This document shows, piece after piece, positions 1-64,000 of a stretch of 64,000 nt of DNA. Source of the DNA: a virus; IMG/VR virus record IMGVR_UViG_3300030061_003795; one strand, written 5' to 3'. The translations under genes were made by a program, and so were the position numbers. How positions within the stretch are numbered: the stretch's first letter is position 1; every line of letters starts with the position of its first letter. Below the pieces are notes generated by a model. That model had not been told where the DNA came from. It did no database searches and worked only from the letters and a program-made list of their open reading frames with translations.

Positions 1-1
1 G

Positions 2-589
2 ATGGAGAAAGTAAAAGAAAAAATTCAAACAATGTTAGATGGCCCTATAGGAAGTGTATTAAATGCTTTTAAGAGTATTGTCAAAAGTGGATGGGGATTA
101 TATACAGTTATAGGTCTCATAACTACAGTAGGTTTAGTTAAAATGGTTAGTGGTATAGGAAATGCAGTCAAAATGCTTAGAAAAATGAAAATAGCATCCA
201 GAGCTGCTGCCGTAATGGATATTGTTGGTTCAGCTTTTAAAAGTGTAGGGTGGGTTCCTCTAGTTGGTGCTGCTTTAGCGGGGGCAGCAGTTGGTGCAGG
301 TATGGCTTATTTAGCTACTGCAGATGACTTGATGTCTCCACCAGGATATGGTAGTAGAGTTTTAACCTCTCCTGCAGGTTCATTTGCCCTAAACGACGGT
401 GATACAGTTCTAGCAGGTACCAATTTAGGTGGTGGGGGTGGAAATGATGCAGCTATGGAGAAAATCTATGATAGAATCGAAAGATTAGCTAGTAGACCAA
501 ATATTATGATGATAGATGATAGAGTATTAGGGGAGGCAGGATCTGCGGATATTTCTACATATGGTGGATATCCTAGTATTATAGGTTAA
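2..589 (+). CDS. Tail tape measure protein, C-terminal part (5' truncated by window)
   Basis: Ala/Gly-rich amphipathic and hydrophobic helices; ends in a DDLMSPPGYG..NDGDTVLAGTNL-type tail; lies upstream of baseplate-like genes. Confidence 0.6.
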   Translation: MEKVKEKIQTMLDGPIGSVLNAFKSIVKSGWGLYTVIGLITTVGLVKMVSGIGNAVKMLRKMKIASRAAAVMDIVGSAFKSVGWVPLVGAALAGAAVGAGMAYLATADDLMSPPGYGSRVLTSPAGSFALNDGDTVLAGTNLGGGGGNDAAMEKIYDRIERLASRPNIMMIDDRVLGEAGSADISTYGGYPSIIG

Positions 590-628
590 ACTTTGCTATA
601 TTTATAACAAACACCAAAACACAAAATT

Positions 629-1090
629 ATGGGACTAAAAGATTTATTATTACAAGGCCAAACAGCCAACAACCAATCATTGGAAGGCAATAAGGGACCT
701 CAATTTGCTGAGTATGTTAATACAGCATACTCTGTAGGGCAAGAACCAGGACCACCAAACGTAATTGGTGATACAATTGCAGAAAGAGGATTAACTCAAG
801 ATTATAACTATACTTACGGAAATTCATCAGCAACAGCTGTAGCATCCCAATTAGATTTAAATGGAGCTAAAGGCCCTCAATTCTCATTTTATAGAAATAG
901 TGCATATTATAACCTTACAGAACTAGACCCTGCAGGAGGACCTGATAATATTGTTGATACTATTGCGGAAAGGAGTTTAACTCAAGATTATAATTACACT
1001 CATGGGAATTCGTCCGCTACAGCAGTAGCATCACAATTGGATTTAAATGGGCAGTTGCCTGCAAAATACACAGATAATTTGCCCACATAA
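629..1090 (+). CDS. Putative virion structural protein with two ~60-aa tandem repeats
   Basis: KGPQF...DTIAERxLTQDYNYTxGNSSATAVASQLDLNG occurs twice; located in tail module. Confidence 0.5.
   Translation: MGLKDLLLQGQTANNQSLEGNKGPQFAEYVNTAYSVGQEPGPPNVIGDTIAERGLTQDYNYTYGNSSATAVASQLDLNGAKGPQFSFYRNSAYYNLTELDPAGGPDNIVDTIAERSLTQDYNYTHGNSSATAVASQLDLNGQLPAKYTDNLPT
692..1054 (+). repeat. Intragenic tandem duplication (units ~692-868 and ~869-1054)
   Basis: Second halves nearly identical in protein, with synonymous nucleotide divergence. Confidence 0.85.
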
Positions 1091-1092
1091 TA

Positions 1093-3087
1093 ATGGCTTT
1101 AAAAGATCTATTAACAGAAGAAGATTTTCAATCCATATACCTTCAATCTTTCCCTTTACACGAGGAATTTAATTATGGAGCGGGACCTATTATTTCTACG
1201 GGATTAAATAAAAGTAAAGACAGTGTTCTTAATTTTAAAGCTATCCCTTTTGGAAAGGATCAACCTAAAGGGGGAAATTCAAGACAACCATACATTATAT
1301 CAAATATCCCTGAAGGAACTGAAAATTATGCTTTTAAACCATACGCTCTTTTTGGGGATTCTGAAGTAGGATTAACAAGTGGAGGTGAAGGAGTCTTAGA
1401 AACTATAAATTCAGTATCAAGTGGTCTTATTAGGGGGGGAGCTATATCAGCAGGAATTCATTCAGCTACTGATGCTTTAAGATTGGCTCAATTTGGAATA
1501 GATTTAGAAAAAGGTATACCTTTTATAGCTAAACAGGTAGGTTTACAATTAAGTAATGTTAAAATGGAAGCTCCTTCTAAATCGGCTTCACTTCTTAATA
1601 ACAATAGAATATACAACTTAGGAGTTAATACAATAGCTCAAGCAGGAGTAAATGCTTTTGGGTTACATTTTAGAAGACATGGATTACTCCCATCTCCTTC
1701 AGAAGGACAAAATGATGATACTGGATATTATAAATTAGCTACAAGAAATAATCTAGCCAACGATAATAGATTAGTAACTTTACTAGACCAACAATCTAAA
1801 TCAGACCAAAAAGATTTACTACCTGGTAAAAAAGAATTTTTCAATGAATTATATAGTTATTCAGGAGGTCCTAAATCAGTATATGGCATAGGAAAGACAA
1901 CTATAAGATCATATGTAAATACTTTAAATCAAGATATATTTTTTAATGAAGATAGTGAATTAGGTACTCCTAAACTTTATAATTATCTTTCCTTAGATCA
2001 ACCCTCTTCTCAAGCCCAGAAAGCAGGAAATAATGAAGGGCCCTCTATTGGAAATAATGGGAAAGTTTATTTAAATAAATTATCCGACTTTAGAAGACTT
2101 AAAGCAGACAAATCTACAGGAGGGTTAGGAGCTTCCTACAATAAAGTATCTTCTGATTATGGGTTACTTAATATGGAAAGGAGATTAGGAATAGGTACCG
2201 GGTATGATGAATTTAATAATCTAGGTATCATAAGAGCTGTTTCTAAAGAAGATAAAAGTAATCCACAAACTAAGGATTTAGTTAAGTTTTTTATAGAAGC
2301 CGTTAATAATGATAATCCTGAAGAATCTGATTACATATTTTTTAGAGCATTTATAGATAGATTTACCGATAATTATTCCTCTAAATGGAAAAAATATAAT
2401 TTCGTTGGAAATCCCGAACCTTTTTTCAACTACGATAGTTTTGATAGAGACATTAATATATCTTTTAAAGTGATAATCTTTCGACAAGAAGAACAAAGAA
2501 GTGTATATACTAGACTAAATGCTTTAATATCTCAGTTAATGCCCGATTATAAATCAGGTAATACTAGAGCAAGAGCTCCATACATAAAACTTACATTGGG
2601 AGATTATTTAAATAGAGTTCCTGGTTTTATTTCTCAGTTAAGTATTGATCCTGTCCAAGAAGCAGCTTGGGAAATTAATTTATACGATGATGAAACTATT
2701 CAAAGTTTACCTCAGGCCCTAAACGTTAACCTTAAATTCCAACCAATACACAATTTTGTACCTAAAAAAGTAACAAAAAATGACACAGATGTTCCTTTTA
2801 TAACTTTAAATTCTAGAGTAAAAGATGGACTTAGTAATACTCAATATATTATAGGGGGGGAAAGTAAAGATGGAATTCCATTAGATAGTTATAGTCGAGA
2901 TATAGAGTCGGATTTAAAAATAACACAAGAGACGATAAATAAATCACTAGAAGAAGAAGCAGAAAGAGCAGAAGAAATATCATTAACCTCTCAATTTGGC
3001 TCAGGTGTTGAAGTCAATACTTCACCCTTTGGTCAAGAAGTAGGAGGAATAGATCCTAACTCTAAAGACAACCCCTTTAATTTTTAA
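1093..3087 (+). CDS. Tail tube initiator/baseplate-type structural protein
   Basis: C-terminal FRAFI..F.DNY...W....FVG..EPFFNY.SFDR.I.ISF..RAPYIKLTLGDY..VPGFI pattern typical of contractile-tail tube-like baseplate proteins; context. Confidence 0.6.
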   Translation: MALKDLLTEEDFQSIYLQSFPLHEEFNYGAGPIISTGLNKSKDSVLNFKAIPFGKDQPKGGNSRQPYIISNIPEGTENYAFKPYALFGDSEVGLTSGGEGVLETINSVSSGLIRGGAISAGIHSATDALRLAQFGIDLEKGIPFIAKQVGLQLSNVKMEAPSKSASLLNNNRIYNLGVNTIAQAGVNAFGLHFRRHGLLPSPSEGQNDDTGYYKLATRNNLANDNRLVTLLDQQSKSDQKDLLPGKKEFFNELYSYSGGPKSVYGIGKTTIRSYVNTLNQDIFFNEDSELGTPKLYNYLSLDQPSSQAQKAGNNEGPSIGNNGKVYLNKLSDFRRLKADKSTGGLGASYNKVSSDYGLLNMERRLGIGTGYDEFNNLGIIRAVSKEDKSNPQTKDLVKFFIEAVNNDNPEESDYIFFRAFIDRFTDNYSSKWKKYNFVGNPEPFFNYDSFDRDINISFKVIIFRQEEQRSVYTRLNALISQLMPDYKSGNTRARAPYIKLTLGDYLNRVPGFISQLSIDPVQEAAWEINLYDDETIQSLPQALNVNLKFQPIHNFVPKKVTKNDTDVPFITLNSRVKDGLSNTQYIIGGESKDGIPLDSYSRDIESDLKITQETINKSLEEEAERAEEISLTSQFGSGVEVNTSPFGQEVGGIDPNSKDNPFNF

Positions 3088-3093
3088 GATAAA

Positions 3094-3399
3094 ATGGCTC
3101 TATACAGAAACATAAACATAGACATAAACTTTAAAAAAGGTAAAAGATATTTAAATTCTACTAAATATCCCTCTATTCCTATAAACGATAGTGACATTCA
3201 AATATTAACAGATTCAGGAGACCGTTTAGATAATTTGGCTTTTCAATTCTATGGTAATACAAGTTATTGGATTTGGATAGTTTTAGCTAATCCTGATAAA
3301 GTAAGAAGAGACAGTTATTATATAACACCAGGAACCCAATTAAGAATACCCTCAAACATAAATGGTGTTATAGCAGATTTTAAAAATATAAATAAATGA
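3094..3399 (+). CDS. LysM/tail-X-like baseplate wedge protein (gp53-like)
   Basis: GDRLDNLAFQFYGNTSYWIWIVLANP...PGTQLRIP. Confidence 0.8.
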   Translation: MALYRNINIDINFKKGKRYLNSTKYPSIPINDSDIQILTDSGDRLDNLAFQFYGNTSYWIWIVLANPDKVRRDSYYITPGTQLRIPSNINGVIADFKNINK

Positions 3400-6300
3400 G
3401 TTTTTATAGGGCGCCTTTTAGAAGTTTTGTATCCAACCAATTAAATACACGAGTCAGATTACTAATCCCTGAAAATAGGAATTCTGATTGGTATCAACAT
3501 TATTTATCAAAAACAGCATTCTTAAGAGTAGCCCCCCTAGTAAATATAATGGATGAGACAATTACAGGAACATCATCTCCCACAGAATTTTCAAAAAATT
3601 ATGTACTAGAAGGATCTCCTCTTATTTATGATAAAGGTGGGGAAGGATCAACTAAAAGTAGATTATTTAAACCCTCTCAATTTCCTTCTCAACTTAACAC
3701 ATCAGGAAATACTAACTCATTATTAAATAACCCTACTTTAAGAACATCCCCCGATTCAGATGGATTTGGTATAGTTCCTCCTCCAGGAGTTGTCTCTTTT
3801 TCAATAAAAACTAAATCATTTTATGGGAATTTGAGAGAAGCTACTTTAAGTATACGATGTTTTAATATAAGTCAGTTTGAAATTATAGAAAAAATATATT
3901 CTAGGCCAGGTCACCACGTATTAATAGAGTGGGGATGGTCTCATTTTCTATCTTATAATAATAAAACAAAAAAGTTTGAAAAGGAAAATATAGCGAATAT
4001 AATATCAGATGCAGATAATAAAAACTTTTGGTCAGATAAAGTAGACGCGGGAAAACTTTATAGGGACATTGATGAAAATAAAATAACATATAAGGGGTGT
4101 TATGATGGTTTTTTAGGGATTGTTAAAAACTTTGATAGTAGTGTAGAAGCAGATGGTGGTTTTTTATTAAAAATTCAATTAATAGGAAGAGGAGATTTAA
4201 TAGATTCTTTAGATTTAAGTAGAAGTGGAGAAATTCCCGATTATGTTTCACCTAGGGACTTGTTTTATATTAGAGAAGTAGGCACTACTAATATAAAAGA
4301 AGATAAAACTATAAAAATTATAACAAACGGAACTGAAGAAACATCAGAAATTAATAAAGAACTAGCCGCTTATAAAAAAACCACTTCAACTACTTCTAAC
4401 AATTTATACAATTATTTACTATATACAATTAAACAAACCCTACTTAATGCTATAGGAAAGGGAGATGATGATCCTTTACTACTTAAAGCCCTTAAAATTA
4501 GAAAGAATGTAGATTCTATTGCTTTATCAAATTCTTCCCAAGCCCTTAGTACTTATGATTCAAAAATATTTGCTAAATTTAAAAAATCCTGGAAATCATC
4601 TGTAACAGAAGGATATGACACAGGATTGGGACCCTACATTAGATTAGGACATTTAATAAAAGTGTTAAATTATCTCTGTATTCCTCCCGATGGGAAAGGA
4701 AAACCCTTAGTATCTATAAATAATTTATTATATACCTCAGACTTTAATCCTTCAAACCCTAGTCAAAAACTAAGCGTATATCCTAGTTGTTATAATTCTT
4801 TTATATCAGAATTCAATGATAAAAATTATCCTAGCAAAATATTAGAAAATTTCCGTTCATCCCCCCAGGAATTTAAAAGAGAAGTAGGATGGGAATTGTA
4901 TGATTACATTAGAGCCAATAAACTTGACGAAATAAATGATAACGGTGCAGAAAATAAAGCATTAGCAAGTAATATCGTAATTCCTAGAATTGTAAATCCT
5001 AATAGAACTGCTGATTTAGGAAACCCTGCCATATCATACTGGACGAATGGAACCCCCAATCCTGGTAGACAAGCAATAAAATCAGTAGCATTAGTCGAAG
5101 ATATTATAAAACAATCATTAACAGCAATAGGATCTTCATCTCCATCAACTGTATTATTTCCTCACCAATTTAGTGCATTAGAAAATAATTTTGACAATTA
5201 TACGCAACCAGAACGTGACACTGGATTAGTAGGAAACTTTGGCAATCCTGGGGATTCTTATAACCTAAGAATAGTTACAGATTTTAAAGGTAGTAGATAT
5301 GATGATAGTAATAGAAAGTTATTTGATTTATTTGCAGATCCCTTTTCTAAGGGGCCTATAGATCCCTTCAATTCCCAAACAAGAAAAGTAGATTCAAGTA
5401 ACACAATAATAAATAGAAGTGAGGAAATAAAAAAGGGAGCTCCCAAAGCATTTTACTCCGATGATGCTCCTTCTTCTTTATCTACTCATGCTATAATAGA
5501 TGCCCTAGAACAATTAAAAGAAGGAAATAAAATTTCTGAAAAATATTATAATGGTATTTGGGATAAAAACCTTAAAAAACTCCTAGGAATTGAGTCAAGA
5601 GAAGTAACAGACCCTACTTGGGGTAATAAATATAATACAGCAGTCCCTAAAGCAGGATTAAAAAAAGAAATGAATTCTTTAAAAGATAGAAGTAATGGAT
5701 TATTTAACCCTACTAATGTTATAGATAATATTTATATAAATGCTCTTTGGTTACTTGGTATTGTAGAAAAGGACAACGATATTACCTTAAATAGTTTTTT
5801 AACAAAAATATGTGATCAGATAAACAAGGCTTCTGGAAATTCAACCGAACTAAAAGTATCTACAAACCCTGTATTTAACGATCAAATTTCTATAATTGAT
5901 TTTAAAGTTAACTCAATTTCTGCTAGAAAAACAAAAATGTTTTCTTTCCCTAAAACTGGGAGAACTTCTCTATTTAAAAAAATCGACTTAAAAGGAAAAA
6001 TCCCATCAGCTCAAGCATCTTCTATAGCAATAGCTGCTCAAGGTCCTCGAAATGAAGGAAATATTTTATCTGTAACATACAAAGCATTCGTAGATGATGT
6101 TCAAGATAGGATATCTATATCAAACTCTTCCGCAGGCCCAACTGCTGCTACTTTACAAAATAGAAATAATGATAAATATAACGCTTATAAAAGAAGATTT
6201 ATCCAATACTTAATAAGTTCATTAAATGTACTTAAGCTTTATAGGGTAATAAATATTCATACTCCACACACAACTAATGAATGGTTTTCTGCTCTGGAAG

Positions 6301-6950
6301 AATCAGCAATGTCTTCTTTAAAAAGTATAAGTCGCGTAGCACCATTTTTATCATCTAATCAAGTTATAGGAAGTGGATATAGTAATGCAGAGTGGGATGA
6401 ATTAGACCCTAAAAAACGGGCAGAATTATTTAGAAGATTTGGAAAAACAACAATAAATAAATTGATTTTCAATAATAATCGTGATGTTGTGTCACTTGAT
6501 AACCCTAGTTTACCCTTAACAAGTGTAATTCCACTAGAAGTTACAATAACTATGGAAGGGGTTTCGGGAATATTAGCTTCGAATGTATTTAAATTATCCC
6601 CAGGAATCCTCCCTGACAGATATAATCAGGAAAGAGTAAGTTATATGATTAAATCAGAAAGTCAAAGAATAAATGGATTAACTTGGGAAACTACATTAAC
6701 AGGTTTGATGGTTCTTGATGATGTTCTTAAACCACCTACTTCAGGAGAGTCCCTTACTAAAGATGGAGTTACATTAACAGACTCTAAGGGAAATAAAGAA
6801 AATATAATTATCGACCCTAAAGATGCAGAAAGTAGGTTTGAAGATGACATTCCAGTAACTGAATTATCTAATAATCAGCCTCAACCTAATATTGAAGAAG
6901 ATAATATTAAATTAAAACAAACTAAAGACAAATACAAAAACTTTACCTAA
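3396..6950 (+). CDS. Large baseplate hub-like structural protein
   Basis: PPPGV.S.SIK...GNLREAT....RPG..VLIEWGWS and C-terminal IPLEVTITMEGVSG...WETTL; follows LysM wedge gene. Confidence 0.6.
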   Translation: MSFYRAPFRSFVSNQLNTRVRLLIPENRNSDWYQHYLSKTAFLRVAPLVNIMDETITGTSSPTEFSKNYVLEGSPLIYDKGGEGSTKSRLFKPSQFPSQLNTSGNTNSLLNNPTLRTSPDSDGFGIVPPPGVVSFSIKTKSFYGNLREATLSIRCFNISQFEIIEKIYSRPGHHVLIEWGWSHFLSYNNKTKKFEKENIANIISDADNKNFWSDKVDAGKLYRDIDENKITYKGCYDGFLGIVKNFDSSVEADGGFLLKIQLIGRGDLIDSLDLSRSGEIPDYVSPRDLFYIREVGTTNIKEDKTIKIITNGTEETSEINKELAAYKKTTSTTSNNLYNYLLYTIKQTLLNAIGKGDDDPLLLKALKIRKNVDSIALSNSSQALSTYDSKIFAKFKKSWKSSVTEGYDTGLGPYIRLGHLIKVLNYLCIPPDGKGKPLVSINNLLYTSDFNPSNPSQKLSVYPSCYNSFISEFNDKNYPSKILENFRSSPQEFKREVGWELYDYIRANKLDEINDNGAENKALASNIVIPRIVNPNRTADLGNPAISYWTNGTPNPGRQAIKSVALVEDIIKQSLTAIGSSSPSTVLFPHQFSALENNFDNYTQPERDTGLVGNFGNPGDSYNLRIVTDFKGSRYDDSNRKLFDLFADPFSKGPIDPFNSQTRKVDSSNTIINRSEEIKKGAPKAFYSDDAPSSLSTHAIIDALEQLKEGNKISEKYYNGIWDKNLKKLLGIESREVTDPTWGNKYNTAVPKAGLKKEMNSLKDRSNGLFNPTNVIDNIYINALWLLGIVEKDNDITLNSFLTKICDQINKASGNSTELKVSTNPVFNDQISIIDFKVNSISARKTKMFSFPKTGRTSLFKKIDLKGKIPSAQASSIAIAAQGPRNEGNILSVTYKAFVDDVQDRISISNSSAGPTAATLQNRNNDKYNAYKRRFIQYLISSLNVLKLYRVINIHTPHTTNEWFSALEESAMSSLKSISRVAPFLSSNQVIGSGYSNAEWDELDPKKRAELFRRFGKTTINKLIFNNNRDVVSLDNPSLPLTSVIPLEVTITMEGVSGILASNVFKLSPGILPDRYNQERVSYMIKSESQRINGLTWETTLTGLMVLDDVLKPPTSGESLTKDGVTLTDSKGNKENIIIDPKDAESRFEDDIPVTELSNNQPQPNIEEDNIKLKQTKDKYKNFT

Positions 6951-6955
6951 CAATT

Positions 6956-7690
6956 ATGGATCCATATGATTTTGACGTAATAGAAACAGCTAGAAAGATA
7001 GCCAAACAATGTACTGGAGGGTATAGATGGGAGAAAGGTGGACCAAGTACTACAGGAACTTGTATTAATATTGAATTTGAAGGAACAATGGTTTTAAAAG
7101 CTACCTCCGATAAAAGTACTTATTGTAGTGGTTTTTCTTTTTCCACATTTTTCATAACAGCTCTCTATAGAAATTTACTAGACGATAAAACGGCAGCAGA
7201 TATAAAAAAGATGCAGCGTATATGGTATTCGGGTAAAAAACCAAGCCTTAAACTTTCAGGGGATGCCATAGTAGATTATGGTTTGGGGAAAGAAGTAACC
7301 TTAGAAGAAGCCAAACCAGGAGATTTTTGTCAGATATGGAGAACAGGAGGAAGTGGACACAGTGTTATGTTTATAAGCCATATAAAATCAGACGATAAAA
7401 TAATAGGAATTAAATACTATGGATCTAATAGCAGCACTAAGGGCCCCGGCGAAAATACAGAATATTTTAGTGATGCAGTAACTCCTTCAAACATAAAATC
7501 ATACAAAAAAAGACTTATAAGAACCCCCTCTACAGAAAAACCTTACAACTACACTTCTTTTGCTAGATTGGCTTTAGGCCCACCTGAAGATATTGAATAC
7601 GTAGCCCCTATAGGTGCGGTTACTGGTAGTATTCCTCAAACTTCTCCTATTGTAGATACTGGTTTTGGTGATAATTCATATATAGCATAA
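6956..7690 (+). CDS. Putative Cys-His (NlpC/P60-like) hydrolase, tail-associated
   Basis: TYCSGF...KPGDFCQIWR..GHSVMF arrangement of catalytic Cys and His. Confidence 0.45.
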   Translation: MDPYDFDVIETARKIAKQCTGGYRWEKGGPSTTGTCINIEFEGTMVLKATSDKSTYCSGFSFSTFFITALYRNLLDDKTAADIKKMQRIWYSGKKPSLKLSGDAIVDYGLGKEVTLEEAKPGDFCQIWRTGGSGHSVMFISHIKSDDKIIGIKYYGSNSSTKGPGENTEYFSDAVTPSNIKSYKKRLIRTPSTEKPYNYTSFARLALGPPEDIEYVAPIGAVTGSIPQTSPIVDTGFGDNSYIA

Positions 7691-7701
7691 TATTTATTGA
7701 T

Positions 7702-8259
7702 ATGGGAATATTATTAAAATCACAATATAGTATAAAATACGCAGCAAATGAGGATAGCTTAGCCATATCTAGTGCACCATCTATCCCCTATATAGGCCCT
7801 TATATTAATACTATTTTTGGAAAAAAGTATGCAGGAGATTCTTTATTAAATAAAGGAGAATATTTAGTTGATTTAGTTTATCCCGAATCACAAAAAGCAG
7901 GGGAAGATTTTTTCCCTTATGATCGCTTAAAAAGTGATATAGCTAGTGAAGCAAATAAGAGAGAACCTATAATAGGAAAAAATCTACCACAAACAAAAGA
8001 CTATAAAAGAGGATTTTTCTTTAGATATTTTTATATGGATCTAAGAACCAAACTTATTATAGAGACTACTAAAGAAGAGTATGATAGTACACAAATAGAT
8101 TCTAATATATTTAATAAAATTTCAGTAGAGTGGAATCTTAAGCCCCTTAGTAATTTAAATAAAAAAACAGTAAATAATCTATCAAAACTTGGTAGAGTTA
8201 ATATTTCTCCGTACGATTACGTAACAAAACGAAACGAGGAAACTCCATACACACAATAA
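7702..8259 (+). CDS. Hypothetical protein (end of tail module)
   Basis: 185-aa ORF with YIGPY and DYKRGFFFRYF motifs; no function recognised. Confidence 0.5.
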   Translation: MGILLKSQYSIKYAANEDSLAISSAPSIPYIGPYINTIFGKKYAGDSLLNKGEYLVDLVYPESQKAGEDFFPYDRLKSDIASEANKREPIIGKNLPQTKDYKRGFFFRYFYMDLRTKLIIETTKEEYDSTQIDSNIFNKISVEWNLKPLSNLNKKTVNNLSKLGRVNISPYDYVTKRNEETPYTQ

Positions 8260-8261
8260 CA

Positions 8262-9602
8262 ATGTTAAACATTATAGAAACTCCATCCCAACTAGAAGCA
8301 TTTAAGTTGGAGGAGGACTTTGAACAATGTTACGTTGATTTTATTCAAACAAATGAGAATAAACATCCGAGCTTAGATTCTTTAACCTCCCTCTATATAT
8401 ACAGCTTTAAACAAGAACAAGGATTCTTAATTAATTTTACACACCCAGACGCCTTAAAGTTAGACATTTTAAACTTTGACTTCTTAAACGAATACAAAGA
8501 CATACTAGTTTACGACAAAAAATATGCAATGCATATGTTTGATTATCTTCCTTACACGGATCTTCAATCAATTTACTATGCAAACACTGGAAAAACTCAC
8601 ACTCTTGATTCTAAACCTCTTATATATTCTCACTTTTATAGAAAATTTCCTTCCACACAAACAAACAAAATAATTCCGTTAGGAAAATTATATGAATGGT
8701 GCGAAATTAAGCGTATTAATGCGCTACAAATAACGGAAAAATATTCTCCATCGGATACCACAGAATGGTATAACCGCGTTTTAATTCCAACACTCTACAA
8801 CGTTGAAAAACAAGGAATTCCCACACACGAAATACAAGAAGTATTTGATATTAACTCAGAATTGTCATTAAAAAGTGGGCTTTTCTTTAGTTTATATAAC
8901 TACCAAACAACCACAGGAAGGCCATCAAATAAATTCAACAACGTTAATTTTATGGCTCTCCAAAAAGAAAGCCAACAACGAAAATGTATTGTACCTCAAA
9001 ATGACTACATATTAGAAATCGACTACGATGGTTACCATCCAAGGATAATAGGAGATATTGTAGGATTTGAATTCGATGCCGAAACTTCTGTGCATGAACA
9101 GCTAGGTAAAATGTATTTTAAAACAGAAGAACTATCTAAAGAGCAATACGCGAAGTCGAAGGAACTGACTTTTAAACAGCTGTATGGTGGGGTGTTTGAA
9201 GAATTTGCTCACCTGCCCTTCTTTGATAAAACAATAGATTTTACAGTAAGCTTATACTACAGATTTAATGAAGAAGGATATATTTCGCTACCTATTTCTA
9301 AACGTAGATTTTACAAAGACAATTACAATGAAATAGGACCACAAAAGTTATTCAATTATTTCATACAGATGAGTGAAACAGAAAGAAATATGGAAATAAT
9401 GTACAAACTAAATGAGTTTTTAGAAAATAAAAAAACCAAACTCATAATGTATATGTACGATGCTTTTATATTTGATGTAGATGAAAGGGATGGAAAAAAT
9501 ATTAAAAGTGAATTAGATTTAATAATTAGAAATAACAAATTTAGAACAAAAGCTAAACAAGGTAGTTCATTTGGGGAATTGATAGAAATAGATTTAAACT
9601 AG
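8262..9602 (+). CDS. Short, divergent family A DNA polymerase-like protein
   Basis: TTTGRPS, motif A DYDGYHPR, motif B KELTFKQLYG, FNYFIQ, motif C MYDAFIFD. Confidence 0.75.
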   Translation: MLNIIETPSQLEAFKLEEDFEQCYVDFIQTNENKHPSLDSLTSLYIYSFKQEQGFLINFTHPDALKLDILNFDFLNEYKDILVYDKKYAMHMFDYLPYTDLQSIYYANTGKTHTLDSKPLIYSHFYRKFPSTQTNKIIPLGKLYEWCEIKRINALQITEKYSPSDTTEWYNRVLIPTLYNVEKQGIPTHEIQEVFDINSELSLKSGLFFSLYNYQTTTGRPSNKFNNVNFMALQKESQQRKCIVPQNDYILEIDYDGYHPRIIGDIVGFEFDAETSVHEQLGKMYFKTEELSKEQYAKSKELTFKQLYGGVFEEFAHLPFFDKTIDFTVSLYYRFNEEGYISLPISKRRFYKDNYNEIGPQKLFNYFIQMSETERNMEIMYKLNEFLENKKTKLIMYMYDAFIFDVDERDGKNIKSELDLIIRNNKFRTKAKQGSSFGELIEIDLN

Positions 9603-9660
9603 TTTCCCTGTTGAATACGTATCGCAGTAATGATACGATTAAACCACTCCTTAAAAGGTT

Positions 9661-10047
9661 ATGAATAACAAAATTCATCTCACCTTTACTTACCCAGACA
9701 ATCTAGATAGTGTTTTGGAAAAAATTGAAACCGATTATGAGGTTTTCATGGGAAAAGTCTTTGTCCTAACAGATTTGGATAGTACTAAAGTAATGTGTAC
9801 ATATAATATTATAAGTGGAGGTGGGAAAACTAGGCTACCCAATACCATTTTAGTACACAGAAAAAAACAAACAAATACTTTATACACAATAAACGCTCTG
9901 AATGAACTAATCAAAAATTTAAATAATGGTGTATTAGACAAAACATACCCCATTGAGTGGAATGACTACAGAAGTAGTTTACTACTACATCAAAACAATG
10001 AATTTAAGGCAGTAAGAACAAAGCTTTTTAAAATAATTAAAGTTTAA
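9661..10047 (+). CDS. Hypothetical phage protein
   Basis: 128-aa ORF within replication module (NTILVHRKKQTNTLYTINALN). Confidence 0.6.
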   Translation: MNNKIHLTFTYPDNLDSVLEKIETDYEVFMGKVFVLTDLDSTKVMCTYNIISGGGKTRLPNTILVHRKKQTNTLYTINALNELIKNLNNGVLDKTYPIEWNDYRSSLLLHQNNEFKAVRTKLFKIIKV

Positions 10048-10078
10048 TTTGGTTGTCTAAATTTTCTTTCTTACATTA
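10048..10078 (+). promoter_or_regulatory. Host-sigma (Bacteroidota-type) promoter TTTGG-N19-TACATTA
   Basis: Motif with same spacing recurs upstream of several genes; here upstream of SSB. Confidence 0.7.
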
Positions 10079-10096
10079 CAACAAAAATAATTTAAT

Positions 10097-10882
10097 ATGA
10101 ACACAGACGAAATTAAGAAGAGGCTTGCTCGCCTTCAAACGAAGGGCTCAAACAACCCAAATTCAAATGGGAAAAAATGGACAGATAATTTTTGGAAACT
10201 TACACCAGGTAAGAAACATGAAATTAGACTATTGAAGTATAAACACAGTGATGACACATTACCATTCACAGAGTTGTATTTCTACTTTGGTATAGGAAAA
10301 CCAAGAATGATTTCCTTAGTTAACTATGATGAAGCAGATCCAATAATGGAATTTGCATCTGAGTTAAGAAAGACCAACGAAGAAGACAACAAAAAACTCG
10401 CTAAAAAACTTAACCCTAAAATGAGAGTATTTGCTCCAGTAATTGTTAGAGGTGAAGAAGATAAAGGAGTTAGGTTTTGGGAATTTGGTCCTCAAGCATA
10501 CACTGAATTACTCCAATATATGGATGATGAGGATTATGGGGATATTACAGATGTTAAGAATGGTTTTGACATTAAACTTGAGCAAATTCCAGCCGAACAA
10601 AGTGGAAAAGCTTACCCAACAACTACGATTAAACTTAAACCTAGAACAACTCCATTAAGTGCAGATGCTAAACAGGCGGAAGATTGGTTAGAAAATCAAC
10701 CAAATGTAAAGAAACTTTACACTAAAGTAGAGTATGATGACATGAAAACAGCTTTAATGGAATGGGTTAAACCAAAACTTGAAGGTGGAGAAGAAGAGGA
10801 AGCTGTAGCAGCAGGGACCAATTACACTGATACTAAAAAGAAAAATTTAAACAAAGAATTAGACGATTTATTTGAAGATTAA
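10097..10882 (+). CDS. gp32-like single-stranded DNA-binding protein
   Basis: FWK..PG...IRLL, PVIVRGEEDKGVRFWEFG, DYGDITD..GFDI; acidic tail LDDLFED. Confidence 0.8.
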   Translation: MNTDEIKKRLARLQTKGSNNPNSNGKKWTDNFWKLTPGKKHEIRLLKYKHSDDTLPFTELYFYFGIGKPRMISLVNYDEADPIMEFASELRKTNEEDNKKLAKKLNPKMRVFAPVIVRGEEDKGVRFWEFGPQAYTELLQYMDDEDYGDITDVKNGFDIKLEQIPAEQSGKAYPTTTIKLKPRTTPLSADAKQAEDWLENQPNVKKLYTKVEYDDMKTALMEWVKPKLEGGEEEEAVAAGTNYTDTKKKNLNKELDDLFED

Positions 10883-10884
10883 TT

Positions 10885-12066
10885 ATGGCTAAGAAGAAAA
10901 AAGAAACCAGTACACCTTCCCTAACTGAAGATCTATCTCAAGTATTAGCAGATAGTATAAATACTAAAGTAGGGAAAGGTAAAAAACAAATGGCCTATTT
11001 TCTAAATGGCACAGGTAATGATGATCCAAGTAGTATCATGGGTTGGGTTTCCACAGGTAGTTCTATGCTAGATTTAGCAATTTCTAACAGACCTAATGGT
11101 GGTTTACCAGTAGGGAAAATAGTTGAAGTGATGGGAATGGAACAATCAGGAAAGTCCCTTTTATGTGCTCATATTATAAAGTCAACCCAAGAACAAGGAG
11201 GGGTAGGTGTCTATATTGACACCGAAGCCTCCTTAGATACTAGGTTTTTAAATGCAATAGGGGTAGATACTGACAAAATGATATATATTCCTATTGATAC
11301 TTTAGAAGATGTTTGGGCCACAGTTGAAAATGCTGTAGTTAAATTTAGGGAAAAAAATCCAAACAAGATTTTATCTATAATTGTAGATTCACAATCAGCA
11401 GCAACTACAGCAGCTGAATTGGAAACTGACTTTACTAGAGATGGTTTTACAACTGAAAAATCTATCATAAACAGTAAAGCTTTAAGGAAGATAACTAACT
11501 TAATTTACAAACAAAAAGTTTTACTAGTAGTTACCAATCAACTTAGAGACAAAGTAGGAGCAATGGCATTTGCTGAAAAATATACAACTTCAGGAGGTAA
11601 GGCTCTTCAATTCCACTCTTCAGTAAGATTATTAGCTAAAAATGTTAGTAAAATTAAAGAAGATGTTAATGGTGTTGAGCAGATAGTAGGAAGAGAAACA
11701 GAAGTTATGATAAAAAAGAACAGATGTGGTCCACCAGAACGTAAAATTCGATATGAGATTTACTACGATTCTGGTATAGATGACAACAGTGGTTTGTTCG
11801 CTATGTTGAAGAAGTATAAAGTATTAAAAGGCGGAGGAGCTGGATGGTACACTTATGGAAATATAGATATTGAAACTGGAGAAATAATAGAAGAGAAATT
11901 TCAAGGAGCCAATGGGTTTCATGAATTAGTTAACACACGACCTGATATAAAACAACTTATGTATGAAGACATATGTGACAAGTATATTATGAAATATCAA
12001 CACGAAGTTGAAGGATTTTCAAGGGACGTGGATGCAATAGAAAAAGAAGAAGTAAATGGGGAATAG
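10885..12066 (+). CDS. recA: RecA/UvsX-like recombinase
   Basis: STGS.MLD.AI, Walker A GMEQSGKS, YIDTE, IVDS, TNQLR, TSGGKALQFHSSVR. Confidence 0.92.
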   Translation: MAKKKKETSTPSLTEDLSQVLADSINTKVGKGKKQMAYFLNGTGNDDPSSIMGWVSTGSSMLDLAISNRPNGGLPVGKIVEVMGMEQSGKSLLCAHIIKSTQEQGGVGVYIDTEASLDTRFLNAIGVDTDKMIYIPIDTLEDVWATVENAVVKFREKNPNKILSIIVDSQSAATTAAELETDFTRDGFTTEKSIINSKALRKITNLIYKQKVLLVVTNQLRDKVGAMAFAEKYTTSGGKALQFHSSVRLLAKNVSKIKEDVNGVEQIVGRETEVMIKKNRCGPPERKIRYEIYYDSGIDDNSGLFAMLKKYKVLKGGGAGWYTYGNIDIETGEIIEEKFQGANGFHELVNTRPDIKQLMYEDICDKYIMKYQHEVEGFSRDVDAIEKEEVNGE

Positions 12067-13090
12067 CGTTTTAGATATTTTAAATAACATCAACAACGAC
12101 ACCCCTCCACATCCGAACGATAAAATACTCTTAATTGATGGCCTTAATTTATATATTAGGGCCTTCTCAGCGAATGGGGCTGTGAATGATAAAGGAGTTC
12201 CTGTGGGGGGAATGGTTGGTTTTTTAAAATCGTTGGCTTTGCTTATACGTGAAGTCAATCCGACAAGAATTATAGTCACTTTTGATGGAAAAGGTGGCTC
12301 AAAAAGAAGAAGAAAACTCCATCCTGGATATAAAGGAAATAGAAAACCAGGAAAGAGATTAACAAGATGGGATCAATTTCAATCTATTGAAGATGAACAG
12401 TATTCAATGGCTACACAATTATCTCGTTTAAGTGAATATTTGGAGAATTTACCTTTAACAACAATTGTAGTAGATAATATAGAAGCTGATGATATTATTT
12501 CATATCTTGTAACAACTACATTTAAAGGAGACAAAATATGCATTGCTTCTGGTGATCAAGATTTTCTCCAATTAGTAGACGAAAACACTACAGTTTGGTC
12601 TCCTTCTAAAAAGAGATTCTTTACTCCTGACACAGTTTTAAAAGAATATAACATACCTAGTTTTAATTTTTTAATTTATAAATCGCTGTTAGGAGACCAA
12701 TCAGACAATATAACTGGAGTAAGAGGACTAGGCCCTAAAAAAATCCCAAAACTTCTACCGGAAATTATAAAGTCGCCATTAAGTATAACCGACATAATAG
12801 AATACGCCTCCACACAAGAGGGAGAAATGTTTGAAAGGATAATCAACAATAAAGATAATCTTCATCTGAATTATAAGTTAATGGATTTACAAGTAACTGA
12901 CATTTCAGGTCACGCTAAAATGAAGATAATGGAAAGTTTAGATTGTAATTCTAATTTGTTAGACAAAAATTCTTTCATACGGTTATATAATAATGATTTT
13001 TTAGGAGAAGCTTTAGGAAGACCAGAACAGTGGTTAAATAATAGTTTCCTAAGATTAAACACGTTACTAAAACAATTAGAAAATGAGTGA
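12056..13090 (+). CDS. 5'-3' exonuclease / RNase H (T4 Rnh, PolI N-terminal family)
   Basis: LIDGLN, FDG, YKGNR, EADD, SGDQD, GDQSDNITGVRGLGPK (H3TH). Confidence 0.92.
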   Translation: MGNSVLDILNNINNDTPPHPNDKILLIDGLNLYIRAFSANGAVNDKGVPVGGMVGFLKSLALLIREVNPTRIIVTFDGKGGSKRRRKLHPGYKGNRKPGKRLTRWDQFQSIEDEQYSMATQLSRLSEYLENLPLTTIVVDNIEADDIISYLVTTTFKGDKICIASGDQDFLQLVDENTTVWSPSKKRFFTPDTVLKEYNIPSFNFLIYKSLLGDQSDNITGVRGLGPKKIPKLLPEIIKSPLSITDIIEYASTQEGEMFERIINNKDNLHLNYKLMDLQVTDISGHAKMKIMESLDCNSNLLDKNSFIRLYNNDFLGEALGRPEQWLNNSFLRLNTLLKQLENE

Positions 13091-14432
13091 GGGTAAATTA
13101 ACAGAATATGGAGCATCGTTTCAAAACAAAGCAATTTCTAATCTAATTACAGATCCTGACTTTTTAAGACAATCTATAGAAATAATTTCTCCATCGCATT
13201 TTGACAATGAACATGATAAGTGGGTAGTTAGTAAGATTATAAGTTACTATGATGTATATAAAACAATACCTTCTTTAGATTACTTTAAGGCAGAACTTAA
13301 GAAAATTAAAACAGAAGTTCAAAAGTTAGCCATAAAAGAGAAAATTAAAGAAATATATGCTGTCTCTAAAAGTAAAGATTACAAATATATTGGAAAAGAA
13401 TATATAGACTTTTGTAAAAATCAAAATCTTAAAACAGCTATTAACACTTCAGTTGATTTGTTGGATGCAGGAAATTACGAAGACATAAGAGTTCTAATCA
13501 ACGATGCTTTACAAGCAGGAAATCAACAAGAAGGAGGACACATATACAAAGACCATTTAGAGGAAAGATATTCTTCAAAGGAAAGAGTTACAATACCTAC
13601 TCCTTGGGAGTCTGTTAATGTTTTACTAGGTGGAGGTTTAGGTCCTGGAGATTTAGGAGTAGTAGCAGGTAATCCAGGAGGTGGTAAATCTTGGGTAATG
13701 GTTGCAATAGCAGCTCATGCTGTAAAGATGGGAAATAATGTTTTATTTTGTACTTTAGAGCTAGATGAAGATTATGTTGGTAAGAGATTTGATGCTTATT
13801 TTACTAACATTCCAGTAAACGAATTAAATTCAAGTTCTAAACCTATAATTAAAGACGCCATAGGTAAATTGTCCGGATCACTTGAAATAAAGCGATTTAG
13901 AGCACAAAAAACCACTTTGAGCGAGGTAGAAACATACACTGAAAGATTAATTAATAATGGCTTTAAACCAGACTTAATAGTAATTGATTACATAGATTTA
14001 CTTAAAGTAAAAAACAATAAAGACAAAAGAAATCAACTTGAAGATCTTTACACTGAAGCAAGAGAATTTGGAAAAGAATATAATGTTCCAATTTGGTCAC
14101 CATCTCAAGTTAATAGAACGGGAGCTAGAGAGGAAGTTATTGAAGGAGACCAAATAGCAGAAAGTTATTCTAAATTAATGATTGCAGATTTCGCAATGTC
14201 ACTTTCAAGAACAAGAGAAGACAAAATAAATGATACAGGAAGATTTCACATTATGAAAAACAGATATGGAGCAGATGGATATACGTACAATGCCGATTTT
14301 GACGCATCTACTGGCGTAATTCATATAAAAGGAAAACATACTCAAGTATCTTCAGGTAATCCTGAAATCCCTAATTCGGGTAGTACAGGTAGAGTAATTG
14401 AAAATTTAATAGGTGGAAGAAACACTTATTAA
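13083..14432 (+). CDS. dnaB: DnaB/gp41-like replicative helicase
   Basis: Walker A GNPGGGKS, TLE, IDYIDL, SQVNR, KNRYG. Confidence 0.92.
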   Translation: MSEGKLTEYGASFQNKAISNLITDPDFLRQSIEIISPSHFDNEHDKWVVSKIISYYDVYKTIPSLDYFKAELKKIKTEVQKLAIKEKIKEIYAVSKSKDYKYIGKEYIDFCKNQNLKTAINTSVDLLDAGNYEDIRVLINDALQAGNQQEGGHIYKDHLEERYSSKERVTIPTPWESVNVLLGGGLGPGDLGVVAGNPGGGKSWVMVAIAAHAVKMGNNVLFCTLELDEDYVGKRFDAYFTNIPVNELNSSSKPIIKDAIGKLSGSLEIKRFRAQKTTLSEVETYTERLINNGFKPDLIVIDYIDLLKVKNNKDKRNQLEDLYTEAREFGKEYNVPIWSPSQVNRTGAREEVIEGDQIAESYSKLMIADFAMSLSRTREDKINDTGRFHIMKNRYGADGYTYNADFDASTGVIHIKGKHTQVSSGNPEIPNSGSTGRVIENLIGGRNTY

Positions 14433-14502
14433 GGACTTCAGCAAATTTTATTAAGTTTTGTTTATCATTATGTATTTATAATCACGAAAAGATACACAAG
14501 AC

Positions 14503-14528
14503 TGAAGGCAAAAACGCCTTCATTTTTT
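14503..14528 (+). terminator. Intrinsic terminator-like hairpin
   Basis: TGAAGGC-AAAAAC-GCCTTCA followed by T6. Confidence 0.7.
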
Positions 14529-14596
14529 GACTCGCTTAAAACCGAGGCTTTTAAAAGATTTATATATTTATTAACCCTTAAAAAAAAAAGTTAAAT

Positions 14597-16642
14597 ATGG
14601 ACATTTCACAGAAAATACTATCAGACATAGTAATTCACAACAAATATGCAAAATACATTCCTCAAAAACAGAGAAGAGAAACTTGGGAAGAGCTCGTTAC
14701 TAGAAATAAAGTAATGCACCAATCTAAATTTCCTAAACTTGAAAAGGAAATTGAAGAAGCATATAAATTTGTGTATGATAAGAAAGTATTACCTTCTATG
14801 AGAAGTCTCCAATTTGCAGGAAAACCAATTGAAATAAATAATTCAAGAATATTTAACTGCTCTTACCTTCCTATAGACGATTGGAGGGCATTTAGTGAAG
14901 TTATGTTCTTACTCCTTTCAGGGTGTGGTGTTGGATATTCTGTTCAAAATCATCACGTAGATAAATTACCAGAAATAAAAATACCAACTAAAGATAGGAG
15001 ATTTTTAGTAGGAGATTCAATTGAGGGATGGGCAGATGCAGTTAAGGTTTTAATGAAATCTTATTTTGGAATATCAAGTTCAAGACCTAAATTTGATTTT
15101 AGAGACGTTAGACAAAAAGGAGCAGAATTAGTTACTGTTGGAGGAAAAGCACCAGGCCCTGAGCCATTAAAGGAGTGTTTAGTCCAAATACAGAAAGTTT
15201 TAGACAGAAAAAAAGATGGAGAGCATTTATCCCCAGACGAATCTCATGATATTATTTGTCACATTGCAGATGCTGTATTGTCAGGGGGAATTAGGAGAGC
15301 AGCTTTAATTTCACTATTTGACTTACATGACGAAAGAATGTTAGTTAGTAAAACTAACAGTGTTGAATCAAAGATTTTATCTCAAGAACACAAAACATAC
15401 ATAGATGCCTTTGGACGTCATGAAATGGAAAATGAAATAGTTCTAAAAGTAGAACAAGATGGAGTTGTTTACGATGATATTACAATTAGAAGAGATAAAG
15501 ACTCAGGTAAATTTTGGGATTTAGAACAATATAAAAGAGACGGAACTTTAGGTTGGTGGGTTTGTAATCCTCAAAGAGGAAGAGCCAATAATTCAGCAGT
15601 AGTTATTCGTTCAAAAGTGAAAAAGAAAGATTTTTTTGACCTCTGGGATAAAATAGTAGCAAGTAACACAGGAGAACCAGGAATTTATTTTTCAAACGAC
15701 AAAGATTGGGGAACTAATCCATGTTGTGAAATAGCTTTACGCCCTTTCCAATTCTGTAATTTAACAGAAGTTAATGGAAGTGACATAAAATCGCAAGAAG
15801 ATTTAAATAGTCGTTCGAGAGCAGCAGCATTTTTAGGAACTTTACAAGCAAGTTATACAGAATTTCATTACTTACGTGATATTTGGCAAAAAACAACAGA
15901 AAAAGATGCACTTGTTGGAGTAGGAATGACAGGAATTGGATCAGGAGCAGTTTTAGGTCTAGATTTAGAAGAAGCTGCCAACGAAGCAAAAGAATCTAAC
16001 GCTAAATTAGCAAAAATACTTGGAATTAAACCAGCATCAAGAGTAACTACAGTAAAACCATCAGGAACTAGCTCATTAGTTTTAGGAACTTCATCAGGAA
16101 TTCATGCTTGGCACAATGACTTTTACATTAGAAGAATGAGGTTAGGTAAAAATGAAGCTCTTTACCAATATTTAGCTGAATATCATCCAGAATTAATTGA
16201 AGATGATATATTTAAATCGCAAATTCAAGCCATAGTTTCCATTCCACAAAGAGCCCCTGAAGGTGCCATTTTAAGAACAGAATCTGCGCTAGATTTACTT
16301 GAAAGAACTAAAAAATTCAACACAGAATGGGTAAGAGCAGGCCACAGAAAAGGAGCCAACACAAACAATGTTTCAGCAACAATTTCAGTTAAACAAGAAG
16401 AGTGGGAAACAGTAGGAGAGTGGATGTGGAAAAATAAAAACACATTTAATGGTCTTTCAGTATTACCTTACTCCAATGGTAGTTATCAACAAGCACCTTT
16501 TGAAGACATAGATGAAGCTACATTCTTAGAAATGGAGGGTCATTTATCAGGCATAGATTTAAAGATGGTTACTGAATCAACAGATGAAACAGACTTAAAT
16601 GGACAAGTAGCTTGCGCAGGTGGAGCTTGTGAAATAGTATAA
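14597..16642 (+). CDS. nrdJ: Class II (adenosylcobalamin) ribonucleotide reductase, monomeric RTPR type
   Basis: PSMR, FNCS, GCGVG, RRAALI, TNPCCEI, CNLTE, TTVKPSGT, C-terminal CAGGAC. Confidence 0.92.
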   Translation: MDISQKILSDIVIHNKYAKYIPQKQRRETWEELVTRNKVMHQSKFPKLEKEIEEAYKFVYDKKVLPSMRSLQFAGKPIEINNSRIFNCSYLPIDDWRAFSEVMFLLLSGCGVGYSVQNHHVDKLPEIKIPTKDRRFLVGDSIEGWADAVKVLMKSYFGISSSRPKFDFRDVRQKGAELVTVGGKAPGPEPLKECLVQIQKVLDRKKDGEHLSPDESHDIICHIADAVLSGGIRRAALISLFDLHDERMLVSKTNSVESKILSQEHKTYIDAFGRHEMENEIVLKVEQDGVVYDDITIRRDKDSGKFWDLEQYKRDGTLGWWVCNPQRGRANNSAVVIRSKVKKKDFFDLWDKIVASNTGEPGIYFSNDKDWGTNPCCEIALRPFQFCNLTEVNGSDIKSQEDLNSRSRAAAFLGTLQASYTEFHYLRDIWQKTTEKDALVGVGMTGIGSGAVLGLDLEEAANEAKESNAKLAKILGIKPASRVTTVKPSGTSSLVLGTSSGIHAWHNDFYIRRMRLGKNEALYQYLAEYHPELIEDDIFKSQIQAIVSIPQRAPEGAILRTESALDLLERTKKFNTEWVRAGHRKGANTNNVSATISVKQEEWETVGEWMWKNKNTFNGLSVLPYSNGSYQQAPFEDIDEATFLEMEGHLSGIDLKMVTESTDETDLNGQVACAGGACEIV

Positions 16643-16644
16643 AA

Positions 16645-17202
16645 ATGATAAAACTTAAAGACATACTAAGAGAAATTGGAGAAGCCAACATTGCACCTTT
16701 CAATTGGACAAAAACTTCAGGAGATTCTCCCCAACAATTCAAAGAAAAAATGGGGATGGAAGTCTTTGCAGATTATGGATATGACACTATTATCACATAT
16801 AAATTTACTACCGATAAAGGAACACAATATGGAGTAGATTTACAGATAGAAGAAGATAAAGAATGGGAGAAAGGTATTGAATGTGAAATAGACTTCTCCA
16901 TAAAAGGCGGAGAAGGTAGATACTTACCTATGGACTCAACAAATATGCATGAGCAATATGCAGTTATGTCTACTATAACAGACATACTTGTTACATGGGT
17001 AAATGAATGGGATAAAGAGTTTTATATATCTAAAATTAAGATAGATCCTATTAAGGATGAAGAGGATGACTACAGTGATAGAACACAAAATAAAAGAGGA
17101 AAGTTATACCATGCCTTCATGAAAAAACAACTACATAGACTTAATAAAGAATATTACATAAATGTTTTTGACAACCACTTTGAAATTTCTCCTAAATCCT
17201 AA
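16645..17202 (+). CDS. Hypothetical protein with MIKLKDILRE leader (candidate internal virion protein)
   Basis: N-terminal basic amphipathic leader ending in LxE. Confidence 0.5.
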   Translation: MIKLKDILREIGEANIAPFNWTKTSGDSPQQFKEKMGMEVFADYGYDTIITYKFTTDKGTQYGVDLQIEEDKEWEKGIECEIDFSIKGGEGRYLPMDSTNMHEQYAVMSTITDILVTWVNEWDKEFYISKIKIDPIKDEEDDYSDRTQNKRGKLYHAFMKKQLHRLNKEYYINVFDNHFEISPKS

Positions 17203-17270
17203 AAACCAAAATGAGACAAGACGACTGGATAAGTAAATTATATTATAGATTTGATTTTTCACAAAAAAAA

Positions 17271-17301
17271 TTTGGATCCCCGAATGATAATTCATATATT
17301 A
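17271..17301 (+). promoter_or_regulatory. Promoter TTTGG-N19-TATATTA
   Basis: Same motif and spacing as 10048, 39714, 56653 and 58551. Confidence 0.7.
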
Positions 17302-17310
17302 ACATAGATC

Positions 17311-17484
17311 ATGAACAAACGAGACGCACAAAAGATGAAAGTAGGGGCAACCCGAAAAAATCAAAAGGAACAAGGCTACTTTGATGGTAGGTTTGTAGAA
17401 AGGTCAGAAAAGTTACAAAATAAATATAAAAGAAAACCAAAACACAAAAATAAAAGTTATGACGGAGACGAAGACGAAATATGA
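17311..17484 (+). CDS. 57-aa basic protein, ArfA-like (absent from ORF track)
   Basis: Manual translation MNKRDAQKMKVGATRKNQKEQGYFDGRFVERSEKLQNKYKRKPKHKNKSYDGDEDEI; ATG 10 nt after promoter. Confidence 0.55.
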   Translation: MNKRDAQKMKVGATRKNQKEQGYFDGRFVERSEKLQNKYKRKPKHKNKSYDGDEDEI

Positions 17485-17659
17485 GGACTTAGCAGTTCCA
17501 GAATTAATAAACTTACTAACAATAGTTTTACTAGAAAAGGACCGAGTATTTAGATATCACCCTAAAAACCCCAAAGCTACTCCAATAGAAGAAGAATACG
17601 ATTCTCTTCAAGAAGATATTCAGACTATTACAACTTTAATCACTGAAAAAAGTAAGTAA
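17459..17659 (+). CDS. Hypothetical protein
   Basis: 66-aa ORF, coupled to next gene (TAATG). Confidence 0.55.
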   Translation: MTETKTKYEDLAVPELINLLTIVLLEKDRVFRYHPKNPKATPIEEEYDSLQEDIQTITTLITEKSK

Positions 17660-18111
17660 TGGGGTCAAAAAAAGTACCAAAAAAACCTAAACCTAAACGC
17701 TCTGCTATGAGATTTTATTGGTGGAGACGATTTGGAACCCACAAAAGACTCCCACAAAAAACCTCTCTATTAGATAAAATAAGAAATGGGGATTTTTTAT
17801 CATCTCCCTATTGGGATCAAGCTAGATGGGAGGAAACATATTCTTCTCAACACATTAAAGAAGTTAAAAAAGAAAGACCCTTAATAAGTCAAGAAGAAAT
17901 ATTAGATATAGAAAGAACCTACATTAAACGAAAAAATAGACTCTTAGAAGATGCTTTTAACGACGACACTAGACGCTTAAAACACTTAGAAGAATGTTTT
18001 GTTAAAGAATTAGGGGGTAGCAAAAAGCTTCTGTACAAATGTATAGAAAATTGTGAAGGAGATGAAGAAGTCCTTTACCACGAATATCGAGAACAAGTTA
18101 AAAGTTTATGA
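17659..18111 (+). CDS. Hypothetical protein
   Basis: 150-aa ORF (FYWWRR..LLDKIRNGDF); ATGA overlap with next gene. Confidence 0.6.
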   Translation: MGSKKVPKKPKPKRSAMRFYWWRRFGTHKRLPQKTSLLDKIRNGDFLSSPYWDQARWEETYSSQHIKEVKKERPLISQEEILDIERTYIKRKNRLLEDAFNDDTRRLKHLEECFVKELGGSKKLLYKCIENCEGDEEVLYHEYREQVKSL

Positions 18112-18905
18112 AAATATCACACGAAGTACCTATTCCTTATTTAAATCAGAGTAGAGCATTTAATCAATATGACTACTGTCTCCCTCACTTACTAGATGAA
18201 AGTGAAGAATATAAGAACTATTTCCAAAAATCTAAGGAAATGGGACGCTATATTATTATGGATAATTCCCTACATGAATTAGGTAAACCTTATGATTCTG
18301 ATAGATTATGGTATTGGATGAATTATTTTAAACCCGATGAATTTATAGTGCCTGATTATTGGCAAGATAAAACAAAAACATTAGTTACAGCTAAAGAATG
18401 GATTAACAAAGAATATCCAGAAGAAACAACCCCCGTAGCTGTAGTCCAAGCTGATTGTAAAAGTGATGCTTTTGAATGTTATCACATTTTAAAAATGCAG
18501 GGTTATAATAAAATAGCTTTTAGCTACGGTGCTGATTGGTATTACAAAGAAGGATTAAAATCAACCCCCGATAGTAATAATAATTTTATAACTAAAGCTC
18601 ATGGGAGATATAACACAATAAAAGAATTTTATGGAAAAAAACTAATATCTAAATATGACAAAGTTCATTTATTAGGATGTAATGTACCACAAGAATTTAG
18701 TTGGTATGAGGACATGCCTTTTATAGAGTCACTAGATACCTCCAACCCGGTAATTCACGGCCTCGCAGGAGTAAAATATGAGGATTTTGGATTAGAAGAA
18801 AAGCTACCGTACAAGGTAGATAAATATGAAGGAAACGAGGAGAATTGGGATACAGTATTGTATAACATCTCTAAATTTAAAGAATTCCTTCCAAACATTA
18901 AATGA
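18108..18905 (+). CDS. TGT/DpdA-like TIM-barrel transglycosylase (deazaguanine pathway)
   Basis: IIMDNS, IVPD, PVAVVQ, VHLLG, SLDTS match TGT-family strand motifs; adjacent to que genes. Confidence 0.65.
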   Translation: MKISHEVPIPYLNQSRAFNQYDYCLPHLLDESEEYKNYFQKSKEMGRYIIMDNSLHELGKPYDSDRLWYWMNYFKPDEFIVPDYWQDKTKTLVTAKEWINKEYPEETTPVAVVQADCKSDAFECYHILKMQGYNKIAFSYGADWYYKEGLKSTPDSNNNFITKAHGRYNTIKEFYGKKLISKYDKVHLLGCNVPQEFSWYEDMPFIESLDTSNPVIHGLAGVKYEDFGLEEKLPYKVDKYEGNEENWDTVLYNISKFKEFLPNIK

Positions 18906-19402
18906 TGGTAACAACAATTTCAGTAACAATTACTCTTATCTCAATTTCATATTCAATATGGATTTATTTAAGTAACAGAGATTTTAATAAATCAGCAGAA
19001 ATTAAAGCAAATGCTTTATTAGAACGATGGAAAGTAAAAGAAGAAAAAAGAATCAGAGATGACGCCTATAAAAGGAGTAGAGCAGTAGGTTTTGGAAAAA
19101 CAATAGAACATTTCGTTCCATTTATGGAAGGCTTTCCAGTAAAAGCAAAAGATGTTCAATTTTATGGTAATCCGGTAGATTATATTGGAATTAAAAATAG
19201 AAATAGCAAAACAAAATGTGAAGTTCATTTTATAGAAGTTAAAAGTGGAAGTAGTAACTTAAACCAACATCAAAGAAATATAAAGAAAGCAGTTGATGAA
19301 GGAAGAGTATACTTCGACATAGTAGAAGTAGATGGTTTAACAGAATCAGAAAAAACACTAACAATAACAAATAAACAAACTAAGGATGCAGACCGTAAAT
19401 AA
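18902..19402 (+). CDS. Membrane-anchored PD-(D/E)XK endonuclease (Endonuc_Holl-like)
   Basis: N-terminal TM; RSRAV..GK..EH..PF, FYGNPVDYI, FIEVKSG..LN..QR. Confidence 0.8.
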   Translation: MMVTTISVTITLISISYSIWIYLSNRDFNKSAEIKANALLERWKVKEEKRIRDDAYKRSRAVGFGKTIEHFVPFMEGFPVKAKDVQFYGNPVDYIGIKNRNSKTKCEVHFIEVKSGSSNLNQHQRNIKKAVDEGRVYFDIVEVDGLTESEKTLTITNKQTKDADRK

Positions 19403-19649
19403 AGTAGAATATTACTCACTATATGAATATCTTAACAAAGCTGCAGGGCCAAAATTAGGAAGAGAAGTCAATGCTGCTTCCAAAAGAACAAAACAGCCTA
19501 TAGTAAAACAATACGTTGAACAGGGAGGTTACAAGGGAGAAGTATTTTGTTATACTAGAAAATTTTTAGACGACTATTTCTATGCTGTAGAAAATTGGGA
19601 ACCTTACAACAAATACCCTGAACCCGAAGATGATGATTTACCTTTTTAA
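19386..19649 (+). CDS. Hypothetical protein with SSB-like acidic tail (EDDDLPF)
   Basis: 87-aa ORF; C-terminus PEPEDDDLPF. Confidence 0.6.
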   Translation: MQTVNKVEYYSLYEYLNKAAGPKLGREVNAASKRTKQPIVKQYVEQGGYKGEVFCYTRKFLDDYFYAVENWEPYNKYPEPEDDDLPF

Positions 19650-19658
19650 AAACAAAAT

Positions 19659-20552
19659 ATGAAACAAAAACAAGCAGTACTTAGTCTCTCAGGAGGGATG
19701 GACTCCTCAACCGTATTACTTCATTTACTAGCTCATGACTATAAGGTAACGTGTTTATCTTTTGACTATGGACAAAAACATAGTGTAGAACTTGAAAGGG
19801 CACAAGAATTAGTAAATTATTTAAATTCTAAAGCAGACGAAACTTTAGCTAAAAATGATTTAGGGGAAACCATAATGCACCATTTTGAAAAAATAACTTA
19901 CCAAACTATAAAATTAGATGGTTTATCTACCTTACTAAATTCAGCCTTAGTAAAAGGTGGGGATGAAGTGCCGGAAGGTCATTATGAAAATGGCAATATG
20001 AAAGCAACAGTAGTTCCTAACAGAAATAAAATATTTTCATCAATTATCCAAGCAGTAGCATTATCGATTGCAACTGAAACTGGAGATGAAGTTAAAATAG
20101 CAATGGGAATCCATGCAGGTGATCATGAAATTTATCCTGATTGTAGACAAGAATTTAGAGATGCCGACTACAAAGCATTTTTAGAAGGTAATTGGGAAGG
20201 ACATAAAGTGAAGACCTATACACCATATTTAGATGGAGATAAATTTGATATTTTAAAAGATGGAGAACAGTGTTGTAAATTGTTAGAAGTGGATTTTGAT
20301 GAAGTTTATAAAAGAACTAATACATCTTACAAACCAATCAAACATTATTACAGACCTGAAACAAACGCTTTTAAATGGTACTCAGATTACAAATCAGCTT
20401 CGTCAGTTGAAAGGGTAGAAGCATTCCTTAAGTTAGGAAGACCTGATCCTGTAGAATACGCAGATGAAAAAGGACCAGTAAAATGGGAAGTAGCAAAACA
20501 ACACGTAGAGCAACAATTATATGATTGGGCTGTAGATAAAGGAAGAGATTAA
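19659..20552 (+). CDS. queC: 7-cyano-7-deazaguanine synthase
   Basis: SGGMDS, FDYGQKH, TVVPNRN, YPDCR; canonical C-terminal Zn cysteines replaced (SASSVER). Confidence 0.92.
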   Translation: MKQKQAVLSLSGGMDSSTVLLHLLAHDYKVTCLSFDYGQKHSVELERAQELVNYLNSKADETLAKNDLGETIMHHFEKITYQTIKLDGLSTLLNSALVKGGDEVPEGHYENGNMKATVVPNRNKIFSSIIQAVALSIATETGDEVKIAMGIHAGDHEIYPDCRQEFRDADYKAFLEGNWEGHKVKTYTPYLDGDKFDILKDGEQCCKLLEVDFDEVYKRTNTSYKPIKHYYRPETNAFKWYSDYKSASSVERVEAFLKLGRPDPVEYADEKGPVKWEVAKQHVEQQLYDWAVDKGRD

Positions 20553-20553
20553 T

Positions 20554-20784
20554 ATGAGCGATAGAGAAATAATGGATTCTAAATTTAAAGGAGAGAATCA
20601 AATACATAAATTTATAAAACAAAACCAAGAACACATGCCAGATCAGAAATGGCATAAAATTGTTAGTTTTATTAAATCTGGAATTAGAATAGTAGGTTAT
20701 TGTTTTATTCCCTTTAATTTGGGAATAGCAACTTCTCTTCTTATATCTAGTGAAATAGTAGGAATCGTAGAAGAATTAGTATAA
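20554..20784 (+). CDS. Small hydrophobic hypothetical protein
   Basis: 76 aa, hydrophobic C-terminal half, between queC and queD. Confidence 0.55.
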   Translation: MSDREIMDSKFKGENQIHKFIKQNQEHMPDQKWHKIVSFIKSGIRIVGYCFIPFNLGIATSLLISSEIVGIVEELV

Positions 20785-21248
20785 TGGGAAAGTTTCAATC
20801 AAGTAAAGTTTTTGACGGATTTAGTACAGTGTTTCGTCAATGGAAAGCTAAAAACACACACTGTAGATTTTTACATGGTTATGGTATTTCATTTAAAGTA
20901 TATTTTGAAGGTGATTTAGATGAACGTAACTGGGTATGGGACTTTGGAGGTATGAAACGAGCTAAAACTCTTATAGATGGTAAACAACCCAAAGCATGGA
21001 TGGATTATATGTTTGATCATACTGTAATAGTAGCTAAAGATGATCCAGGGATGGATGGTTGGGAAACTATGAATGAATTAGGAATAATTCAATTAAGAAT
21101 TATTGAAGCTACAGGTGCTGAAAAGTTCTCCGAGTATATTTATAATAAGCTAAATAAATTTGTTAAAACTGAAACAGACAATAGAGTTAGAGTAACAAAA
21201 GTTAAATTTATGGAGCATGGAAAAAATGCTGCATATTATAGTGAATAA
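20784..21248 (+). CDS. queD: 6-carboxytetrahydropterin synthase
   Basis: HCRFLHGY, WVWDFG, FDH, GAEKF. Confidence 0.88.
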   Translation: MGKFQSSKVFDGFSTVFRQWKAKNTHCRFLHGYGISFKVYFEGDLDERNWVWDFGGMKRAKTLIDGKQPKAWMDYMFDHTVIVAKDDPGMDGWETMNELGIIQLRIIEATGAEKFSEYIYNKLNKFVKTETDNRVRVTKVKFMEHGKNAAYYSE

Positions 21249-21272
21249 AAAACCACTTTAAAAAATTACAAT

Positions 21273-22046
21273 ATGTTAAAAAGAATAAAGGATTACAACA
21301 AAGTACTCCCCGTATTAGAAGTATATAGGTGTGTACAATCAGAAGGGTCAAGATTTGGAAGACCCACAATAGCAGTTAGAACAACCGGGTGTACACACAG
21401 ATGCTACTTTGGAGAAGGTGGTTGGTGTGATTCTTGGTATACAAGCATTCATCCTGAAAGAGGAACATTTACATTTAATGATATTATAAAAATATATGAC
21501 GATAACCCTCAAGTAGAAGAAATGATGCTGACAGGGGGATCACCAACTATGCACCCCGCATTAGTAAACGAATTAACACATTTTGCAAATGAAAGAGATA
21601 TTATCATTACGATTGAAACCGAAGGAAGTCATTTCCTTGATACTGACTATCCTATATCTCTCATTTCTCTTAGTCCTAAGTTTAGCAATTCTATACCCGT
21701 ACTCGGTGCTATTACACCTCAAGGAAAAGTTACAGACGAAAGAATGATTAAACAACATAGTAAATTTAGACTTAACTATGAGAAAATAAGACAAACCCTA
21801 GATTACCATACAGATTATCATTACAAACCAGTTTGGGATGGGACTGATAAAAACTTAAAGGAAATTGAGGAATTTAGGGTTAAAATGAAAATCCCAAAAA
21901 ACAAAACATATATAATGCCTGCTGGAGATACTAGAAAAACCCTAGTTGAAATGTATCCTTTAGTATTTGAAATGTGTGCTGAGGAGGGATATAACATGAC
22001 AGGAAGAGATCACATAATTGCTTTTGATACTGAAAGAGGTGTGTGA
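21273..22046 (+). CDS. queE: 7-carboxy-7-deazaguanine synthase (radical SAM)
   Basis: VQSEG...G.P...VR..GCTHRC...WCDS, TGGSP, IETEG, SLSPK. Confidence 0.9.
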   Translation: MLKRIKDYNKVLPVLEVYRCVQSEGSRFGRPTIAVRTTGCTHRCYFGEGGWCDSWYTSIHPERGTFTFNDIIKIYDDNPQVEEMMLTGGSPTMHPALVNELTHFANERDIIITIETEGSHFLDTDYPISLISLSPKFSNSIPVLGAITPQGKVTDERMIKQHSKFRLNYEKIRQTLDYHTDYHYKPVWDGTDKNLKEIEEFRVKMKIPKNKTYIMPAGDTRKTLVEMYPLVFEMCAEEGYNMTGRDHIIAFDTERGV

Positions 22047-22183
22047 TGGAAGAGGCTTTAGAATTGCTGGAAGAGATATCAGAACATGTTGGTACATGCT
22101 GTGCTATTACAATGGAACCTGATGAGGTTCAAGCGATGATTGATGAACTTAAAGAAAAAATAATACAAATGTCAAACAAATAA
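22046..22183 (+). CDS. 45-aa hypothetical protein (absent from ORF track)
   Basis: MEEALELLEEISEHVGTCCAITMEPDEVQAMIDELKEKIIQMSNK; TGATG overlap with queE. Confidence 0.5.
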   Translation: MEEALELLEEISEHVGTCCAITMEPDEVQAMIDELKEKIIQMSNK

Positions 22184-22195
22184 ATAATTACGCAA

Positions 22196-23224
22196 ATGGA
22201 AGAAACTAAAAAGTTTACTAAAAAATATGAGTGGGTTGGAGACGTAGATTCCTACACAGAACCAACCCCTAACGAACATTCGGAGAAATACAATGAACCT
22301 GATCGAGATTATGATAATGAATATAAACCAACTAAAGATGACATTAAAACATTCCCAGATTTGCAAAATGGTCCATCTTCTCTAATTCAAGGTTCCCCAG
22401 TAGAAATTCAACAAGTGGGTATTCATAATTTTAGATTACCCCTAAAATATAAGACTAGAGATAATGGTGTTATAGAATTAGAAACTAAAGTAACGGGTAC
22501 TGTATCACTTGAAGCACATAAAAAAGGAATAAATATGTCTCGTATTATGAGATCATTTTATGAATTTAAAAATGATACTTTTAGTATTGATAAATTAGAA
22601 ACAGTTTTATCTGCTTATCAAGACAAATTAAAATCATTTGATTCTAAAATAGCACTTAAGTTTTCATATCCAATTATCCAACCATCACTAAGATCAGGCT
22701 TAGAAGGATATCAATATTACGATGTTACGTTAGAAGGTGATTTAAATAAACAAGGCGAATTAAAGAAAATTCTCCATTTTGATTTTGTATATTCATCAGC
22801 ATGTCCTTGTTCTTATGAATTAGCTGAATTTGCTAGAAAATATAGAAACAAAGCTACTGTATCACATTCACAAAGATCAGTTACTAGAATATCTATTGAA
22901 TTTGATGATATGGTTTGGATAGAAGATTTAAAGGAAATGTGTGATAAAGCTTTACACACTGAAACACAAGTAATTGTTAAACGTGAAGATGAAATGGCAT
23001 TTGCAGAATTAAACGGATCATATTTAAAATTTGTTGAGGATGCAGCTAGATTATTATACGAGCAATTAGTTGAAGATAAAAGAATTAAGGATTTTAGAGT
23101 AATATGTTCTCATCAAGAATCATTACATTCTCATGATGCAGTTTCAGTTATATTAGCTCCTAACAGTAATTTTAGTGGAGATATTCCACATGAATTATGG
23201 TCAAGTTTAATTCACATTTCATAG
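22196..23224 (+). CDS. folE2: GTP cyclohydrolase IB
   Basis: IQQVGI, KGINMSR, SACPCS, HSQRS, VKREDE, FVEDAAR, ESLHSHDA. Confidence 0.93.
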   Translation: MEETKKFTKKYEWVGDVDSYTEPTPNEHSEKYNEPDRDYDNEYKPTKDDIKTFPDLQNGPSSLIQGSPVEIQQVGIHNFRLPLKYKTRDNGVIELETKVTGTVSLEAHKKGINMSRIMRSFYEFKNDTFSIDKLETVLSAYQDKLKSFDSKIALKFSYPIIQPSLRSGLEGYQYYDVTLEGDLNKQGELKKILHFDFVYSSACPCSYELAEFARKYRNKATVSHSQRSVTRISIEFDDMVWIEDLKEMCDKALHTETQVIVKREDEMAFAELNGSYLKFVEDAARLLYEQLVEDKRIKDFRVICSHQESLHSHDAVSVILAPNSNFSGDIPHELWSSLIHIS

Positions 23225-23282
23225 ATATTTATGAAGTTGAATAGTATTTGTATGTATAAACATAACCCCCAAAAATATAATT

Positions 23283-23438
23283 ATGGACACAATGAAAACA
23301 ATTATTAATTCGTCATGGTTTAAAGCTGCCTTAGCAGGTGGTGTAGCCGTAGCACTATTCATTACTGGTAATACTATGTACACTGGTATAGCATTAGGAA
23401 TAGGAATAAGAGAATTATTATTGGCTTTTAAGAGTTAA
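23283..23438 (+). CDS. 51-aa membrane peptide (absent from ORF track)
   Basis: MDTMKTIINSSWFKAALAGGVAVALFITGNTMYTGIALGIGIRELLLAFKS. Confidence 0.55.
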   Translation: MDTMKTIINSSWFKAALAGGVAVALFITGNTMYTGIALGIGIRELLLAFKS

Positions 23439-23465
23439 TTAAGGGTTACTACCCCAGAAAAAAAT

Positions 23466-23502
23466 TAAGAGAACATAGTAAAAACTTTGTTCTCTTATTT
23501 TT
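23466..23502 (+). terminator. Intrinsic terminator overlapping next promoter
   Basis: TAAGAGAACA / TGTTCTCTTA 10-bp inverted repeat followed by T run. Confidence 0.65.
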
Positions 23503-23515
23503 ATTTCGTACATTA
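23486..23515 (+). promoter_or_regulatory. Promoter TTTGT-N18-TACATTA
   Basis: Variant of recurrent motif; upstream of DUF4494-dut-polB operon. Confidence 0.55.
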
Positions 23516-23543
23516 AAATGTTAAATTAAAATAAATAAAAGTT

Positions 23544-23747
23544 ATGGCTTATTGGCAAGTAAAAGTAAAAGTACAAACAGAAGGTGACAACGGAAAAGTT
23601 AGAAATCACCAAGAATTGTTTTTAGCAAACGCTGAATCAGCGACAGAAGCAGAAACATTAGCACACAAAGAATTTGAAGGAGAATCTTTCTACGATTTTG
23701 AAGTAGTAGATTGTAAAAAAACTAAGGTAATTAAGATATTATCATGA
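23544..23747 (+). CDS. DUF4494-like protein (Bacteroidota family)
   Basis: W.VKVK....NGKV....E.FL..AES.TEAE pattern. Confidence 0.7.
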   Translation: MAYWQVKVKVQTEGDNGKVRNHQELFLANAESATEAETLAHKEFEGESFYDFEVVDCKKTKVIKILS

Positions 23748-24196
23748 TAGCGATTTATGCACACAAGGCAGACCCTCGGGCTGTTGTGCCCGAAGTAGCT
23801 TATGGGGGTACTAGTGCTTGTTTTGATATTACGTGTATTGAAACAACCACTATTCCTGCTAAAGGAAGCGCTGTAGTTCCAAATGGTTTAAATCTTACAA
23901 TCCCTCAAGGAGAAAATTATTGGATGCAGATCCAATTAAGATCCTCTAAAGGTTTTAAATACAGTTTAATCCCTCATTATGGTTGCGTAGATGCAGGTTA
24001 TACAGGAGATTTAGGTGTAAAAATTTACAACGTTGGAGATGAAGATGTTGTAATTGAAGGAGGAGAAAGATACGCTCAAATAGCAGTAATTCCAAAGCCC
24101 GATTACACTTTAGTAGAGTTAAACAGCGAGGAATATCAAAAATTAAAAGAAGACCAATCTCGAGGAGATGGTGGATTTGGAAGTTCAGGAAAGTAA
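23744..24196 (+). CDS. dut: Trimeric dUTPase
   Basis: RSS, G.VDAGYTG, ERYAQ, RGDGGFGSSG. Confidence 0.93.
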   Translation: MIAIYAHKADPRAVVPEVAYGGTSACFDITCIETTTIPAKGSAVVPNGLNLTIPQGENYWMQIQLRSSKGFKYSLIPHYGCVDAGYTGDLGVKIYNVGDEDVVIEGGERYAQIAVIPKPDYTLVELNSEEYQKLKEDQSRGDGGFGSSGK

Positions 24197-24199
24197 TTT

Positions 24200-26866
24200 A
24201 TGTATAAAAATGTTTTTGTAGAAAGAGGTGAAGAATGGAATGTCTGGGATGTACATTTATGGGACGATGATGGTTATAAAGTAGAGCAATTTCAAAACTT
24301 TGCTTTTGTAGAGTGTAGTGAAAATCAAGCTACACATAGAGGAATCAACAACGAACCTGTAAAGAAAATTCACAGATGGGGAAGGGATACTCCCAACATC
24401 CATTATGGAGATCATACTAGAGGAAACATACATATTAAATACTTAGTTGACAAGTATGGAAATGACGATACTCCGTCAACTACCCACAATGAAATGTTTT
24501 TTGATATTGAAATTGAGATGGGGGGCGCCTTAACTCCAGAATATATTAAGAGCGCCCCTAAACCTATAACCTCAATTGCTTGGTGGGATAAGAGATGTGA
24601 TGAATGGAAAATTATCATTGTAGATAAAAAGAACCAACTCGAAAATTACACAGACGAACAAGGTAGAGAAGTTATCCCAACTAACAGCGAACAAGACTTA
24701 ATTTCAGTTTTCTTAGATCACTATGAAAGAATAGCCCCTGACATTTTAGTAGGATATAATAGTGATTATTTTGACATCCCTTATCTATTTTACAGAATAA
24801 GGAGAGTAATGGGAGAAAGATATTCTAACAGATTATCACCTATTAGAACAGTAAGAGAACAAACATGGAGTGAAGACCAACCAATTAAAATAGCAGGTGT
24901 TTCTTCATTAGATTACTTTAGATTACATAAAAAATACCACCACAGAGATGAACCTTCCATGAAGTTGGATTATTTGGGAGAAAAGTATGTAGACCAAAAG
25001 AAAATAGAGTATGAAGGAACTTTAGATACCCTTTTTAGAGACGATATAAATAAATTTATAGAATATAACTTTGTAGATGTTTTGATTTTAAAGAAATTAG
25101 ATGAAAAACTACAATACATTGATTTAACTAAAAATATAGCTCATAAGGGAAAAGTTCAATACGATGAAGTATATGTTAGTACAAGGGTACACGATGGTGC
25201 TATATCTGCCCACCTTTTAGAGCAAGGAATAGCCCCACCTAACAAAGATCCTGAAAACGAAGACTCAGGATATTCTGGAGGATATCTATTCTGTCCTCAA
25301 ACGGGAGTATTTGAATTTATGTTTGATGAAGATTTAACTTCCCTATATCCTTGTATTGCAATGTCCTTAAATATTGGACGAGATTCTTTAATTTTTAGAA
25401 TATTAACTTCTGATAGTAGAGACAATAGGTTAGGTTTAAATGATTTAAAGGAAATGGATCCTGACAAATCAATTGAAATTGAAACTTACGAAAGGAAAAG
25501 AGGTACTACAACTATTGGAAAAATATTAAAAGCAATAGAAGCCAACAACTATGCTATTTCAGCAAATGGAGTTGTTTTTAGAACAGACACCCCCTCAACA
25601 TTAACTGAAGTATTAGATAGGTGGTTTGGGGAAAGAGTTTATTGTAAAGGGGAAATGAAGAAGGCTTATAAAATAGACAACGATCCTATAAAGGGAGCGG
25701 AATGGCACTTAAAACAATATACTCTAAAAATTCTTATTAACTCTTTATGTATGGCTACTGCTAGACCTGAATTTAGATATGGGAATGTTAGGGTAGCAGA
25801 AGCTATTACTTTGACTGGTCAGAGAATTATTCAAGATAGTGGAACCTTTATAAATAAAAAGGCTGCTGAACTTCTAAAACCAGAAAAACCAATATACGAA
25901 ATAAGAACATATCCTACTCAAAAACTACAAGATTGTTTTAATATTGTAATGTATGAGGACACAGATTCATGTTATGTTCATGCTAAACCAATTTTAGATA
26001 AACTTTACCCAAATTTTGATACTCTCGACGAAAAGGACAAAACAAACAAACTGGAAAAAGTAGCCCTTGAATATCAAGAAGCCATTACAGAGTATTACGA
26101 TGAATTTGCTAAAGATGTTTTAAATTTAAATAGTCACAGACTTGAAATGAAGACGGAGTGTGTTATTCGATCTGCTTTCTTCTCAGGTAAACGTCGATAT
26201 GCTCAACACATTACTAAAAAGGAAGGAATAGAAGTTGACGAAGTTGACATTAAAGGGTTGGATTTTATGAAATCTAATTTCCCACCAGTATTTGGTAAGT
26301 TTTTCAACGAAATACTACTTGAAACCCTACACGGAGCTAAAAAAGAACAAATTAACAAGAAAGTATTAGCTTTTAGAGAAGGCATGGACACAATGCCACT
26401 AAGTGATTTAGCTAAACCAACATCCGTTAAAAAGGTTAAAAGACACATAATCAAAAAAGAACCAGGACAAATATTTTCAGGAATTCAAAAGGCAGTCTTT
26501 ACTAAAAAAGTTAAAGGAGGACCTGATAAAGAAACACAAGCAGGAGCTCCAGCACCAGTTAAGGGAGCTATTTTTTACAATGATTTACTTGATTTTAAGA
26601 AACTTGGAGGTAAACACACTCAAATAGTAGAAGGTGATAAAGTTAAATGGGTTTATTTAAAACAAAACCCTTACAAAATAGAAACTTTATCATTTTTAGA
26701 CTATGATTTACCCGAAGAAATTGAAGAATTTCTATTAAAATATGTGGATAGGCCAAGAGCTTTTGATACGATATTAAAGAACAAGTTAGAGTCGTTTTAT
26801 GAAGACCTAAATTGGGGGGGCTTGAACTTAAATCCAACTGTAGAACAATTTTTTAAATTTATATGA
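24200..26866 (+). CDS. Family B replicative DNA polymerase
   Basis: Exo I DIE, Exo II YNSDYFD, Exo III YNFVD; pol motifs DLTSLYP, KILINSL(CM), YEDTDS, KRRY. Confidence 0.93.
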   Translation: MYKNVFVERGEEWNVWDVHLWDDDGYKVEQFQNFAFVECSENQATHRGINNEPVKKIHRWGRDTPNIHYGDHTRGNIHIKYLVDKYGNDDTPSTTHNEMFFDIEIEMGGALTPEYIKSAPKPITSIAWWDKRCDEWKIIIVDKKNQLENYTDEQGREVIPTNSEQDLISVFLDHYERIAPDILVGYNSDYFDIPYLFYRIRRVMGERYSNRLSPIRTVREQTWSEDQPIKIAGVSSLDYFRLHKKYHHRDEPSMKLDYLGEKYVDQKKIEYEGTLDTLFRDDINKFIEYNFVDVLILKKLDEKLQYIDLTKNIAHKGKVQYDEVYVSTRVHDGAISAHLLEQGIAPPNKDPENEDSGYSGGYLFCPQTGVFEFMFDEDLTSLYPCIAMSLNIGRDSLIFRILTSDSRDNRLGLNDLKEMDPDKSIEIETYERKRGTTTIGKILKAIEANNYAISANGVVFRTDTPSTLTEVLDRWFGERVYCKGEMKKAYKIDNDPIKGAEWHLKQYTLKILINSLCMATARPEFRYGNVRVAEAITLTGQRIIQDSGTFINKKAAELLKPEKPIYEIRTYPTQKLQDCFNIVMYEDTDSCYVHAKPILDKLYPNFDTLDEKDKTNKLEKVALEYQEAITEYYDEFAKDVLNLNSHRLEMKTECVIRSAFFSGKRRYAQHITKKEGIEVDEVDIKGLDFMKSNFPPVFGKFFNEILLETLHGAKKEQINKKVLAFREGMDTMPLSDLAKPTSVKKVKRHIIKKEPGQIFSGIQKAVFTKKVKGGPDKETQAGAPAPVKGAIFYNDLLDFKKLGGKHTQIVEGDKVKWVYLKQNPYKIETLSFLDYDLPEEIEEFLLKYVDRPRAFDTILKNKLESFYEDLNWGGLNLNPTVEQFFKFI

Positions 26867-27618
26867 TATCAAGAAGTTTATTATCTAACACCATTTCAAA
26901 GTACCACTTAAATGGTTTAGTTGAAAAAGTTATATGGAAAGTAAAGGATAACCTCCTACACATTGCTTTTAGAAACGAAGCAGGAAATATAACAGGAGAA
27001 GTCAAAGTTCCATGTAAAATGATAAATGGGGATTTTAATATCTATGATACTTCTCGACTTAACAAGCTTTTAAACATATTAGAAAGCACAATATTAGTGG
27101 ATGTTGTAAATAATGCAAGTAATGTTCCTACGGTTTTTAAAATAGCAGATTCCAAAATGGATGTACATTATAACTTAGCATCCCCTGGATTGTTAGTTGG
27201 ATTTTGGTTTGACAGCTCAGCAGTAGAAAACCAAATACCCCAATATGATGTTACAGCTGATTTAAACGAAGAAGATTTAAGATTATTTCTAAAGTCTGTA
27301 GGGGCTTTAGGAAATGAGGTTTTAGATTTTCAAATATCAACTAGAGAAGAGCTCAATGGAGAAGAAATTGTATTTTCTTTAGGAACTGATTTCACAAATA
27401 GAGTTAATTTTGGAGTTTCTTGTAATGTTGTAAACCCAGTAACAGACACTTTAACATTTGAAATTGAATCATTTAAAGAAGTATTTCAAGCGAATAAATC
27501 ATTAAAATCAGGAAAATTAAGCTTCTCAAATAAAGGAATTATAAAATTAGAATTCACAGAAGAAGTAGGAGAAGATGAAGAAATAAAAATAGTATATTAT
27601 ATAGCGAAAAAACAATAA
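26863..27618 (+). CDS. Sliding clamp (gp45-like)
   Basis: 251 aa, follows polB; F.IYDTS.L.KLL pattern and terminal YYI strand. Confidence 0.7.
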   Translation: MISRSLLSNTISKYHLNGLVEKVIWKVKDNLLHIAFRNEAGNITGEVKVPCKMINGDFNIYDTSRLNKLLNILESTILVDVVNNASNVPTVFKIADSKMDVHYNLASPGLLVGFWFDSSAVENQIPQYDVTADLNEEDLRLFLKSVGALGNEVLDFQISTREELNGEEIVFSLGTDFTNRVNFGVSCNVVNPVTDTLTFEIESFKEVFQANKSLKSGKLSFSNKGIIKLEFTEEVGEDEEIKIVYYIAKKQ

Positions 27619-27620
27619 AT

Positions 27621-28001
27621 ATGGCAGGAAAAGGAAGACCGAAAGGCGTAAGTTACAAAAGATGTTTAATTAAAGATGAAAGATTATATCCATTTGAAAT
27701 TCATGTGGATGACTCAACTCATTGTTATACATTATATGATGCAAAAAAGGAAAGTAATGTGGGATATTATACACAACTACCTTATGCATTGAAGAAAATT
27801 ATTAGAGAGTTAAGAGTTCCTAAAGATGGTTCTACTTATACTTTAAAAGAATACTTAGCAGAAATGAGAATGTTAAATGATGAAATGAAACAATTATTTT
27901 ATCTCGATTATGAGAAATTCACTAAAGCTGAATTTTTAGAAGAGATAGGAGAAGAAAAAGGAACAGATGTTAAATATTACGTAAGAAAAGTATCAAAATA
28001 A
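27621..28001 (+). CDS. Hypothetical protein (N-terminal AT-hook-like KGRPKG)
   Basis: 126-aa ORF. Confidence 0.55.
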   Translation: MAGKGRPKGVSYKRCLIKDERLYPFEIHVDDSTHCYTLYDAKKESNVGYYTQLPYALKKIIRELRVPKDGSTYTLKEYLAEMRMLNDEMKQLFYLDYEKFTKAEFLEEIGEEKGTDVKYYVRKVSK

Positions 28002-28005
28002 AATT

Positions 28006-28323
28006 ATGAAAGAATCACCAATCAACCCTTTAGGAGACCGTGTTGTAATACAGGTTATAGAGGAAACAGAGCAAATGTATGGGAATATTATTATTCCTGA
28101 TATGGGAAGTGAAAAACCTGTAATGGGAGAAGTATTAGCTGTAGGGCCTGGAAGATTTTCCCCTGAAGGAAAGGTAGTAAAGCCCGAAAAACAATTAACA
28201 GTAGGAATTAAAGTTTTGGTTCCTTCATTTGGAGCGCAGAAAGTATCACTAAATAACGAAGAATATATAATTGCAAGTGCAAACGATATTTTAGGAATTA
28301 TAAAATCAGAAGAAAATGAGTAA
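28006..28323 (+). CDS. groES: Co-chaperonin GroES
   Basis: PLGDRVVI, GNIIIPD, GEVLAVGPG, DILG. Confidence 0.93.
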   Translation: MKESPINPLGDRVVIQVIEETEQMYGNIIIPDMGSEKPVMGEVLAVGPGRFSPEGKVVKPEKQLTVGIKVLVPSFGAQKVSLNNEEYIIASANDILGIIKSEENE

Positions 28324-29965
28324 ACAAATAGAATTTGGAAGCGAAGCAAGAGCTAAACTTGTAGCAGGAATAGATAAATTAGCTGACGCAGTAGTAGCTA
28401 CAATGGGACCTAGTGGTCGAAATGTAGTATTTGGAGATCCTATGAAGGGAATTAGAAGTACTAAAGATGGTGTTTCAGTAGCAAAGGAAATTAAGCTAGA
28501 AGATGCTGTTGAAGATTTGGGAGCTCAAATGGTAAAACAAGCAGCCATTAAAACTGCAGACATTGCAGGAGACGGAACAACTACTTCAACTCTAATTGCA
28601 AGAGAATTAATTAAAGAAGGCGTTAAAGGACTTGACAAAGGTAGAAACTCAGTTCAAATTAAAAGAGGAATTGACAAAGCTGTAAGTGAAGTAATTGAAA
28701 ACGTTAAAAACAATATATCTGAAAAAATAACCTCAGAAGATCAATTAAAACAAATTGCATCTATATCAGCAAACAATGATATTGAAATAGGAAACCTAAT
28801 TGCCGCTGCTTTTGACAAAGTAGGTAAAGAAGGTGTAGTATCTATTGAGGAAAGTAAAACACACGAAACAACATTAGAGGTTGTCGAGGGCTTACAGTTT
28901 GATAGAGGTTACAAATCCCCCTACTTTGTAACTGACAATAATTCAATGCAAGCAAATCTCGACAACCCAGATATTCTTTTATACGATGGGAGAATTACCA
29001 ATGTTAAAGACATGGTAAAAATATTAGAAGGTTGTAGTACACAAAACAAATCACTAGTAGTAATTGCAGAAGATATCGACAGTGAAGCGTTGGCAGTTAT
29101 GATTGTAAATAAAATGAGAGGTACTTTAAAATGTTGTGCTATAAAAGCACCCGATTTTGGAGATAGAAGAACCCACATTTTAGAAGACATAGCTGTACTT
29201 ACTGGAGCGACTGTAATTTCACCACAAAAAGGACATAGATTAGATAAAGCTACTCACGAAATGTTAGGTAAAGCTAGAGGTGTAACAGTTACCAAAGACA
29301 AAACAACCATTGTAGATGGAGAAGGTTCAGAAGAATCTATCAACGCAAGATTAGATGAAATAAAAAGTCAAATCGAACGATCAGAAACACCATTTGCAAC
29401 TGAAAAACTCCAAGAAAGATTAGGAAAAATGGCAGGGGGAGTAGCTGTAATTAATGTAGGTGGACACACTGAAACAGAGATGAGAGAGAAAAAAGACAGA
29501 GTAGAAGATGCTATGCATGCTACAAGAGCAGCCATAGATGAAGGAATTGTTCCAGGTGGAGGTATTGCCTTACTATATGGTAGAACATCCATCAACTACA
29601 ATGGAGAAGGTGAAGATTTTAATTTTGGTAAAGAAATTGTTTACAAAGCACTATCAAAACCATTCACACAAATCTTAACCAATTCAGGAGTAGAATCCAG
29701 TGAAGCTAATTTTTTAGGATATAATTTAAAAAATAACACTAAAGGAGATGTTTGGGTAGGATATAATGTTGAAACCCAAGAAGAAATCAACATGAAAGAA
29801 AAAGGAGTTATAGATCCGTTTAAAGTAACTAGAATTGCTTTAGAAAACGCAGCAAGTGTAGCAGGAACAATTTTATTAACTGAAGCAGCTATAATTGACA
29901 CTCCAAAAGAAAAAGACAGCAATGAAGAAATGGCTGCACAAATGTCACAAATGGGAATGATGTAA
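28316..29965 (+). CDS. groEL: Chaperonin GroEL
   Basis: [48 protein letters not shown]. Confidence 0.96.
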
Positions 29966-29967
29966 GA

Positions 29968-30870
29968 ATGGAATTATTCGTTGAAAAATATAGACCCCAA
30001 GCTTTAGATGCATTTGTAGGAAATGAATCTTTAAAAGATACAATAGGTAAATACTTAGAAGAGGGAAATATCCAAAACCTGCTGTTTTTTGGTTCAGCAG
30101 GATGTGGGAAAACCTCTTTAGCTAAATTGATTACAAGTCAATTGAAAGCAGATGTATTATACCTAAACTCCAGCGATGAGAGAGGCATAGATGCAATCCG
30201 TGAAAAGATTGTACCCTTTGCCTCTTCAATGGGGCTAGGAGGAACTAAAATTGTAATTTTAGATGAAGCAGATTATCTAACACCACAGGCTCAAGCTTCC
30301 TTAAGAAATACTATAGAAGCTTTTCACCAGAACTGTAGATTTATTTTAACGTGTAATTATATTAACAGAATAATAGACCCTTTACAATCTAGATGTAAAA
30401 TGTTTAATGTTATTCCACCTTCTAAATCAGAAGTAGCCCACCACCTTAAAGGTATTCTCAATGCAGAAGAAATAAAACATAATATAAATGACCTAGCCAA
30501 AGTAGTAAAGCAATACTACCCCGACCTCCGTAAAATGTTAAATTCCCTCCAAGGAAATATCCATAAGGGGGAATTAAACATTGAGGGGGATAAGGAAAAT
30601 TCAGATAAGATAAAAGAACTAGTAGATATTTTAATAAGTGGAGGAAATCCAACACAATTAAGAACTGCATTAGTTACTTTAGGAGCAAAGGAATTCGATT
30701 CAGTATTCAGATCTATTTATGATAAAATAGATGAGTTTAAAAATCCTGCCGAAGCTATTCTTATAATTAGTAAATACCAATATGAATATGGTTTTGCTTT
30801 AGATAAAGAAATTTGTATAATGGCTATGTTAATACAATTAAAAGAAACAACTAAAAAACAATTAATATGA
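29968..30870 (+). CDS. Clamp loader AAA+ subunit (gp44/RFC-small-like)
   Basis: VEKYRP, GSAGCGKT, NSSDERG, LDEAD, QSRC. Confidence 0.92.
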   Translation: MELFVEKYRPQALDAFVGNESLKDTIGKYLEEGNIQNLLFFGSAGCGKTSLAKLITSQLKADVLYLNSSDERGIDAIREKIVPFASSMGLGGTKIVILDEADYLTPQAQASLRNTIEAFHQNCRFILTCNYINRIIDPLQSRCKMFNVIPPSKSEVAHHLKGILNAEEIKHNINDLAKVVKQYYPDLRKMLNSLQGNIHKGELNIEGDKENSDKIKELVDILISGGNPTQLRTALVTLGAKEFDSVFRSIYDKIDEFKNPAEAILIISKYQYEYGFALDKEICIMAMLIQLKETTKKQLI

Positions 30871-31091
30871 ACCCAAACGAACAACCAGAGTTTAACTTAG
30901 ACTTTAGCCAAACTGAAGAATATGTTTGTCCAGAGTGTGGTCATAAACATTTTACTCAAGTATTTAAAATGAGAAGATTATCAGCTATGTTAGCTCCTAC
31001 TGGAAATGAAAGTTATATTCCTGTTCCTGTGTATGCTTGTGCAAATTGTCACCACGTACCAGAGCCATTTTTACCACCAGAAAGTAAATAA
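30867..31091 (+). CDS. Zinc-ribbon protein
   Basis: CPEC...CANC. Confidence 0.65.
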   Translation: MNPNEQPEFNLDFSQTEEYVCPECGHKHFTQVFKMRRLSAMLAPTGNESYIPVPVYACANCHHVPEPFLPPESK

Positions 31092-31496
31092 TTGAATCCG
31101 TTTGACCATATTAAAAATCTCCACACTAAGAAGTGTAAGTGGGAAGATCTAAACGATGAAGATAAAAAATCATTTAATGTTTACATCGTTAATAAAGGAC
31201 TCTCTATGAATCCTAATTATTTAGACATTGTAAATACAGTCCAAATATACATGGATAGTCCAGAAATTATTTATAAATTTTACTACTATAGTTTACCTTC
31301 AAAATTTAAATTTTATAAATGGATAAAGGGTAAAAAGGATCAAAGTAAAGATTTACTACAAAAACTTGCAGAATATTATAAAATTTCTCAAAGAGAAGCG
31401 CAAGATTATTTGGAGGTTTTAGATAAGGATTGTATATTGGACATATTATCCGAATTTGGATTAAATAAAAAAGAAACTAAAAAATTAATGAAATGA
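31092..31496 (+). CDS. Clamp loader small subunit (gp62-like), TTG start
   Basis: NPFD..K, FN.YIVN..LS, F.KW.K, YYKISQREA.DY. Confidence 0.75.
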   Translation: MNPFDHIKNLHTKKCKWEDLNDEDKKSFNVYIVNKGLSMNPNYLDIVNTVQIYMDSPEIIYKFYYYSLPSKFKFYKWIKGKKDQSKDLLQKLAEYYKISQREAQDYLEVLDKDCILDILSEFGLNKKETKKLMK

Positions 31497-31864
31497 GCGA
31501 AAATCCTTTAGGAATATCAAAAGAAGACCAAGAAATAGTAAATAGTATTGAAAAACAATACCCTGACCTTACTAAAGAATATAAAAGAATTATGTTAGAG
31601 CAATATATTTTGTTTTGTAAAAAACATTCAAACTATGGTTGTCAAAACATAACTTTAGGAACCAACCTTGAAACAGAAGAGGACATTCAGTTATCTTTAA
31701 CAGGGTTAACAATTAGACTTTTAGATAAAATAAATAGACTAAAGACTATGGTTTTAAAAGGAAAAAAAGACACTGTTGGAGAGTCCATCAAAGATACATT
31801 TCAAGATATGTCAGTATATGGAATTATCGCTCAAATCGTTCAAGAAGGAAAATTTAAAAGATGA
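31493..31864 (+). CDS. DUF1599 / nucleotide-modification-associated domain 1 (Nmad1)-like
   Basis: KKHSNYG...IRLLDKINRL...ESIKDTFQDMSVYGII. Confidence 0.8.
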   Translation: MSENPLGISKEDQEIVNSIEKQYPDLTKEYKRIMLEQYILFCKKHSNYGCQNITLGTNLETEEDIQLSLTGLTIRLLDKINRLKTMVLKGKKDTVGESIKDTFQDMSVYGIIAQIVQEGKFKR

Positions 31865-32796
31865 ATATAGTAGAACAAGTAAAATCCGTAGATGCCCCCC
31901 AAGTAGATTATTCTCAATATAAAGTTGTAAGTTACTCCCAATATCAAAATTGGGCTCAATGTCCTCACAAATGGAGACTACAGTACATAGACAAACACAA
32001 AACCCCACAAAACATACATTTTACGTTTGGGACTTCTTTACACGAAGCCATTCAAGAGTATCTCGAAAGAATGTACAACAAACCTGAACTTTTAGAGGGA
32101 TTTGATATGCAAGCATTTTTCTTAAAAACCTTCACTGAACTTTATCAAGAAAAGGTTAAATTAGAAGAAAAACACCATTCAACTCCGGAGGAACTCAAAG
32201 AATTTGCAAACGATGGTTTAAATATAATTGATTTTTTTCTAGACTATAAAGACAAATACTATCAACCCCACTATAAATTACTGGGCATAGAAATGCCTTT
32301 ACTTCACATCCCTCATCCTAAATTTCCAGAGGTAAGATTTTTCGGGAAGTTGGATGTTGTTTTATATGACCCCGAATCTGAAGTAGTAATAATAGACGAT
32401 ATAAAGACATCTACGATGGGTTGGAACAAATATCAAAAAGCAGACAAAATTAAAACAGCACAACTACCCTTATACAAAAGATATTTTCAAGAGGTATATG
32501 GTATCCCTGTAAAACACATAGATGTAAGATATACAATCGTTAAAAGAAAAGTCAACGAAAACGCTGAATATCCCGCGATGAGATCCAGAATCCAAGCATT
32601 TTCACCAGCTTCTGGAACACCTACGCTATCTAAGTTGGAATTTCATCTAAAGGAATTCATAGAGGATTGCTTTGTGGAAGGCACCGATATTTATCAACAG
32701 AAGGAATACATTAAAAACGCTAGTACTAAAAATTGTAAATGGTGTACTTTTAAGGACAAACCTGACCTTTGTGATAGAAATAAAAAGAAGAAATGA
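31861..32796 (+). CDS. Cas4/RecB-like PD-(D/E)XK exonuclease
   Basis: SYSQ...CP, FGTSLH, GKLD, DIKT, QLPLY, C-terminal CxxC-x8-C. Confidence 0.85.
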   Translation: MNIVEQVKSVDAPQVDYSQYKVVSYSQYQNWAQCPHKWRLQYIDKHKTPQNIHFTFGTSLHEAIQEYLERMYNKPELLEGFDMQAFFLKTFTELYQEKVKLEEKHHSTPEELKEFANDGLNIIDFFLDYKDKYYQPHYKLLGIEMPLLHIPHPKFPEVRFFGKLDVVLYDPESEVVIIDDIKTSTMGWNKYQKADKIKTAQLPLYKRYFQEVYGIPVKHIDVRYTIVKRKVNENAEYPAMRSRIQAFSPASGTPTLSKLEFHLKEFIEDCFVEGTDIYQQKEYIKNASTKNCKWCTFKDKPDLCDRNKKKK

Positions 32797-33239
32797 AAAA
32801 ATCCCAATTAAGACAAATTATTAAAGAGGAAATTACATCCGTTCTAAAAGAAGAATATGACCCTAACCAAGATCCCGAAAAGAAAGGATCAGAGGCATAT
32901 AAAAGGGCAGAATGGAAAGGTCAGTTTGGTTCAATGGATGGATTTGATAAGGCATATCCCCAATATTCTAAGGGAGGAAATGGAGAAACGGTTGAATCCT
33001 CAGTAAAACAAGGTTTAAATCAAATGTTTGAAAGATTAGCTGATATTGTTGATAATAAAGAGGATATTCAATCTAAAACACTAGGTGTAACTAATTATAT
33101 TAAAAGGTTAATGAGAGAATATGCTAAATATGCTAATATGGATCGTCGAGACTCAATAGAAGGTGGAAATGCTTTTTCAAAACAAGGTAAAGAAGAAGCA
33201 AGACAAGAAATTGAGAGAATATTATCAAGGGAATATTAA
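32793..33239 (+). CDS. MKKS-leader protein (candidate internal virion protein)
   Basis: MKKSQLRQIIKEEITSVLKE followed by unrelated cargo. Confidence 0.65.
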   Translation: MKKSQLRQIIKEEITSVLKEEYDPNQDPEKKGSEAYKRAEWKGQFGSMDGFDKAYPQYSKGGNGETVESSVKQGLNQMFERLADIVDNKEDIQSKTLGVTNYIKRLMREYAKYANMDRRDSIEGGNAFSKQGKEEARQEIERILSREY

Positions 33240-33240
33240 A

Positions 33241-33423
33241 ATGTCACATAAAGTTTTTATACGACACACATACATTTATAAATGTTCAAGCTGTGGTGAA
33301 GAATGGAAAATAAATGAAGCTTCTAACATAGAAAAACTTAGATGCCCCCATTGTGGTGAACATGATACTGTTGAATATGTAATGACTGATCAGAGAACAA
33401 AATTCAACCGAAAATGGAATTAA
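33241..33423 (+). CDS. Zinc-ribbon protein (start moved to ATG 33241)
   Basis: CSSC...CPHC; ATG immediately after upstream stop. Confidence 0.6.
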   Translation: MSHKVFIRHTYIYKCSSCGEEWKINEASNIEKLRCPHCGEHDTVEYVMTDQRTKFNRKWN

Positions 33424-33433
33424 ATAAAATATA

Positions 33434-33967
33434 ATGAAAAAATCTCAATTAAAGGAAATTATTAGAGCTGAGTTAAATAAAATTCTTAAAGAAGCTAAGA
33501 TATCATGCCCCGCTGCAACCCAGAATTTAGAGCTAAATACCAAAAATAGAGATGCTTCAATTAAAGCAGAATATATTAAATATGGTCCCTTAAATGTAGA
33601 TGAACCAGGAGACTACTGGGTAGACTTAGCTGAATATTGGGATACAACAGAAAAAGCAGCTAAAAAAACACTTTGTGGTAATTGTGTAGCATTTGACATT
33701 TCACCTAGAATGGAAAAATGTATGCCAGGTGAAGTATCTGATAAAGGGGATTTTGATGAAATATCACAAGAATTATTCGATTCAGATTATGAATCTCTAG
33801 ATTCAGATGAACAAGCTGAAGTTTTAGCCAATAGTGATAAATTAGGTTACTGTTGGATGCACAATTTCAAATGCCACTCAGCTAGAACTTGTAGAACATG
33901 GGCTAAAGGTGGCCCTATTACCGAAGATAGTGTATCTTATGATTGGCAAGATCGTAAAGAAGACTAA
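33434..33967 (+). CDS. MKKS-leader protein with Cys-rich metal-binding cargo
   Basis: Leader plus CGNC...GYC......C.....C..W. Confidence 0.65.
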   Translation: MKKSQLKEIIRAELNKILKEAKISCPAATQNLELNTKNRDASIKAEYIKYGPLNVDEPGDYWVDLAEYWDTTEKAAKKTLCGNCVAFDISPRMEKCMPGEVSDKGDFDEISQELFDSDYESLDSDEQAEVLANSDKLGYCWMHNFKCHSARTCRTWAKGGPITEDSVSYDWQDRKED

Positions 33968-33975
33968 AATCCTAA

Positions 33976-34968
33976 ATGAAAAAATATATATTTCCTTTAA
34001 TAATAGCACTTTCAGCACTGACTGTAAGTGCATCTGCAGCATACTACAGTGTATTTGGTCTTTCCCATCTATTTAGTGGTGCAGGTTTAGCAATTGTTAT
34101 AATGGCTTCTTCTTTAGAAGCTTCCAAACTTGTAGTAGCCTCTCTACTACACCAATATTGGAGACGCATAAATTTGTTGCTTAAAAGCTATTTAATAGTA
34201 GCACTATTGACATTGATAGTAATCACGTCAGCCGGTATTTATGGCTTTTTAACCAACGCATATCAACTAACCTCTGCCAAATCTCAAGTGGCAGACAGTC
34301 AAATAGCTATAGTCGAAAATAAGAAATCATATTTCTCCGAAAATATTGGAAGAATAGAAAGCCAAATAGGCTCCAAAAACACAAGAATCACAACTCTAAC
34401 AAATTTAAGGAGCCAACAAGAAACCAGATTAGATTCTCTATACAATAAGGGATGGTACAGTAGTGCTAGAAAAACAGAAAAACTTATAAAAGAAGCCAAC
34501 GAAGATATTAAATATCTCGAGGCTGACGTAGATACCCTTAATACACAAATAAACGCGCTAAATGATTCAATAAACAACATTAATTTAGATATATTAGACA
34601 TTCAAACGTCTAACGAAGCAGCCTCCGAGTTAGGTCCTTTAAAATACCTAGCTGAGCTTTTAGATAAGCCAATGGATGTAGTTATAAATTGGCTAATGTT
34701 AGTTTTGATTTTTGTATTTGATCCACTAGCAATAGCGTTAGTTTTAGCAGCAAATATGGCATTTGACAATGCTAGAAATAAAATAGTTGAACCTAAGAAG
34801 AAAAAACGTAAATGGTTTATATATGGAGAAAGAAAGAAAAAAACAAAAAGTGAACCTAAGATTGATCCTATTGAAGAGGAGATTAAAGAAGAACCGAAGG
34901 AAAAACCTCCAACTCCTCCCAAGAACAAGGGATCACAACCAGATGACAGATATGCCGTAAGGAAGTAG
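33976..34968 (+). CDS. Membrane protein with coiled coil
   Basis: Three N-terminal TM segments, long heptad region, IFVFDPLA TM. Confidence 0.7.
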   Translation: MKKYIFPLIIALSALTVSASAAYYSVFGLSHLFSGAGLAIVIMASSLEASKLVVASLLHQYWRRINLLLKSYLIVALLTLIVITSAGIYGFLTNAYQLTSAKSQVADSQIAIVENKKSYFSENIGRIESQIGSKNTRITTLTNLRSQQETRLDSLYNKGWYSSARKTEKLIKEANEDIKYLEADVDTLNTQINALNDSINNINLDILDIQTSNEAASELGPLKYLAELLDKPMDVVINWLMLVLIFVFDPLAIALVLAANMAFDNARNKIVEPKKKKRKWFIYGERKKKTKSEPKIDPIEEEIKEEPKEKPPTPPKNKGSQPDDRYAVRK

Positions 34969-35006
34969 AATCCGCACATACGTATATCAAACACAAAATA
35001 TATAAT

Positions 35007-35201
35007 ATGTCAAAGTTACAATTAACTTCCGTAAAAGTAGTAGATGAAATGTTTGATGAATTTAAAATTAATTCAATTAGAAACAAATTTAACCTACAAA
35101 AATTAGTAAACCGTTCAATTGATTTATATAATCAAGATGAAGAATTTAGAAAAAAAGTACACAACCACACAAAATTAGTAGAAACAAACAGTAATTTATA
35201 A
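35007..35201 (+). CDS. Small ribbon-helix-helix-like protein
   Basis: LTSVKV strand followed by two helices; heads the glycosyltransferase operon. Confidence 0.5.
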   Translation: MSKLQLTSVKVVDEMFDEFKINSIRNKFNLQKLVNRSIDLYNQDEEFRKKVHNHTKLVETNSNL

Positions 35202-35207
35202 AAGTTC

Positions 35208-36686
35208 ATGAAAAAAGGTTATATTAAAAAAGACCAACGAAAGAAAATTCTTTTGTTGGGAGATGATTTAAGGACTCCATCCGGAGTAGGAACACAATCC
35301 AAAAATTTAGTTTTAAGTACTTGTCACCATTACAATTGGGTGCAGATAGCAGGGTCTTTAAAACATCCTGACAAGGGTAAAAGATTAGAGCTCAACGAAT
35401 CAATAACTAAAGGTACGGGAGTAGAAGACCCAAGCGTAGTTTTATATCCAAACGATGGATATGGTGATCATATGATTATGAGGCAAATTATGAACATTGA
35501 AAAACCTGATGCCATTATATTCTTTACAGATCCAAGATATTATATTTGGTTATTTCAGATGGAAAATGAAATTCGTCAAAAAATTCCAATGATTTATTAC
35601 AACATTTGGGACGACACTCCATATCCATTTTGGAATAGGCCTTTCTATAGAAGTTGTGATCAATTACTTTGTATTTCGAAACAAACTAAGAATTTAGTAG
35701 AAAATGTTTTAAGAGACTATCCAAAAGAAGATTGGCAAACTAAATATCTACCTCACGGAATAAATCCAAAAGATTTTTACGAAATAGATGAAAAGAAACA
35801 CCCTGAAGCTTTTTTAGATTTACAAAACACTAAAAAAGAAATGTTTGGAGAAGATGAACCAGAGTTTGTTGTGTTCTTTAATTCTAGAAATATTAGAAGA
35901 AAAAACATTCCAGACATCATTTTAGCATGGAGAATGTTTACTGACTTTTTACCTAAGGAAGAAGCCAAAAAATGTAAATTAATTTTACACACGGCAGTGT
36001 CTGATCCAAATGGAACTGATTTAGCAGCTGTGATAGATAGTTTTTGTGATCCTGAACAAAATCCCGTGATAATCAGCGGTAAACAAACGACTGAAGCGCG
36101 ACTAAATACGTTATATAATCTATCCGATTGTCATATGTTTATGACAGATAATGAAGGATGGGGGCTAGGTTTAACCGAATCTTTAATGGTTGGAAGAATG
36201 ATTATAGCACCAGTTCAAGGAGGAATGCAAGATCAAATGCGTTTTGAAGATGAAGAAGGAGATTGGATTAAATTTTCTGAAGTAACCCCAACTAACGCAG
36301 ATAAAACCTATCTAAGACATGGAGAATGGGCAGAGCCAATGTTTCCATCAACAAGAAGCATAAAAGGTTCACCTCAAACACCATATATTTTTGCTTCCCA
36401 AGTATCTGTTGATACAGCGGTACAATCATTAGCTAAAGTTTATGCTTTAGGTAAAGAAGAAAGAATGAGAAGAGGAGCTAAAGGTAGAGAATTCGCAATG
36501 GAAGAACTAAGTCTAGAAAAACTAGGTAGCAATTTAATAGGTCACGTTGACGAATGCATTGAAAAGTTTGAACCTAAACCGAAATACACGGTCTTGAATA
36601 CGGATATCAAATTTAACAACTACCAGAAATTCCCATTAAAATTACAACAAGAAACAATAAATAAAGTTAAAGAATTATTAGTATGA
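35208..36686 (+). CDS. Glycosyltransferase, GT-B (GT4-like)
   Basis: SGVG, PHGI, RNIRRKN, EGWGLGLTE. Confidence 0.85.
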   Translation: MKKGYIKKDQRKKILLLGDDLRTPSGVGTQSKNLVLSTCHHYNWVQIAGSLKHPDKGKRLELNESITKGTGVEDPSVVLYPNDGYGDHMIMRQIMNIEKPDAIIFFTDPRYYIWLFQMENEIRQKIPMIYYNIWDDTPYPFWNRPFYRSCDQLLCISKQTKNLVENVLRDYPKEDWQTKYLPHGINPKDFYEIDEKKHPEAFLDLQNTKKEMFGEDEPEFVVFFNSRNIRRKNIPDIILAWRMFTDFLPKEEAKKCKLILHTAVSDPNGTDLAAVIDSFCDPEQNPVIISGKQTTEARLNTLYNLSDCHMFMTDNEGWGLGLTESLMVGRMIIAPVQGGMQDQMRFEDEEGDWIKFSEVTPTNADKTYLRHGEWAEPMFPSTRSIKGSPQTPYIFASQVSVDTAVQSLAKVYALGKEERMRRGAKGREFAMEELSLEKLGSNLIGHVDECIEKFEPKPKYTVLNTDIKFNNYQKFPLKLQQETINKVKELLV

Positions 36687-38017
36687 AGCCATTATTAGTT
36701 ATATCAGCGCCTGTAGACACTTATTCGGGATATGGGGCAAGAAGTAGAGGAATAGCAAAAGCTATAATTGAACTCGACAAATATGAGGTTAAAATTCTAT
36801 CCCAAATGTGGGGTGCTACACCTTGGGGTTTTATAAAAGACCACGAAGAAGAATGGGGATTTCTTTCACAACATTTTGTAAATCAAACATCAAACCAACA
36901 AAAACCTGATGTTTGGATACAAATCACAGTACCTAATGAATTCCAACCAATTGGAAGTTACAACATAGGAATCACAGCAGGCATTGAAGCAACACAATGT
37001 TCACCACCTTGGATTGAGGGCTGTAATAGAATGAATATGGTACTTCTATCATCTAAGTTTTCGAAGCAAGTATTCCAACAATCTGCCTACAGTATTAATA
37101 ACCCTCAAGGGCAAGTTACAAAACATTTAAAAATCGAAAGACCCTTAGATGTAATTTTTGAAGGTGTAGATTTAAACATTTACAATCAAGAATCTGACGT
37201 CAAAATGTTAGACATTAAAGAGTCATTTGCGTTTTTAGTAGCAGGACATTGGTTGAAAGGTAAATATGGAGAAGATAGAAAAAACATTGGTAAAACAATT
37301 AAACTCTTCTTTGAAACCTTTAAAAATATGGAAAACCCACCTGCCATGGTTCTTAAAACAGGATCAGATGGTAGTATAAGTGAGCAAGAAAACCTTATAG
37401 AAAAAATCAATGCTATACGAAGCATGGTAAAAGGAAAACTCCCACAATTATATTTGGTTTCCGGAAATCTCTCCGATACGGAGGTAAATCAATTATACAG
37501 AGACCCAAAAATTAAAGCGATGGTGAGTTTTACAAAAGGAGAAGGATTTGGAAGACCGTTAGCCGAATTTGCTTTAACAAAGAAACCAATTATAGTTTCC
37601 AACTGGTCGGGACATACAGATTTTATTAAACCTGAATTTGCTGTTTTATTAGGTGGAAACCTTAAAAATATCCATGATTCAGCTGCGTGGGAAAATGTAT
37701 TGATGAAAGAAGCTAAGTGGTTTGATATAGATGAAGAAGTAGCTATGAAAGCTATGAAAGATGTACATAAAAATTACAAAGATTATATTAAAAAATCTCG
37801 TAAATCGAGACAATATATAAAAGATAATTTCTCTTATGAGAAAATGAAGGAAAAGTTGAGTGAAATTTTAGAAGAAAATGTTAAAATAGAAGCCCAATTA
37901 AGATTACCAAATATGGAAGCTCCTAAACTTCAATTACCAAAATTAAAAAAAGTTGGAGAACCTAAAACAGAACTTCCAAAACTTAAATTACCTAAACTTA
38001 AAAAAGTAACAACATGA
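36683..38017 (+). CDS. Glycosyltransferase, GT-B (GT4-like) with LPKLK tail
   Basis: SGYG, DRKN, EGFGRPLAE, WSGH.DF. Confidence 0.85.
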   Translation: MKPLLVISAPVDTYSGYGARSRGIAKAIIELDKYEVKILSQMWGATPWGFIKDHEEEWGFLSQHFVNQTSNQQKPDVWIQITVPNEFQPIGSYNIGITAGIEATQCSPPWIEGCNRMNMVLLSSKFSKQVFQQSAYSINNPQGQVTKHLKIERPLDVIFEGVDLNIYNQESDVKMLDIKESFAFLVAGHWLKGKYGEDRKNIGKTIKLFFETFKNMENPPAMVLKTGSDGSISEQENLIEKINAIRSMVKGKLPQLYLVSGNLSDTEVNQLYRDPKIKAMVSFTKGEGFGRPLAEFALTKKPIIVSNWSGHTDFIKPEFAVLLGGNLKNIHDSAAWENVLMKEAKWFDIDEEVAMKAMKDVHKNYKDYIKKSRKSRQYIKDNFSYEKMKEKLSEILEENVKIEAQLRLPNMEAPKLQLPKLKKVGEPKTELPKLKLPKLKKVTT

Positions 38018-38517
38018 AAGAAGACGTAAAAAGTAGAGTTTTACCAAAAGATAACTTAACAGTTTGCCCTGTATGTGGTTCAGATGCATGCTATCACACA
38101 GAAGCTAAGGAAAATGACTTCGAAAGCTATATGTGTTTTACTTGTGGATATTCAACATCTACTCAAATGAAAGAAGGTGAAGAATTAGTAACTCAAACAA
38201 GGGAAACAGCTGCTGAACTTATAAAAGATTTAGAAGTAATTAAGGAGGGATTTGTATGGTATCCTTCAGTAATGAATTTACCAGAGCAAGGAATTGTATT
38301 CCCTGATGGAACCTCAAAAGAAGACTGGAAATGGGCTTCTATGAAAGCGGTTTTAGTTACAGAAGAAGAAAAGGAAAAATACCCAATTCCTAATAAGAAA
38401 GGGGAATTTTACACACACAGAATCGACAATACTACGATGAAGCATTTTGACAAACTTTGTTATATGGATGCTTTAGAAGAGATTGGAATGTTTGAAAAAC
38501 AAGAAGAAGAGTCCTAG
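38014..38517 (+). CDS. Zinc-ribbon hypothetical protein
   Basis: CPVC...CFTCG. Confidence 0.6.
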   Translation: MKEDVKSRVLPKDNLTVCPVCGSDACYHTEAKENDFESYMCFTCGYSTSTQMKEGEELVTQTRETAAELIKDLEVIKEGFVWYPSVMNLPEQGIVFPDGTSKEDWKWASMKAVLVTEEEKEKYPIPNKKGEFYTHRIDNTTMKHFDKLCYMDALEEIGMFEKQEEES

Positions 38518-38535
38518 ATTTTAAAATTTAAAATT

Positions 38536-38802
38536 ATGGAAACAATAATAGGAACGGTTATCGGATCTGTTGTAACACTTTTAGTGGCATGGTATGTTGC
38601 TAGGAACAAAAGCAAATTTGATAGTCTAACATTACAAGTCACAAATGTTGAAGGTACCATTCATCAACGTTGTGATGACGATTTAAGAATGGTACAAAGT
38701 CAAACGGAATGTCTTCACCGTGAATTAGAAAAGAGAGACCGAGAGTTAGATTCTAGACTCGATAAATTGGAATCAAAATTAATGAAACAAATAAATAAAT
38801 AA
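38536..38802 (+). CDS. Small membrane-anchored coiled-coil protein
   Basis: N-terminal TM, DSRLDKLE heptads. Confidence 0.6.
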   Translation: METIIGTVIGSVVTLLVAWYVARNKSKFDSLTLQVTNVEGTIHQRCDDDLRMVQSQTECLHRELEKRDRELDSRLDKLESKLMKQINK

Positions 38803-38839
38803 TTAACCCGTCTAGGGCTCTTTTTTAAAATTAAAAGTT

Positions 38840-39100
38840 ATGACAAGATTAACAGTACACGTAGAAAATGCACCTTTTGTTGAAAGGGAAAGAAAATCAC
38901 TGGGAAAAAACGCCCAAGGGGTTGAAATATTCAAACCCAAAAGATCAAAATGTATAGTAAACACTTTATCATTTGGAGGATTAAAAAACGAAAGAGAAGT
39001 CAACGAAAAATTAACTTACGTAAAATCTAAACACAGAATTGCCAAATGGACTAAAGGAGCCAAAAAAGGTAAAGAAATGATTTATACTTCATTTCAATGA
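38840..39100 (+). CDS. Basic hypothetical protein
   Basis: 86-aa Lys-rich ORF, ATGA overlap with next gene. Confidence 0.55.
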   Translation: MTRLTVHVENAPFVERERKSLGKNAQGVEIFKPKRSKCIVNTLSFGGLKNEREVNEKLTYVKSKHRIAKWTKGAKKGKEMIYTSFQ

Positions 39101-39723
39101 GAATCTCTTACGCAATTCCCGTCTGTAACGAACACACTGAATTAGAGAAACTCTTAAAGTTCTTACTCCCCTTAAAACGTCCAGAAGACGAAATAGTAGT
39201 ACAAGTAGACAGTAAAAATGTAACCCCTGAAGTTACAGCATTAACTAATACTTGGGGAGACAGTAATGACATAAAAGTTATATCTTTCGAATTTAATGGG
39301 AATTTTGCAGACCTTAAAAACAACCTAAAAAACAACTGTACAGGGGATTATATTTTTCAAATAGACGCAGATGAAATACCACACTCATATTTAATTGGTT
39401 TACTTCCAACTCTCTTCAGACACAACCCAGATGTAGATTTATTTTTAGTTCCAAGAATTAATATTGTAAATGGATTGACAGAAGAGCATATTCAAAAATG
39501 GGAATGGCAAGTCAATGAAAAGGGTTGGGTGAATTTTCCAGATGCTCAAATGAGAATTATTCGCAATGCTCCTCACATTCAGTGGGCAAGTAAAGTGCAT
39601 GAAGTTATAATGGGATTTAAACAATACGTTATTCTACCATTAGAAGAAAAATTCACACTATATCACGAAAAGAGTATAGGAAAACAAGAACTACAAAATA
39701 ACTTTTACGATAGTTTGGCTTAG
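39097..39723 (+). CDS. Glycosyltransferase family 2
   Basis: ISYAIPVCNE, IDADE, VHE. Confidence 0.88.
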   Translation: MRISYAIPVCNEHTELEKLLKFLLPLKRPEDEIVVQVDSKNVTPEVTALTNTWGDSNDIKVISFEFNGNFADLKNNLKNNCTGDYIFQIDADEIPHSYLIGLLPTLFRHNPDVDLFLVPRINIVNGLTEEHIQKWEWQVNEKGWVNFPDAQMRIIRNAPHIQWASKVHEVIMGFKQYVILPLEEKFTLYHEKSIGKQELQNNFYDSLA

Positions 39724-39744
39724 TCAAAAAAATTCAATACATTA
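39714..39744 (+). promoter_or_regulatory. Promoter TTTGG-N19-TACATTA
   Basis: Recurrent motif; heads the sugar-synthesis cassette. Confidence 0.7.
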
Positions 39745-39756
39745 AAACAAAAAATT

Positions 39757-39897
39757 ATGGATCCAATATTAAATCAATTAATGCAGTTAGTAGCTGCAAA
39801 TCCTAATGATGCCACTTTAGGTAAGGCAGTTAGAGAATTAGTTAGAAGAAAATTAAACGAGGGAAGCAATCCGGGAAAACAATTGTTGAAAGGGTGA
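39757..39897 (+). CDS. 46-aa hypothetical protein (absent from ORF track)
   Basis: MDPILNQLMQLVAANPNDATLGKAVRELVRRKLNEGSNPGKQLLKG; GTGA overlap with next gene. Confidence 0.55.
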   Translation: MDPILNQLMQLVAANPNDATLGKAVRELVRRKLNEGSNPGKQLLKG

Positions 39898-40187
39898 ATG
39901 TGTATGTGGATATAGATGAGACTATATGTTTCTATGATGAAGAAAGAGATTACAAACTAGCAAAACCTATACAAAAAAATATTAATAAGATTAATAAATT
40001 ATATGATGAAGGTCACCAAATAACTTATTGGACTGCTAGGGGTACTGTTACTAAAATTGATTGGTTCAAAACAACAGAAAACCAATTAAAAAAATGGGGG
40101 TGTAAATACCATCGATTAAGTACAGGTAAAAAACCTGCTTATGATTTATTAATTTGTGATAAAACCAAAAGAATAGAAGAGATATGA
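39894..40187 (+). CDS. Capless HAD phosphatase (sugar-phosphate phosphatase)
   Basis: DIDET, WTAR, K, CDK. Confidence 0.8.
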   Translation: MNVYVDIDETICFYDEERDYKLAKPIQKNINKINKLYDEGHQITYWTARGTVTKIDWFKTTENQLKKWGCKYHRLSTGKKPAYDLLICDKTKRIEEI

Positions 40188-41242
40188 GTTTAATTCAAAA
40201 TCTTAATGAAACATATATTATAGCAGAAATTGGGCAAAACCACAATGGAGATATTAATATAGCTAAAAAACTTATTGATCAGCTAGATAGATACCCATAT
40301 GATGAAATAACTGGAGGTCGTTTTAATAAAGTTAATGCCATTAAACTAACCAAAAGAGACCTCACTGAGGAGTTATCTAAAGAGGGAATGGATAAACCAT
40401 ATACAGGACCTAATAGTTTTGGCCCCACATATGGTGAGCATAGAGAGTTTTTAGAATTAACTTATAAAGAACATGCTGAGTTAGGAAAATACATTAAATC
40501 TAGGGGATTTGGATTTATAGAAACACTATGTTCTGTTAAATGCCTTAAATTATTAGATATGGTAGATGTAGATAAGATTAAAGTAGCTTCTAGAGATTTA
40601 ACTAATATCCCCCTAATAAAAGCACTATCCCAAAGAAAGGAACCAATCATCTTATCTACAGGTATGGCTGATGAAAATGATCTAAATCGAGCACTAAATA
40701 TATTTAAATCCAATAATAAAACTAATGTTAGTATTCTTCATTGCCTTAGTCAATACCCCGCAGAGTACAATAACTTAAACCTTAATACAATTAAATATTT
40801 ACAAGACAAATATCCTGAATATATTATTGGATATTCTGACCATAGTTTAGGTTCTCACATTCCTGTGGCTGCTACTGCTATGGGATCTAAAATTATAGAA
40901 AAACATGTAACTTTAGACAATAAAATGAAGGGGACTGATCATTTAGGTTCCGCTAATATTGAAACTTTTATTAAAATGGTACATGACATAAGAGCATTAG
41001 AACTTAGTTTAGGAGATTTTAAAATAGAACGTAACCCATCAGTTATTTTAGCGAAAAATAAATTAGAAAGATCTTTGGCCTTTAATAAAAACTTAAATAA
41101 AGGAAAAATAATAAAAGAAGAAGATCTTCATATGATAAGTCCTGGTGATGGATTTAAATGGGAAGATAAAAAACTTTTTATAGGAAAAAAACTCAAAGTT
41201 AATATTAAACATAATACTTTATTAAATGAAAAGCATATCTGA
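40184..41242 (+). CDS. neuB: Nonulosonic acid (KDN/Neu5Ac-9-phosphate-type) synthase
   Basis: IIAEIGQNHNGD, KVAS, LSTGM, HCLSQYP, GYSDH, IEKHVTLD, GTDH, C-terminal SAF domain. Confidence 0.92.
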   Translation: MSLIQNLNETYIIAEIGQNHNGDINIAKKLIDQLDRYPYDEITGGRFNKVNAIKLTKRDLTEELSKEGMDKPYTGPNSFGPTYGEHREFLELTYKEHAELGKYIKSRGFGFIETLCSVKCLKLLDMVDVDKIKVASRDLTNIPLIKALSQRKEPIILSTGMADENDLNRALNIFKSNNKTNVSILHCLSQYPAEYNNLNLNTIKYLQDKYPEYIIGYSDHSLGSHIPVAATAMGSKIIEKHVTLDNKMKGTDHLGSANIETFIKMVHDIRALELSLGDFKIERNPSVILAKNKLERSLAFNKNLNKGKIIKEEDLHMISPGDGFKWEDKKLFIGKKLKVNIKHNTLLNEKHI

Positions 41243-41942
41243 TATTTGTTTTATAGTACAAGCTAGATTAAACTCAGAAAGAGTCCCTAAAAAAATGATT
41301 AGAAATTTTGTAGGCACCACTCTGACGGACCAAGTTATAGAAAAGTTAGTCACCTCAAATTTAATCCCTAACAACCAAATATATCTTTCAGCTTATGAAC
41401 CTGAATTAAAAAGTATAGGGAATAAATATCCTATTAATGTTTTTAATAGATCATATGAATCTGCTAATGTTGATTGTGGTATAAAGACTTTATTTGAATG
41501 GTATAATAAATTACCTTATGAATACGTTGTAATGGTTAGTGGATGTAATCCTTTTTTAAAAATCAAAACCATTGAAAGTTTTATTAAAACATATTTATCT
41601 TCTCCTTATGATGGATTATTCTCAGTAATAGAGAAAAAAAATTATTTTTGGAATCAAAAAGGAAATATGCTTAATGGATGGCCAGAAGGTCAAGATTTAT
41701 TAAATACTAAAGAAGTAGAATCTACTTACGAAGCTGCTCATTGTTTATATGGTTCTAAAATGGATTTAATAGGAAAAGGAAAATGGGTAGGTGATTGGAA
41801 TAAAAAAAATGACCCTGTTTTATTTAAGGTTGAAGAAATGGAAGCATTCGATATTGATTATGAATGGCAATTCGTTTTAGCAGAAAATTTATTTAAACTC
41901 AACGATATAGATCATTCTATTGTTTTAAATTCTTACCAATGA
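41226..41942 (+). CDS. neuA: CMP-nonulosonate synthetase (cytidylyltransferase)
   Basis: QARLNSERVPKKM, CNPF, DIDYEWQF. Confidence 0.85.
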   Translation: MKSISDICFIVQARLNSERVPKKMIRNFVGTTLTDQVIEKLVTSNLIPNNQIYLSAYEPELKSIGNKYPINVFNRSYESANVDCGIKTLFEWYNKLPYEYVVMVSGCNPFLKIKTIESFIKTYLSSPYDGLFSVIEKKNYFWNQKGNMLNGWPEGQDLLNTKEVESTYEAAHCLYGSKMDLIGKGKWVGDWNKKNDPVLFKVEEMEAFDIDYEWQFVLAENLFKLNDIDHSIVLNSYQ

Positions 41943-42607
41943 AAAAAATATTTTTAGATTGTGGAGCAAATAAAGGCCAAAGTATAAATTTTGCTTTACA
42001 AACAATTTTAAAAAATTATGAGTATGAAATACATTCATTTGAGACACTTCCTCTCTTTGTAACTAAATTAAACAAATACTTTAAATCAAATCCTAACGTC
42101 AAGATATATCATAATGCTGTGTGGGATAAAGAAGGAACAGAAAAGTTTTTCATATCTTCTAAATCTACAGAAAGTGGTACTCTAATAAAAGAAAAAACAT
42201 CAGGCGGTGTTAGTATTGATTCTTTCATAAATGTTCCTACTTTAGATTTTTCTAAATGGATAGTTAATAATTTGAACAAAACTAATTATATTATATTAAA
42301 ATTTGATATTGAAGGAGCAGAATATAAAGTATTAAAACATCTAATTCAAACGGGAACAATTGACTATATAAACGAATTTAGAGGAGAATTCCATTATAAT
42401 AAATTAACCCCAACAGACGAATTAGTAGATGATATTAATTTAGTCCATGAGTACTTTAATCAAAATAACCTTAAATTTATTCCATGGGAAGTTGGTGGTC
42501 ATTTAGGGCTAGTAGATTATAAAAAAGGAACCAAACCTTCTCTTAGATCTAGTAAAATATTAGATTATGATGAAAATGGAAATGAAATATACGATGAAGA
42601 ATTATGA
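41939..42607 (+). CDS. FkbM-family methyltransferase
   Basis: FLDCGANKG, SFE, AVW, LKFDIEGAEY. Confidence 0.88.
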   Translation: MKKIFLDCGANKGQSINFALQTILKNYEYEIHSFETLPLFVTKLNKYFKSNPNVKIYHNAVWDKEGTEKFFISSKSTESGTLIKEKTSGGVSIDSFINVPTLDFSKWIVNNLNKTNYIILKFDIEGAEYKVLKHLIQTGTIDYINEFRGEFHYNKLTPTDELVDDINLVHEYFNQNNLKFIPWEVGGHLGLVDYKKGTKPSLRSSKILDYDENGNEIYDEEL

Positions 42608-43365
42608 ATTCTAAAACAAAACAACTTAAAGAAGAAATATTAACTTTAGAAACTGTAGAGGAAAGATTAAATTATCTAAATAATGTTTTTAAAGACAAAA
42701 AAGTTGTTATATTAGCACCTGGCCCCACCTTAAAAGACCATGATTTATCTCCCCTAAAAGATAGAGAGGATATAATAATATTAGCAATTAAACAAGCTTA
42801 TAATCAAATTAAAGGTCAGGCTGATTTTCATATTGTTAATACTTATAACTTTGATAAATATAATGGATATGATTATGAACATTTAAATACTATTATATTT
42901 TATGGTTTATCTAAATCATATATCCCCCAACAAATGGAGAAATTAGCAATAAAACCCCATCCTTGCGACATATGGGTACCTGTAGTTAACCCCCCTTACA
43001 TCAAATATGAAGAATGTATACATATGGGGAATTGGGATAAATTATTGATGTTACAGTCTACCCCTGAGACTTGGTGGGGAACTTCCATATTATTTGAACA
43101 AGCAATTCCCTTAGCTTTATTATTAGGTTGTAGTAAAATATATACTATAGGGTGGGATATGACTACAGGACAACATTCTTATAACCATAAAGAAGTAGAA
43201 TTTACCCCCATGAGTGGAGAAGAACAAAAAACCCTTGATAGTGTTAAAGGAACAAAACAATTGTTTGATTGGTGTAAAAATAAAAATGTAGAAATTAATA
43301 TTCTTTCAAAAATAAATAAAGCAGATTCTAGATTTAAGAGATTAAAGTCAATAAGTGAAATATGA
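42604..43365 (+). CDS. Maf/DUF115-like (sialyltransferase-fold) glycosyltransferase
   Basis: KVVILAPGPTL, AIPLALLLGCSKIYTIGWD..H. Confidence 0.65.
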   Translation: MNSKTKQLKEEILTLETVEERLNYLNNVFKDKKVVILAPGPTLKDHDLSPLKDREDIIILAIKQAYNQIKGQADFHIVNTYNFDKYNGYDYEHLNTIIFYGLSKSYIPQQMEKLAIKPHPCDIWVPVVNPPYIKYEECIHMGNWDKLLMLQSTPETWWGTSILFEQAIPLALLLGCSKIYTIGWDMTTGQHSYNHKEVEFTPMSGEEQKTLDSVKGTKQLFDWCKNKNVEINILSKINKADSRFKRLKSISEI

Positions 43366-44132
43366 ATATAGTATTTATTCCAAATATAAACACGGGAAAT
43401 GATCGCAATAACCCATACCATTATTCTGTAAAAAGTTGGGAGAAGTGGGCTCAACAATACAACGACATTGAAATTATAGAGTGGAATGAACCCATAATGG
43501 ATCCTAAGCAATTTAAAATAACCCTACAACGATACTGGGCCCATGATATATTGAAACATAATAATATTGAATATAATCAGATTTTAATAGTAGATGCTGA
43601 TACTATTATTCACCCAGAATGTCCTAATTTTTTTAAAGAAACTAATGGTGAATTTGGAGTTGTATTGAATAATGGGTGTTATGAATGGACAACTAGAAGT
43701 ATAGAGCAGTGGGGTAATACCTTATTTCCTAATGAACCTAAAATTAAATCTTGGAAATATTTTAATGGTGGCTTTCAAATTACAAGTAAAAAACATATCC
43801 CTTTTTACACCCAAGTCCAAAATTACTATACTGAAAACATTGATTTAATAAATGAATTAGGACAGAAAATTAAAGCGGGGACAGATCAAACAATTATAAA
43901 TTATTTGGTATCCCAAAATAAAATTCCTACATTATATCTACCAGAATGTTATAATTTACAAGATTTATTTAGAAAAAATCTTTTACATATCCCTAACCAT
44001 TCTTGGTTTAAAGATGATTTAAAATTTTTAGAGGCGGGATGGGTATATCATTTTAATGCAATACCACAAAACCCAAGACACGTAAACTATTGGATGGAAA
44101 GAACTTATAAAGAATTATATGAAAATAAATAA
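43362..44132 (+). CDS. GT-A glycosyltransferase (GT8/GT34-like)
   Basis: VDAD, YFNGG, DQT..N, HF. Confidence 0.75.
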   Translation: MNIVFIPNINTGNDRNNPYHYSVKSWEKWAQQYNDIEIIEWNEPIMDPKQFKITLQRYWAHDILKHNNIEYNQILIVDADTIIHPECPNFFKETNGEFGVVLNNGCYEWTTRSIEQWGNTLFPNEPKIKSWKYFNGGFQITSKKHIPFYTQVQNYYTENIDLINELGQKIKAGTDQTIINYLVSQNKIPTLYLPECYNLQDLFRKNLLHIPNHSWFKDDLKFLEAGWVYHFNAIPQNPRHVNYWMERTYKELYENK

Positions 44133-44718
44133 AATTTTAGAAAAAATTCCAGATAAACAATTTAGATGGAAAGGTACTACGAGTTTAAAATGGAAAGAGG
44201 AAGTGTATAATTTTTTTAAAGAAAAAAATATTAAAAATACTCTAGAGATAGGAACAAACCAAGGATGGACTTCTTATCTTTTTTCATTTATATCTGATAA
44301 AGTTTACACTGTTGAATATGATGACCATAACCTTCAAGAAGCAAAAAAACATTGTTGTGAGGTTGATAATATAGATTTTATACAAGGAGATGCCTATAAT
44401 GATAAGACCTACCAAACTCTTCCTAAATATTTAGATGTAATCGTTATAGATTGTATTCATGATTATAGTCATGTTATTCAGGATATTAATAGATCTTTAC
44501 AATATATAGATCCTAATAAAGGAATGTATTTAGTATTTGATGATTATTCCCATCCTCAATCTACGGGAGTAAGAGAAGCTATTGATCATTCTATAAAAGA
44601 AGGTTTAAAATTTGAATGTTACGTTGGACATAAGAAAGGACACATTGTAAATAGAAACAATAATACAAGTTTTACATTAAACGGACCGGAAGGAATTATT
44701 TTAAGTTATGGAAAATAA
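44119..44718 (+). CDS. Class I SAM methyltransferase (Methyltransf_24-like)
   Basis: LEIGT..G, IDC.HDY..V..D, FDDY. Confidence 0.85.
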   Translation: MKINKILEKIPDKQFRWKGTTSLKWKEEVYNFFKEKNIKNTLEIGTNQGWTSYLFSFISDKVYTVEYDDHNLQEAKKHCCEVDNIDFIQGDAYNDKTYQTLPKYLDVIVIDCIHDYSHVIQDINRSLQYIDPNKGMYLVFDDYSHPQSTGVREAIDHSIKEGLKFECYVGHKKGHIVNRNNNTSFTLNGPEGIILSYGK

Positions 44719-45445
44719 ATATAATATATTATTTACATTAAATTCATCATATTTAACTTATGGGAAACTTTTCATAAATTCATTATATGATAATAATGAT
44801 ATGACTAAAGTAAATACAGTTTACTTAGCAGACACAGGGTTAACAAAACAAGATAAAAAATTTTTCAATAATTACCCTCATATAAAAATATTAAAAACTA
44901 ACATAATTACTGATTTTAATAAAGGAGGAACATGGGGAGAAGGGTGGTCAAATTCTGTTATTTCTAAAACACAATCCCTTTATAAGATTCTACAAACATC
45001 CCCTTTCCCCATAATGATGATAGATGCTGATTGTATTATTAAAAGAGATCTTAGCAATTTAATATCTAAAGATGTAAGTGTTCAGTTGTGTTGTAGAAAG
45101 CCTCATAAAATCCCCTATTTAGGGTCTTTTGTAATAATACATCCAGACGATGACGGGAGATTGTTTACACAAAAATGGATTAATAATATTAACAATACTT
45201 CAGGCTTTCAAGCTAGGGAAAGTCCTAATTTGGGGAAAACAGTTGCTGAAAATAAAAATATAAAAATTGAAGATATACCTAGAATAAAAGTCAGTTGTTT
45301 CAATAAAAAAGAATATAATCCCGATGTTTATATCATTCATTTAAAAGGAAGTAGTTTATCGAATAATATAGAACAAGATAATCAAAAGAGAATTTATGGT
45401 AAGCATGGGTTTGATGAACTAATAAAAAAATATCTTAAAGAATAA
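44708..45445 (+). CDS. GT-A nucleotide-diphospho-sugar transferase (GT77-like)
   Basis: D.GL, K, IDAD, IIHLK. Confidence 0.65.
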   Translation: MENKYNILFTLNSSYLTYGKLFINSLYDNNDMTKVNTVYLADTGLTKQDKKFFNNYPHIKILKTNIITDFNKGGTWGEGWSNSVISKTQSLYKILQTSPFPIMMIDADCIIKRDLSNLISKDVSVQLCCRKPHKIPYLGSFVIIHPDDDGRLFTQKWINNINNTSGFQARESPNLGKTVAENKNIKIEDIPRIKVSCFNKKEYNPDVYIIHLKGSSLSNNIEQDNQKRIYGKHGFDELIKKYLKE

Positions 45446-45447
45446 CT

Positions 45448-46314
45448 ATGAATAATAAATTTGAATTAAAAAAAAACCACATGACAATTAATTGTGATGG
45501 AGGAATGGGGAATCGTTTAAACTCATTAATTGGGGGAATATGGACCTCAAAAAAACTTAATATACCTTATACTATAGCATGGCCCTCCAATAATGCATGT
45601 GGGTGTTATTTCCATGACTTATTTGATACTACAACACCTGTAACAACTCAAGGAATTAATAGTTTATTCGAAAATAATATAAAAAATATTTTTTTAATTC
45701 ATAAAAACCATACAAAATTTGAATTAAAAAGATGGTATAAAATGAATGAAGATAGTCTCAAACAACTATTAACAGAAGATGATCATATTATATATTATCA
45801 TGACCAAATTCCTGGATTTATAACAAATAAAGATATAGTTAGTATATTATCTGAGTTAAAAATTCAAAAACACATATTAGAAGAAATTAATAATTTTTGT
45901 TTAAATAATAAAATTAACTCAACTGTGCAAGGACTCCATTTAAGACTAACAGATAGAAGTGGTGAAATTAACGTTAATGAGTTTTATAATAGAGTATTAT
46001 CCCAACCCCAAGATAAATTTTTTGTTTGTTCTGATGATTTTGATTGGGAAACAAAATTTTCATCTTTAGATAATGTTTCAACTTATCAAAAAACAGAATA
46101 TGTAGAAAAAAATATCCCCGGGAAGTGGAGAACAAAAGTAACAGACCAAGAAGGACGAATTAGTAATTACAATGTAAATAGGTCAAGAAATTCAGTAATA
46201 CAGGCATTTATAGACTTAATTATATTATCTAAAACATCTATAATATCTACTAATAAAGATAGTACATTTTTAAAAATAGCTTATTTATATAATAATATAC
46301 ATAAAAATAAATAA
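45448..46314 (+). CDS. Fucosyltransferase-fold glycosyltransferase (GT11/GT23/POFUT-like)
   Basis: GGMGNRL, GLHLRLTD, FVCSD, DLIILS, STF. Confidence 0.8.
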   Translation: MNNKFELKKNHMTINCDGGMGNRLNSLIGGIWTSKKLNIPYTIAWPSNNACGCYFHDLFDTTTPVTTQGINSLFENNIKNIFLIHKNHTKFELKRWYKMNEDSLKQLLTEDDHIIYYHDQIPGFITNKDIVSILSELKIQKHILEEINNFCLNNKINSTVQGLHLRLTDRSGEINVNEFYNRVLSQPQDKFFVCSDDFDWETKFSSLDNVSTYQKTEYVEKNIPGKWRTKVTDQEGRISNYNVNRSRNSVIQAFIDLIILSKTSIISTNKDSTFLKIAYLYNNIHKNK

Positions 46315-46319
46315 TAAAC

Positions 46320-46736
46320 ATGGAAAAAATATACTCAAAATTAACCCCCGATAAATTATTACATATAATAGTAAGAAAAAATGACTTAAAGCCTGGAAGA
46401 GTTGATGTTGTTCCTGAAGATAATTTTATACAATGTGCAGCTTTAAACATGGAAAAGGATAAAACTTTTAAACCACATAAACATATATGGAAAAAAAGAA
46501 ATAGAAATATTATAGCTCAAGAAAGTTGGATAGTAATACAAGGTAAAGTAAAATGTCACTTTTATGATTTAGATGACACTATAATTTCAGAACCAATATT
46601 AGAGCCAGGTGATGCTAGTTTTACTTTAGAGGGAGCTCATACTTACACAATATTAGAAGATGATACTTTAGTATATGAATATAAAACAGGACCTTATGAA
46701 GGTCAAGAATTAGATAAAACTTTTATAGATGATTAA
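46320..46736 (+). CDS. WbuC-like cupin
   Basis: PHKH, QE..IV..G, H, EYKTGPY. Confidence 0.75.
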   Translation: MEKIYSKLTPDKLLHIIVRKNDLKPGRVDVVPEDNFIQCAALNMEKDKTFKPHKHIWKKRNRNIIAQESWIVIQGKVKCHFYDLDDTIISEPILEPGDASFTLEGAHTYTILEDDTLVYEYKTGPYEGQELDKTFIDD

Positions 46737-47274
46737 ATTAAACTTAGGTTGTGGGTGGAGAAACTTTGGATCTGGTTGGATTCATATTGATGGTGGTGAT
46801 TATGATCACTTAGATCATAATGATATTACTAATTTAAAGTTTGAAGATAATAGTGTAGACTTAATTTACGCAAGTCATGTTATTGAATATTTTGATATAA
46901 ATGAAGTAAAACAATTACTTCAAGAATGGAGGAGAGTATTAAAACCCGGGGGTGGATTAAGAGTTGCTGTTCCTGATTTTGAGTCTATGAATGTATTATA
47001 TTATAACGGAAAAGTAAAATTAAAGGATATTATAGGTCCCCTTTATGGTAGAATGCCAATGGGAGATAAAACAATATATCATAAAACAACATATGATTAC
47101 GAGTCGCTATACCTTTTATTGGATGGACTAGAATATAATAATATTGAAAGATATGATTGGAGAGAATATGAAGTTCATAGACAAAATGATGACCACTCAC
47201 AAGCATATCTTAATCCTAAAGGGGATAAAGATAAAGGAACCTTAATAAGTTTAAATGTAAAAGCAAGAAAATGA
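46729..47274 (+). CDS. SAM-dependent methyltransferase (type 11-like)
   Basis: KLNLGCG, SHVIEY, RVLKPGG.LRVAVPD. Confidence 0.88.
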   Translation: MIKLNLGCGWRNFGSGWIHIDGGDYDHLDHNDITNLKFEDNSVDLIYASHVIEYFDINEVKQLLQEWRRVLKPGGGLRVAVPDFESMNVLYYNGKVKLKDIIGPLYGRMPMGDKTIYHKTTYDYESLYLLLDGLEYNNIERYDWREYEVHRQNDDHSQAYLNPKGDKDKGTLISLNVKARK

Positions 47275-47897
47275 GTTTTAACAAAATAACAGAGTTTGAA
47301 AATAAAATAGCAAAGTTTTTTGGATCACCTTATGCAGTAGCAGTAGATTGCTGTACACATGGAGTTGAATTGTGTTTAAGATATAAAAATGCAAGGAAAA
47401 TTACAGTACCAAAACGAACATATATTTCAATTCCTTTTTTAGCAAATAAGTTAAATATAGACTTGGAATGGAAAGATGAAATTTGGACTAATTATTATTA
47501 TTTAACTGACAATATAATTGATGCCGCTGTATTATGGAAAAAAAATAGTTACATACCAAATACTTTTATGAATATATCATTTCAATTCAAAAAACATTTG
47601 GCTCTTGGTAGAGGGGGTGTTATACTAACAGATAGTAAAAATGCAGCCATGGAATTAAAAAAGATGTCATATGACGGAAGACATCCAGACATTCCTTGGA
47701 GAGAACAAAATATCAACATTGTAGGATATCATTACTATATGACACCTGAAACAGCTGAGTTAGGTTTAAAAAAACTAGATAAAGCCATCGACACTCTACC
47801 TAAACAATGGGTAGTAGAAGATTGGCCAGATTTAACACAAATGGATGTATTTACTCCCAAAATTGAGGGGATAGATCCTTATTTACAAACAAGATAA
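47271..47897 (+). CDS. Compact DegT/DnrJ-family PLP sugar aminotransferase
   Basis: FE..IA.FFG..YAVAV..CT, IDAA, SFQFKKHL...GG. Confidence 0.8.
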   Translation: MSFNKITEFENKIAKFFGSPYAVAVDCCTHGVELCLRYKNARKITVPKRTYISIPFLANKLNIDLEWKDEIWTNYYYLTDNIIDAAVLWKKNSYIPNTFMNISFQFKKHLALGRGGVILTDSKNAAMELKKMSYDGRHPDIPWREQNINIVGYHYYMTPETAELGLKKLDKAIDTLPKQWVVEDWPDLTQMDVFTPKIEGIDPYLQTR

Positions 47898-47899
47898 CT

Positions 47900-48874
47900 A
47901 TGAAAAAAGCATTCATCACAGGAATTGGGGGGCAAGACGGAAGTTACTTAGCTGAGTATTTACTAGAGCTGGGGTATGAAGTACATGGAATAGTAAGAAG
48001 AAATTCATCCCCAGAAAACCAAGATTTACGACTATTTAATATAGAAAAAAAGATTCACACTTATTATGGTGATTTACTAGATCAAGGGGGATTAGAAAGA
48101 TTATTAGACAAAATCCAACCTGATGAAATATACAATATAGCAGCACAGTCTCATGTAAGAATTAGTTTTGATATACCTCAATTTACAGTTCAAACTAACG
48201 CTATTGGGGTATTGAATATGTTAGAGGCTTATAGAAGGAGCTGCCCTCAAGCTAAATTTTATCAAGCAAGTTCTTCAGAAATGTTTGGGCTATCCGTTGA
48301 AGATGATAATTTTCAAAGAGAAACCACAATAATGAATCCTGTATCCCCATATGGCTGTTCTAAAGTATTTGGTTATAATATTGTAAGAAACTATAGACGA
48401 GCTTATGGATTACATGCTACTAATGGTATTTTATTTAACCATGAGTCCCCAAGAAGGGGTTCTAATTTTGTAACTAATAAAGTAGCTAAAGCCGCTGCCA
48501 GAATTAAATTGGGGCTACAAGATAAACTAGAATTAGGTAATATGGATTCTTATAGGGATTGGGGTCATTCATATGATTATGTAAGAGCAATGTATTTGAT
48601 GATGCAACATAATAAACCTGGAGATTGGGTAGTATCAACTATGGAAACACACTCAGTAAGAGAAATGTGCGAATTAGTATTTAATCATTTAGGATTAAAT
48701 TATGAAGATTATGTAATTCAAAACCCACAATTCCTAAGGCCAGAAGAACTACCTTACTTAAAAGGAGATTCTACTAAAATTAGAACAGAATTAGGTTGGA
48801 AGCCAACATATACTTTTAGTGAAATAATGATTGAAATGGTAAATTTTTGGTTAAAAAAATATTCAAATGTGTAG
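47900..48874 (+). CDS. gmd: GDP-mannose 4,6-dehydratase
   Basis: ITGIGGQDGSYLAE, AQSHV, QASSSE, SPYGCSK, NHESPRRG, RDWGH. Confidence 0.95.
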   Translation: MKKAFITGIGGQDGSYLAEYLLELGYEVHGIVRRNSSPENQDLRLFNIEKKIHTYYGDLLDQGGLERLLDKIQPDEIYNIAAQSHVRISFDIPQFTVQTNAIGVLNMLEAYRRSCPQAKFYQASSSEMFGLSVEDDNFQRETTIMNPVSPYGCSKVFGYNIVRNYRRAYGLHATNGILFNHESPRRGSNFVTNKVAKAAARIKLGLQDKLELGNMDSYRDWGHSYDYVRAMYLMMQHNKPGDWVVSTMETHSVREMCELVFNHLGLNYEDYVIQNPQFLRPEELPYLKGDSTKIRTELGWKPTYTFSEIMIEMVNFWLKKYSNV

Positions 48875-50171
48875 TATAGGAATAACAAACGTAAATCAAT
48901 CACTGCTAGATTCTAATAGGTTTTCACAAAAAAGAGGCCCTGATAGTACTAATATATTAACTTATAACAAAATTCAATTTTTACATAATCTTCTTCATTT
49001 AACGGGTGAAAAAACATCCCAACCCTTTATAGAAAATGATATTGCAGTTGTTTTTAATGGTGAAATTTATAATTATTTAGAATTAGGAAATTATAAAACC
49101 GATGGAGAATGTTTAATAGATTTATATCAAAAACATGGTGATGAATTTATTAAACTTTTAGACGGAGAATTTGCTATATGTTTAATTGATTTTAATCTAA
49201 ATACAATATTGCTATCAACAGACACATTTGCGTGTAAACCTTTATGGTATGAATTTAAAGATGAAGATTTCTGTATAGGATCTTATAACAGTCAACTTAC
49301 TCAACTAGAATTTAATCAAGGGCAAAAACTATATGCAAATAAAACCAAAGTTTTCAATTTAACAACTTTTGACTTAATAAAAGAATTTGAAAATTTTACA
49401 TTTGATATTATACAACATAAAAATCACTACAACGATTGGATAAAAGCATTTGAGAATAGTATAAAGAAAAGAACACAAAATCTACAGTATGGTGCTTTTT
49501 TGGGATTAAGTTCAGGTTATGATAGTGGAGCAATAGCATGTGAATTAATAAACCAAAATATTCCTTTTAAATCTTACACAATTATAGGCCCTGAAGATAA
49601 ATCAACAATAGAAAGAAGAACAAAGTTAATAAAAGATTACGAAATAATAGAACTTACTAAGGTTGAATATGATCTAAATAAAGAAGAATTAGATAACTGT
49701 TGTGAAAATTTTACATATAAGGGTTATAATATTAAAGGTGATAAAGCTTCCTTTGGATTAGCAGCTATTTGTTCCAGAGCTAATAAAGAAAATAGAAGAA
49801 TATATTTTTCTGGGCAGGGGGCAGATGAAATTATAAGTGATTATGGGTTTAATAGTCATAAAATATATAATCATAGTCAATTTGGGGGTTTATTTCCAAA
49901 TAATTTAAAAGGGTTTTGGCCGTGGGATAGTTTTTGGGATGGCACTCAAATAAAATATTTAAATAAAGAAGAATATATAGCTGGCCATTATGGTATAGAG
50001 ACTAGATATCCTTTTTTAGATAAACAATTAGTCCAAGAATTTTTATGGTTATCACCAGAACTTAAAAATAAAAAATATAAATCAGCAATAAATGAATATC
50101 TTACTCTAAATAAATTCCCCTTTTCCGAGGGTCAAAAAATAGGGTTTAATACACTAAAAAACATAAAATAA
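48867..50171 (+). CDS. Asparagine-synthetase-like glutamine amidotransferase
   Basis: N-terminal Cys2, RGPD, FNGEIYN, LSSGYDS, SGQGADE, RYPFLD. Confidence 0.88.
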   Translation: MCSIGITNVNQSLLDSNRFSQKRGPDSTNILTYNKIQFLHNLLHLTGEKTSQPFIENDIAVVFNGEIYNYLELGNYKTDGECLIDLYQKHGDEFIKLLDGEFAICLIDFNLNTILLSTDTFACKPLWYEFKDEDFCIGSYNSQLTQLEFNQGQKLYANKTKVFNLTTFDLIKEFENFTFDIIQHKNHYNDWIKAFENSIKKRTQNLQYGAFLGLSSGYDSGAIACELINQNIPFKSYTIIGPEDKSTIERRTKLIKDYEIIELTKVEYDLNKEELDNCCENFTYKGYNIKGDKASFGLAAICSRANKENRRIYFSGQGADEIISDYGFNSHKIYNHSQFGGLFPNNLKGFWPWDSFWDGTQIKYLNKEEYIAGHYGIETRYPFLDKQLVQEFLWLSPELKNKKYKSAINEYLTLNKFPFSEGQKIGFNTLKNIK

Positions 50172-50172
50172 C

Positions 50173-51120
50173 ATGAAAACTAAATTTGCAATAGGATGTT
50201 TAATACAGTGGTATGAAGTAGATATCATTGAAGAATATATTGAAACCCTAAAAGAAGCCATAGATGAATATGAGGGTGAAGTCATAGTCGATTTTACTAT
50301 TTGTATGAATCAAGATTTAGAAAAATGTATTAATGAGGAACAATTAAAAATCTGTAGGACTAATATAGGCCTTAAAATAATGGACATTAGGTTCAAAACG
50401 ATCATTACAGATGAATTAGTTACAATAGCAGATTATAGAAGAAAATTTAATGAAAAATATTGTGAGCTAGCTGATGTGTTGATGTGGGGAGAGTCAGATA
50501 TGTTGGTTCCTAAACAAACTTTTAACATATTAAATAATCTACACCAAATGTCACTTCAAAACAACAATCCCAAATATTTATCCTTTTTTGGTACTTGTAA
50601 AATGTGGGATAAAAGTTGGGAGATATTAGAACATCCTGACTTTACAGTTAAACCCCATATTGATAATGATTATGATAATTGGTGGTCATTAAAATATACA
50701 ATGTCTAAAGAGGAAATGAATAAAATTAATGAAAAAACTGAAGATTTAGAGGTATTAATAGCACCACAACATAAATTTAATGGGTGTGGGTTAGTTATTT
50801 CTTCTGAAGTAATTAAATCAGGAGTTAATATACCCCGTTCAGTGTTTTTTGTACATGAAGATACTTCATTTATGTTAATGACTCAAAAGATACTAGGTAA
50901 TATACCCCAATATATAATTAAAAATATTTTACTAGTACATAATAGAAACCACCCAAATAAAAGAATGTATATAGATGGTGAAAGGAAAGATGGTACTATG
51001 AATGAAAAAAGAAGAAGTAATGATTGGTATACTAAAGCAAACAAAATGAGTGAGCAAAATTGTTATAATATATTTAACCCTAGTTATAAATCATTTAAAT
51101 GGGGGGACGTATGGAAGTAG
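50173..51120 (+). CDS. Putative GT-A glycosyltransferase
   Basis: WGESD (DxD-like) and HED motifs; context. Confidence 0.5.
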   Translation: MKTKFAIGCLIQWYEVDIIEEYIETLKEAIDEYEGEVIVDFTICMNQDLEKCINEEQLKICRTNIGLKIMDIRFKTIITDELVTIADYRRKFNEKYCELADVLMWGESDMLVPKQTFNILNNLHQMSLQNNNPKYLSFFGTCKMWDKSWEILEHPDFTVKPHIDNDYDNWWSLKYTMSKEEMNKINEKTEDLEVLIAPQHKFNGCGLVISSEVIKSGVNIPRSVFFVHEDTSFMLMTQKILGNIPQYIIKNILLVHNRNHPNKRMYIDGERKDGTMNEKRRSNDWYTKANKMSEQNCYNIFNPSYKSFKWGDVWK

Positions 51121-52055
51121 CATTTTTCACAGAAGGAGGATACTCAGGAAAACAACCTCGCAACCACCCTAACGCAAGAACTGAAATTGCGTGGATGATT
51201 GCATTAAATGCTAATCACTTCAATATTCATAGCTATATCAACCAATCTGAAAAACAATATGATTTAGGTATTCTTATTCTACCAAAAAAGAATTTAGATA
51301 AGTTAATGGTTGGAGACTTTATGGGTCAAATGAAAAATTTGTGTAAAAAAGTAGCTATAATGCAAGAAGGACCAAACTGGAATTGGCAAGACTATTCAAT
51401 GGAAGAACAAATATGGTACTTTAATACATTATGTAGTGTTGACTTTTTATTTTGCCATAATTATAGTGATCAAAAATATTATGAGGGACTAACAGGCCAA
51501 ACTACGTACGTTATGCCAAGTTTAATGATTGAAGATTCAATCCAAACACTATTAAATTATGAGCAATCTGGGGTAATGATTGGTGGTAATATGACAAGTT
51601 GGTATGGTGGTTTTGATTCTATGATGGTTGCACAGGAGTTTGGAGAAAGAATATATGCACCATCAATGGGGAGAAAAATTGAAAGAGAAGAAGAATTAGA
51701 TATAACTCACTTACCATATATGAATTGGCAACGATGGATTTGTGAGTTAAGAAAAGCTAAGTATGGTGTACACTTAATGAGAACCCATGCGGCGGGTACA
51801 TTTGCATTAAATTGTGCTTATTTAGGCATTCCTTGTATAGGATATGAGGGATTAGACACCCAGGAATCATGTCACCCAGATTTAACAGTTAAAGTAGGGG
51901 ACTTGAAGAAAGCAAGAAAGATTGCAGAAAGGCTTAGGTTAGATGAAGATTTTTACTTATACTGTAGTAATCTTTCAAAAACTAAATATAAAGAACACTT
52001 CTCAGAAGAAGTTTATAAAAGTAAAATTGACAAAATACTAAAAACTGAATTATGA
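51111..52055 (+). CDS. Putative GT-B glycosyltransferase (start likely ATG 51111)
   Basis: AGTFALNCAYLGIPCIG resembles the GT-B C-terminal E.A..G.P motif. Confidence 0.55.
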   Translation: MEVAFFTEGGYSGKQPRNHPNARTEIAWMIALNANHFNIHSYINQSEKQYDLGILILPKKNLDKLMVGDFMGQMKNLCKKVAIMQEGPNWNWQDYSMEEQIWYFNTLCSVDFLFCHNYSDQKYYEGLTGQTTYVMPSLMIEDSIQTLLNYEQSGVMIGGNMTSWYGGFDSMMVAQEFGERIYAPSMGRKIEREEELDITHLPYMNWQRWICELRKAKYGVHLMRTHAAGTFALNCAYLGIPCIGYEGLDTQESCHPDLTVKVGDLKKARKIAERLRLDEDFYLYCSNLSKTKYKEHFSEEVYKSKIDKILKTEL

Positions 52056-52954
52056 AAATACTAGTAACAGGCGGAGCAGGGTTTGTTGGAACAAACCTTA
52101 TAAAAAGACTCCTTAGAGAAGGACACGAAGTCACTTCAATAGACAACTATTCAACTGGATTAAAAACAAATCATCAAGAAGGGTGTCACTATAAAGAAGC
52201 CAACATTTATGACTTTGATTGGAGGGGGGAATTTTATGACATTGTATTTCATATGGCGGCCATAGCTCGAATTCAACCATCTTTTGAAAACCCAATAGAA
52301 TATTTTAATACAAATGCAAATGGTACAATGCAGTTAGCTGAACACTGTGCCAAAAATAACATACCAATAATTTATGCTGGCTCTTCTTCCCACCATTCAG
52401 GTAAATATAAAAACCCATATACTTTTAGTAAAGATATAGGGGAGGAAGTGTTAGAACTTTTTAAAAGATGCTTTAATTTAAGATATTCGATTGCTAGATT
52501 CTATAATGTATATGGCCCATATCAATTAACTGAAGGCGGTTATACAACATTAATCGGTAGATGGATAAATAATATTGAAAAAGGATTACCATGCGAAATA
52601 TACGGTGATGGAGAGCAGCGTAGAGATTTTACACACGTAGATGATATAGTAGATGCGCTTGTTAGAATAATGGAAAAACAACAATATTTTATTGACTCTA
52701 ATATCCAACCTGGTATATTTGAATTGGGTAGGGGTGAAAATATCTCAGTAAACGAAGTAGCTAAAATGTTTGAGATTGAACCAACTTACAAGGATGCTAA
52801 ACCAGGAGAAGCAAGACACACTTTATGTAAGTCCCACGCAGCGCAGAAACTTTTAAATTGGATACCACAAAAAGATTTATTACATTACATACAAACATTT
52901 AAAAATGAAAATAAGCTTTATAATACCAAGCCGGAACAATCTCAAATATCTTGA
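52052..52954 (+). CDS. NAD-dependent epimerase/dehydratase (extended SDR)
   Basis: TGGAGFVG, YTFSK, RFYNVYGP, RDFTHVDD. Confidence 0.92.
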   Translation: MKILVTGGAGFVGTNLIKRLLREGHEVTSIDNYSTGLKTNHQEGCHYKEANIYDFDWRGEFYDIVFHMAAIARIQPSFENPIEYFNTNANGTMQLAEHCAKNNIPIIYAGSSSHHSGKYKNPYTFSKDIGEEVLELFKRCFNLRYSIARFYNVYGPYQLTEGGYTTLIGRWINNIEKGLPCEIYGDGEQRRDFTHVDDIVDALVRIMEKQQYFIDSNIQPGIFELGRGENISVNEVAKMFEIEPTYKDAKPGEARHTLCKSHAAQKLLNWIPQKDLLHYIQTFKNENKLYNTKPEQSQIS

Positions 52955-54116
52955 ATGGGCTTACAACTCAATAAGAAAAAATCAAGGAGAACATGAAGTA
53001 GAAGTATGTGTTGCAGACGATTTTTCTGAGGATGGAACTGATGAATGGTGTGAAAAAACATCCCAATCAGACTCTAATTTCAAATGGATAAGAAACGAAG
53101 GACCTGAGCGTCAAGGATTAGTAATCTTAAATGATAAATTAATCAATGAGGTAGCTACAAATGATATTTGCATGATTTACCATGCAGATATGTACTTGTG
53201 TCCCGGCGCTTTAGATTCAGTTGAAACATATCTTGGAGGGGGTTCTAGAATAGTATCACTCACTAGAATTGAACCACCATTACACCCACCAGGACCAGAA
53301 AAAGTATTGCAAGATTTTGGAATCGAACCTGAGGAATTTAATGAAACTTCTTTATTACAATATATAAAAGAAAGAGTAGAACAATTTGATGAAGTCCCTA
53401 CTACTGAAGGTATATTTGCTCCTTGGGCTTTTTATAAAAAAGACTTTCAACAAATAGGAGGGCACGATACTCTATTTGCTCCCCAAAGTAAAGAAGATAG
53501 TGATATATTTAATCGCTTTCACTTAAATGGAATAAAGTTTATTCAAACGTGGGAAGGATTTGTTTATCATATGACGAGCAGGGGTAGTAGATTCAATCCA
53601 TATTCAGGAGGTGCTCCAGGTCAAAACTCAGAAGAATGGCTACACACTACAACTAAAAATATGAGAAATTTCATTCGTAAGTGGGGGACTCCAGTCAATC
53701 ACGACAAATCTCTTAAACCTATTGTTTCTCCAAAATACAACATTGGATATAGAATTGAAAACTGTAACCCTCAACTACTAGAAGCACTTGAGCCGTGGTG
53801 TGACCATATTTACACAGACCTTGAAGACTTTGTTTTATATCAAATGAAAGAACAACCAAATACCTCATTCGATTTAAATAAAAGACTACATGGTATTACA
53901 GGCAACGATAGATACGATTACGATGACATTTTAGTTGAAATTAATGGTAATATTTTCACACATCAAGACTTCCAAATCCTCCAACAACTACCAGAAATTT
54001 TACAAGACAGTGGAGAAGAAGGTAGTTTTGAACTTGGAAATCTTAAAATAACAATTAGTAGTTTAGAAACATATGAAAAAGAGTTGATTGTGTGTAGTTC
54101 GCAATATGTATTGTAA
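52905..54116 (+). CDS. Glycosyltransferase family 2
   Basis: ISFIIPSRN, DDFSEDGT, HADM, IGGHD..F...EDSD. Confidence 0.88.
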   Translation: MKISFIIPSRNNLKYLEWAYNSIRKNQGEHEVEVCVADDFSEDGTDEWCEKTSQSDSNFKWIRNEGPERQGLVILNDKLINEVATNDICMIYHADMYLCPGALDSVETYLGGGSRIVSLTRIEPPLHPPGPEKVLQDFGIEPEEFNETSLLQYIKERVEQFDEVPTTEGIFAPWAFYKKDFQQIGGHDTLFAPQSKEDSDIFNRFHLNGIKFIQTWEGFVYHMTSRGSRFNPYSGGAPGQNSEEWLHTTTKNMRNFIRKWGTPVNHDKSLKPIVSPKYNIGYRIENCNPQLLEALEPWCDHIYTDLEDFVLYQMKEQPNTSFDLNKRLHGITGNDRYDYDDILVEINGNIFTHQDFQILQQLPEILQDSGEEGSFELGNLKITISSLETYEKELIVCSSQYVL

Positions 54117-54126
54117 ACAGCAATAC

Positions 54127-54363
54127 ATGAAATTTATAAGCGATATTTTCACCGAAGACAAAAGAGACGACAAATTTTCATCCAAAAAAACATTAGGAAT
54201 AATTTCAGGCATACTTGTGTGTTTGGCTTTTTTGGGAGATGGTTTTCATTGGTTTACAGTAAACGAAAGTTTATTTAATTCAATGTTAATATTTTCAGCA
54301 ACTATGTTAGGAGTATCAACCCTTAAAGCATTTGCTAAAGGAGATAAAATAGAAAAAAAATAA
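54127..54363 (+). CDS. Two-TM small membrane protein (holin-like)
   Basis: FSSKK followed by two hydrophobic helices and charged tail; start moved to ATG 54127. Confidence 0.5.
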   Translation: MKFISDIFTEDKRDDKFSSKKTLGIISGILVCLAFLGDGFHWFTVNESLFNSMLIFSATMLGVSTLKAFAKGDKIEKK

Positions 54364-54364
54364 A

Positions 54365-55942
54365 ATGAAAAAATCAGAATTAAGACAAATTATTAGAGAA
54401 GCCATAAACAGTATGGCTGAGCCTACAGGATATTATACAGATCAAGGTCAAAAAACAGCGGAAAATCCTCAAGATATAGAATATTGGTTAAAGCAAATTG
54501 AAGGAATGTCTTTGGGCGATGCTAGAGACTACTTAGGAATTGAAGTTGGATTACCTAGTTCTATGACCCATAAAGTCCTACAACAACACAATACTGATAT
54601 TATAGATACATTTGACGATTTTTCAGATGAAGAAAACCCATTCCCAAGTAGTAGAAAAGGCATAGACCAATTAGACAAAGATGATCTATACGAAAACACT
54701 ATAAAAAAATCAGAATTAAAAAGACTCATCAAAGAATCATATTTAAGAGAAATTAGCTCCACTGAAGCTAATGCTCAATTTATGGAACTGGTAGAATACC
54801 AAAAACAAATTCTAAATATTTTAAAAGAATTAAAAAATGGAGCTGATCTTAATGCCTCAGTCGGAGAAATAAAAAAAGAAGTTAAAAAAACTCTTACTAA
54901 AGTTAAAAACTTAAAACAGATAAAAAGTCTAAAAGAAGGATTTAGAGACCCTGAAGACAATTATGGTTTTGATGAATCTCCAGAATATGAAATTGATGAC
55001 TATGAAATAGGTGATCAAGTAGTAGTAACAAGAGGGAGTTCTAACGATCTAGGTATAGTCACAAAAGTAGATATCCCTAACAACTTAGTTTATGTTAGTT
55101 GGAATCCAAATCGACCATCTGATGAAAGTCAAGCATTTAACCCCGGCGAAGTTGCATTCCCAGGATCTCCAGGTAGGTTAAGAGAAGAAGACGAAGAAGA
55201 CATAGAAGACGACTTTGATTCAGCAGAGCCAGCCGTTGCTCAAGATGGAGAATCTAAAAATCAAGAAAGTGCTCCAAGAAAAAGAATCAACTTCGAAAAC
55301 CGAGAACTAGAAATGTTAGTTGACGTTAACAAAAACGCAACCAAAAAGGGTATCAAAATACAATTCCTATCAGACGATGAACTTTCAAAAGAAGAAAGAA
55401 CCAAACTCGTATCTTCACTACAAACATACTTAGATGAAGGTTTAGCTAAATTCGTAAAAGGAGCCAAACTTAACGTTGATTCAGATCAAGATGTTCCAAA
55501 CAAAACTAAAACAGTAGGTTTTACAATTAAAATTGGAGATGTGTTTGGATTAGTTTCTAAAGTATTTGCTAATAGAGGTGACGATGAAGAAGGTGGGGAA
55601 GAAGTTGAAGCAGAAGAGACTGAAACAGAAGAAACAGAAGAATTACAAGAGTTAAGAAGACAAATAAGAGGATTCCTTAAAGAAGAACAAATGGAAATGT
55701 CTTTTAAAACTTTTGAGGACGTAAAAAATGATATGAGTGAATTTCCAGGATTTCAAGAAATAGTTGGAGGTTTTTCACTCCCAATAGAGGGTATAATGGG
55801 AGATGCATTAGGAGGATCTTACGAATTTACAGAAAATCCTGATCAAACTGTTAAAGTAACAAAGGTCGATGGAGAAGGAAATGAGTTATCATCAAAATCC
55901 CATCCAATTGACATTATTGTTGGATTCTTAGAAAAATATTAA
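54365..55942 (+). CDS. Multi-module MKKS-leader polyprotein-like protein
   Basis: N-terminal leader, internal leader copy at 54701, several LxE junctions, acidic linkers. Confidence 0.7.
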   Translation: MKKSELRQIIREAINSMAEPTGYYTDQGQKTAENPQDIEYWLKQIEGMSLGDARDYLGIEVGLPSSMTHKVLQQHNTDIIDTFDDFSDEENPFPSSRKGIDQLDKDDLYENTIKKSELKRLIKESYLREISSTEANAQFMELVEYQKQILNILKELKNGADLNASVGEIKKEVKKTLTKVKNLKQIKSLKEGFRDPEDNYGFDESPEYEIDDYEIGDQVVVTRGSSNDLGIVTKVDIPNNLVYVSWNPNRPSDESQAFNPGEVAFPGSPGRLREEDEEDIEDDFDSAEPAVAQDGESKNQESAPRKRINFENRELEMLVDVNKNATKKGIKIQFLSDDELSKEERTKLVSSLQTYLDEGLAKFVKGAKLNVDSDQDVPNKTKTVGFTIKIGDVFGLVSKVFANRGDDEEGGEEVEAEETETEETEELQELRRQIRGFLKEEQMEMSFKTFEDVKNDMSEFPGFQEIVGGFSLPIEGIMGDALGGSYEFTENPDQTVKVTKVDGEGNELSSKSHPIDIIVGFLEKY

Positions 55943-55944
55943 AA

Positions 55945-56202
55945 ATGAAAAAATCACAATTAAGACAAATCATCAAAGAGGAAATCACATCCGTTTTACA
56001 TGAAGACAGAAGCCAAATAAAAGGGGCCATGGAAGAAATGTTAGGTGATTTTTTGCAATTTGTTGTAATCGTAGAAGATGGACTAGAAGATAAATACGAT
56101 AATCCCGAGGATCTAGTGCTATTGAAGAAAAAGAAAGAAGCAATGCTCAATGCAATGGATAACTATGTTGAGTTTCTAGTTGCAATTGATGAAAAAACAT
56201 AA
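55945..56202 (+). CDS. MKKS-leader protein
   Basis: MKKSQLRQIIKEEITSVLHE. Confidence 0.7.
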   Translation: MKKSQLRQIIKEEITSVLHEDRSQIKGAMEEMLGDFLQFVVIVEDGLEDKYDNPEDLVLLKKKKEAMLNAMDNYVEFLVAIDEKT

Positions 56203-56205
56203 AAA

Positions 56206-56454
56206 ATGAAAAAATCCGAATTAAGACAAATCATCAAAGAGGAAATTAAAAAAACTATCAAAGAAAAGTTTGATTGGGATGAGCATCTTAACAAAGGAAA
56301 AGAAACCAAAGTTGAGGATTTAAAACAAGAATTTAACCAACTCATCAAAAAACACACCCCTACATTTGATGCAGTTATACCAGGGGATGGAGAATATAAA
56401 ATTGTTGATATTTTAAGGGCAGAACTAGACAAATATGAAAGGGTGCCCTATTAA
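56206..56454 (+). CDS. MKKS-leader protein
   Basis: MKKSELRQIIKEEIKKTIKE. Confidence 0.7.
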   Translation: MKKSELRQIIKEEIKKTIKEKFDWDEHLNKGKETKVEDLKQEFNQLIKKHTPTFDAVIPGDGEYKIVDILRAELDKYERVPY

Positions 56455-56469
56455 TAAATAAAAACCAAA

Positions 56470-56625
56470 ATGGCTAAAAATACCACAGACATAACAGCAG
56501 AAGAATTCGTAACATGGCTTAAAGGCTATCTGGATGGGTTAGATAAATCAAAATTAGACTATCAGACTTGGGATCCAATCCGTGAAAAGTTGGTATGTGT
56601 GATCAAAAAAGAAGACAACTTATAA
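56470..56625 (+). CDS. 51-aa hypothetical protein (absent from ORF track)
   Basis: MAKNTTDITAEEFVTWLKGYLDG... Confidence 0.55.
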   Translation: MAKNTTDITAEEFVTWLKGYLDGLDKSKLDYQTWDPIREKLVCVIKKEDNL

Positions 56626-56652
56626 AAATAACATAAAAAATCCAACATAGAA

Positions 56653-56683
56653 TTTGGATACCATAAAAGTTTTACTTACATTA
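56653..56683 (+). promoter_or_regulatory. Promoter TTTGG-N19-TACATTA
   Basis: Recurrent motif. Confidence 0.7.
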
Positions 56684-56688
56684 ATACT

Positions 56689-56979
56689 ATGTTTATGACA
56701 GAAAGGTTTTCATACAGCGAATTAGTAGCAAAAAATCCTGAAACACAGGATAAATTATACAATTTAACTTTGCACAAAATTAAAGAAAGCATTAAAAGAA
56801 AATCTAAAAAAATTAAATTATTCGAACTTAAAAACGATATTGGAGACAATAGAAGTTATATGGTTGAGTTAAAGTACAACAAATACAAAAGTAACCTTAA
56901 CGCCGCTTTAGAATATTTTAAAACTGTTGAAGACTACGAAAAATGTCAAGAATGCAAAACTTTAATGGACGAACTATGA
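56689..56979 (+). CDS. Protein with C-terminal UvrB/UvrC (UVR)-like motif
   Basis: ALEYF..VEDYEKC. Confidence 0.55.
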   Translation: MFMTERFSYSELVAKNPETQDKLYNLTLHKIKESIKRKSKKIKLFELKNDIGDNRSYMVELKYNKYKSNLNAALEYFKTVEDYEKCQECKTLMDEL

Positions 56980-57125
56980 GATATGGATTATTCCTGAAAA
57001 ATTCAAATGAAGCAATAGCAAAAGTACAAGCAGATGGGGCTGAAGAAGCTTTAATGTTGTTTGCAGAAGCTAAACGATTATCTCCTACAGCTCTCCTAAA
57101 AATTTATAGAATAAAAAAGTTATAA
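56976..57125 (+). CDS. Small hypothetical protein (start ATG 56976)
   Basis: ATGA overlap with upstream stop. Confidence 0.5.
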   Translation: MRYGLFLKNSNEAIAKVQADGAEEALMLFAEAKRLSPTALLKIYRIKKL

Positions 57126-57127
57126 AG

Positions 57128-57538
57128 ATGGAAGATGAAAACCACATGAGGATGAACTTAAGAGAGCTCTTAGGTTCGGATATAATTCTGAGAAAAAAAA
57201 GATTAACTAAACAATCTAAATCCAAACAAATATTCTGTGAAGTACTAAACGACATTAAATTATTAATGGAGCGTAGTTATTGTCTAGAACACGATTATGG
57301 TATATCACTTGAAGGTTGGGATGAAAAGTTTTTATATGTTGTAGATGGGTTATTAAATTTAAAATTTGAAAAACCACAACGTGATTTAATTAATTGGTGG
57401 TTATTTGATAAACACACTTCAACAGGGGAAGTCCAAGAACTCACAGACATGGATTCAGGAGCAGAAATACCAAGCGACACTGCTGCAGATATTTGGGAGC
57501 TAATTTCATCAATTAAAAAATTAGATAAGCCAAAGTAG
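57128..57538 (+). CDS. Hypothetical protein
   Basis: 136-aa ORF. Confidence 0.6.
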   Translation: MEDENHMRMNLRELLGSDIILRKKRLTKQSKSKQIFCEVLNDIKLLMERSYCLEHDYGISLEGWDEKFLYVVDGLLNLKFEKPQRDLINWWLFDKHTSTGEVQELTDMDSGAEIPSDTAADIWELISSIKKLDKPK

Positions 57539-57540
57539 TA

Positions 57541-58188
57541 ATGCCATTAAAAAAGATTATAACCAAAACACAAGTCTTAACAGCGATGAAACATACTTTA
57601 AGTAACAGGGCAGCCTCTCGTTATTTGGGGTGTTCATATCAACACTATAAGAAATATGCTAAACTATATAAGGGGAAAGATGGAAGAACGTTATTTGAAG
57701 TCCATTTAAATCAAGAAGGTAGAGGCATTAAGAAATTTTTAGGTGGTAGTGCTGACAACACACCCTTAATGGATATAATTGAAGGTAAAGTAAGTGTAGA
57801 CAGTTTTTCAATCGATAAATTAAAAGCCAGATTAATTAAAGACGCTTTTTTAAAAGAAGAATGTTGTAAGTGTGGTTTTAGTGAAAGAAGGGTCGTAGAT
57901 TTCAAAGTACCACTTATATTAAATTTTAAAGATGGAAATAAGAAAAATTGGCAACTAGAAAATATGGAGTTCAATTGCTATAACTGCCAATTTCTGTATA
58001 TAGGAAATGTATACAGCGATGAACAACTTAAAGCAATGGAAGATTACCATTCCTACAAAACGGCTTCTATAATGGAAGATGTTACCTGGGATTTAGATGA
58101 AGCCCAAGTTGAACACCTTAAAGAATTAGGTTTGTGGGGTTCGAAAGATGATGATGATGATGAATTAAATTTAATAAGTTATAAATAA
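57541..58188 (+). CDS. HTH plus degenerate HNH/zinc-finger protein
   Basis: SNRAASRYLGCSY; CCKC...LNFKDGNKKNWQLENMEFNCYNC. Confidence 0.65.
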   Translation: MPLKKIITKTQVLTAMKHTLSNRAASRYLGCSYQHYKKYAKLYKGKDGRTLFEVHLNQEGRGIKKFLGGSADNTPLMDIIEGKVSVDSFSIDKLKARLIKDAFLKEECCKCGFSERRVVDFKVPLILNFKDGNKKNWQLENMEFNCYNCQFLYIGNVYSDEQLKAMEDYHSYKTASIMEDVTWDLDEAQVEHLKELGLWGSKDDDDDELNLISYK

Positions 58189-58192
58189 TAAT

Positions 58193-58534
58193 ATGGAACT
58201 AGAAAAAATAAAAAAAGCCATTAACAAAAAACACCCAGGATCTCAAGTGGTTTCTGATGGTAAAGGTTTGTTTTACATCCAAAACGAAGATGGAAAAGAC
58301 ATAGCCAACTTAAATATTTCAAAAGCACTTGATGAATTTGAGTTCAGTTATGACGACTATGGGGTAGATAGATTTTGTAACGTTTTAAATTCTGAACCTA
58401 CTATTCCACACAGTGAAACCGTGTTAGGGGCATGGAATAACGCATATACAGCGATGAAAGCACACCATATTATAGGCGTTAATAATGATAGATTTAACCC
58501 AGATAAAATCAGAAAAGATATAATAGATTTTTAA
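58193..58534 (+). CDS. Hypothetical protein
   Basis: 113-aa ORF. Confidence 0.55.
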   Translation: MELEKIKKAINKKHPGSQVVSDGKGLFYIQNEDGKDIANLNISKALDEFEFSYDDYGVDRFCNVLNSEPTIPHSETVLGAWNNAYTAMKAHHIIGVNNDRFNPDKIRKDIIDF

Positions 58535-58550
58535 GATTCATTGTAGAGAA

Positions 58551-58581
58551 TTTGGCGAACGTAAAATCGATTCGTATATTT
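58551..58581 (+). promoter_or_regulatory. Promoter TTTGG-N19-TATATTT
   Basis: Recurrent motif; implies the downstream start is 58609. Confidence 0.7.
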
Positions 58582-58608
58582 AGTTATATTAAAAACCAAA
58601 AACACTAT

Positions 58609-59010
58609 ATGAATAAAAAAATGATCATCGGATTGGCTATACTATGTTGTATGCAAGTAAAAAGCCAAACAGTTAAATCAGTGTACGCTGAATTAGTAAA
58701 ACAAGACGTTAAACACCCTGAAATAGTATTAGCTCAATCTCTATTAGAGACTGGATGGTATCAATGTGATGGTTGTTCTATGGATGTAAATAATCTATTT
58801 GGTCTATATAATTCTAGGAAGAAAGAATACTTCCCCTATGACAACTGGAAAAAATCAATTGGGGGTTATAAAAGGGGTATTCAATATAAATACTTCAAAA
58901 AGGATTATCAAGACTACTATCAATTTCTTAACGACATTGGATATGCTTCCGATCCACAATACACAATTAAATTAAAAAAGCTTGTTAAAAAGATAAAAGA
59001 TGCAATTTAA
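58609..59010 (+). CDS. GH73 glucosaminidase-like peptidoglycan hydrolase with signal peptide
   Basis: AQSLLETGW, NNLFG, GYASDPQY; N-terminal MNKKMIIGLAILCC. Confidence 0.85.
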   Translation: MNKKMIIGLAILCCMQVKSQTVKSVYAELVKQDVKHPEIVLAQSLLETGWYQCDGCSMDVNNLFGLYNSRKKEYFPYDNWKKSIGGYKRGIQYKYFKKDYQDYYQFLNDIGYASDPQYTIKLKKLVKKIKDAI

Positions 59011-59371
59011 AATTTCTACCAGATTAGTAATCCTTACAAAAAATAAAGCATATAAAATCCCATTAGGGAGAAGGGGATGGCTACAAGGTAAAAATGAAAA
59101 TTTCATATGGAACAAATATGGAACTTTAAATCTATTAGCACCATTAATTTGGGAATTTTTAGGAATAGTTTGTCAAATGAGAATAAAACCAATTAAAGAA
59201 ATAAACAGCAATAAAGTGAGAGCAATAAAAAATTCCATAAGTGAATTTAATTTCTCTAATTGCGATTTATATAATGCTAAAAATTGGGGTAAATACAACG
59301 ACACAGTATTACTATTAGATTATGGAATAAACGAAGAAATTAGTAAAATGTATAAAAACAAAATAAACTAA
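59000..59371 (+). CDS. Minimal protein-kinase-like protein
   Basis: AYKIP, NE, DL....NWG, LLDYG. Confidence 0.55.
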   Translation: MQFKISTRLVILTKNKAYKIPLGRRGWLQGKNENFIWNKYGTLNLLAPLIWEFLGIVCQMRIKPIKEINSNKVRAIKNSISEFNFSNCDLYNAKNWGKYNDTVLLLDYGINEEISKMYKNKIN

Positions 59372-59496
59372 TAAAGCTATGAGAGACATTAAAAAAGAAA
59401 TGATGAAAGTCAAAGCTAGTAAATTCCAAGAATGGTACAATAGCTTAACTGAAGAAGAAATAAAAGTTTATAAAAAAGAATTAGCAAAATTAAAAA

Positions 59497-60651
59497 ATGA
59501 GTAAATATTTAACATACTACAAATCACATTACGACAACGCAGGAGCAGTTGTAGTCTATGATGGTGTAGCAGAGGAGTATATTGACCTTTCAGACCGCCC
59601 AGACATTAAACAACGAGCAGAAAAAGCAATTAACACAAACACCATTCTGGTTACTTACAAACGAGGTACTCGAAATGGATTCAAATATATCGAACCTAAC
59701 GAACTTGAAGATCATTTTGGTAGTTTAAAAGCAGTTGTAGGACCATCCACACAGCCTATCCTACGTAGGCTGAAAGTCCTTGCAAACACCAAACCATCCA
59801 ACTATGAAGTGTCAGATCTCAATTGGAGATTTATACTTCGCAATATACTTCGCGCCAAAAACTTACTAATCGTTGGTCCTTCCGGCTGTGGTAAAACGCA
59901 GTTAGTATTTGAAGCAGCCAAAGCATTAGACCAACCTGTAGAGTACTTCAATTTGGGCGCAACACAAGATCCTAGAAGCACTTTAATTGGAAACACACAC
60001 TACGACAACAATGAGGGAACATATTTTAGCGAGTCGGCGTTCGTTAAAGCAATACAAATACCCAACAACGTAATATTATTAGATGAAATATCAAGAGCAC
60101 ATCCAGAAGCTTGGAATATATTGATGACTGTATTAGATGAAAAACTTCGATATCTAAGGTTAGATGAAAAAGACGACACACCATTAATTAAAGTAGCAGA
60201 GGGTGTAAGTTTTCTTTCAACCGCAAACGTAGGAGCTGAATACACAGCAACTAGAGTTTTAGACAGAGCATTGAAGGATAGATTTTCCATATTAGAAGTC
60301 GAGCCACTTGAGTTTTTAGAGGAAGTAAACGTGTTAGCTGGGCTTTTTGAGGGTCAATTAGAATACGATGATTTTAAGAGAGTAGCCAACGTTGCTTGTA
60401 AGACTAGAGCAGAAGCTACTTCAAACGACCCCAAAATATCAACTATTATTTCAACTAGAAAAACAATTGAATGGGCGGAGATGATGGTAGATGGATTTAC
60501 GTTTGAGGAAGCTGCTAAAATAGTTGTTTATCCATTATTTCCTGACGACGGAGATGTGGATAGTGAGAGGGTATTCGTAAAGCAGTTATTACAGAAATAC
60601 AGTGTAGATGACAGTAAATTAAGTGAAACATTAGGAGAAATTTTTAAATAA
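59497..60651 (+). CDS. MoxR/CbbQ/CobS-like AAA+ ATPase
   Basis: GPSGCGKT, LLDEISRA, TAN, LDRALKDRF, STR. Confidence 0.88.
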   Translation: MSKYLTYYKSHYDNAGAVVVYDGVAEEYIDLSDRPDIKQRAEKAINTNTILVTYKRGTRNGFKYIEPNELEDHFGSLKAVVGPSTQPILRRLKVLANTKPSNYEVSDLNWRFILRNILRAKNLLIVGPSGCGKTQLVFEAAKALDQPVEYFNLGATQDPRSTLIGNTHYDNNEGTYFSESAFVKAIQIPNNVILLDEISRAHPEAWNILMTVLDEKLRYLRLDEKDDTPLIKVAEGVSFLSTANVGAEYTATRVLDRALKDRFSILEVEPLEFLEEVNVLAGLFEGQLEYDDFKRVANVACKTRAEATSNDPKISTIISTRKTIEWAEMMVDGFTFEEAAKIVVYPLFPDDGDVDSERVFVKQLLQKYSVDDSKLSETLGEIFK

Positions 60652-60656
60652 AGGTT

Positions 60657-62504
60657 ATGAGATATACAGTTAGATACATTAATGCAGCAAATGAAATAAT
60701 AAATTACTTACACACAGATGACTATTCAGAAGCAGTTAAGACAGAATCTGAATTAAGAGATAAAGGTTATGATCGTCAAAGTGTTTGGATTGCGGATGCA
60801 GTAAATGAAATATTAGTAGGTTAAGAAAAATAAATATTATGGCAATATTAAGAAAATTAGTTACATATACAGATTATAGGTGGGAAGAAACTGAAAAACT
60901 GACCCCAGAACAGATAAAAAAATGGAAGACTGGAGATGAAGATCTTCAAGAAGAGGTAATGGATGAAGTTGAATTTGAATTGGCACGAGATAAGGTTTTA
61001 GAAGATCATGATTGGCCAGAATTGATTGAGAAAAATGGGTAAATTTGGAAAAGCAAACAAATATGTGAGAAAAAGATTCTTACAAAGACGTACTAGAATA
61101 TTTACTAGGTGGTTAAAGATTAATTTTGAAAAACCATACACAATATCCCTTGCAATATTTTTTCCATTTGCTCAAGCATTTCTAGCATCAGTAATTGTGT
61201 TGTATACTTCACCTGAGAAAAACGAAATTGGAGATAACATATCATTATTTGGGGTAGCAGCTGTATATTACTTAGCGTTTGCTATGAATAGTAAGAGAGC
61301 AACAAGAGGTAGTTGGTTAGGATTAATATTATTAGTAACATTTGGAGCATTAGGAATTATATGTGGTAAAATGTTTACAATAGCATATACATAAAATTAT
61401 GAAACACTTAAAAACAATATTTATTGTAGTAATAGTAATAATTCCATTTATACATGATTGTCAGACAGACAGATGGAAAAAGGATAAAATAGAATTAAAT
61501 CAAAATAAAAGGTGAATAAAGGAATTAAAAAAATTACTATGAAAACCCAACTATTATTTAATGGTTGGTGGGCTCATTATCATCCTAATTGTTGGTTTAA
61601 ATCATCAGAAGATACTCAATATTTAAATGGAGAAGGAGTGTTAGTTGGTTTTAGACCTGAAGAAGAAGGAATAACAATGGAAGAAGCGTATAATAAATCA
61701 AAAAATGACAATTAATATTCCAGACGGATGGTGGTTACAGATTAGTCCACTAGCAAGAATCAACCCCGATAAGTGGATTGTTGGGGTACTTAGAAAAGGA
61801 AAGAAATCGTGGATAACAGAAGAGGCCAAAAGTGGATTTACTACACCTCAAGAAGCATACGATTGGGGGTTAGAATGGATAGAAACCTATAATAAAGAAA
61901 ATAATGGTAAATAGTGGTAAAGAATGGGATTGGATGGATGATGAATCAAAAAAACAAACTGAGGCTAAAAAAGAAATAACTGACTTAGCAGATGAAATTA
62001 GCTTCAGATTATTAGCAACAAAAGACCACCCTGAGTATGAGTGGTTAATTAAAAGATTAGAAGAAAAATGGACGGAATAGCAGCATTTAGTTGGGCGTTT
62101 GCCTTAGTAGTAACAGTTTATATATTATTTAGAAGAGTCAATAAAAATGAAGAAAAATAACCCTAAATGGATGGAATATTGGGACAACGTTAACGTTGAA
62201 CTATATGCTTTAATAAAACAAGCTAAAAAAAAGAACAATGAAAATTAAAAATGTAGAACACAACGAATTAATAGCTACTCGCGTACCTCCCGGTGATCGT
62301 TGGTCATTAACTGGTGATAACAGCACTCAAGTATATCCTTCAATAACTGATGCACTTGAAGCTTGGTTTGCTAGAAACGGCGAGAAGGTAGAGTTTAGAT
62401 TAGCGCCAATTGATGGTAAATTATTCGCAATTAGAAATGAAGAAGTAGAAGTAAAACCCGAACCTGTTAAAAGATATAACATCTATGGGGATCCCACAGG
62501 GTAA
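60657..62504 (+). other. Cluster of small hypothetical ORFs (60657-60824, 60839-61042, 61026-61394 membrane, 61512-61715, 61705-61914, 62238-62504 and shorter ones)
   Basis: Tightly packed short + strand ORFs typical of phage early/accessory regions. Confidence 0.6.
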
Positions 62505-62539
62505 GGTTGTAGGCAGCATTTAATTATATTTATTAGTAT

Positions 62540-63187
62540 ATGAGTAAAATGGAAATTAATATTATTGTTCGTGACATTGAAAATTACAATGTTTTAAAGA
62601 AATTTCTTAAATCAAGAAAAATTACAATAATGGGAGAGTACTTCCCAGGTGATTATGGTTTTCCTGAAAAATCAGATTATTTATGTAATGTTGAAGTTTT
62701 AATTACAATGGAAGATTATAAAGCTTTAGCAGACGATCCAGACATTGACGTTAGTTTTATATTAAATACTGCTATGTCATTTCCTCTAATGGACGATTTA
62801 AATAATCTCCCTTTTATTAAAAAATATATGAATAAAAATCTTCAATCCTCTGATAAAAGTAAAGAAGGGGATGATAAGTATTTAGAAGAAAGACTAAACA
62901 AAATAAACACCTTTCTATCAGCATCCCATTTATTTATGTTGAAGATGTTTAAAAAAGATAGAGGGGTTGTAAATCACTTTATTAAATCTAAAATGATGTC
63001 GAATAAAGACAAAATAGCAGATTTAGACCAAATGATAGAGTATTTTGAAGGCGATCCTAATGACATAGAATCACAACGATTTGAGGATTGTGCTTTTATT
63101 CAAAAAATTAAAAAAAGAATATTAAAAAATGAAGCCAATAAAATTAAAAAAGCTGCTAAACGAAATACTTCAAACGTGGCAAGTTGA
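62540..63187 (+). CDS. Hypothetical protein with UVR-like C-terminal motif
   Basis: MIEYFE...QRFEDCAFI. Confidence 0.5.
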   Translation: MSKMEINIIVRDIENYNVLKKFLKSRKITIMGEYFPGDYGFPEKSDYLCNVEVLITMEDYKALADDPDIDVSFILNTAMSFPLMDDLNNLPFIKKYMNKNLQSSDKSKEGDDKYLEERLNKINTFLSASHLFMLKMFKKDRGVVNHFIKSKMMSNKDKIADLDQMIEYFEGDPNDIESQRFEDCAFIQKIKKRILKNEANKIKKAAKRNTSNVAS

Positions 63188-63488
63188 AGCATTTCTAAAT
63201 ACAGATAGAAAAACAAATATTACAGACGTTCTAAACCAAATTAGAGCACTTAAGAAAGTAACTATTGTCAGTAATGTTACTCCTGAAGATCTTCAACAAA
63301 AGCCTAACGTTGAATCTACTGTAATTAAGATGAAGTTTGTTACTAGAGGAAATCCTAAAGAAGATTTAAAGCAATTTAAAAAAGACATTATGACTTCCGA
63401 CCTTGAAGTCAACGATTTAAAAATTCCAGGAGTATTAACAGTCATTTTTAGGGAAAACACATTAACTAGATTATCAAACATAGATTAA
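63129..63488 (+). CDS. Hypothetical protein with IKLKKLLNE leader
   Basis: MKPIKLKKLLNE; ITDVLNQIRALKKVTIV. Confidence 0.6.
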   Translation: MKPIKLKKLLNEILQTWQVEAFLNTDRKTNITDVLNQIRALKKVTIVSNVTPEDLQQKPNVESTVIKMKFVTRGNPKEDLKQFKKDIMTSDLEVNDLKIPGVLTVIFRENTLTRLSNID

Positions 63489-63489
63489 G

Positions 63490-64000
63490 ATGGATAACTT
63501 TAATTTAAGAAAATATCTTACAGAACATAAATTAACACGTGCTTCAATTGAGTTAAATGAAGTATCTTTAGATACATTACAAGATCAATTTGTAAATACT
63601 GGGAGAATAACTTTAAAAGTATTCAACGATATAGTAGATGCAGCCCAAAGGGACTCCGCATTTGCTACTTGGTTGACTTCTAGGGTGGCTGGTTCTAAAA
63701 AAGCTAGACCACTTATTAAAATAGAAGATATACCTAAATATAAAACTTACTTAGACATATTTAAAAGAAATAAAAACAAATATCCACTTAAGGATATTAA
63801 CATGATTAAAGACCAAAATGCATTAAATGACTTTATTAAAGTATCCAAAGACATATCTGATGCAGAGGGAGAAGACATTTCATCACAAAAGGGTGTGTCT
63901 AAAGCAGATAAATATGCTCAACTAAAGATTGGTGATGTAGGTGGATATGAAATATTTAAATTTCCAAAAGGATCAGAAGATTTATATGGAGCGAGTTGTG
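63490..64000 (+). CDS. 3'-truncated protein with MDNFNLRKYLTE leader (absent from ORF track)
   Basis: Open to window end: MDNFNLRKYLTEHKL...KDINMIK...LYGASC. Confidence 0.7.
   Translation, partial: MDNFNLRKYLTEHKLTRASIELNEVSLDTLQDQFVNTGRITLKVFNDIVDAAQRDSAFATWLTSRVAGSKKARPLIKIEDIPKYKTYLDIFKRNKNKYPLKDINMIKDQNALNDFIKVSKDISDAEGEDISSQKGVSKADKYAQLKIGDVGGYEIFKFPKGSEDLYGASC

Follow-up and report, generated by a model that had tools for sequence, protein, structure and literature searches.

Here we describe a 7-deazaguanine genome-modification module of the DpdA3 type, which very probably occupies positions 17659–24196 of a 64-kb stretch of DNA (hereafter the window). The module is embedded among the replication genes of an uncultured marine phage with an AT-rich genome of at least 153 kb, of which these 64 kb were examined. 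In the predicted pathway, FolE2, QueD, QueE and QueC would convert GTP to preQ0, and DpdA3, in which the catalytic Asp motifs are kept, would swap guanine for the 7-deazaguanine base on DNA after replication, the published mechanism, for which the window would be self-sufficient. We regard this combination of module and DNA-level exchange as the best overall explanation, at about an even chance of being correct. The locus represents the known DpdA3-type gene set in an uncultured marine phage, where the role of guanine modification would be protection from restriction.

The genes for preQ0 synthesis named in the original prediction are all present on the plus strand. FolE2 (GTP cyclohydrolase type IB; 22196–23224) matches Pfam GCHY-1 (E = 1e-70) and NCBIfam FolE2 (272.6 bits, cut-off 215); among 89 DpdA3 loci, only 6 carry FolE2, whereas 45 carry FolE. 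QueD (6-carboxytetrahydropterin synthase; 20784–21248; Pfam PTPS, E = 5.8e-14) is found in 70 of the 89 loci. QueE (7-carboxy-7-deazaguanine synthase, a radical SAM enzyme; 21273–22046) is recognized by NCBIfam QueE models with E-values down to 1.2e-14 and is, at the nucleotide level, 77% identical to QueE of phage immuto and 78% identical to that of Cellulophaga phage phiST. QueC (7-cyano-7-deazaguanine synthase type, 297 residues; 19659–20552) matches Pfam QueC (E = 8.4e-36) and scores 122 bits against NCBIfam TIGR00364, under the cut-off of 150. Its PP-loop motif SGGMDS is kept and the canonical C-terminal Cys4 zinc motif is missing. The protein is orthologous to and collinear with the immuto QueC, and YSDYKSASSVERVEAF replaces the cysteine cluster in both. 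Assignment of the GTP-to-preQ0 steps is based on family membership and on this orthology of an unusual QueC, since the immuto enzyme must supply preQ0 because the immuto QueF needs feeding.

Smaller genes are interspersed on the same strand. o87 (19386–19649), which ends in EDDDLPF and is conserved upstream of QueC, groups with the QueC family because it is fused to the QueC N terminus in one locus (L016); it has homologues in two others (L009 and L062). o76 (20554–20784), a conserved small open reading frame between QueC and QueD, belongs to a family present in 46 DpdA3 loci and matches no Pfam or PHROG family. The DUF4494 protein (23544–23747; Pfam E = 7.6e-8) is 45% identical to immuto gp62 and occupies the matching position, which in immuto lies between FolE and a dNTP pyrophosphatase. 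The module ends with a canonical trimeric dUTPase (23744–24196), recognized by Pfam and by NCBIfam dut, with all five dUTPase motifs readable. It fills the FolE-to-PolB slot, in which relatives have a MazG/PRA-PH or DCD-like enzyme; a gene of the dNTP pyrophosphatase type sits in this slot in all of 36 loci.

The enzyme proposed to use preQ0 (18108–18905, plus strand) had been called a short TGT-like protein, and so it proved: it has 265 residues and a minimal TGT barrel without a Zn subdomain, and is a member of the published DpdA3 subfamily. Pfam and NCBIfam family models do not detect it, its similarity to bacterial DpdA and TGT sequences lying below family-model detection. By tblastn, however, it shares 36% identity with the annotated immuto DpdA over 98% of its length and 35% with CP220 gp056, with a distant match to phiST gp042 (23% identity, E = 1.6e-4); it also matches phrog_19058. 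The AF2 model (pLDDT 96.4) has the (beta/alpha)8 TGT fold, and its top Foldseek matches are ArcTGT (1iq8), TGT and the bacterial DpdA 7ui4 (entitled 'DNA preQ0 insertase'), with TM-scores by target length of only 0.33–0.51. Invariant residues comprise D52 (in DNS), H187-L-L-G190 and D210-T-S-N-P, the last two motifs aligning with HLLG and SIDSTTP of 7ui4 and, more generally, with the HLLG and (S/T)ID(S/T)xxP active-site motifs of TGTs. Unlike the matched bacterial DpdA and TGT chains, which have 355–577 residues, DpdA3 of the window lacks a Zn-binding subdomain and a DpdB-like ATPase partner and is acidic (pI 5.3; family median 5.7), with few invariant basic residues.

DpdA3 is the sole DpdA subfamily that mass spectrometry has tied to complete replacement of G, in CP220, phiST and immuto (PMC10516641). 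Because the enzyme belongs to this subfamily, most or all of the G in the phage DNA is predicted to be replaced, and the high level of replacement originally proposed is a fair prediction. No QueF, DpdL, DpdM or DpdN is in view in the 64-kb window, so the product is probably dPreQ0, or else dADG; with neither QueF nor DpdN, the base is expected to be preQ0 and not formyl-preQ1, in which the window would differ from immuto. The que genes could alternatively supply queuosine for host tRNA as a boost to translation, with the TGT-like protein acting on tRNA and not on DNA. Phages with que genes and no recognized DpdA were formerly interpreted in this way, and the fold is that of tRNA-guanine transglycosylases. 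We nevertheless consider this reading exceedingly improbable, given that the protein is a DpdA3 homologue, that mass spectrometry showed fully modified DNA in three groups of DpdA3 phages (PMC10516641), and that the protein has neither the Zn element nor the C-terminal element of the fold-matched TGTs, with low TM-scores.

Among the characterized systems, immuto resembles the window in that a DUF4494 protein likewise follows the cyclohydrolase and GroES/GroEL lie downstream. However, the window has FolE2 and PolB where immuto has FolE and PolA, and its cluster lacks the MazG-like hydrolase, phosphoribosyltransferase and AAA_28 kinase of immuto. Campylobacter phage CP220 (Firehammervirus), the source of the dADG system (Crippen et al. 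2019, as cited in PMC6884629 and PMC10516641), is like the window phage T4-like and equipped with PolB, but its que genes are scattered rather than compactly clustered, and its DpdA3 is flanked by an HD plus P-loop protein and an AAA_28 kinase, neither of which the window has. The dDG system of phiST, whose host phylum is probably similar to that of the window phage, comprises FolE, QueD, QueE, DpdL and DpdA3. It uses the DpdL decarboxylase and is without QueC, and, unlike the window, it has MazG and an AAA_18 P-loop kinase (a family differing from AAA_28) beside DpdA3 and a PolIII-alpha replicase.

Directly upstream of DpdA3, with its stop codon overlapping the DpdA3 start, lies o150 (17659–18111, plus strand), a basic (pI 9.4), all-helical protein of 150 residues. 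It represents a conserved, unnamed basic helical family beside DpdA3 that is newly noted here. Members occur in 61 of the 84 DpdA3 loci with sequence upstream of DpdA3, overlapping it or lying within 50 nucleotides in about 38; in one locus (L108), the gene is downstream. An AT-hook-like C terminus, RGRP(K/R)K, is present in 42 of 58 members. o150 has no match in Pfam, PHROG or NCBIfam, and its AF2 model (pLDDT 88.5) has no fold match in the PDB. It was not found in immuto and is missing from the nearest relatives of the window locus (L010 and L011). Directly downstream of DpdA3 is a nuclease that resembles Holliday-junction resolvases and has a hydrophobic segment at its N terminus (18902–19402, plus strand; Pfam Endonuc_Holl, E = 2.6e-29); the same gene follows DpdA3 in 13 loci, and whether it is linked to the module is uncertain.

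The two most probable readings differ in the substrate on which DpdA3 would act. To our knowledge, all characterized TGT and DpdA enzymes work on polynucleotides. The window cluster would suffice for a DNA-level route without further enzymes, and most loci of the clade pair DpdA3 with a basic, often AT-hook-bearing protein family. By contrast, the acidic DpdA3, with no Zn subdomain and few invariant basic residues, and the loss of o150 from the closest relatives count against it. A post-replicative event has been proposed for DpdA3 in the literature, although attempts in E. coli failed and action on DNA has never been demonstrated (PMC10516641). We place DNA-level exchange by DpdA3 at even probability.

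A reading that we rate somewhat below even keeps the same module but has DpdA3 exchange the base before replication, with a free nucleotide or nucleoside of deoxyguanosine as its substrate. A dedicated small kinase and the host NDK would then form the triphosphate; competing dGTP would be cleared by an enzyme that cleaves it, and the modified dNTP would be built into DNA by the ordinary polymerase of the phage, by analogy with the dCTPase, dCMP hydroxymethylase and dNMP kinase of T4. Complete base replacements of known route in phages (T4 hmC, SPO1 hmU and S-2L Z) proceed via the nucleotide pool. The T4 hydroxymethyl-dCTP pathway (gp56 dCTPase, gp42 and gp1 kinase) is a works-like comparison only: if the nucleotide reading is right, the MazG/HD, DpdA3 and kinase triad of other loci would mirror it, but T4 hydroxymethylates C5 instead of exchanging a base, and none of the flanking enzymes is in the window. 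In seven divergent loci (CP220, immuto, L115, with overlapping stop and start, L116, L117, L119 and L120), DpdA3 has a small AAA_28 (NadR/dNK-like) kinase beside it or close by, and phiST has its AAA_18 kinase there. The AAA_28 family is rare, matching only 110 of 50,697 phage records, and all 18 isolate records with a full-length match to the window DpdA3 are Campylobacter or immuto phages, both groups with kinase hits. DpdA3 often has a MazG, HD or HIT enzyme as a neighbour (HD in CP220, HIT in L123), and phosphoribosyltransferases travel with DpdA3 in other loci. The completeness of replacement, the ADG nucleoside reported from CP220-infected cells (as cited in PMC10516641), the pyrophosphatase-type slot and the acidic, minimal form of DpdA3 also fit.

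Because these kinases, MazG-like hydrolases and phosphoribosyltransferases accompany DpdA3 elsewhere, the nucleotide-level idea of the original prediction stays alive as a DpdA3 route. However, we know of no TGT-fold enzyme that acts on mononucleotides, and no dGTP-removing enzyme, nucleotide kinase, MazG or phosphoribosyltransferase was found in the 64-kb window; the kinase and dGTPase would have to sit outside it or be the host's. The dUTPase is canonical, and in Microcystis phage Mel-JY01, too, a dUTPase gene immediately precedes PolB. None of 86 loci of the marine clade has an AAA_28 kinase within 10 kb of DpdA3, although such a kinase is encoded farther away on 3 of 10 large fragments from the clade of the window, one of them a contig with a 67%-identical DpdA3. 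The family is also present in 89 Streptomyces phages, and in the one checked, Jay2Jay, QueD was not found. Moreover, recycling of released guanine to GTP, the preQ0 precursor, can equally explain the phosphoribosyltransferase and kinase.

The original prediction had extended the pathway to an altered reductase, Nmad1 and PolB, on the grounds that all five features co-occur within 17 kb. All five are present, but their proximity could not be confirmed as informative, since the gene order is conserved synteny that is also seen in a que-less phage. Three of the features lie outside the module on the plus strand. The monomeric B12 ribonucleoside-triphosphate reductase (RTPR type, class II, NrdJ; 14597–16642; PDB 1l1l, E = 2e-35) has an insertion of about 65 residues relative to Mel-JY01 (residues 253–319, about nt 15353–15553), where the spacing is about 53 residues longer than in 1l1l; of its 120 nearest homologues, 99 have 600–629 residues and lack it. 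The T4/RB69-type PolB (24200–26866) reads KILINSLCMA in motif B (nt 25727–25756), against KLLINSLYGA in RB69. DUF1599/Nmad1 (31493–31864; Pfam 29.2 bits, cut-off 25) directly follows the clamp-loader genes.

Co-adaptation of these three to a modified-guanine route, with Nmad1 as a dGTP pyrophosphatase, is very unlikely, even though the features are real and the NrdJ insertion clade includes a second DpdA3-bearing phage (L107). The NrdJ of another DpdA3-bearing locus (L108) has no insertion. SLCM occurs in only 2 of 85 PolB homologues with a readable motif B, namely in the cluster of the window itself and in a single relative at 68% identity, and the other 83, including those of three loci with DpdA3 and que genes (L013–L015), read SLYGA. 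Characterized DpdA3 phages use three polymerase families (PolA, PolIII-alpha and PolB). Position 7 of guanine faces the major groove, whereas Y567 and G568 of RB69 contact the minor-groove side.

Co-occurrence across relatives, proposed as a check, ran against the extended pathway: other DpdA3-bearing loci lack the NrdJ insertion (L108) or the PolB variant (L013–L015), and Mel-JY01 (PP395634), in which QueC and DpdA3 were searched for and not found, keeps the same backbone. In our reading, the pathway does not include NrdJ, PolB, the clamp loader or Nmad1, all of which are housekeeping genes of replication. The Mel-JY01 block is without GroES/EL, its NrdJ (60–64% identical) has no insertion and its PolB has the canonical SLYG, but its gene order is that of the window: RecA, 5'-3' exonuclease, DnaB, NrdJ, dUTPase, PolB and a 251-residue protein, then the clamp loader, Nmad1, a PD-(D/E)XK nuclease and glycosyltransferases, with 25–64% identity across the set. 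Its Nmad1, at the same position, is the only phage-isolate homologue of the window protein (54% identity).

The TGT-like protein encoded at 18108–18905 of the window (265 residues, plus strand) is predicted, from its sequence and modelled fold, to be a member of the DpdA3 subfamily. It aligns with proteins of Flavobacterium phage immuto (gp65, annotated as DpdA; 36% identity over 98% of length, E = 3e-42), Campylobacter phage CP220 (gp056; 35% identity, E = 5e-38) and Cellulophaga phage phiST (gp042; 23% identity, E = 1.6e-4), which are the founding members of that subfamily (PMC10516641). It also matches phrog_19058 (E = 7e-41), and searches of Pfam and NCBIfam returned no family match to it. 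An AlphaFold2 model built with 30 homologues reached a pLDDT of 96.4, and Foldseek related this model with probability 1.00 to archaeosine TGT (1iq8), bacterial TGT and the DNA preQ0 insertase DpdA (7ui4). The (beta/alpha)8 fold of TGT and the catalytic Asp motifs are both kept: D52 (in DNS), D83, H187-L-L-G190 and D210-T-S-N-P are invariant in 30 sequences, and the HLLG and DTSNP segments align to HLLG and SIDSTTP of 7ui4. The zinc subdomain is absent. Clustering at 90% identity divides the family into 2,751 protein clusters. Among the 150 cluster representatives listed, no fusion of DpdA3 to a kinase was seen; the fusions found are to a DpdN-like formyltransferase (homologue P0268), to GIY-YIG/NUMOD homing-endonuclease parts (P0243 and P0289) and to DUF3310 (P0287).

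The window is AT-rich (G+C ~32%) and its genes form one strand-coherent block on the plus strand. An upstream group encoding a gp32-like SSB, RecA, a 5'-3' exonuclease and DnaB is followed by a class II reductase (NrdJ, 14597–16642), three small or unknown ORFs and DpdA3. Next come an Endonuc_Holl nuclease and an 87-residue ORF; then QueC, a 76-residue ORF, QueD, QueE and FolE2 in sequence; DUF4494 and a dUTPase; PolB (24200–26866) and two unknown ORFs; GroES, GroEL, the clamp loader, a Zn ribbon and a gp62-like protein; and DUF1599/Nmad1 (31493–31864) with a PD-(D/E)XK nuclease after it. Between PolB and the clamp loader the phage encodes GroES and GroEL (28006–29965), as do immuto and most relatives. 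The Holliday-junction-resolvase-like nuclease (18902–19402), which has a hydrophobic N-terminal segment, stands directly 3' of DpdA3 in the window and in 12 other loci. A small protein upstream of QueC (19386–19649) ends in EDDDLPF, resembling an SSB tail, and in comparison locus L016 (11467–12372) its counterpart is fused to the QueC N terminus. Among cultured phages the window has only distant kin; its megablast matches are confined to the QueE genes of immuto and phiST (77–78% identity). An identical reductase protein is found on a 153.5-kb contig, and the genome is therefore at least 153.5 kb.

All four preQ0 enzyme families (FolE, QueD, QueE and QueC) are found in the window, with QueC, QueD, QueE and FolE2 within 5 kb of DpdA3. 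FolE2 scores above its NCBIfam cut-off, PTPS (QueD) and QueC score above their Pfam cut-offs, and QueE matches the NCBIfam QueE models and has 77% DNA identity to immuto QueE. QueC (19659–20552) keeps the PP-loop motif SGGMDS, has YSDYKSASSVERVEAF in place of the C-terminal Cys4 zinc site and falls below the TIGR00364 cut-off. It is collinear with immuto QueC, the loss of Cys4 is common to both, and the two are probably QueC-type enzymes of a divergent phage subgroup. Because immuto makes a preQ1-derived base via QueF, and so needs preQ0, a QueC of this type should make preQ0. QueF, DpdL, DpdM and DpdN are not in view in the window; for this reason the predicted base is dPreQ0, with dADG as the alternative. 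The window carries a minimal version of the DpdA3 module, a module already known as a kind and of which it is a further member. Near-complete replacement of G is reasonable to expect from membership of the DpdA3 family, and the minimal gene set would predict that dPreQ0 replaces it completely; none of the DpdA3 phages whose DNA composition is given in PMC10516641 has this base at full replacement.

We surveyed 89 DpdA3 loci, taking up to 10 kb per side and clustering the ORFs. The neighbours include QueC (79 loci), QueD (70), QueE (63), FolE (45) and FolE2 (6), together with ribonucleotide reductase (54), thioredoxin (51), phosphoribosyltransferases of two families (45) and a dNTP-pyrophosphatase-type gene (45). 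Where a gene stands between FolE and PolB (36 loci with that order), it is PRA-PH/MazG, DCD-like or dUTPase in all 36; in Microcystis phage Mel-JY01, a backbone relative of the window phage that has no que genes, a dUTPase likewise precedes PolB. HMMs made from the relatives and run over the whole 64 kb found no MazG/PRA-PH, DCD-like, phosphoribosyltransferase or small-kinase gene. MazG-like genes are present in relatives. Within the 64 kb there is no dGTP-removing enzyme, the dUTPase being canonical (all five motifs) and HD genes being absent.

The original prediction had joined the TGT-like protein, an altered NrdJ, Nmad1 and an altered PolB into a pre-replicative route to modified guanine. 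All five features on which it drew exist (the preQ0 genes, the TGT-like protein, the NrdJ insertion, Nmad1 and the altered PolB motif B), and each of the three replication genes was followed across relatives. The reductase aligns with the RTPR of L. leichmannii (1l1l; E = 2e-35), including the catalytic loop TNPCCEI and the C-terminal Cys pair CAGGAC; it exceeds the cut-off for the RNR-II insertion domain PF21995 (28.4 against 27 bits), and its best NCBIfam model is RTPR, at 270 bits below the cut-off of 340. It is a monomeric B12 ribonucleoside-triphosphate reductase (RTPR). Compared with the Mel-JY01 orthologue it has an extra segment of ~65 residues (residues 253–319, nt ~15353–15553), additional to the RNR-II insertion domain; the segment does not reach the length of an intein. 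Most of the 120 nearest homologues have 610–620 residues and no insertion. The insertion is found in 18 of them, a subclade of 670–694 residues with 62–100% identity; it is present in the DpdA3-bearing locus L107 and absent from the 620-residue form of L108, which also bears DpdA3.

PolB aligns with RB69 gp43 (E = 6e-48) with motif A (DLTSLYP) and motif C (YEDTDS) intact, and it is clearly a PolB homologue, with a variant active site: in motif B (25727–25756) the near-invariant KxxxNSxYG is replaced, reading KILINSLCMA against KLLINSLYGA in RB69. The SLCM form occurs only in the window's own PolB cluster and in one relative of 68% identity (P0122), whereas SLYGA is present in 83 other homologues (44–65% identity), among them those of L013–L015, loci that carry DpdA3, QueC, QueD, QueE and FolE yet have an SLYGA polymerase. 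The SLCM change is unrelated to the que genes. The replicases of DpdA3 phages are themselves of different kinds, namely PolA in immuto, PolIII-alpha in phiST and PolB in CP220. Nmad1 exceeds the Pfam DUF1599 cut-off (29.2 against 25 bits), and the DUF1599 family set is common to 29 of its 30 nearest Atlas clusters. No link of Nmad1 to nucleotide- or base-modifying genes was found, its position after the clamp-loader genes being the same in Mel-JY01, and a literature search on Nmad1/DUF1599 function gave nothing relevant.

Among isolates, Mel-JY01 is the closest for PolB and the only one with a match to Nmad1, and its genome contains neither QueC nor DpdA3. It nonetheless keeps the backbone genes in the order of the window: RecA, exonuclease, helicase, NrdJ (60–64% identical), dUTPase, PolB and a 251-residue protein, continuing with the clamp loader, Zn ribbon, gp62-like protein, Nmad1 (54%), PD-(D/E)XK nuclease and glycosyltransferases. 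Because a phage without QueC and DpdA3 keeps this order, NrdJ, PolB and Nmad1 are backbone genes with no role in the pathway. The four-part pipeline is unsupported, and an attractive but mistaken connection of the que genes with three unusual-looking genes of replication is removed.

The gene immediately upstream of DpdA3 is a newly noticed neighbour. It encodes a 150-residue protein (o150, 17659–18111), and its stop overlaps the DpdA3 start. Of the 84 loci that extend upstream of DpdA3, 61 have a member of its family, which usually overlaps DpdA3 or lies within 50 nt of it; in L108 the homologue lies on the opposite side of DpdA3. The family is basic (median pI 9.1), and an AT-hook-like motif, RGRP(K/R)K, forms the C-terminal end in 42 of 58 members. 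The predicted structure is a helical bundle, for which a fold search against the PDB gave no match at E ≤ 0.001, and the protein has no sequence-family match. This unnamed family is coupled to DpdA3. The closest relatives, L010 and L011, have no member of it, nor do immuto, CP220 and phiST; it is thus an accessory and no requirement.

Whether DpdA3 exchanges the base on DNA or on nucleotides bears on the order of events. For the Campylobacter phages a modified dGTP was the field's first proposal. Following the recognition of DpdA3, a post-replicative origin was proposed for every 7-deazaguanine DNA modification, and the same authors could not make DpdA3 work in E. coli (PMC10516641). Our search for literature after 2023 on DpdA3 biochemistry gave nothing relevant. 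We regard exchange on DNA as an evenly balanced proposition, and the AT-hook-like motif of the neighbouring o150 family points to DNA. Contrary to the published post-replicative model, DpdA3 could instead be a base-exchange enzyme acting on nucleotides or nucleosides, and no DNA transglycosylase, such that a 7-deazaguanine dNTP would be built before replication. An AAA_28 kinase and MazG/HD-type hydrolases would take the other steps, encoded in the window phage by genes outside the window, and the scheme would hold for this widespread marine clade and the other DpdA3 phages. This we entertain tentatively, as a possibility somewhat short of probable. The acidity of DpdA3 and its few invariant basic residues favour a nucleotide substrate; use of a mononucleotide is not known for any TGT-fold enzyme, which counts against one.

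The kinase bears on the nucleotide-level scheme from both sides. Seven divergent loci (CP220, immuto, L115, L116, L117, L119 and L120) have a small AAA_28 (NadR/dNK-like) kinase adjacent or close to DpdA3, with an overlapping stop/start in L115; phiST has a different P-loop kinase at DpdA3, and L123 a HIT-domain protein beside it, all in support of a nucleotide route. Kinase coordinates are 12819–13361 in L002 and 19798–20322 in L001. The rarity of the family adds to this support: it has 110 matches among 50,697 phage records, which include the Campylobacter and immuto phages; every one of the 18 full-length isolate matches of the window DpdA3 falls in one of these two groups. In the window's marine clade the kinase never occurs within 10 kb of DpdA3, but it is found elsewhere on 3 of 10 large fragments, the latter again in favour of such a route; the 64 kb of this at least 153.5-kb genome hold no dedicated modified-nucleotide kinase, AAA_28 or other. 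Against it, the family is also present in 89 Streptomyces phages, one of which (Jay2Jay), when checked, was found to have no QueD, and we rejected it as a DpdA3-specific marker. The phosphoribosyltransferase and kinase are equally readable as recycling the freed guanine to GTP, from which preQ0 is made. These counts come from protein and HMM searches, since the Pfam probe Thymidylate_kin (PF02223) was too insensitive and missed the annotated kinases of immuto and CP220. In L116 and L120 an amidoligase-like and a GNAT-domain protein stand between DpdA3 and the AAA_28 kinase.

Most restriction enzymes are ineffective against genomes with 7-deazaguanine, and defence glycosylases are now known to target such genomes (bioRxiv 10.1101/2025.10.29.685425). 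Pieces of the window are found in marine metagenomes from 13 studies; with the 2,751 DpdA3 clusters, DNA in which G is fully substituted may therefore be common in marine waters. As a stand-in for modification, palindrome avoidance was uninformative: the window shows a mild depletion of 4-mer palindromes that contain G (median O/E 0.83), against 0.79–0.82 by the same measure in three known fully modified phages. In Mel-JY01, GATC and CTAG are both missing from a stretch of 35 kb (55000–90000; O/E 0.0), whereas DpdA3 phages show mild depletion only, a contrast that fits site avoidance as the protection of Mel-JY01 and base modification as that of DpdA3 phages.

Two further regions were recorded. 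For an ORF of 446 residues (8262–9602), neither Pfam nor the PDB sequences gave a match. The ESM Atlas clusters closest to it (score 0.98) consist of viral proteins of ~440 residues named 'DNA polymerase family A', and L108 has a homologue at the same place with a faint DNA_pol_A match. The ORF may encode a PolA-like enzyme of miniature size, a second polymerase next to the PolB replisome. At 35007–54116, ~19 kb is given to glycan biosynthesis (NeuB, a CMP-transferase, several glycosyltransferases, methyltransferases, a DegT aminotransferase, a GDP-mannose dehydratase, epimerases and an Asn-synthase-like amidotransferase). The amidotransferase (48867–50171) was considered as a Gat-QueC and dropped, as it has no QueC domain and sits within this cluster. 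Several of the glycan genes are common to the window and Mel-JY01.

Follow-up and report, generated by a model that had tools for sequence, protein, structure and literature searches.

The 64,000-nucleotide stretch of viral DNA analyzed here (the window) carries a 57-codon gene whose product is most likely, judged by sequence and profile comparisons, a divergent relative of the ribosome rescue factor ArfA. We lean, with some reserve, toward reading this product as a constitutive, short-loop rescue factor of the ArfA type carried by Bacteroidota phages. A preliminary description of the DNA had proposed a phage ribosome-rescue factor. The likeness to ArfA in sequence and profile sustains that proposal, but strict membership in the ArfA family fails, since the protein has neither a Pfam match nor the KGKGS motif. 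The coordinates of the gene, its parts, and the features around it are collected in Table 1.

The 57-codon ORF is a real, conserved gene under purifying selection. It was found where the preliminary description had placed it, with FVERSEK and YKRKPKH in its translation, and encodes a lysine-rich protein whose 57 residues are laid out as a basic N-terminal part, QGYFDGRFVERSEK, the YKRKPKHKNK tail, and an acidic end. That the gene was unannotated proved true only in part: a public gene call exists, but it is unnamed, covers 49 aa, and begins at the second Met. A TAG at positions 17305-17307 shuts the frame just upstream, so that the ATG at 17311 is the first possible start, and this start is favored over the second Met by conservation of the N terminus throughout the family (residues 1 to 9 are kept family-wide, and the second Met occupies a variable hydrophobic position). 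Protein databases yielded 20 close homologues (50 to 95% identity) together with 25 further cluster representatives, and family loci were recovered both from IMG/VR (75 loci) and from contigs of Bacteroidota MAGs (33 loci). The ORF is thus conserved in relatives, a point on which the preliminary description had let its proposal stand or fall. In comparisons with three close relatives, the ratios of synonymous to non-synonymous codon changes in the frame of the gene were 10:6, 7:3, and 3:2; in the other two frames, the changes separating the same sequences were almost all non-synonymous. Within the core, every change among close relatives fell at a third codon position and was synonymous. Another ORF of 57 codons (17211-17384, + strand) opens 9 nt past the gene before it and runs into the ArfA-like ORF in a different frame. 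Relatives L041 and L042 keep about the first 20 codons of this second ORF (MRQDDWISK...), several synonymous changes aside, and it contains the promoter-like box; where the two ORFs overlap, selection acts on the ArfA-like frame.

Table 1. Features of the window that bear on the ArfA-like gene, with the evidence or content recorded for each
Feature	Position(s)	Strand	Evidence or content
ArfA-like mini-protein gene, 57 codons + stop	17311..17484	+	ORF listing, homologues, purifying selection in own frame only
N-terminal segment	17317..17370	+	AlphaFold2 (32-sequence alignment) helix 3-20, pLDDT ~85; hhalign alignment
Family-defining core QGYFDGRFVE, residues 21-30	17371..17400	+	Invariant columns, hhalign and HMM alignments
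Basic tail YKRKPKHKNK, residues 39-48	17425..17454	+	PDB profile search; tail-only hhalign
Acidic C-terminal tail DGDEDEI, length varies among relatives	17461..17481	+	In-frame indels, low pLDDT at 54-57
Promoter-like box: TTTG, 20 nt, TATATTAA	17271..17302	+	Invariant in three relatives; ends 8 nt before ATG
TTTG-N19-20-TAYATTAA sites	17271, 23486, 39714, 56653	+	
Class II ribonucleotide reductase	14597-16642	+	
7-deazaguanine DNA-modification block	18108-22046	+	DpdA-like transglycosylase, resolvase-like endonuclease, QueC, QueD (PTPS), radical-SAM QueE-like

Two elements make up the family signature: a G[YF]FDGRF core that does not vary and, after it, a tail of basic character, Y-x-R-K-x-K-H. 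Little or no variation was seen at R15, Q18, G22, [YF]23, F24, D25, G26, R27, F28, Y39, R41, K44, and H45. The acidic C-terminal end of the protein, already pointed out in the preliminary description, was confirmed; it carries indels of 6 and 12 nt in relatives L040 and L042, that is, in multiples of three. AlphaFold2 supplied with a family alignment predicted a helix at residues 3 to 20 followed by a mostly extended chain (mean pLDDT, 74.5), a model that fits a peptide ordering only on its target without being diagnostic of one.

The E. coli ArfA core sequence quoted in the preliminary description matches the actual protein, and the profile check called for there upheld the ArfA likeness by way of a PDB profile search, hhalign, an ArfA HMM, and the ArfA of phage J2-1. 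A profile built from close family members and searched against 177,635 PDB sequences returned E. coli ArfA in its top four places (E = 0.034). Alignment of 117 family sequences with 31 diverse ArfAs by hhalign gave a probability of 78% (P = 1.7e-5) over 47 columns, pairing residues 5 to 51 of the window protein with ArfA residues 2 to 51 and opening a single 3-residue gap at GKG. For the control, both alignments were reduced to their match columns; the real score was then 25.8, compared with a mean of 9.2 (SD, 2; maximum, 18.6) for 400 column shuffles, which kept the composition. For the reverse search, an ArfA HMM was built solely from the 31 ArfA sequences, themselves drawn from a sample of 401 Pseudomonadota genomes, and run without filters on a decoy set of 19,542 ORFs, translated in six frames from the AT-rich loci that carry the family. 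Family members took ranks 1 to 39, and the top match (E = 1.9e-4) spanned HMM positions 2 to 48, nearly the full length.

Dissection of the hhalign match into parts located the signal. The tail by itself scored 14, a value reached by none of 100 shuffles. For the whole family, the score of the N-terminal and middle parts together was reached in 15 of 100 shuffles and is not significant; that of the middle part alone was reached in 9 of 100, with F28, R31, and E33 aligned to ArfA F25, R28, and E30. In the 'YDQHK' subgroup (MKTYDQHK...), the first 33 residues, taken without the tail, matched ArfA HMM positions 2 to 30 ungapped (14.6 bits; E = 0.023) and kept ArfA I11 and A18. Because most of the signal sits in the 14-column basic tail, the likeness could be convergent. 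It would then reflect convergence or composition in a small basic nucleic-acid-binding phage protein unrelated to ArfA, an explanation that we consider improbable. Such a protein would accord with the lack of a Pfam or NCBIfam match, with a PDB E value of only 0.034, and with the abundance of lysine; yet the shuffles that preserve composition never came near the real score, only family members topped the ArfA search among the AT-rich decoys, the J2-1 ArfA provides a link, and the N-terminal half matches ArfA on its own in one subgroup.

The window protein departs from ArfA in the loop that precedes the tail. All 31 canonical ArfAs sampled carry KGKGS[YF], and the window protein has KLQNKY with a 3-residue deletion. 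The claim of the preliminary description that the KGKGS loop is missing held when the comparison was made from the ArfA side, where hhalign and HMMER prefer a 3-residue gap, but not in the PDB search, where the family profile aligned without a gap. This ungapped alignment, which sets V29/E30 onto ArfA V29/E30, was dropped, since three comparisons (hhalign, the ArfA HMM, and the J2-1 bridge) agreed on the version with the 3-residue gap. The preferred alignment keeps ArfA F25, R28, E30, Y39, R41, K42, K44, and H45, and the tail residues Y39, R41, K42, K44, and H45 of the window protein are identical in position to those of E. coli ArfA. The Pfam ArfA model (PF03889; threshold, 25.5 bits) gave no match to the window protein at E ≤ 1 or to 21 family members searched individually at E ≤ 10, and it missed the family gene in five carrier genomes. 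Nothing above threshold was obtained for the family in NCBIfam, PHROGs, or Pfam, and the GFFDGRF-headed family falls under no Pfam model at threshold. The 30S protein bTHX and other small ribosomal proteins were also considered as identities and received no NCBIfam support.

The ArfA of Pseudoalteromonas phage J2-1 (ATN93434.1; 51 aa) bridges ArfA and the window family. It is phage-borne, lacks KGKGS, and has a loop shorter by 3 residues, as in the window family, and its tail (ERDKTKY-x-RK-x-KHK) is nearly identical to those of some family members; its N-terminal half is that of a canonical ArfA, whereas the N-terminal half of the window protein is not. The family HMM matches it with 24.4 bits (E = 2e-5). 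It scores 41.3 bits on the Pfam ArfA model in spite of lacking KGKGS, so this motif is not strictly required by Pfam, and 28.6 bits on DUF7230 (cut-off, 27). A word-index search with the J2-1 protein returned itself alone. DUF7230 (PF23876) and PHROGs 6310, 1359, 2701, 18092, and 37108 comprise small, basic, mostly phage proteins with the same type of tail. PHROG matches of the window family were weak, and DUF7230 matched the window protein below its threshold and in the tail only (residues 37 to 53; 13.5 bits; E = 0.082). Sub-threshold matches to DUF7230 were likewise seen in 18 of 21 close family members (best E = 0.011), and in the atlas clusters around the window protein it was found in 10 to 17% of members. 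DUF7230 does not include the GFFDGRF head of the window family; its sequences and those of Pfam ArfA appear to be related. Among the loci inspected, L162 1483-1635, which encodes the J2-1 ArfA, passes both thresholds, and two bacterial DUF7230 proteins (L166 and L167) resemble short-loop ArfA variants.

The arrangement of the gene and its message was examined next to that of arfA. The preliminary description had placed a promoter box, which it assumed to be early, upstream of the gene, and the box is supported as a repeated motif; its distance to the ATG had been given as 10 nt and measures 8 nt, the TATATTAA element ending at 17302. The pattern TTTG-N19-20-TAYATTAA, defined after the sites had been seen, matched at four sites in the window, with 0.51 expected, always on the + strand and 1 to 11 nt before an ATG, and is a candidate phage promoter class. 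In form the box resembles promoters of the -33/-7 type in Bacteroidota, although its -7 element is a variant one, and its closeness to the ATG implies a nearly leaderless mRNA. The window gene ends in an ordinary stop codon, unlike arfA with its RNase III hairpin. No + strand terminator was found for it, nor any stable 3′ hairpin (z = 0.67), as opposed to -39.9 kcal/mol for the long hairpin toward the 3′ end of the E. coli arfA coding sequence. Of 87 distinct family loci, two, each from a bacterial bin (L020 2143-2175 and L122 1633-1663), do have a terminator-like hairpin inside the frame. Messages from these two would end without a stop codon, which is the arfA/brfA design.

Release-factor-dependent rescue relies on ArfA in Beta- and Gammaproteobacteria, on ArfT in Francisella, and on BrfA in the Bacillus subtilis group. 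ArfA (YhdL, PF03889; 5U4I, 5MDV, 5H5U) has an active form of ~55 aa, a size like that of the window protein, and appears to share with it the order of an N-terminal segment, an F-x-x-R-x-E mid-region, and a basic tail Y-x-R-K-x-K-H; the ArfA core DNA-x-x-AL-x-x-DPLFR is unlike the invariant GFFDGRF of the window family. BrfA and ArfT, both release-factor-dependent rescue factors (PMC6881298, PMC6299226), and the C-terminal tails of SmpB and ArfB (PMC5378476) would share the proposed action, in which vacancy of the mRNA channel is sensed by a short basic peptide or tail. The PDB profile search, taken to E ≤ 10, matched none of BrfA, ArfT, SmpB, and ArfB in sequence. In ArfA, residues 31 to 48 occupy the mRNA tunnel, and I11, A18, L19, and L24 form the core of a minidomain and the patch that binds Trp319 of RF2 (PMC5378476). 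These four residues are replaced by T14, Q21, G22, and R27 in the window protein, F25 alone being kept (as F28). Similarity to ArfA is only weak over the region that contacts RF2. The switch-loop tryptophan of RF2 is invariant in an alignment of five Bacteroidota RF2s, and we take it to correspond to E. coli W319. As most of the signal lies in the tail and most residues of the RF2 patch are replaced, the mechanism would be better supported in its channel-binding half; recruitment of a release factor is putative.

According to the mechanism that we propose, the basic tail (Y39-x-R-K-x-K-H45-K) would thread the mRNA entry channel left vacant in a 30S subunit when the message stops at the P site. 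The invariant G[YF]FDGRF-V-E-R-x-E segment would thereby come to lie in the unoccupied A site and keep a class I release factor (by analogy, RF2) open; peptidyl-tRNA could then be hydrolyzed without a stop codon and the ribosome recycled for phage messages. Synthesis would be constitutive, from the gene's own promoter, and not just under tmRNA overload; we suggest this because the gene has an ordinary stop codon, contains no hairpin or terminator inside its frame, and is as long as the truncated E. coli ArfA that is active. In this scheme, binding to the ribosome, the recruiting step, and the benefit to the phage are all putative. Rather than recruiting a release factor, a channel binder with an ArfA-type tail might act as a blocker; for instance, it could contend with tmRNA-SmpB or ArfB for ribosomes that have stalled, or it could plug vacant 30S subunits at host shut-off. 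That the tail holds most of the similarity fits such a protein, as do the family-specific head R-x-x-Q-K-E-Q-G-F-F-D-G-R-F, the replacement of most RF2-touching ArfA residues, and the precedent of the basic SmpB, ArfB, and ArfA tails, which lie in the same channel with differing outcomes (PMC5378476). We nevertheless give this possibility little credence: the colinear match extends to F28, R31, and E33 and, in one subgroup, over the whole N terminus, and the two bacterial members with the stop-less design have an arrangement typical of rescue factors and not of inhibitors.

The window has 32% G+C and all its long ORFs on the + strand, and the public copy of its contig measures 153.5 kb. Neither the locus nor the peptide matched anything in the INPHARED phage collection by DNA or tblastn search, and the phage has no close sequenced relative there. 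The gene lies just past that for a class II ribonucleotide reductase and heads a block with DNA-modification genes, whose DpdA-like transglycosylase is 36% identical to that of Flavobacterium phage immuto and 35 to 36% identical to Campylobacter phage genes; no tRNA or tmRNA genes were found within the window. Its shortness, its place at the head of the block directly after the promoter-like box, and its 26-nt overlap with the next ORF could make it, instead of an independent protein gene, a leader or upstream ORF that controls the deazaguanine DNA-modification genes behind it by being translated, but this is scarcely credible for a peptide whose sequence is kept to ~40% identity across unrelated phage contexts and some bacterial chromosomes.

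More than 100 family loci were found, mostly on phage contigs, and 3 of 401 sampled Bacteroidota genomes carry the family. The contexts that were read are phage-like, with holin, lysozymes, and runs of small genes, and a few copies are truly chromosomal (e.g., L039, in a tyrosine-catabolism region), from which we conclude that the family is mainly phage-borne and sporadic in bacteria. No neighbor gene was constant across 112 loci; synteny was lineage-specific only, and nothing in it ties the gene to translation. One phage lineage of ~25 loci (L001 3832-14319) keeps the gene among those for the proteostasis proteins ClpS, a MoxR-type AAA ATPase, and the Cpn60 chaperonin. On a 420-kb bacterial contig (L031 3901-10127), the neighbors of the family gene are a WYL/WCX regulator on one side and a reverse transcriptase on the other; past the latter come a conflict-type histidine kinase and an inactive-receiver protein, and the region looks like a defence island.

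ArfA homologues also occur in phages of Proteobacteria, where two are annotated as such, and a pelagiphage gene with an ArfA domain has been reported to be highly expressed early (PMC12753301). A survey of 1,956 FCB-group genomes recorded arfA in none of them (PMC11633108). It is possible, and we put it forward as a tentative suggestion, that the GFFDGRF family constitutes a separate class of release-factor-dependent rescue, with only its tail of the ArfA type and a head of its own for Bacteroidota RF2/RF1. Such a class would provide a rescue route for phages and a few Bacteroidota in a phylum without surveyed ArfA, BrfA, or ArfT, and unregulated, phage-made rescue would be a common way to reclaim ribosomes that stall on cleaved mRNA in the course of infection. 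If the product is the constitutive ArfA-type rescue factor that we favor, Bacteroidota phages would bring their own tool for recycling stalled ribosomes, a plausible need while host mRNA is being broken down or when RNA-cleaving defences attack. The family would then also offer a minimal, naturally diverged set of sequences that separates the channel-sensing features of ArfA from those that activate the release factor.

Follow-up and report, generated by a model that had tools for sequence, protein, structure and literature searches.

Models of how replicases verify base-pair geometry give a central place to the Tyr-Gly pair of motif B, which to our knowledge has been treated as invariant in family B DNA polymerases. 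In RB69 gp43, Y567 is located centrally in the back wall of the nascent base-pair pocket, between Y416 and G568, and its substitution by Ala results in a higher error rate (PMC5009745). Y567 also touches the minor groove through water (PMC3564110), and modelling indicates that the Y567/G568 surface clashes with the O8 of syn 8-oxoG (PMC1976434). When the ring or the hydroxyl of this Tyr is removed in laboratory mutants, base discrimination decreases and the handling of 8-oxoG is altered (PMC5009745, PMC3799440, PMC1976434); in phi29 Y390S, base discrimination is lost (PMC1976434). In HSV-1 UL30, Y818C (region III, motif B) is listed among the viable substitutions that give acyclovir resistance (PMC4032358), the homology of Y818 following the motif numbering of PMC3564110. 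In the family A polymerases of marine phages, residue 762 varies naturally between Phe, Tyr and Leu and defines clades (PMC6302109). No description of a Cys-Met pair was found in the literature on natural motif B variants of family B polymerases.

Here, a stretch of 64,000 nucleotides of viral DNA was analyzed (IMG/VR record IMGVR_UViG_3300030061_003795, hereafter the window). It contains a gp43-type polymerase gene (PolB) in which the motif B pair reads Cys-Met (CM) instead of Tyr-Gly (YG):

24200-26866, + strand: PolB gene, T4/RB69 gp43-type family B (open reading frame and translation, Pfam, RB69 gp43 match, dN/dS)
24503-25078, + strand: 3'-5' exonuclease motifs Exo I-III, all intact (alignment to RB69)
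24503-24511, + strand: Exo I, D102/E104, aligned with RB69 D114/E116
24773-24775, + strand: Exo II, D192, aligned with RB69 D222
25064-25078, + strand: Exo III, Y289/D293, aligned with RB69 Y323/D327
25211-25213, + strand: H338 in place of Tyr, specific to the CM clade (Tyr in 59/61 relatives)
25331-25360, + strand: motif A, DLTSLYPCIA, with D378, L382 and Y383 kept, C385 for Ser and A387 for Ile (alignment)
25382-25384, + strand: D395 in place of Glu (RB69 E428), the Glu being invariant in 70/70 non-CM sequences
25634-25648, + strand: fingers helix N, R479-V-Y-C482-K483 (alignment)
25724-25756, + strand: motif B, L509-K-I-L-I-N-S-L-C517-M518-A, with K510, N514 and S515 kept (alignment, contigs)
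25952-25969, + strand: motif C, YEDTDS, with the catalytic D587/D589 (alignment)

Translation of 24200-26866 yields a family B DNA polymerase of 888 aa in an uninterrupted frame of 888 codons, with the Pfam domains PF00136 (8e-21) and PF03104 (4e-16). The protein matches the RB69 gp43 structure chains over residues 134-757 (E=6e-48), the identity being only ~27%, and the nearest polymerase from an isolate is that of Microcystis phage Mel-JY01 (32.5% identity). Like RB69/T4 gp43, it combines the same domain order with the carboxylates of Exo I (DxE), Exo II and Exo III, the motif A residues D378, L382 and steric-gate Y383 (DxxSLYPS), the helix N basic residues R479 and K483, the motif B residues K510, N514 and S515, motif C as D587-T588-D589-S, and a KKRY motif in the form K664-R-R-Y667. 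The surroundings are alike as well: neighboring genes encode the clamp loader, SSB, a UvsX-like recombinase and a helicase (a gp32/UvsX/helicase/clamp-loader module), and gp44-like, gp62-like, gp32-like, RecA/UvsX-like, DnaB-like and FEN genes are found in the window. Unlike in RB69 gp43, Y567-G568 is replaced by Cys-Met, S418 (the last Ser of motif A) by Cys and I420 by Ala, and the phage comes from a marine clade without cultured members. Motif B (KxxxNSxYG) thus departs from the family pattern, but because all the other sequence features are present, PolB is retained in the gp43-type family despite its Cys-Met.

The KILINSLCM stretch spans nucleotides 25727-25753, where C517 (TGT, 25748-25750) corresponds to RB69 Y567 and M518 (ATG, 25751-25753) to G568. 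The initial annotation, made from the letters alone, had read this replacement of KxxxNSxYG, together with SLYPC-I-A instead of the usual SLYPS-I-I in motif A and intact catalytic Asps and exonuclease motifs. Translation, alignment and contigs confirm the first, and the alignment to RB69 bears out the other two: C385 is the equivalent of S418, an otherwise invariant Ser, and A387 that of I420. The CM relative P0003 carries A385 and A387 at these positions, the YG sister P0004 Ser and Ile. In helix N the triphosphate ligands R479 and K483 (RB69 R482 and K486) are kept, and C482, located between them, replaces a Tyr found in 61/61 relatives. L509, just before the motif B Lys, stands where relatives conserve Met. 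The YEDTDS of motif C was also read correctly, but it does not belong to the anomaly: 83 of the 85 relatives having motif C share it, and the Glu at the RB69 G620 position is common to the whole wider clade and hence not CM-specific, the position being variable in remoter relatives.

Among close homologues, 118 of 121 carry YG. The alignment of 70 non-CM sequences, with distant ones and RB69 included, contains 80 invariant columns, and the CM clade departs from four of these (S418, E428, Y567 and G568). A survey of more diverse relatives covered 150 representatives of 50%-identity clusters (~135 informative). The motif B Tyr was replaced by Phe in five (P0194, P0205, P0208, P0273, P0290) and by Ser in one (P0285), and no replacement of the Gly was seen among these representatives outside the CM clade. 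Such naturally occurring Phe and Ser variants show, like the window, that this phage group tolerates some replacement of the Tyr, but the Gly is kept in all of them and Cys or Met occurs in none. The CM pair is far beyond chance.

Read in another frame, the bases of motif B include TATGG, as a local indel error might leave behind, and an assembly artefact had been offered from the outset as one explanation. This does not hold. TGT ATG occurs without variation in Logan contigs from four other independent studies (at contig level, where rare YG variants could go unseen). It recurs in the separate assemblies L083 (98% protein identity), L002 (92%) and L082/P0003 (73%), and in the 73%-identical lineage the codons around it show many synonymous differences. 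Nor is the gene decaying: no stop interrupts its 888 codons, and dN/dS amounts to 0.06 (window versus L083 and L002) and ~0.15 versus P0003. A sequencing or assembly artefact, or a gene in decay, is ruled out by these observations, with a probability that we put close to nil.

The stretch is present in 20 marine runs from 14 studies. A word-based search centred on motif B in 5.8 billion proteins returned just two other CM clusters, P0002 and P0003. All CM sequences fall into a single clade of the PolB tree (SH-aLRT 93), whose sister is the YG protein P0004 (support 99), from a contig of 3.9 kb; dS is saturated at that depth. The signal of the tree is partly mosaic: P0003 and P0004 have 14 derived states in common, most of them located outside the core, where the window keeps the ancestral state, and recombination may have shaped which segments are shared. 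The CM change is no artefact; it arose once, occurs rarely and is under strong purifying selection.

The codons suggest how the pair may have arisen. YG relatives read TAT GGT GCT or GCA, and all CM sequences read TGT ATG GCT, so that the TATGG block is displaced by 2 nt between the two versions and Met, with its single codon, is exactly the shifted reading of T-ATG-G. This supports a 2-nt register shift in which +2 and -2 changes compensated each other and which became fixed in an ancestor. The compensated frameshift proposed initially thus survives as an evolutionary event and falls away as an error. The same six bases could be reached by four point substitutions; the shift would be the more economical path, though not a proven one. 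In the proposed sequence of events, TATGG would have slipped by two positions in the ancestor of the small subclade (TAT GGT GCT to TGT ATG GCT), yielding Cys-Met in one step while frame and following Ala were retained. The lineage would have survived and then fixed further active-site changes: Ser to Cys or Ala and Ile to Ala in motif A, Tyr to Cys in helix N between the two triphosphate-binding basic residues, and Met to Leu directly preceding the motif B Lys.

The distribution of the accompanying substitutions agrees with such a course. Sixteen derived states are present in the window and P0003 but not in P0004, and 13 of them fall in residues 300-590, the palm/fingers core (33% expected; binomial p=1e-4); they include the equivalents of S418, I420, E428, 485, 559, Y567 and G568. 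The co-substitutions are clustered in the core. They look compensatory and may make up for the loss of Tyr-Gly.

The reading that we favor, and consider rather probable as a whole, is that PolB does the replicative synthesis in a lineage of uncultured marine phages with a T4-like replication module, and that the back wall of its nascent base-pair pocket has been rebuilt by the shift-born Cys-Met and compensating core changes. The flexible Met side chain would occupy part of the space of the Tyr ring and the other substitutions would repack the core. We infer rather than model the former, since the AlphaFold2 model of PolB (32-sequence alignment) is poor, with a mean pLDDT of 63.6 (51-59 near motif B) and a pTM of 0.46. 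Lost with the Tyr is its hydroxyl, the group that probes the minor groove via water, and base selection is probably altered. From this loss and the repacked pocket it follows, by inference, that the CM enzyme is probably less stringent at base insertion and leans more on its intact exonuclease. It is conceivable, although we hold it only tentatively, that the CM clade embodies a second, naturally evolved design of the back wall, reached by the one-step shift and then stabilized, with a selected, different substrate or fidelity profile. Equally tentatively, such an enzyme might check the minor groove less strictly, be better at copying templates in which deazaguanine fully replaces G, or accept nucleotides of an unusual kind.

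Removal of the motif B Tyr as such is already known from laboratory mutants, to which PolB compares directly: RB69 Y567A, the L415A/L561A/S565G/Y567A set and phi29 Y390S/Y390F all lack the same Tyr. These are engineered changes, single or multiple, to residues such as Ala or Ser, and Gly568 is kept. The CM pair, in contrast, is natural and fixed, includes Gly to Met together with more core changes, and is under purifying selection. HSV-1 UL30 Y818C likewise puts Cys in place of the homologous motif B Tyr, and that viral replicase is viable, but it is one drug-selected substitution in an animal virus, with the adjacent Gly kept, and not the natural state of a lineage. Residue 762 of the family A enzymes is, similarly, located in motif B and critical to the biochemistry, and it varies naturally among virioplankton polymerases. 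It belongs to another polymerase family, however, and its variation is common and found across many clades, whereas CM stays within a single small one.

As a natural replicase that lacks Tyr-Gly and is widespread and strongly conserved, PolB offers a test of how dispensable or replaceable the geometry check is, and the CM clade supplies candidate compensatory residues. The enzyme may also be a scaffold for polymerases that accept modified nucleotides. Its apparent origin, in which one 2-nt displacement recodes two adjacent invariant residues, would show a route to a seemingly impossible double replacement.

A natural mutator polymerase was also among the initial readings. Could the phage have retained an error-prone replicase because more frequent mutation pays off, for example in the escape from host defences? 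Base discrimination falls by orders of magnitude in RB69 Y567A and phi29 Y390S (PMC5009745, PMC1976434), and the PolB branch of the window lineage measures 0.46 substitutions per site from the shared node, compared to 0.20 for its sister. Expanded-pocket RB69 mutants are reportedly efficient but less selective (Zhang et al. 2009), which would fit as well. Against this, none of the exonuclease motifs is impaired, PolB evolves under strong purifying selection (dN/dS 0.06), the accompanying substitutions look compensatory, and GroEL/GroES are 84-86% identical between the two CM lineages, not obviously faster than in YG lineages. A selected mutator is therefore a distinctly unlikely explanation.

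Adaptation of the pocket to a modified template or dNTP had been proposed at first sight, together with a check on whether CM co-occurs with que/dpdA genes; the reading considered here covers a 7-deazaguanine template, a modified dNTP or another lineage-specific base. The window does contain a que/dpdA cluster, outside the anomaly and 1-6 kb upstream of PolB:

18108-23224, + strand: 7-deazaguanine cluster (Pfam, DpdA3 homology)
18108-18905, + strand: DpdA3-like transglycosylase (homology to immuto and CP220 proteins)
18902-19402, + strand: Holliday-junction resolvase (Pfam)
19659-20552, + strand: QueC (Pfam)
20784-21248, + strand: QueD (Pfam)
21273-22046, + strand: QueE (Pfam)
22196-23224, + strand: FolE2 (Pfam)

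The DpdA3-like protein is 36% identical to the DpdA of Flavobacterium phage immuto (E=3e-42) and matches the Campylobacter CP220 homologue with E=5e-38; with the preQ0 pathway genes (FolE, QueD, QueE, QueC), the components of a DpdA3-type system are present. In DpdA3 phages all G can be replaced (PMC10516641), and the Y567/G568 surface faces the templating purine (PMC1976434). Two aromatic rings and one Ile are lost from the CM core, which suggests a roomier site, and the window lineage is without the phosphoribosyltransferase and MazG-like gene of the YG relatives' cluster, so that its nucleotide chemistry may differ. However, at least 12 relatives with a YG polymerase have the same DpdA3-like/QueC/QueD/QueE/FolE cluster upstream of it (L004, L005, L007, L009-L011, L014-L017, L169, L170, L171), and the PolB of CP220 reads KILINSLYG although its G is fully replaced by dADG via DpdA3. 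The known deazaguanine insertions are all described as post-replicative (PMC10516641). A substituent at position 7 points into the major groove, whereas Y567/G568 line the minor-groove side. Finally, P0003 (CM) keeps the MazG-like gene and P0004 (YG) has a dUTPase, neither of which tracks CM. The genes accompany YG polymerases as well, and no specific tie of the CM polymerase to the DpdA3 system was found in this comparison across relatives: CM is independent of the deazaguanine genes, and the polymerase change is not to be read as part of that pathway. The proposed adaptation to a 7-deazaguanine template or dNTP is not supported, and a pocket adapted to modified DNA in general appears unlikely.

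The remaining neighborhood of PolB and a second polymerase-like gene further upstream comprise the following:

8262-9602: PolA-like gene, 446 aa (weak PHROG DNA-polymerase match, E=2.6e-5)
23544-23747, + strand: DUF4494-like small gene, upstream of PolB (Pfam/PHROG)
23744-24196, + strand: dUTPase, directly upstream of PolB (Pfam/PHROG)
26863-32796, + strand: downstream replisome module, syntenic in all relatives (Pfam)
26863-27618, + strand: clamp-like orf251 (Pfam)
28006-28323, + strand: GroES (Pfam)
28316-29965, + strand: GroEL (Pfam)
29968-30870, + strand: clamp loader, gp44-like (Pfam)
31092-31496, + strand: clamp loader, gp62-like (Pfam)
31493-31864, + strand: DUF1599 (Pfam)
31861-32796, + strand: PD-(D/E)XK nuclease (Pfam)

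The PolA-like product could in principle replicate the genome, with PolB sidelined to a specialized or accessory role. We regard this as very improbable: the PolA-like gene also occurs in the YG relatives G001 (E=1.6e-67) and G002 (E=3.7e-106) and was not brought by CM, while PolB retains every catalytic residue, its place beside the clamp-like gene and clamp loader, and a dN/dS of 0.06. For the same reason, its presence in YG genomes, the PolA-like gene was rejected as a CM-specific backup replicase.

Further candidate partners of CM were sought in the gene context of the other CM genomes, which extends over at most ~13 kb, so that a CM-specific partner could lie elsewhere in the genome. The loss of the phosphoribosyltransferase and the MazG-like gene is not CM-linked: both are absent from the window, but P0003 keeps the MazG-like gene. 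A dUTPase or MazG-like pyrophosphatase was rejected as well. The dUTPase lies upstream of PolB in the YG sister P0004 just as in the window, and a MazG-like gene takes this place in the CM relative P0003. The divergent clamp-like orf251 was considered as a co-evolving partner, but in the YG sister P0004 its fragment is already of the CM type.

The polymerase gene of the window encodes a T4-type family B replicase (PolB) in which the Tyr-Gly pair (YG) at the back wall of the base-pair pocket has been replaced by Cys-Met (CM), a genuine natural variant that is rare and conserved. The product matches Pfam DNA_pol_B and DNA_pol_B_exo1, and its residues 134-757 match the RB69 gp43 structures (E=6e-48). 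Residue numbering was set by alignment to RB69 gp43 (phage-record sequence). Translation and this alignment confirmed the initial annotation's readings of motifs A, B and C exactly.

Features of the window PolB (RB69 equivalents from the alignment in brackets)
24200-26866, + strand: PolB ORF, 888-aa product
Exonuclease motifs, kept: Exo I D102/E104, Exo II D192, Exo III Y289/D293
Further residues, kept: Y358 (Y391), D378 (D411), L382 (L415), Y383 (Y416)
Motif A: DLTSLYPCIA, with C385 (S418) and A387 (I420)
Fingers residues, kept: R479 (R482), K483 (K486)
Motif B: KILINSLCM, with C517 (Y567; TGT 25748-25750) and M518 (G568; ATG 25751-25753); kept: K510 (K560), N514 (N564), S515 (S565)
Motif C: YEDTDS; kept: D587, T588, D589 (D621-D623)
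KRRY, kept: 664-667

For a separate 446-aa protein (8262-9602), the only match is a weak one to a PHROG DNA polymerase (E=2.6e-5), with none in Pfam; the protein is kept in YG relatives at 35-40% identity.

The CM codons had initially been suspected of being an artefact, which independent assemblies refuted. Positions 25748-25753 are spanned by contigs of four other sequencing studies, with at most six strain differences over the 300 nt compared and none in the TGT and ATG codons. The same codons are found in the related contigs L083 (98% protein identity), L002 (92%) and L082, which encodes the CM relative P0003 (73%), as well as in the P0002 cluster (98%, 49 member sequences). The surrounding codons differ synonymously between CM lineages. 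Compared with L083 or L002, the window PolB has a dN/dS of 0.06; compared with P0003 the value is about 0.15. The stretch occurs in 20 marine runs, which come from 14 studies. Both an assembly error and gene decay are excluded.

NSLYGA is present in 118/121 close homologues, and NSLCMA is limited to P0002, P0003 and the window itself; when the motif B segment was used as the seed for searching 5.8 billion proteins, no further CM protein was recovered. A more diverse set took in 150 cluster representatives (clustering at 50% identity), which share 30-73% identity with the query. YG is found in 129 of these (and in P0154, within a divergent motif), Phe-Gly in five and Ser-Gly in one, while five carry an apparent intein inside motif B and eight lack the region. 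Among the 150, the Gly is replaced nowhere outside the CM clade. Across 70 non-CM sequences (RB69 included) 80 columns are invariant, and the CM clade deviates at four of them: S418, E428, Y567 and G568 (RB69 numbering). The YEDTDS of motif C, initially counted as part of the anomaly, does not belong to it, being common to 83/85 relatives and variable at that position in more distant ones.

In distant phage PolBs the motif B Tyr is substituted by Phe (P0194, P0205, P0208, P0273, P0290) or Ser (P0285, 831 aa; motif B KILLNAASG, motif A SLYPHVIM), with the Gly kept. In P0206, P0212, P0216, P0282 and P0283 (752-1282 aa) a Cys-initiated insert directly follows the motif B Asn (KI.LN|CF..); these inserts look like inteins.

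The five CM rows group together in a maximum-likelihood tree (SH-aLRT 93), with P0004 as the sister of the group (support 99); P0004 is a YG enzyme that shares 69% identity with the window PolB. The sister and other YG relatives read CTT TAT GGT followed by GCT or GCA; every CM sequence reads TGT ATG GCT. The CM DNA equals a TATGG block displaced two bases rightward, with TG gained before it and TG lost after it. This displacement predicts exactly the Met, which has only one codon, a kept Ala and a Cys from TG+T. The alternative route requires four point changes within six bases, via intermediates in an invariant motif; a 2-nt register shift is the more economical and the probable origin. Such a shift would agree with the ATG TAT GG noticed earlier in another frame, as a compensated evolutionary event rather than an error.

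The replacement is accompanied by further changes in the core. When polarised with 61 YG relatives, 16 derived states are common to the window and P0003, with P0004 ancestral, and 13 of them fall within residues 300-590 (33% expected, binomial p=1e-4).

Some of the 16 derived states shared by the window and P0003 (window numbering)
Y338H
S385C in the window, S385A in P0003 (RB69 S418)
I387A (RB69 I420)
E395D (RB69 E428)
Y482C (RB69 H485 position, between two triphosphate-binding residues of helix N)
M509L (RB69 R559 position)
Y517C and G518M

Together these substitutions remove two Tyr rings and one Ile from the active-site core and add a Met. The core substitutions probably followed the CM change and compensated for it. 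Another 14 derived states are common to P0003 and P0004 where the window is ancestral, so that the signal is partly mosaic elsewhere in the gene. In the N-terminal and core regions the window groups with P0003; in the thumb (26240-26866, residues ~680-888) the two share 45-61% identity, versus 72-76% between P0003 and P0004, which suggests recombination or accelerated change.

Y567 forms the centre of the pocket back wall, between Y416 and G568, and in RB69 Y567A neighbouring residues collapse into the resulting hole and the error rate rises (PMC5009745). A water-mediated contact links the hydroxyl of this Tyr to the minor groove (PMC3564110, PMC3799440). The Y567/G568 surface was modelled to exclude syn 8-oxoG, and discrimination is lost in phi29 Y390S (PMC1976434). 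HSV-1 tolerates Tyr to Cys at the homologous residue, a change that appears among the acyclovir-resistance variants (PMC4032358). From this published pocket work it can be proposed that Met518 partly occupies the space of the lost Tyr ring, with the altered residues of motif A and helix N repacking around this Met. Minor-groove checking through water would be weakened as a result, and more of the fidelity burden would fall on the intact exonuclease. The CM PolB may be a natural mutator.

It had also been proposed that CM is an adaptation to deazaguanine-modified DNA. The window does encode QueC, QueD, QueE and FolE2. Its cluster also includes a protein of 265 aa with homology to two DpdA3 transglycosylases, that of Flavobacterium phage immuto_2-6A (36% identity, 3e-42) and that of Campylobacter phage CP220. 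However, co-occurrence does not support this reading: the same cluster lies, in the same order, upstream of YG polymerases in the unsplit relatives L169, L170 and L171, and also upstream of YG PolB in L004, L005, L007, L009-L011 and L014-L017. In CP220, where G is completely replaced, motif B is KILINSLYG; deazaguanine insertion was concluded to be post-replicative (PMC10516641).

Other candidate partners of CM were rejected. A dUTPase lies directly upstream of PolB in the window, L002 and the YG sister, and a MazG-like pyrophosphatase takes this place in most YG relatives and in P0003, which has CM. The small PolA-like gene is found in YG genomes. The YG clusters contain a phosphoribosyltransferase between QueE and FolE (L169 7923-8432, L171 7528-8037) and the MazG-like (PRA-PH) gene directly upstream of PolB (L169 9456-10001, L171 9276-9824), a position occupied by the dUTPase in the window. 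Neither has a homologue in the whole 64-kb window; the MazG-like absence is not linked to CM, because P0003 keeps the gene. FolE2 (PF02649) is located at 22196-23224 and in L171, and a type I FolE takes the same place in L002 (1391-2089), whose PolB is 92% identical, and occurs in some YG relatives (L169:8432-9127). GTP cyclohydrolase types are thus swapped within the clade.

Directly after PolB, a 251-aa gene (26863-27618) without Pfam or PHROG match is probably the sliding clamp, by position. It is 35-39% identical to YG relatives, versus 62-66% for PolB and GroEL. This divergence is older than the CM change, and the gene was likewise rejected as a partner, since P0004 already has the CM-type version. 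In YG relatives the clamp loader is followed by a gene similar to ribosomal protein S21, which has no homologue in the window (L169:16933-17127, L170:16873-17061, L171:17402-17590).

In many YG relatives PolB is split into two translationally coupled genes (L004:10001-12639; L005:6544-9452; L007:8772-11676; L014:7075-9677; L017:10001-13022). The first half (~571 aa) comprises the exonuclease plus motifs A and B, the second (~308 aa) starts ~20 residues before motif C, and some carry an 86-87-aa ORF in between. The cultured DpdA3 phage has a family A polymerase at the syntenic position that PolB takes in the window's clade, with the que cluster and DUF4494 on one side and GroES/GroEL on the other; one replicase seems to have been exchanged for a non-orthologous one while the neighbourhood was conserved.

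Follow-up and report, generated by a model that had tools for sequence, protein, structure and literature searches.

Five open reading frames (ORFs) on the + strand of a 64,000-nucleotide stretch of DNA from an uncultured marine T4-like phage (IMG/VR record IMGVR_UViG_3300030061_003795, referred to as the window) begin with the same 20-residue leader peptide. The leader is a modular, virus-specific tag that is swapped between cargo proteins at a fixed glutamate, is confined, among near-complete records, to phages encoding a Peptidase_S77 protease, and is found on genes of the head module. Judged from sequence, the leader is, with a probability of roughly 60%, a T4-like propeptide that targets proteins to the capsid (prohead core) in a large group of marine T4-like myoviruses. 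The features of the window are listed in Table 1.

Table 1. Leaders, cargos, and cargo modules in the window.
Feature	Position	Strand	Remarks
Leader copy 1, 20 codons, ends L-K-E	32793..32852	+	148-aa ORF 32793-33239; HMM score 39.5
Cargo 1, two modules (aa 21-62, aa 63-148)	32853..33239	+	Modules shuffled independently in homologues
Leader copy 2, L-K-E ending at residue 20	33434..33493	+	177-aa ORF 33434-33967; regular expression and HMM
Cargo 2, conserved Cys/His-rich domain	33494..33967	+	Very large marine phage family; 1657 homologues
Leader copy 3, 19 codons, ends M-A-E	54365..54421	+	525-aa ORF; HMM score 34.3
525-aa leader-tagged polyprotein, five modules	54365..55942	+	Each module a separate ORF elsewhere
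Module A	54365-54700	+	Homologue comparison
Module B	54701-54937	+	Homologue comparison
Module C	54938-55186	+	Homologue comparison
Module D	55187-55627	+	Homologue comparison
Module E	55628-55939	+	Homologue comparison
Internal relic leader 1, aa 113-129, I-K-K-S-E-L-K... ending L-R-E	54701..54751	+	ATA replaces start codon; aligns position by position with N-terminal leader of P0245
SH3-like module, 286 bp	54910..55195	+	95% nt identity with L121, an otherwise unrelated IMG/VR contig
Internal relic leader 2, aa 422-440, ends L-K-E	55628..55684	+	Immediately ahead of module E; aligns with intact leaders of P0212 and P0244; junction Glu conserved
Leader copy 4, ends L-H-E	55945..56004	+	85-aa ORF 55945-56202; HMM score 43.2
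Leader copy 5, ends I-K-E	56206..56265	+	82-aa ORF 56206-56454; HMM score 35.5

The translations of the ORFs starting at 32793, 33434, 54365, 55945, and 56206 share the consensus M-K-K-S-(E/Q)-L-(K/R)-x-I-I-(K/R)-E...L-x-E. The genes are clustered, with two at 32793-33967 and three in tandem at 54365-56454. A degenerate DNA pattern for M-K-K-S-[QE]-L-[KR]-x-I-I-[KR]-E has four matches in the window, compared to 0.00 expected from 100 shuffles; a peptide regular expression and a hidden Markov model (HMM) added the leader of 33434 together with a copy inside an ORF, at 54701. The HMM, the building of which was proposed in the original prediction, scores copies 1, 3, 4, and 5 at 34.3-43.2. The prediction that one leader opens all five ORFs holds for each N-terminus. 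The ending (L/I)-x-E at residue 20 was claimed correctly for 32793, 33434, 55945, and 56206; the leader of 54365 ends with M-A-E at residue 19, where its stand-alone homologue P0207 has L-K-E at residue 20. The five cargos have no mutual similarity at blastp E ≤ 1e-3, in agreement with the claim that they are unrelated. The leaders of 32793 and 55945 are identical in 53 of 60 nucleotides, and a recount of the seven differences reproduced the earlier one: five are synonymous and located in codons 1-18, and two are in codon 19, which changes from Lys to His. In an AlphaFold2 model of the 33434 protein, residues 3-22 form a single helix, followed by a break ahead of the cargo.

The leader codons and the regions upstream of them are very A-rich, and the conservation could stem from selection on the mRNA, with a 5′ coding sequence that favours translation initiation in a host of the Bacteroidota type that does without Shine-Dalgarno sequences. 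This is very improbable, because the conservation spans 20 codons, the hydrophobic residues recur periodically, many different synonymous codons are in use, the leader is retained in contigs with 40-48% GC, and every enzyme gene of the window lacks it. The original prediction had named an equal occurrence of the leader on non-virion enzymes as the case against a virion tag; a domain search combined with the leader HMM found it on none of the known-domain enzymes of the window.

Outside the window, the degenerate DNA pattern occurs in more than 120 IMG/VR stretches among the matches listed, compared to three occurrences in 596 Gb of prokaryote genomes, and by this comparison the leader is virus-specific. 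The cargos of the 129 unique leader proteins (among the IMG/VR matches listed) form at least 89 clusters with no detectable similarity between them. None of the 89 cargo families matched Pfam, and a PHROGs search of the cargos returned families of unknown function only. A lone weak Pfam match to RelB_like_antitoxin (E 6e-4, below the cut-off), present in one protein only, was dropped. The motif [LIVMF]-x-E has its Glu at residue 20 in 52 of the 89 families and at residues 16-19 in 32 more, and later positions have one to five each; the search pattern left positions 13-20 unconstrained. The peptide is retained across synonymous codon changes and contig GC contents of 26-48%. Two or more exact pattern matches are present in 21 of 120 loci among the matches listed, including L061, which has six within 2 kb. 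The common start and tandem placement of the genes might indicate that the five proteins are paralogues that have diverged from a single ancestral gene everywhere but at the N-terminus. This explanation is extremely improbable in view of the 89 mutually dissimilar cargo clusters, the existence of cargo modules as separate ORFs, and the presence of a wholly different leader on a 91% identical cargo.

The latter case is P0005, the cargo of which is identical to that of 33434 in 139 of 153 residues (91%) and the leader in 4 of 20 (20%), the two being joined at the same Glu. The alignment of this cargo family contains 48 invariant columns, seven of them Cys, and 34 distinct leader types are seen on the family. 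In 10 of these unrelated types, [LIVM]-x-E is positioned exactly five residues ahead of an invariant Cys, and eight types have no [LIVM]-x-E whatsoever. Some N-terminal extension, 13-27 residues long, is always present; since the cargo is highly conserved and also found in 33-55 kb phage records, the extension could serve the protein itself. The constant extension and the eight types without the motif fit an alternative in which the helix, as a tag specific to the lineage, docks proteins on a machine or site other than the prohead, for example a membrane, an oligomer, a modifying enzyme, or the phage chaperonin, and L-x-E simply reflects helix composition. It would also be in line with this that the window encodes GroEL and that replication and glycan genes flank its leader genes. 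Nevertheless, we consider such a docking role unlikely, because the junction Glu is fixed across unrelated leaders, L-x-E persists at junctions of the polyprotein in which the leader has otherwise decayed, and leader genes sit beside the protease gene and within the head module. The conserved Cys and His residues of the 33434 cargo suggest metal binding only. Distant relatives in six phage records are labeled HiPIP, an identity that the cargo itself does not bear out: it has no Pfam match and its AlphaFold2 model (pLDDT 71.5) has no PDB match at E ≤ 0.001.

The cargo of 32793 is found behind another leader in P0188, with the junction at the same Glu. Its C-terminal module recurs at 87-95% identity in P0162-P0172, behind leaders of the F-D-L-K-K-Y-L type and other N-terminal modules. 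The leaders come in several "dialects" that replace one another on one cargo. The 525-aa protein is acidic and helical and holds 11 L-x-E sites, and all four junctions between its modules are L-x-E. The separate-ORF counterparts of the modules are P0207, P0245/P0211, P0232/P0233, P0200/P0205, and P0212/P0244, with leader-tagged forms for four of the five. Two of the four junctions keep decayed leaders in which L-x-E survives. In L121, the shared SH3-like module is part of a 313-aa leader protein encoded two genes upstream of the large terminase and T4-type portal. The 286-bp segment was exchanged recently; it is internal to the cargo and not bounded by leader DNA.

It has to be considered whether the conserved 60 nucleotides are mainly a recombination handle through which small cassettes of genes are reshuffled, with the peptide as a passenger that has no targeting role. 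The clear shuffling of cargos and modules, the tandem leader-gene arrays such as that of L061, and the near-identity of the 32793 and 55945 leaders on unrelated cargos could all be explained in this way. However, the L121 exchange occurred without leader boundaries, the peptide is kept despite the synonymous changes and the spread in GC content, and the fixed L-x-E and the link to the head module would be left unexplained; the handle as the main function is therefore improbable. The handle role included in the original prediction thus fits the swapping of leaders and modules, but not the one exchange that can be dated. As a secondary effect, it is compatible with a capsid-targeting propeptide.

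Peptidase_S77, the T4-type prohead protease, is encoded in all eight leader-bearing records that are at least 88% complete, but it is present in every T4-like phage, so this genome-level co-occurrence does not discriminate between the readings. In G006, four leader ORFs are located within 3 kb of the S77 gene. A conserved 130-aa leader protein is encoded between the S77 gene and the gene for the gp23-type capsid protein. The search for a gp21-like protease, suggested in the original prediction, was successful in the near-complete leader-bearing records; neither an S77 protease nor a scaffold was found in the window or over the adjoining 8 kb upstream, which are covered by a 100% identical Tara contig that ends in tail genes. 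Because the genome of the window was followed for only these 8 kb upstream, the presence of both genes is deduced from relatives whose sheath or PolB is 50-51% identical. S77 is carried by the relatives that come nearest in PolB and sheath, and no sheath relative in IMG/VR exceeds 54% identity. G001 and G004, the complete genomes closest by PolB, encode S77, lack this leader, and use another leader type. The motif ATATTTATAA, a putative late promoter, is located upstream of the syntenic leader gene that precedes the terminase in L241 and L121, and the same motif is found before the portal and tail-tube genes. It is absent before the leader genes of the window, where sites with one mismatch are at chance level.

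The T4 proteins that bear a capsid-targeting sequence (CTS) are few and include the anti-restriction protein IPI and the host-takeover enzyme Alt. For packaging of T4 IPIII, its first 10 residues are enough; cleavage by gp21 falls after L/I-X-E, and the T-even internal proteins have only the leader in common (PMC9026906, PMC3012670). The loci of T-even internal proteins are polymorphic (in part, PMC3012670). The precedent of a short CTS on T4 internal proteins, cited in the original prediction, was verified on the tandem ipII and ipIII genes, both of which start with an identical 30-nucleotide leader encoding M-K-T-Y-Q-E-F-I-A-E. Like the CTS of IPI, IPII, IPIII, and Alt, which is removed by gp21, the peptide described here is short, N-terminal, and common to unrelated small proteins, and it ends with L/I-x-E followed by the cargo. 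Tagged genes are often in tandem, as are ipII and ipIII, and leader-bearing phages have gp20/gp21/gp23-type head genes, as does T4. In contrast to the CTS, the leader has 20 residues instead of 10, is attached to dozens of cargo families instead of three or four, exists in several dialects exchanged on one cargo, and is found on cargo modules fused into a polyprotein with L-x-E joints. The hosts also differ from that of T4, and are probably marine Bacteroidota. There is no demonstrable sequence homology between the CTS and the leader, which share a general pattern only (M-K start, hydrophobic pair, x-E).

The T4 core proteins gp22, gp67, and gp68, which are cleaved at several L/I-x-E sites, resemble the 525-aa ORF in its acidic and helical character and multiple L-x-E sites, and leader genes of relatives adjoin the protease gene, as do T4 genes 67 and 68. 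Unlike the genes for gp22, gp67, and gp68, those of the window are outside any head module, and a folded SH3-like domain is among the modules; a part in determining head size or in assembly cannot be deduced. In phiKZ-like and SPN3US jumbo phages, a diverged gp21-type protease cuts after Glu in many proteins of the head interior, and the propeptides have redundant cut sites (PMC9026906). A cut motif ending with Glu on many proteins is thus common to both systems, whereas the jumbo-phage propeptides are long, have no single shared short leader, and carry S/A at P3 (S/A-X-E) rather than the L/I found here and in T4.

As a capsid-targeting propeptide, the amphipathic N-terminal helix would dock the protein on the scaffolding core during prohead assembly. 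Peptidase_S77, of the gp21 family, would cut after the Glu of the terminal L-x-E, possibly with an additional cut after I-K-E at residue 12, and free the cargo within the head. Loading of the 525-aa protein would depend on the one leader that it has intact, and cleavage at the four L-x-E junctions would subsequently yield separate modules. The modularity and the T4-CTS-like pattern fit the predicted address tag at every point that can be tested on sequence. It is possible, and we propose it more tentatively, that marine T4-like phages including immuto have a set of N-terminal address dialects that can replace one another and all end in the prohead-protease motif. By means of these, a very large and rapidly reshuffled stock of small proteins, and of polyproteins with protease joints, would be loaded into the head and delivered along with the DNA. 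If this is true, the candidate injected-protein repertoire of uncultured phages could be read from sequence by means of the leader, and the protease motif would be a universal joint at which cargo modules are swapped and fused. If the leader works as in T4, unknown protein families of abundant ocean phages, numbering from dozens to hundreds, would become candidates for injection and a rich source of counter-defence and takeover functions. A sequence tag predictive of virion content would be useful for uncultured phages.

No description of such leaders in marine phages was found in the literature, and a search for the proteome of a phage bearing the leader likewise yielded none. Searches of cultured phages with window positions 54000-57000, the 32793 protein, the 130-aa family, and the 20-aa leader gave no match, and short leaders may be hidden by the BLAST low-complexity filter. 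A generalised leader pattern had no matches in phages immuto and Mel-JY01. Direct reading of the cultured Flavobacterium phage immuto revealed degenerate M-K-K-S leaders; its genes 176, 177, and 199 are examples of leader-bearing genes. Immuto forms a cultured phage-host pair with Flavobacterium sp. LMO8.

The original prediction placed a shared N-terminal leader, M-K-K-S-(E/Q)-L-(K/R)-x-I-I-(K/R)-E, at the start of five ORFs, named here by their start positions 32793, 33434, 54365, 55945, and 56206, and this was confirmed. The window contains four matches to the back-translated leader DNA pattern, against 0.00 expected from shuffled sequences. A six-frame regular-expression search and a leader HMM recovered the fifth copy and one internal copy in the window, and no others. 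As had also been claimed, the remainders of the five proteins, the cargos, are mutually unrelated (blastp, E ≤ 1e-3), and 7 of the 60 nucleotides differ between the leaders of 32793 and 55945; five of the changes are synonymous and two are in codon 19. An AlphaFold2 model puts residues 3–22 of the 33434 protein in one helix. The neighbours of the leader genes are replication and glycan genes. A small ORF without the leader, located between 32793 and 33434, contains two C-x-x-C pairs and is zinc-ribbon-like.

The leader is virus-specific and widespread. Its DNA pattern matched more than 120 IMG/VR stretches, which yielded at least 150 ORFs, and three stretches, all of them MAG contigs, in 596 Gb of prokaryote genomes. 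The matches listed contain 129 deduplicated leader proteins in 89 cargo clusters, none of which has a Pfam family, and the few PHROG matches of cargos are all to families of unknown function. Among the same matches, 21 of 120 loci carry at least two leader copies; contig L061 has six inside 2 kb. Positions 13–20 of the leader were left free by the search pattern, yet conservation is seen there too. Among the matches listed, Glu 13, Ile/Val 14, and hydrophobic residues 17 and 18 are conserved, and Glu is present at position 20 in 53 of 89 families. The motif [LIVMF]-x-E ends at residue 20 in 52 families and at residues 16–19 in 32 more, with one to five at each later position; the 89 families share no conserved columns beyond residue 20. 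The large terminase starts with M-S-D-L-K-K-V-I-R-Q-E-Y..., which has a weak likeness to the leader core (HMM scores 5–9), probably by chance. Near the two ends of the terminally repeated genome G008, five or six ORFs have a third leader variant in common, x-T-E-F-R-K-L-I-R-E-E-V-R-K-V-L-K-E.

The sequence evidence suggests, with a probability of about 0.6, that the leader is a capsid-targeting tag; a shared tag by itself is not proof of such targeting. In phage T4, the first ten residues of the internal protein IPIII are enough for loading into the prohead core, and the protease gp21 cleaves after L/I-X-E; Asp at the last position of the leader stops cutting and leaves loading unaffected (PMC9026906, PMC3012670). 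The internal proteins of T-even phages are diverse, and the leader alone is conserved (PMC9026906, PMC3012670). The T4 leader was confirmed on ipII and ipIII, which lie in tandem, and the N-terminus of the T4 scaffold gp22 has a similar helix. The putative targeting system described here follows the same logic. However, its leader is longer than that of T4 and non-homologous to it, and serves far more cargos. Unlike in T4, there are several leader dialects, and cargo modules are fused into polyproteins. A literature search found no description of such a leader system in marine phages.

The tag is linked to the T4-type head module. A conserved 130-aa leader protein is encoded in the head module with Portal_T4 (1e-81), Peptidase_S77 (S77, the gp21-family prohead protease; 4e-29), and Gp23 (3e-73), where its gene is flanked by the protease gene and a scaffold-like gene. 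Four leader ORFs flank the S77 gene of record G006 (292 kb), all at most 3 kb away. In more than 20 relatives, a leader protein is encoded at a fixed site that precedes the genes for the large terminase and T4-type portal by two or three genes. Genes 176, 177, and 199 of Flavobacterium phage immuto have degenerate M-K-K-S leaders, and gene 199 is positioned between portal and protease. S77 is present in all eight leader-bearing records of at least 88% completeness, and in 8 of 15 AT-rich fragments (11–44% complete), compared to approximately three expected from completeness by our own arithmetic. Such co-occurrence would be seen with any tag confined to T4-like phages.

A ribosomal protein S21 gene adjoins the genes for protease and 130-aa leader protein inside the head module of uncultured contigs with 40–48% GC and of Microcystis phage Mel-JY01. 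The S77 matches in G027 and G034, the records of contigs L056 and L077, contain two in-frame TGA codons each, which may reflect TGA recoding in these phages; the leader ORFs of L077 are merely 36–38 aa long under table 11. The motif ATATTTATAA is found 15–30 nt upstream of several structural genes, among them those for portal and tail tube, and of the leader gene that precedes terminase; it may be a late promoter in this group of phages. Its absence upstream of the leader genes of the window, like the location of these genes among replication and glycan genes, weakens the capsid-targeting reading.

The window has a GC content of 31.6%, and every long ORF is on the plus strand. It encodes PolB, a DnaB-like helicase, a UvsX-like recombinase, ribonucleotide reductase, GroEL, and glycosyltransferases. 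The window start is matched at 100% identity by the Tara Oceans contig CERJ01077277.1, which reaches 8.1 kb further upstream. The sheath encoded there has relatives in T4-like phages, the closest among cultured phages being those of Mel-JY01 and immuto. Among complete records, G001 is closest in PolB (51% identity) and G011 in sheath (50% identity). Both encode S77; in G011 this gene precedes the sheath gene by approximately 12 kb. The sequence followed comprises the window and the 8.1 kb upstream, and an S77 is predicted for its phage from these two relatives. A structural-module protein on contig L288, upstream of the window start, has a C-terminal segment that, read by eye, resembles a Bacteroidota type IX secretion sorting domain, and this putative similarity fits a Bacteroidota host. 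Contigs L030 and L019/L330 encode a 136-aa leader protein directly 3' of the tail sheath gene, at the place of the tail tube gene in the phage of the window.

Positions of features in the window and in related sequences
Feature	Sequence	Position
Module A of 525-aa ORF, from shorter homologues	54365 protein	aa 1-112
Module B	54365 protein	aa 113-191
Module C	54365 protein	aa 192-274
Module D	54365 protein	aa 275-421
Module E	54365 protein	aa 422-525
Module C DNA	window	54910-55195
Internal leader copy	window	54701
Small C-x-x-C ORF	window	33163-33423
ATATTTATAA motif	window	598-607
ATATTTATAA motif	L288	4970, 8747
ATATTTATAA motif	L241	7085, 9972, 11893, 13841, 19188
ATATTTATAA motif	L121	1637
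951-aa tail sheath	CERJ01077277.1	within the 8.1 kb upstream of window
Tail tube	CERJ01077277.1	within the 8.1 kb upstream of window
Tape-measure-like protein	CERJ01077277.1	within the 8.1 kb upstream of window
Protein with putative sorting-domain-like C-terminal region	CERJ01077277.1	within the 8.1 kb upstream of window
Protein with type IX-like segment	L288	1-1323
S21 gene	L023	8812-9108
S21 gene	L393 (Mel-JY01)	5198-5425
136-aa leader protein	L030	7056
136-aa leader protein	L019/L330	
Large terminase N-terminus	L241	8398
Large terminase N-terminus	L121	3328
Large terminase N-terminus	G011	159045
Third leader variant	G008	146370-148444; 399

Leaders are swapped between cargos. The family of the 33434 cargo comprises 1657 proteins and has 48 invariant columns, including seven Cys. 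Relatives with 86–91% identity in the cargo bear a wholly different leader, M-x-N-F-D-L-(K/R)-K-Y-L...L-Y-E, the second dialect; the homologous protein P0005 is identical to the 33434 protein at 139 of 153 cargo positions and at 4 of 20 leader positions. The switch point is at the Glu (...L-K-E|A-K-I-S-C versus ...L-Y-E|A-A-M-A-C). The family carries 34 distinct leader types, of which ten have [LIVM]-x-E exactly five residues before an invariant Cys and 18 have it at −5 to −7. The L-x-E rule is not universal, because eight of the 34 types are without the motif. In P0188, the second dialect is joined to the 32793 cargo at the same residue, and this cargo consists of two modules that are shuffled independently.

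The dialects divide partly by genome. G001 has four occurrences of the pattern F-(D/N)-L-(K/R)-K-(Y/F)-L, and G012 has six, with one related leader besides; there are none in G008 and G011. The M-K-K-S type is the dialect of the latter two, and G008 holds at least 12 leader-type ORFs. The gene directly 3' of the protease bears the second dialect in G001 and a degenerate form in immuto.

The 525-aa ORF (54365) had been proposed to consist of fused leader-cargo units, and its module homologues and joints confirm this. All five modules are found elsewhere as separate ORFs, four of them in leader-tagged forms, and L-x-E stands at each of the four joints (E129, E191, E274, and E440). Intact leaders of stand-alone ORFs can be aligned residue by residue with positions 113–129 and 422–440. 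Both internal leaders are decayed, the first having ATA at the former start codon, and retain the terminal L-x-E. Such a pattern would be expected if one targeting signal suffices but all joints still have to be cut. The DNA of module C is 95% identical to part of a leader protein gene on contig L121, with which the window has no other similarity; this points to a recent exchange of the module.
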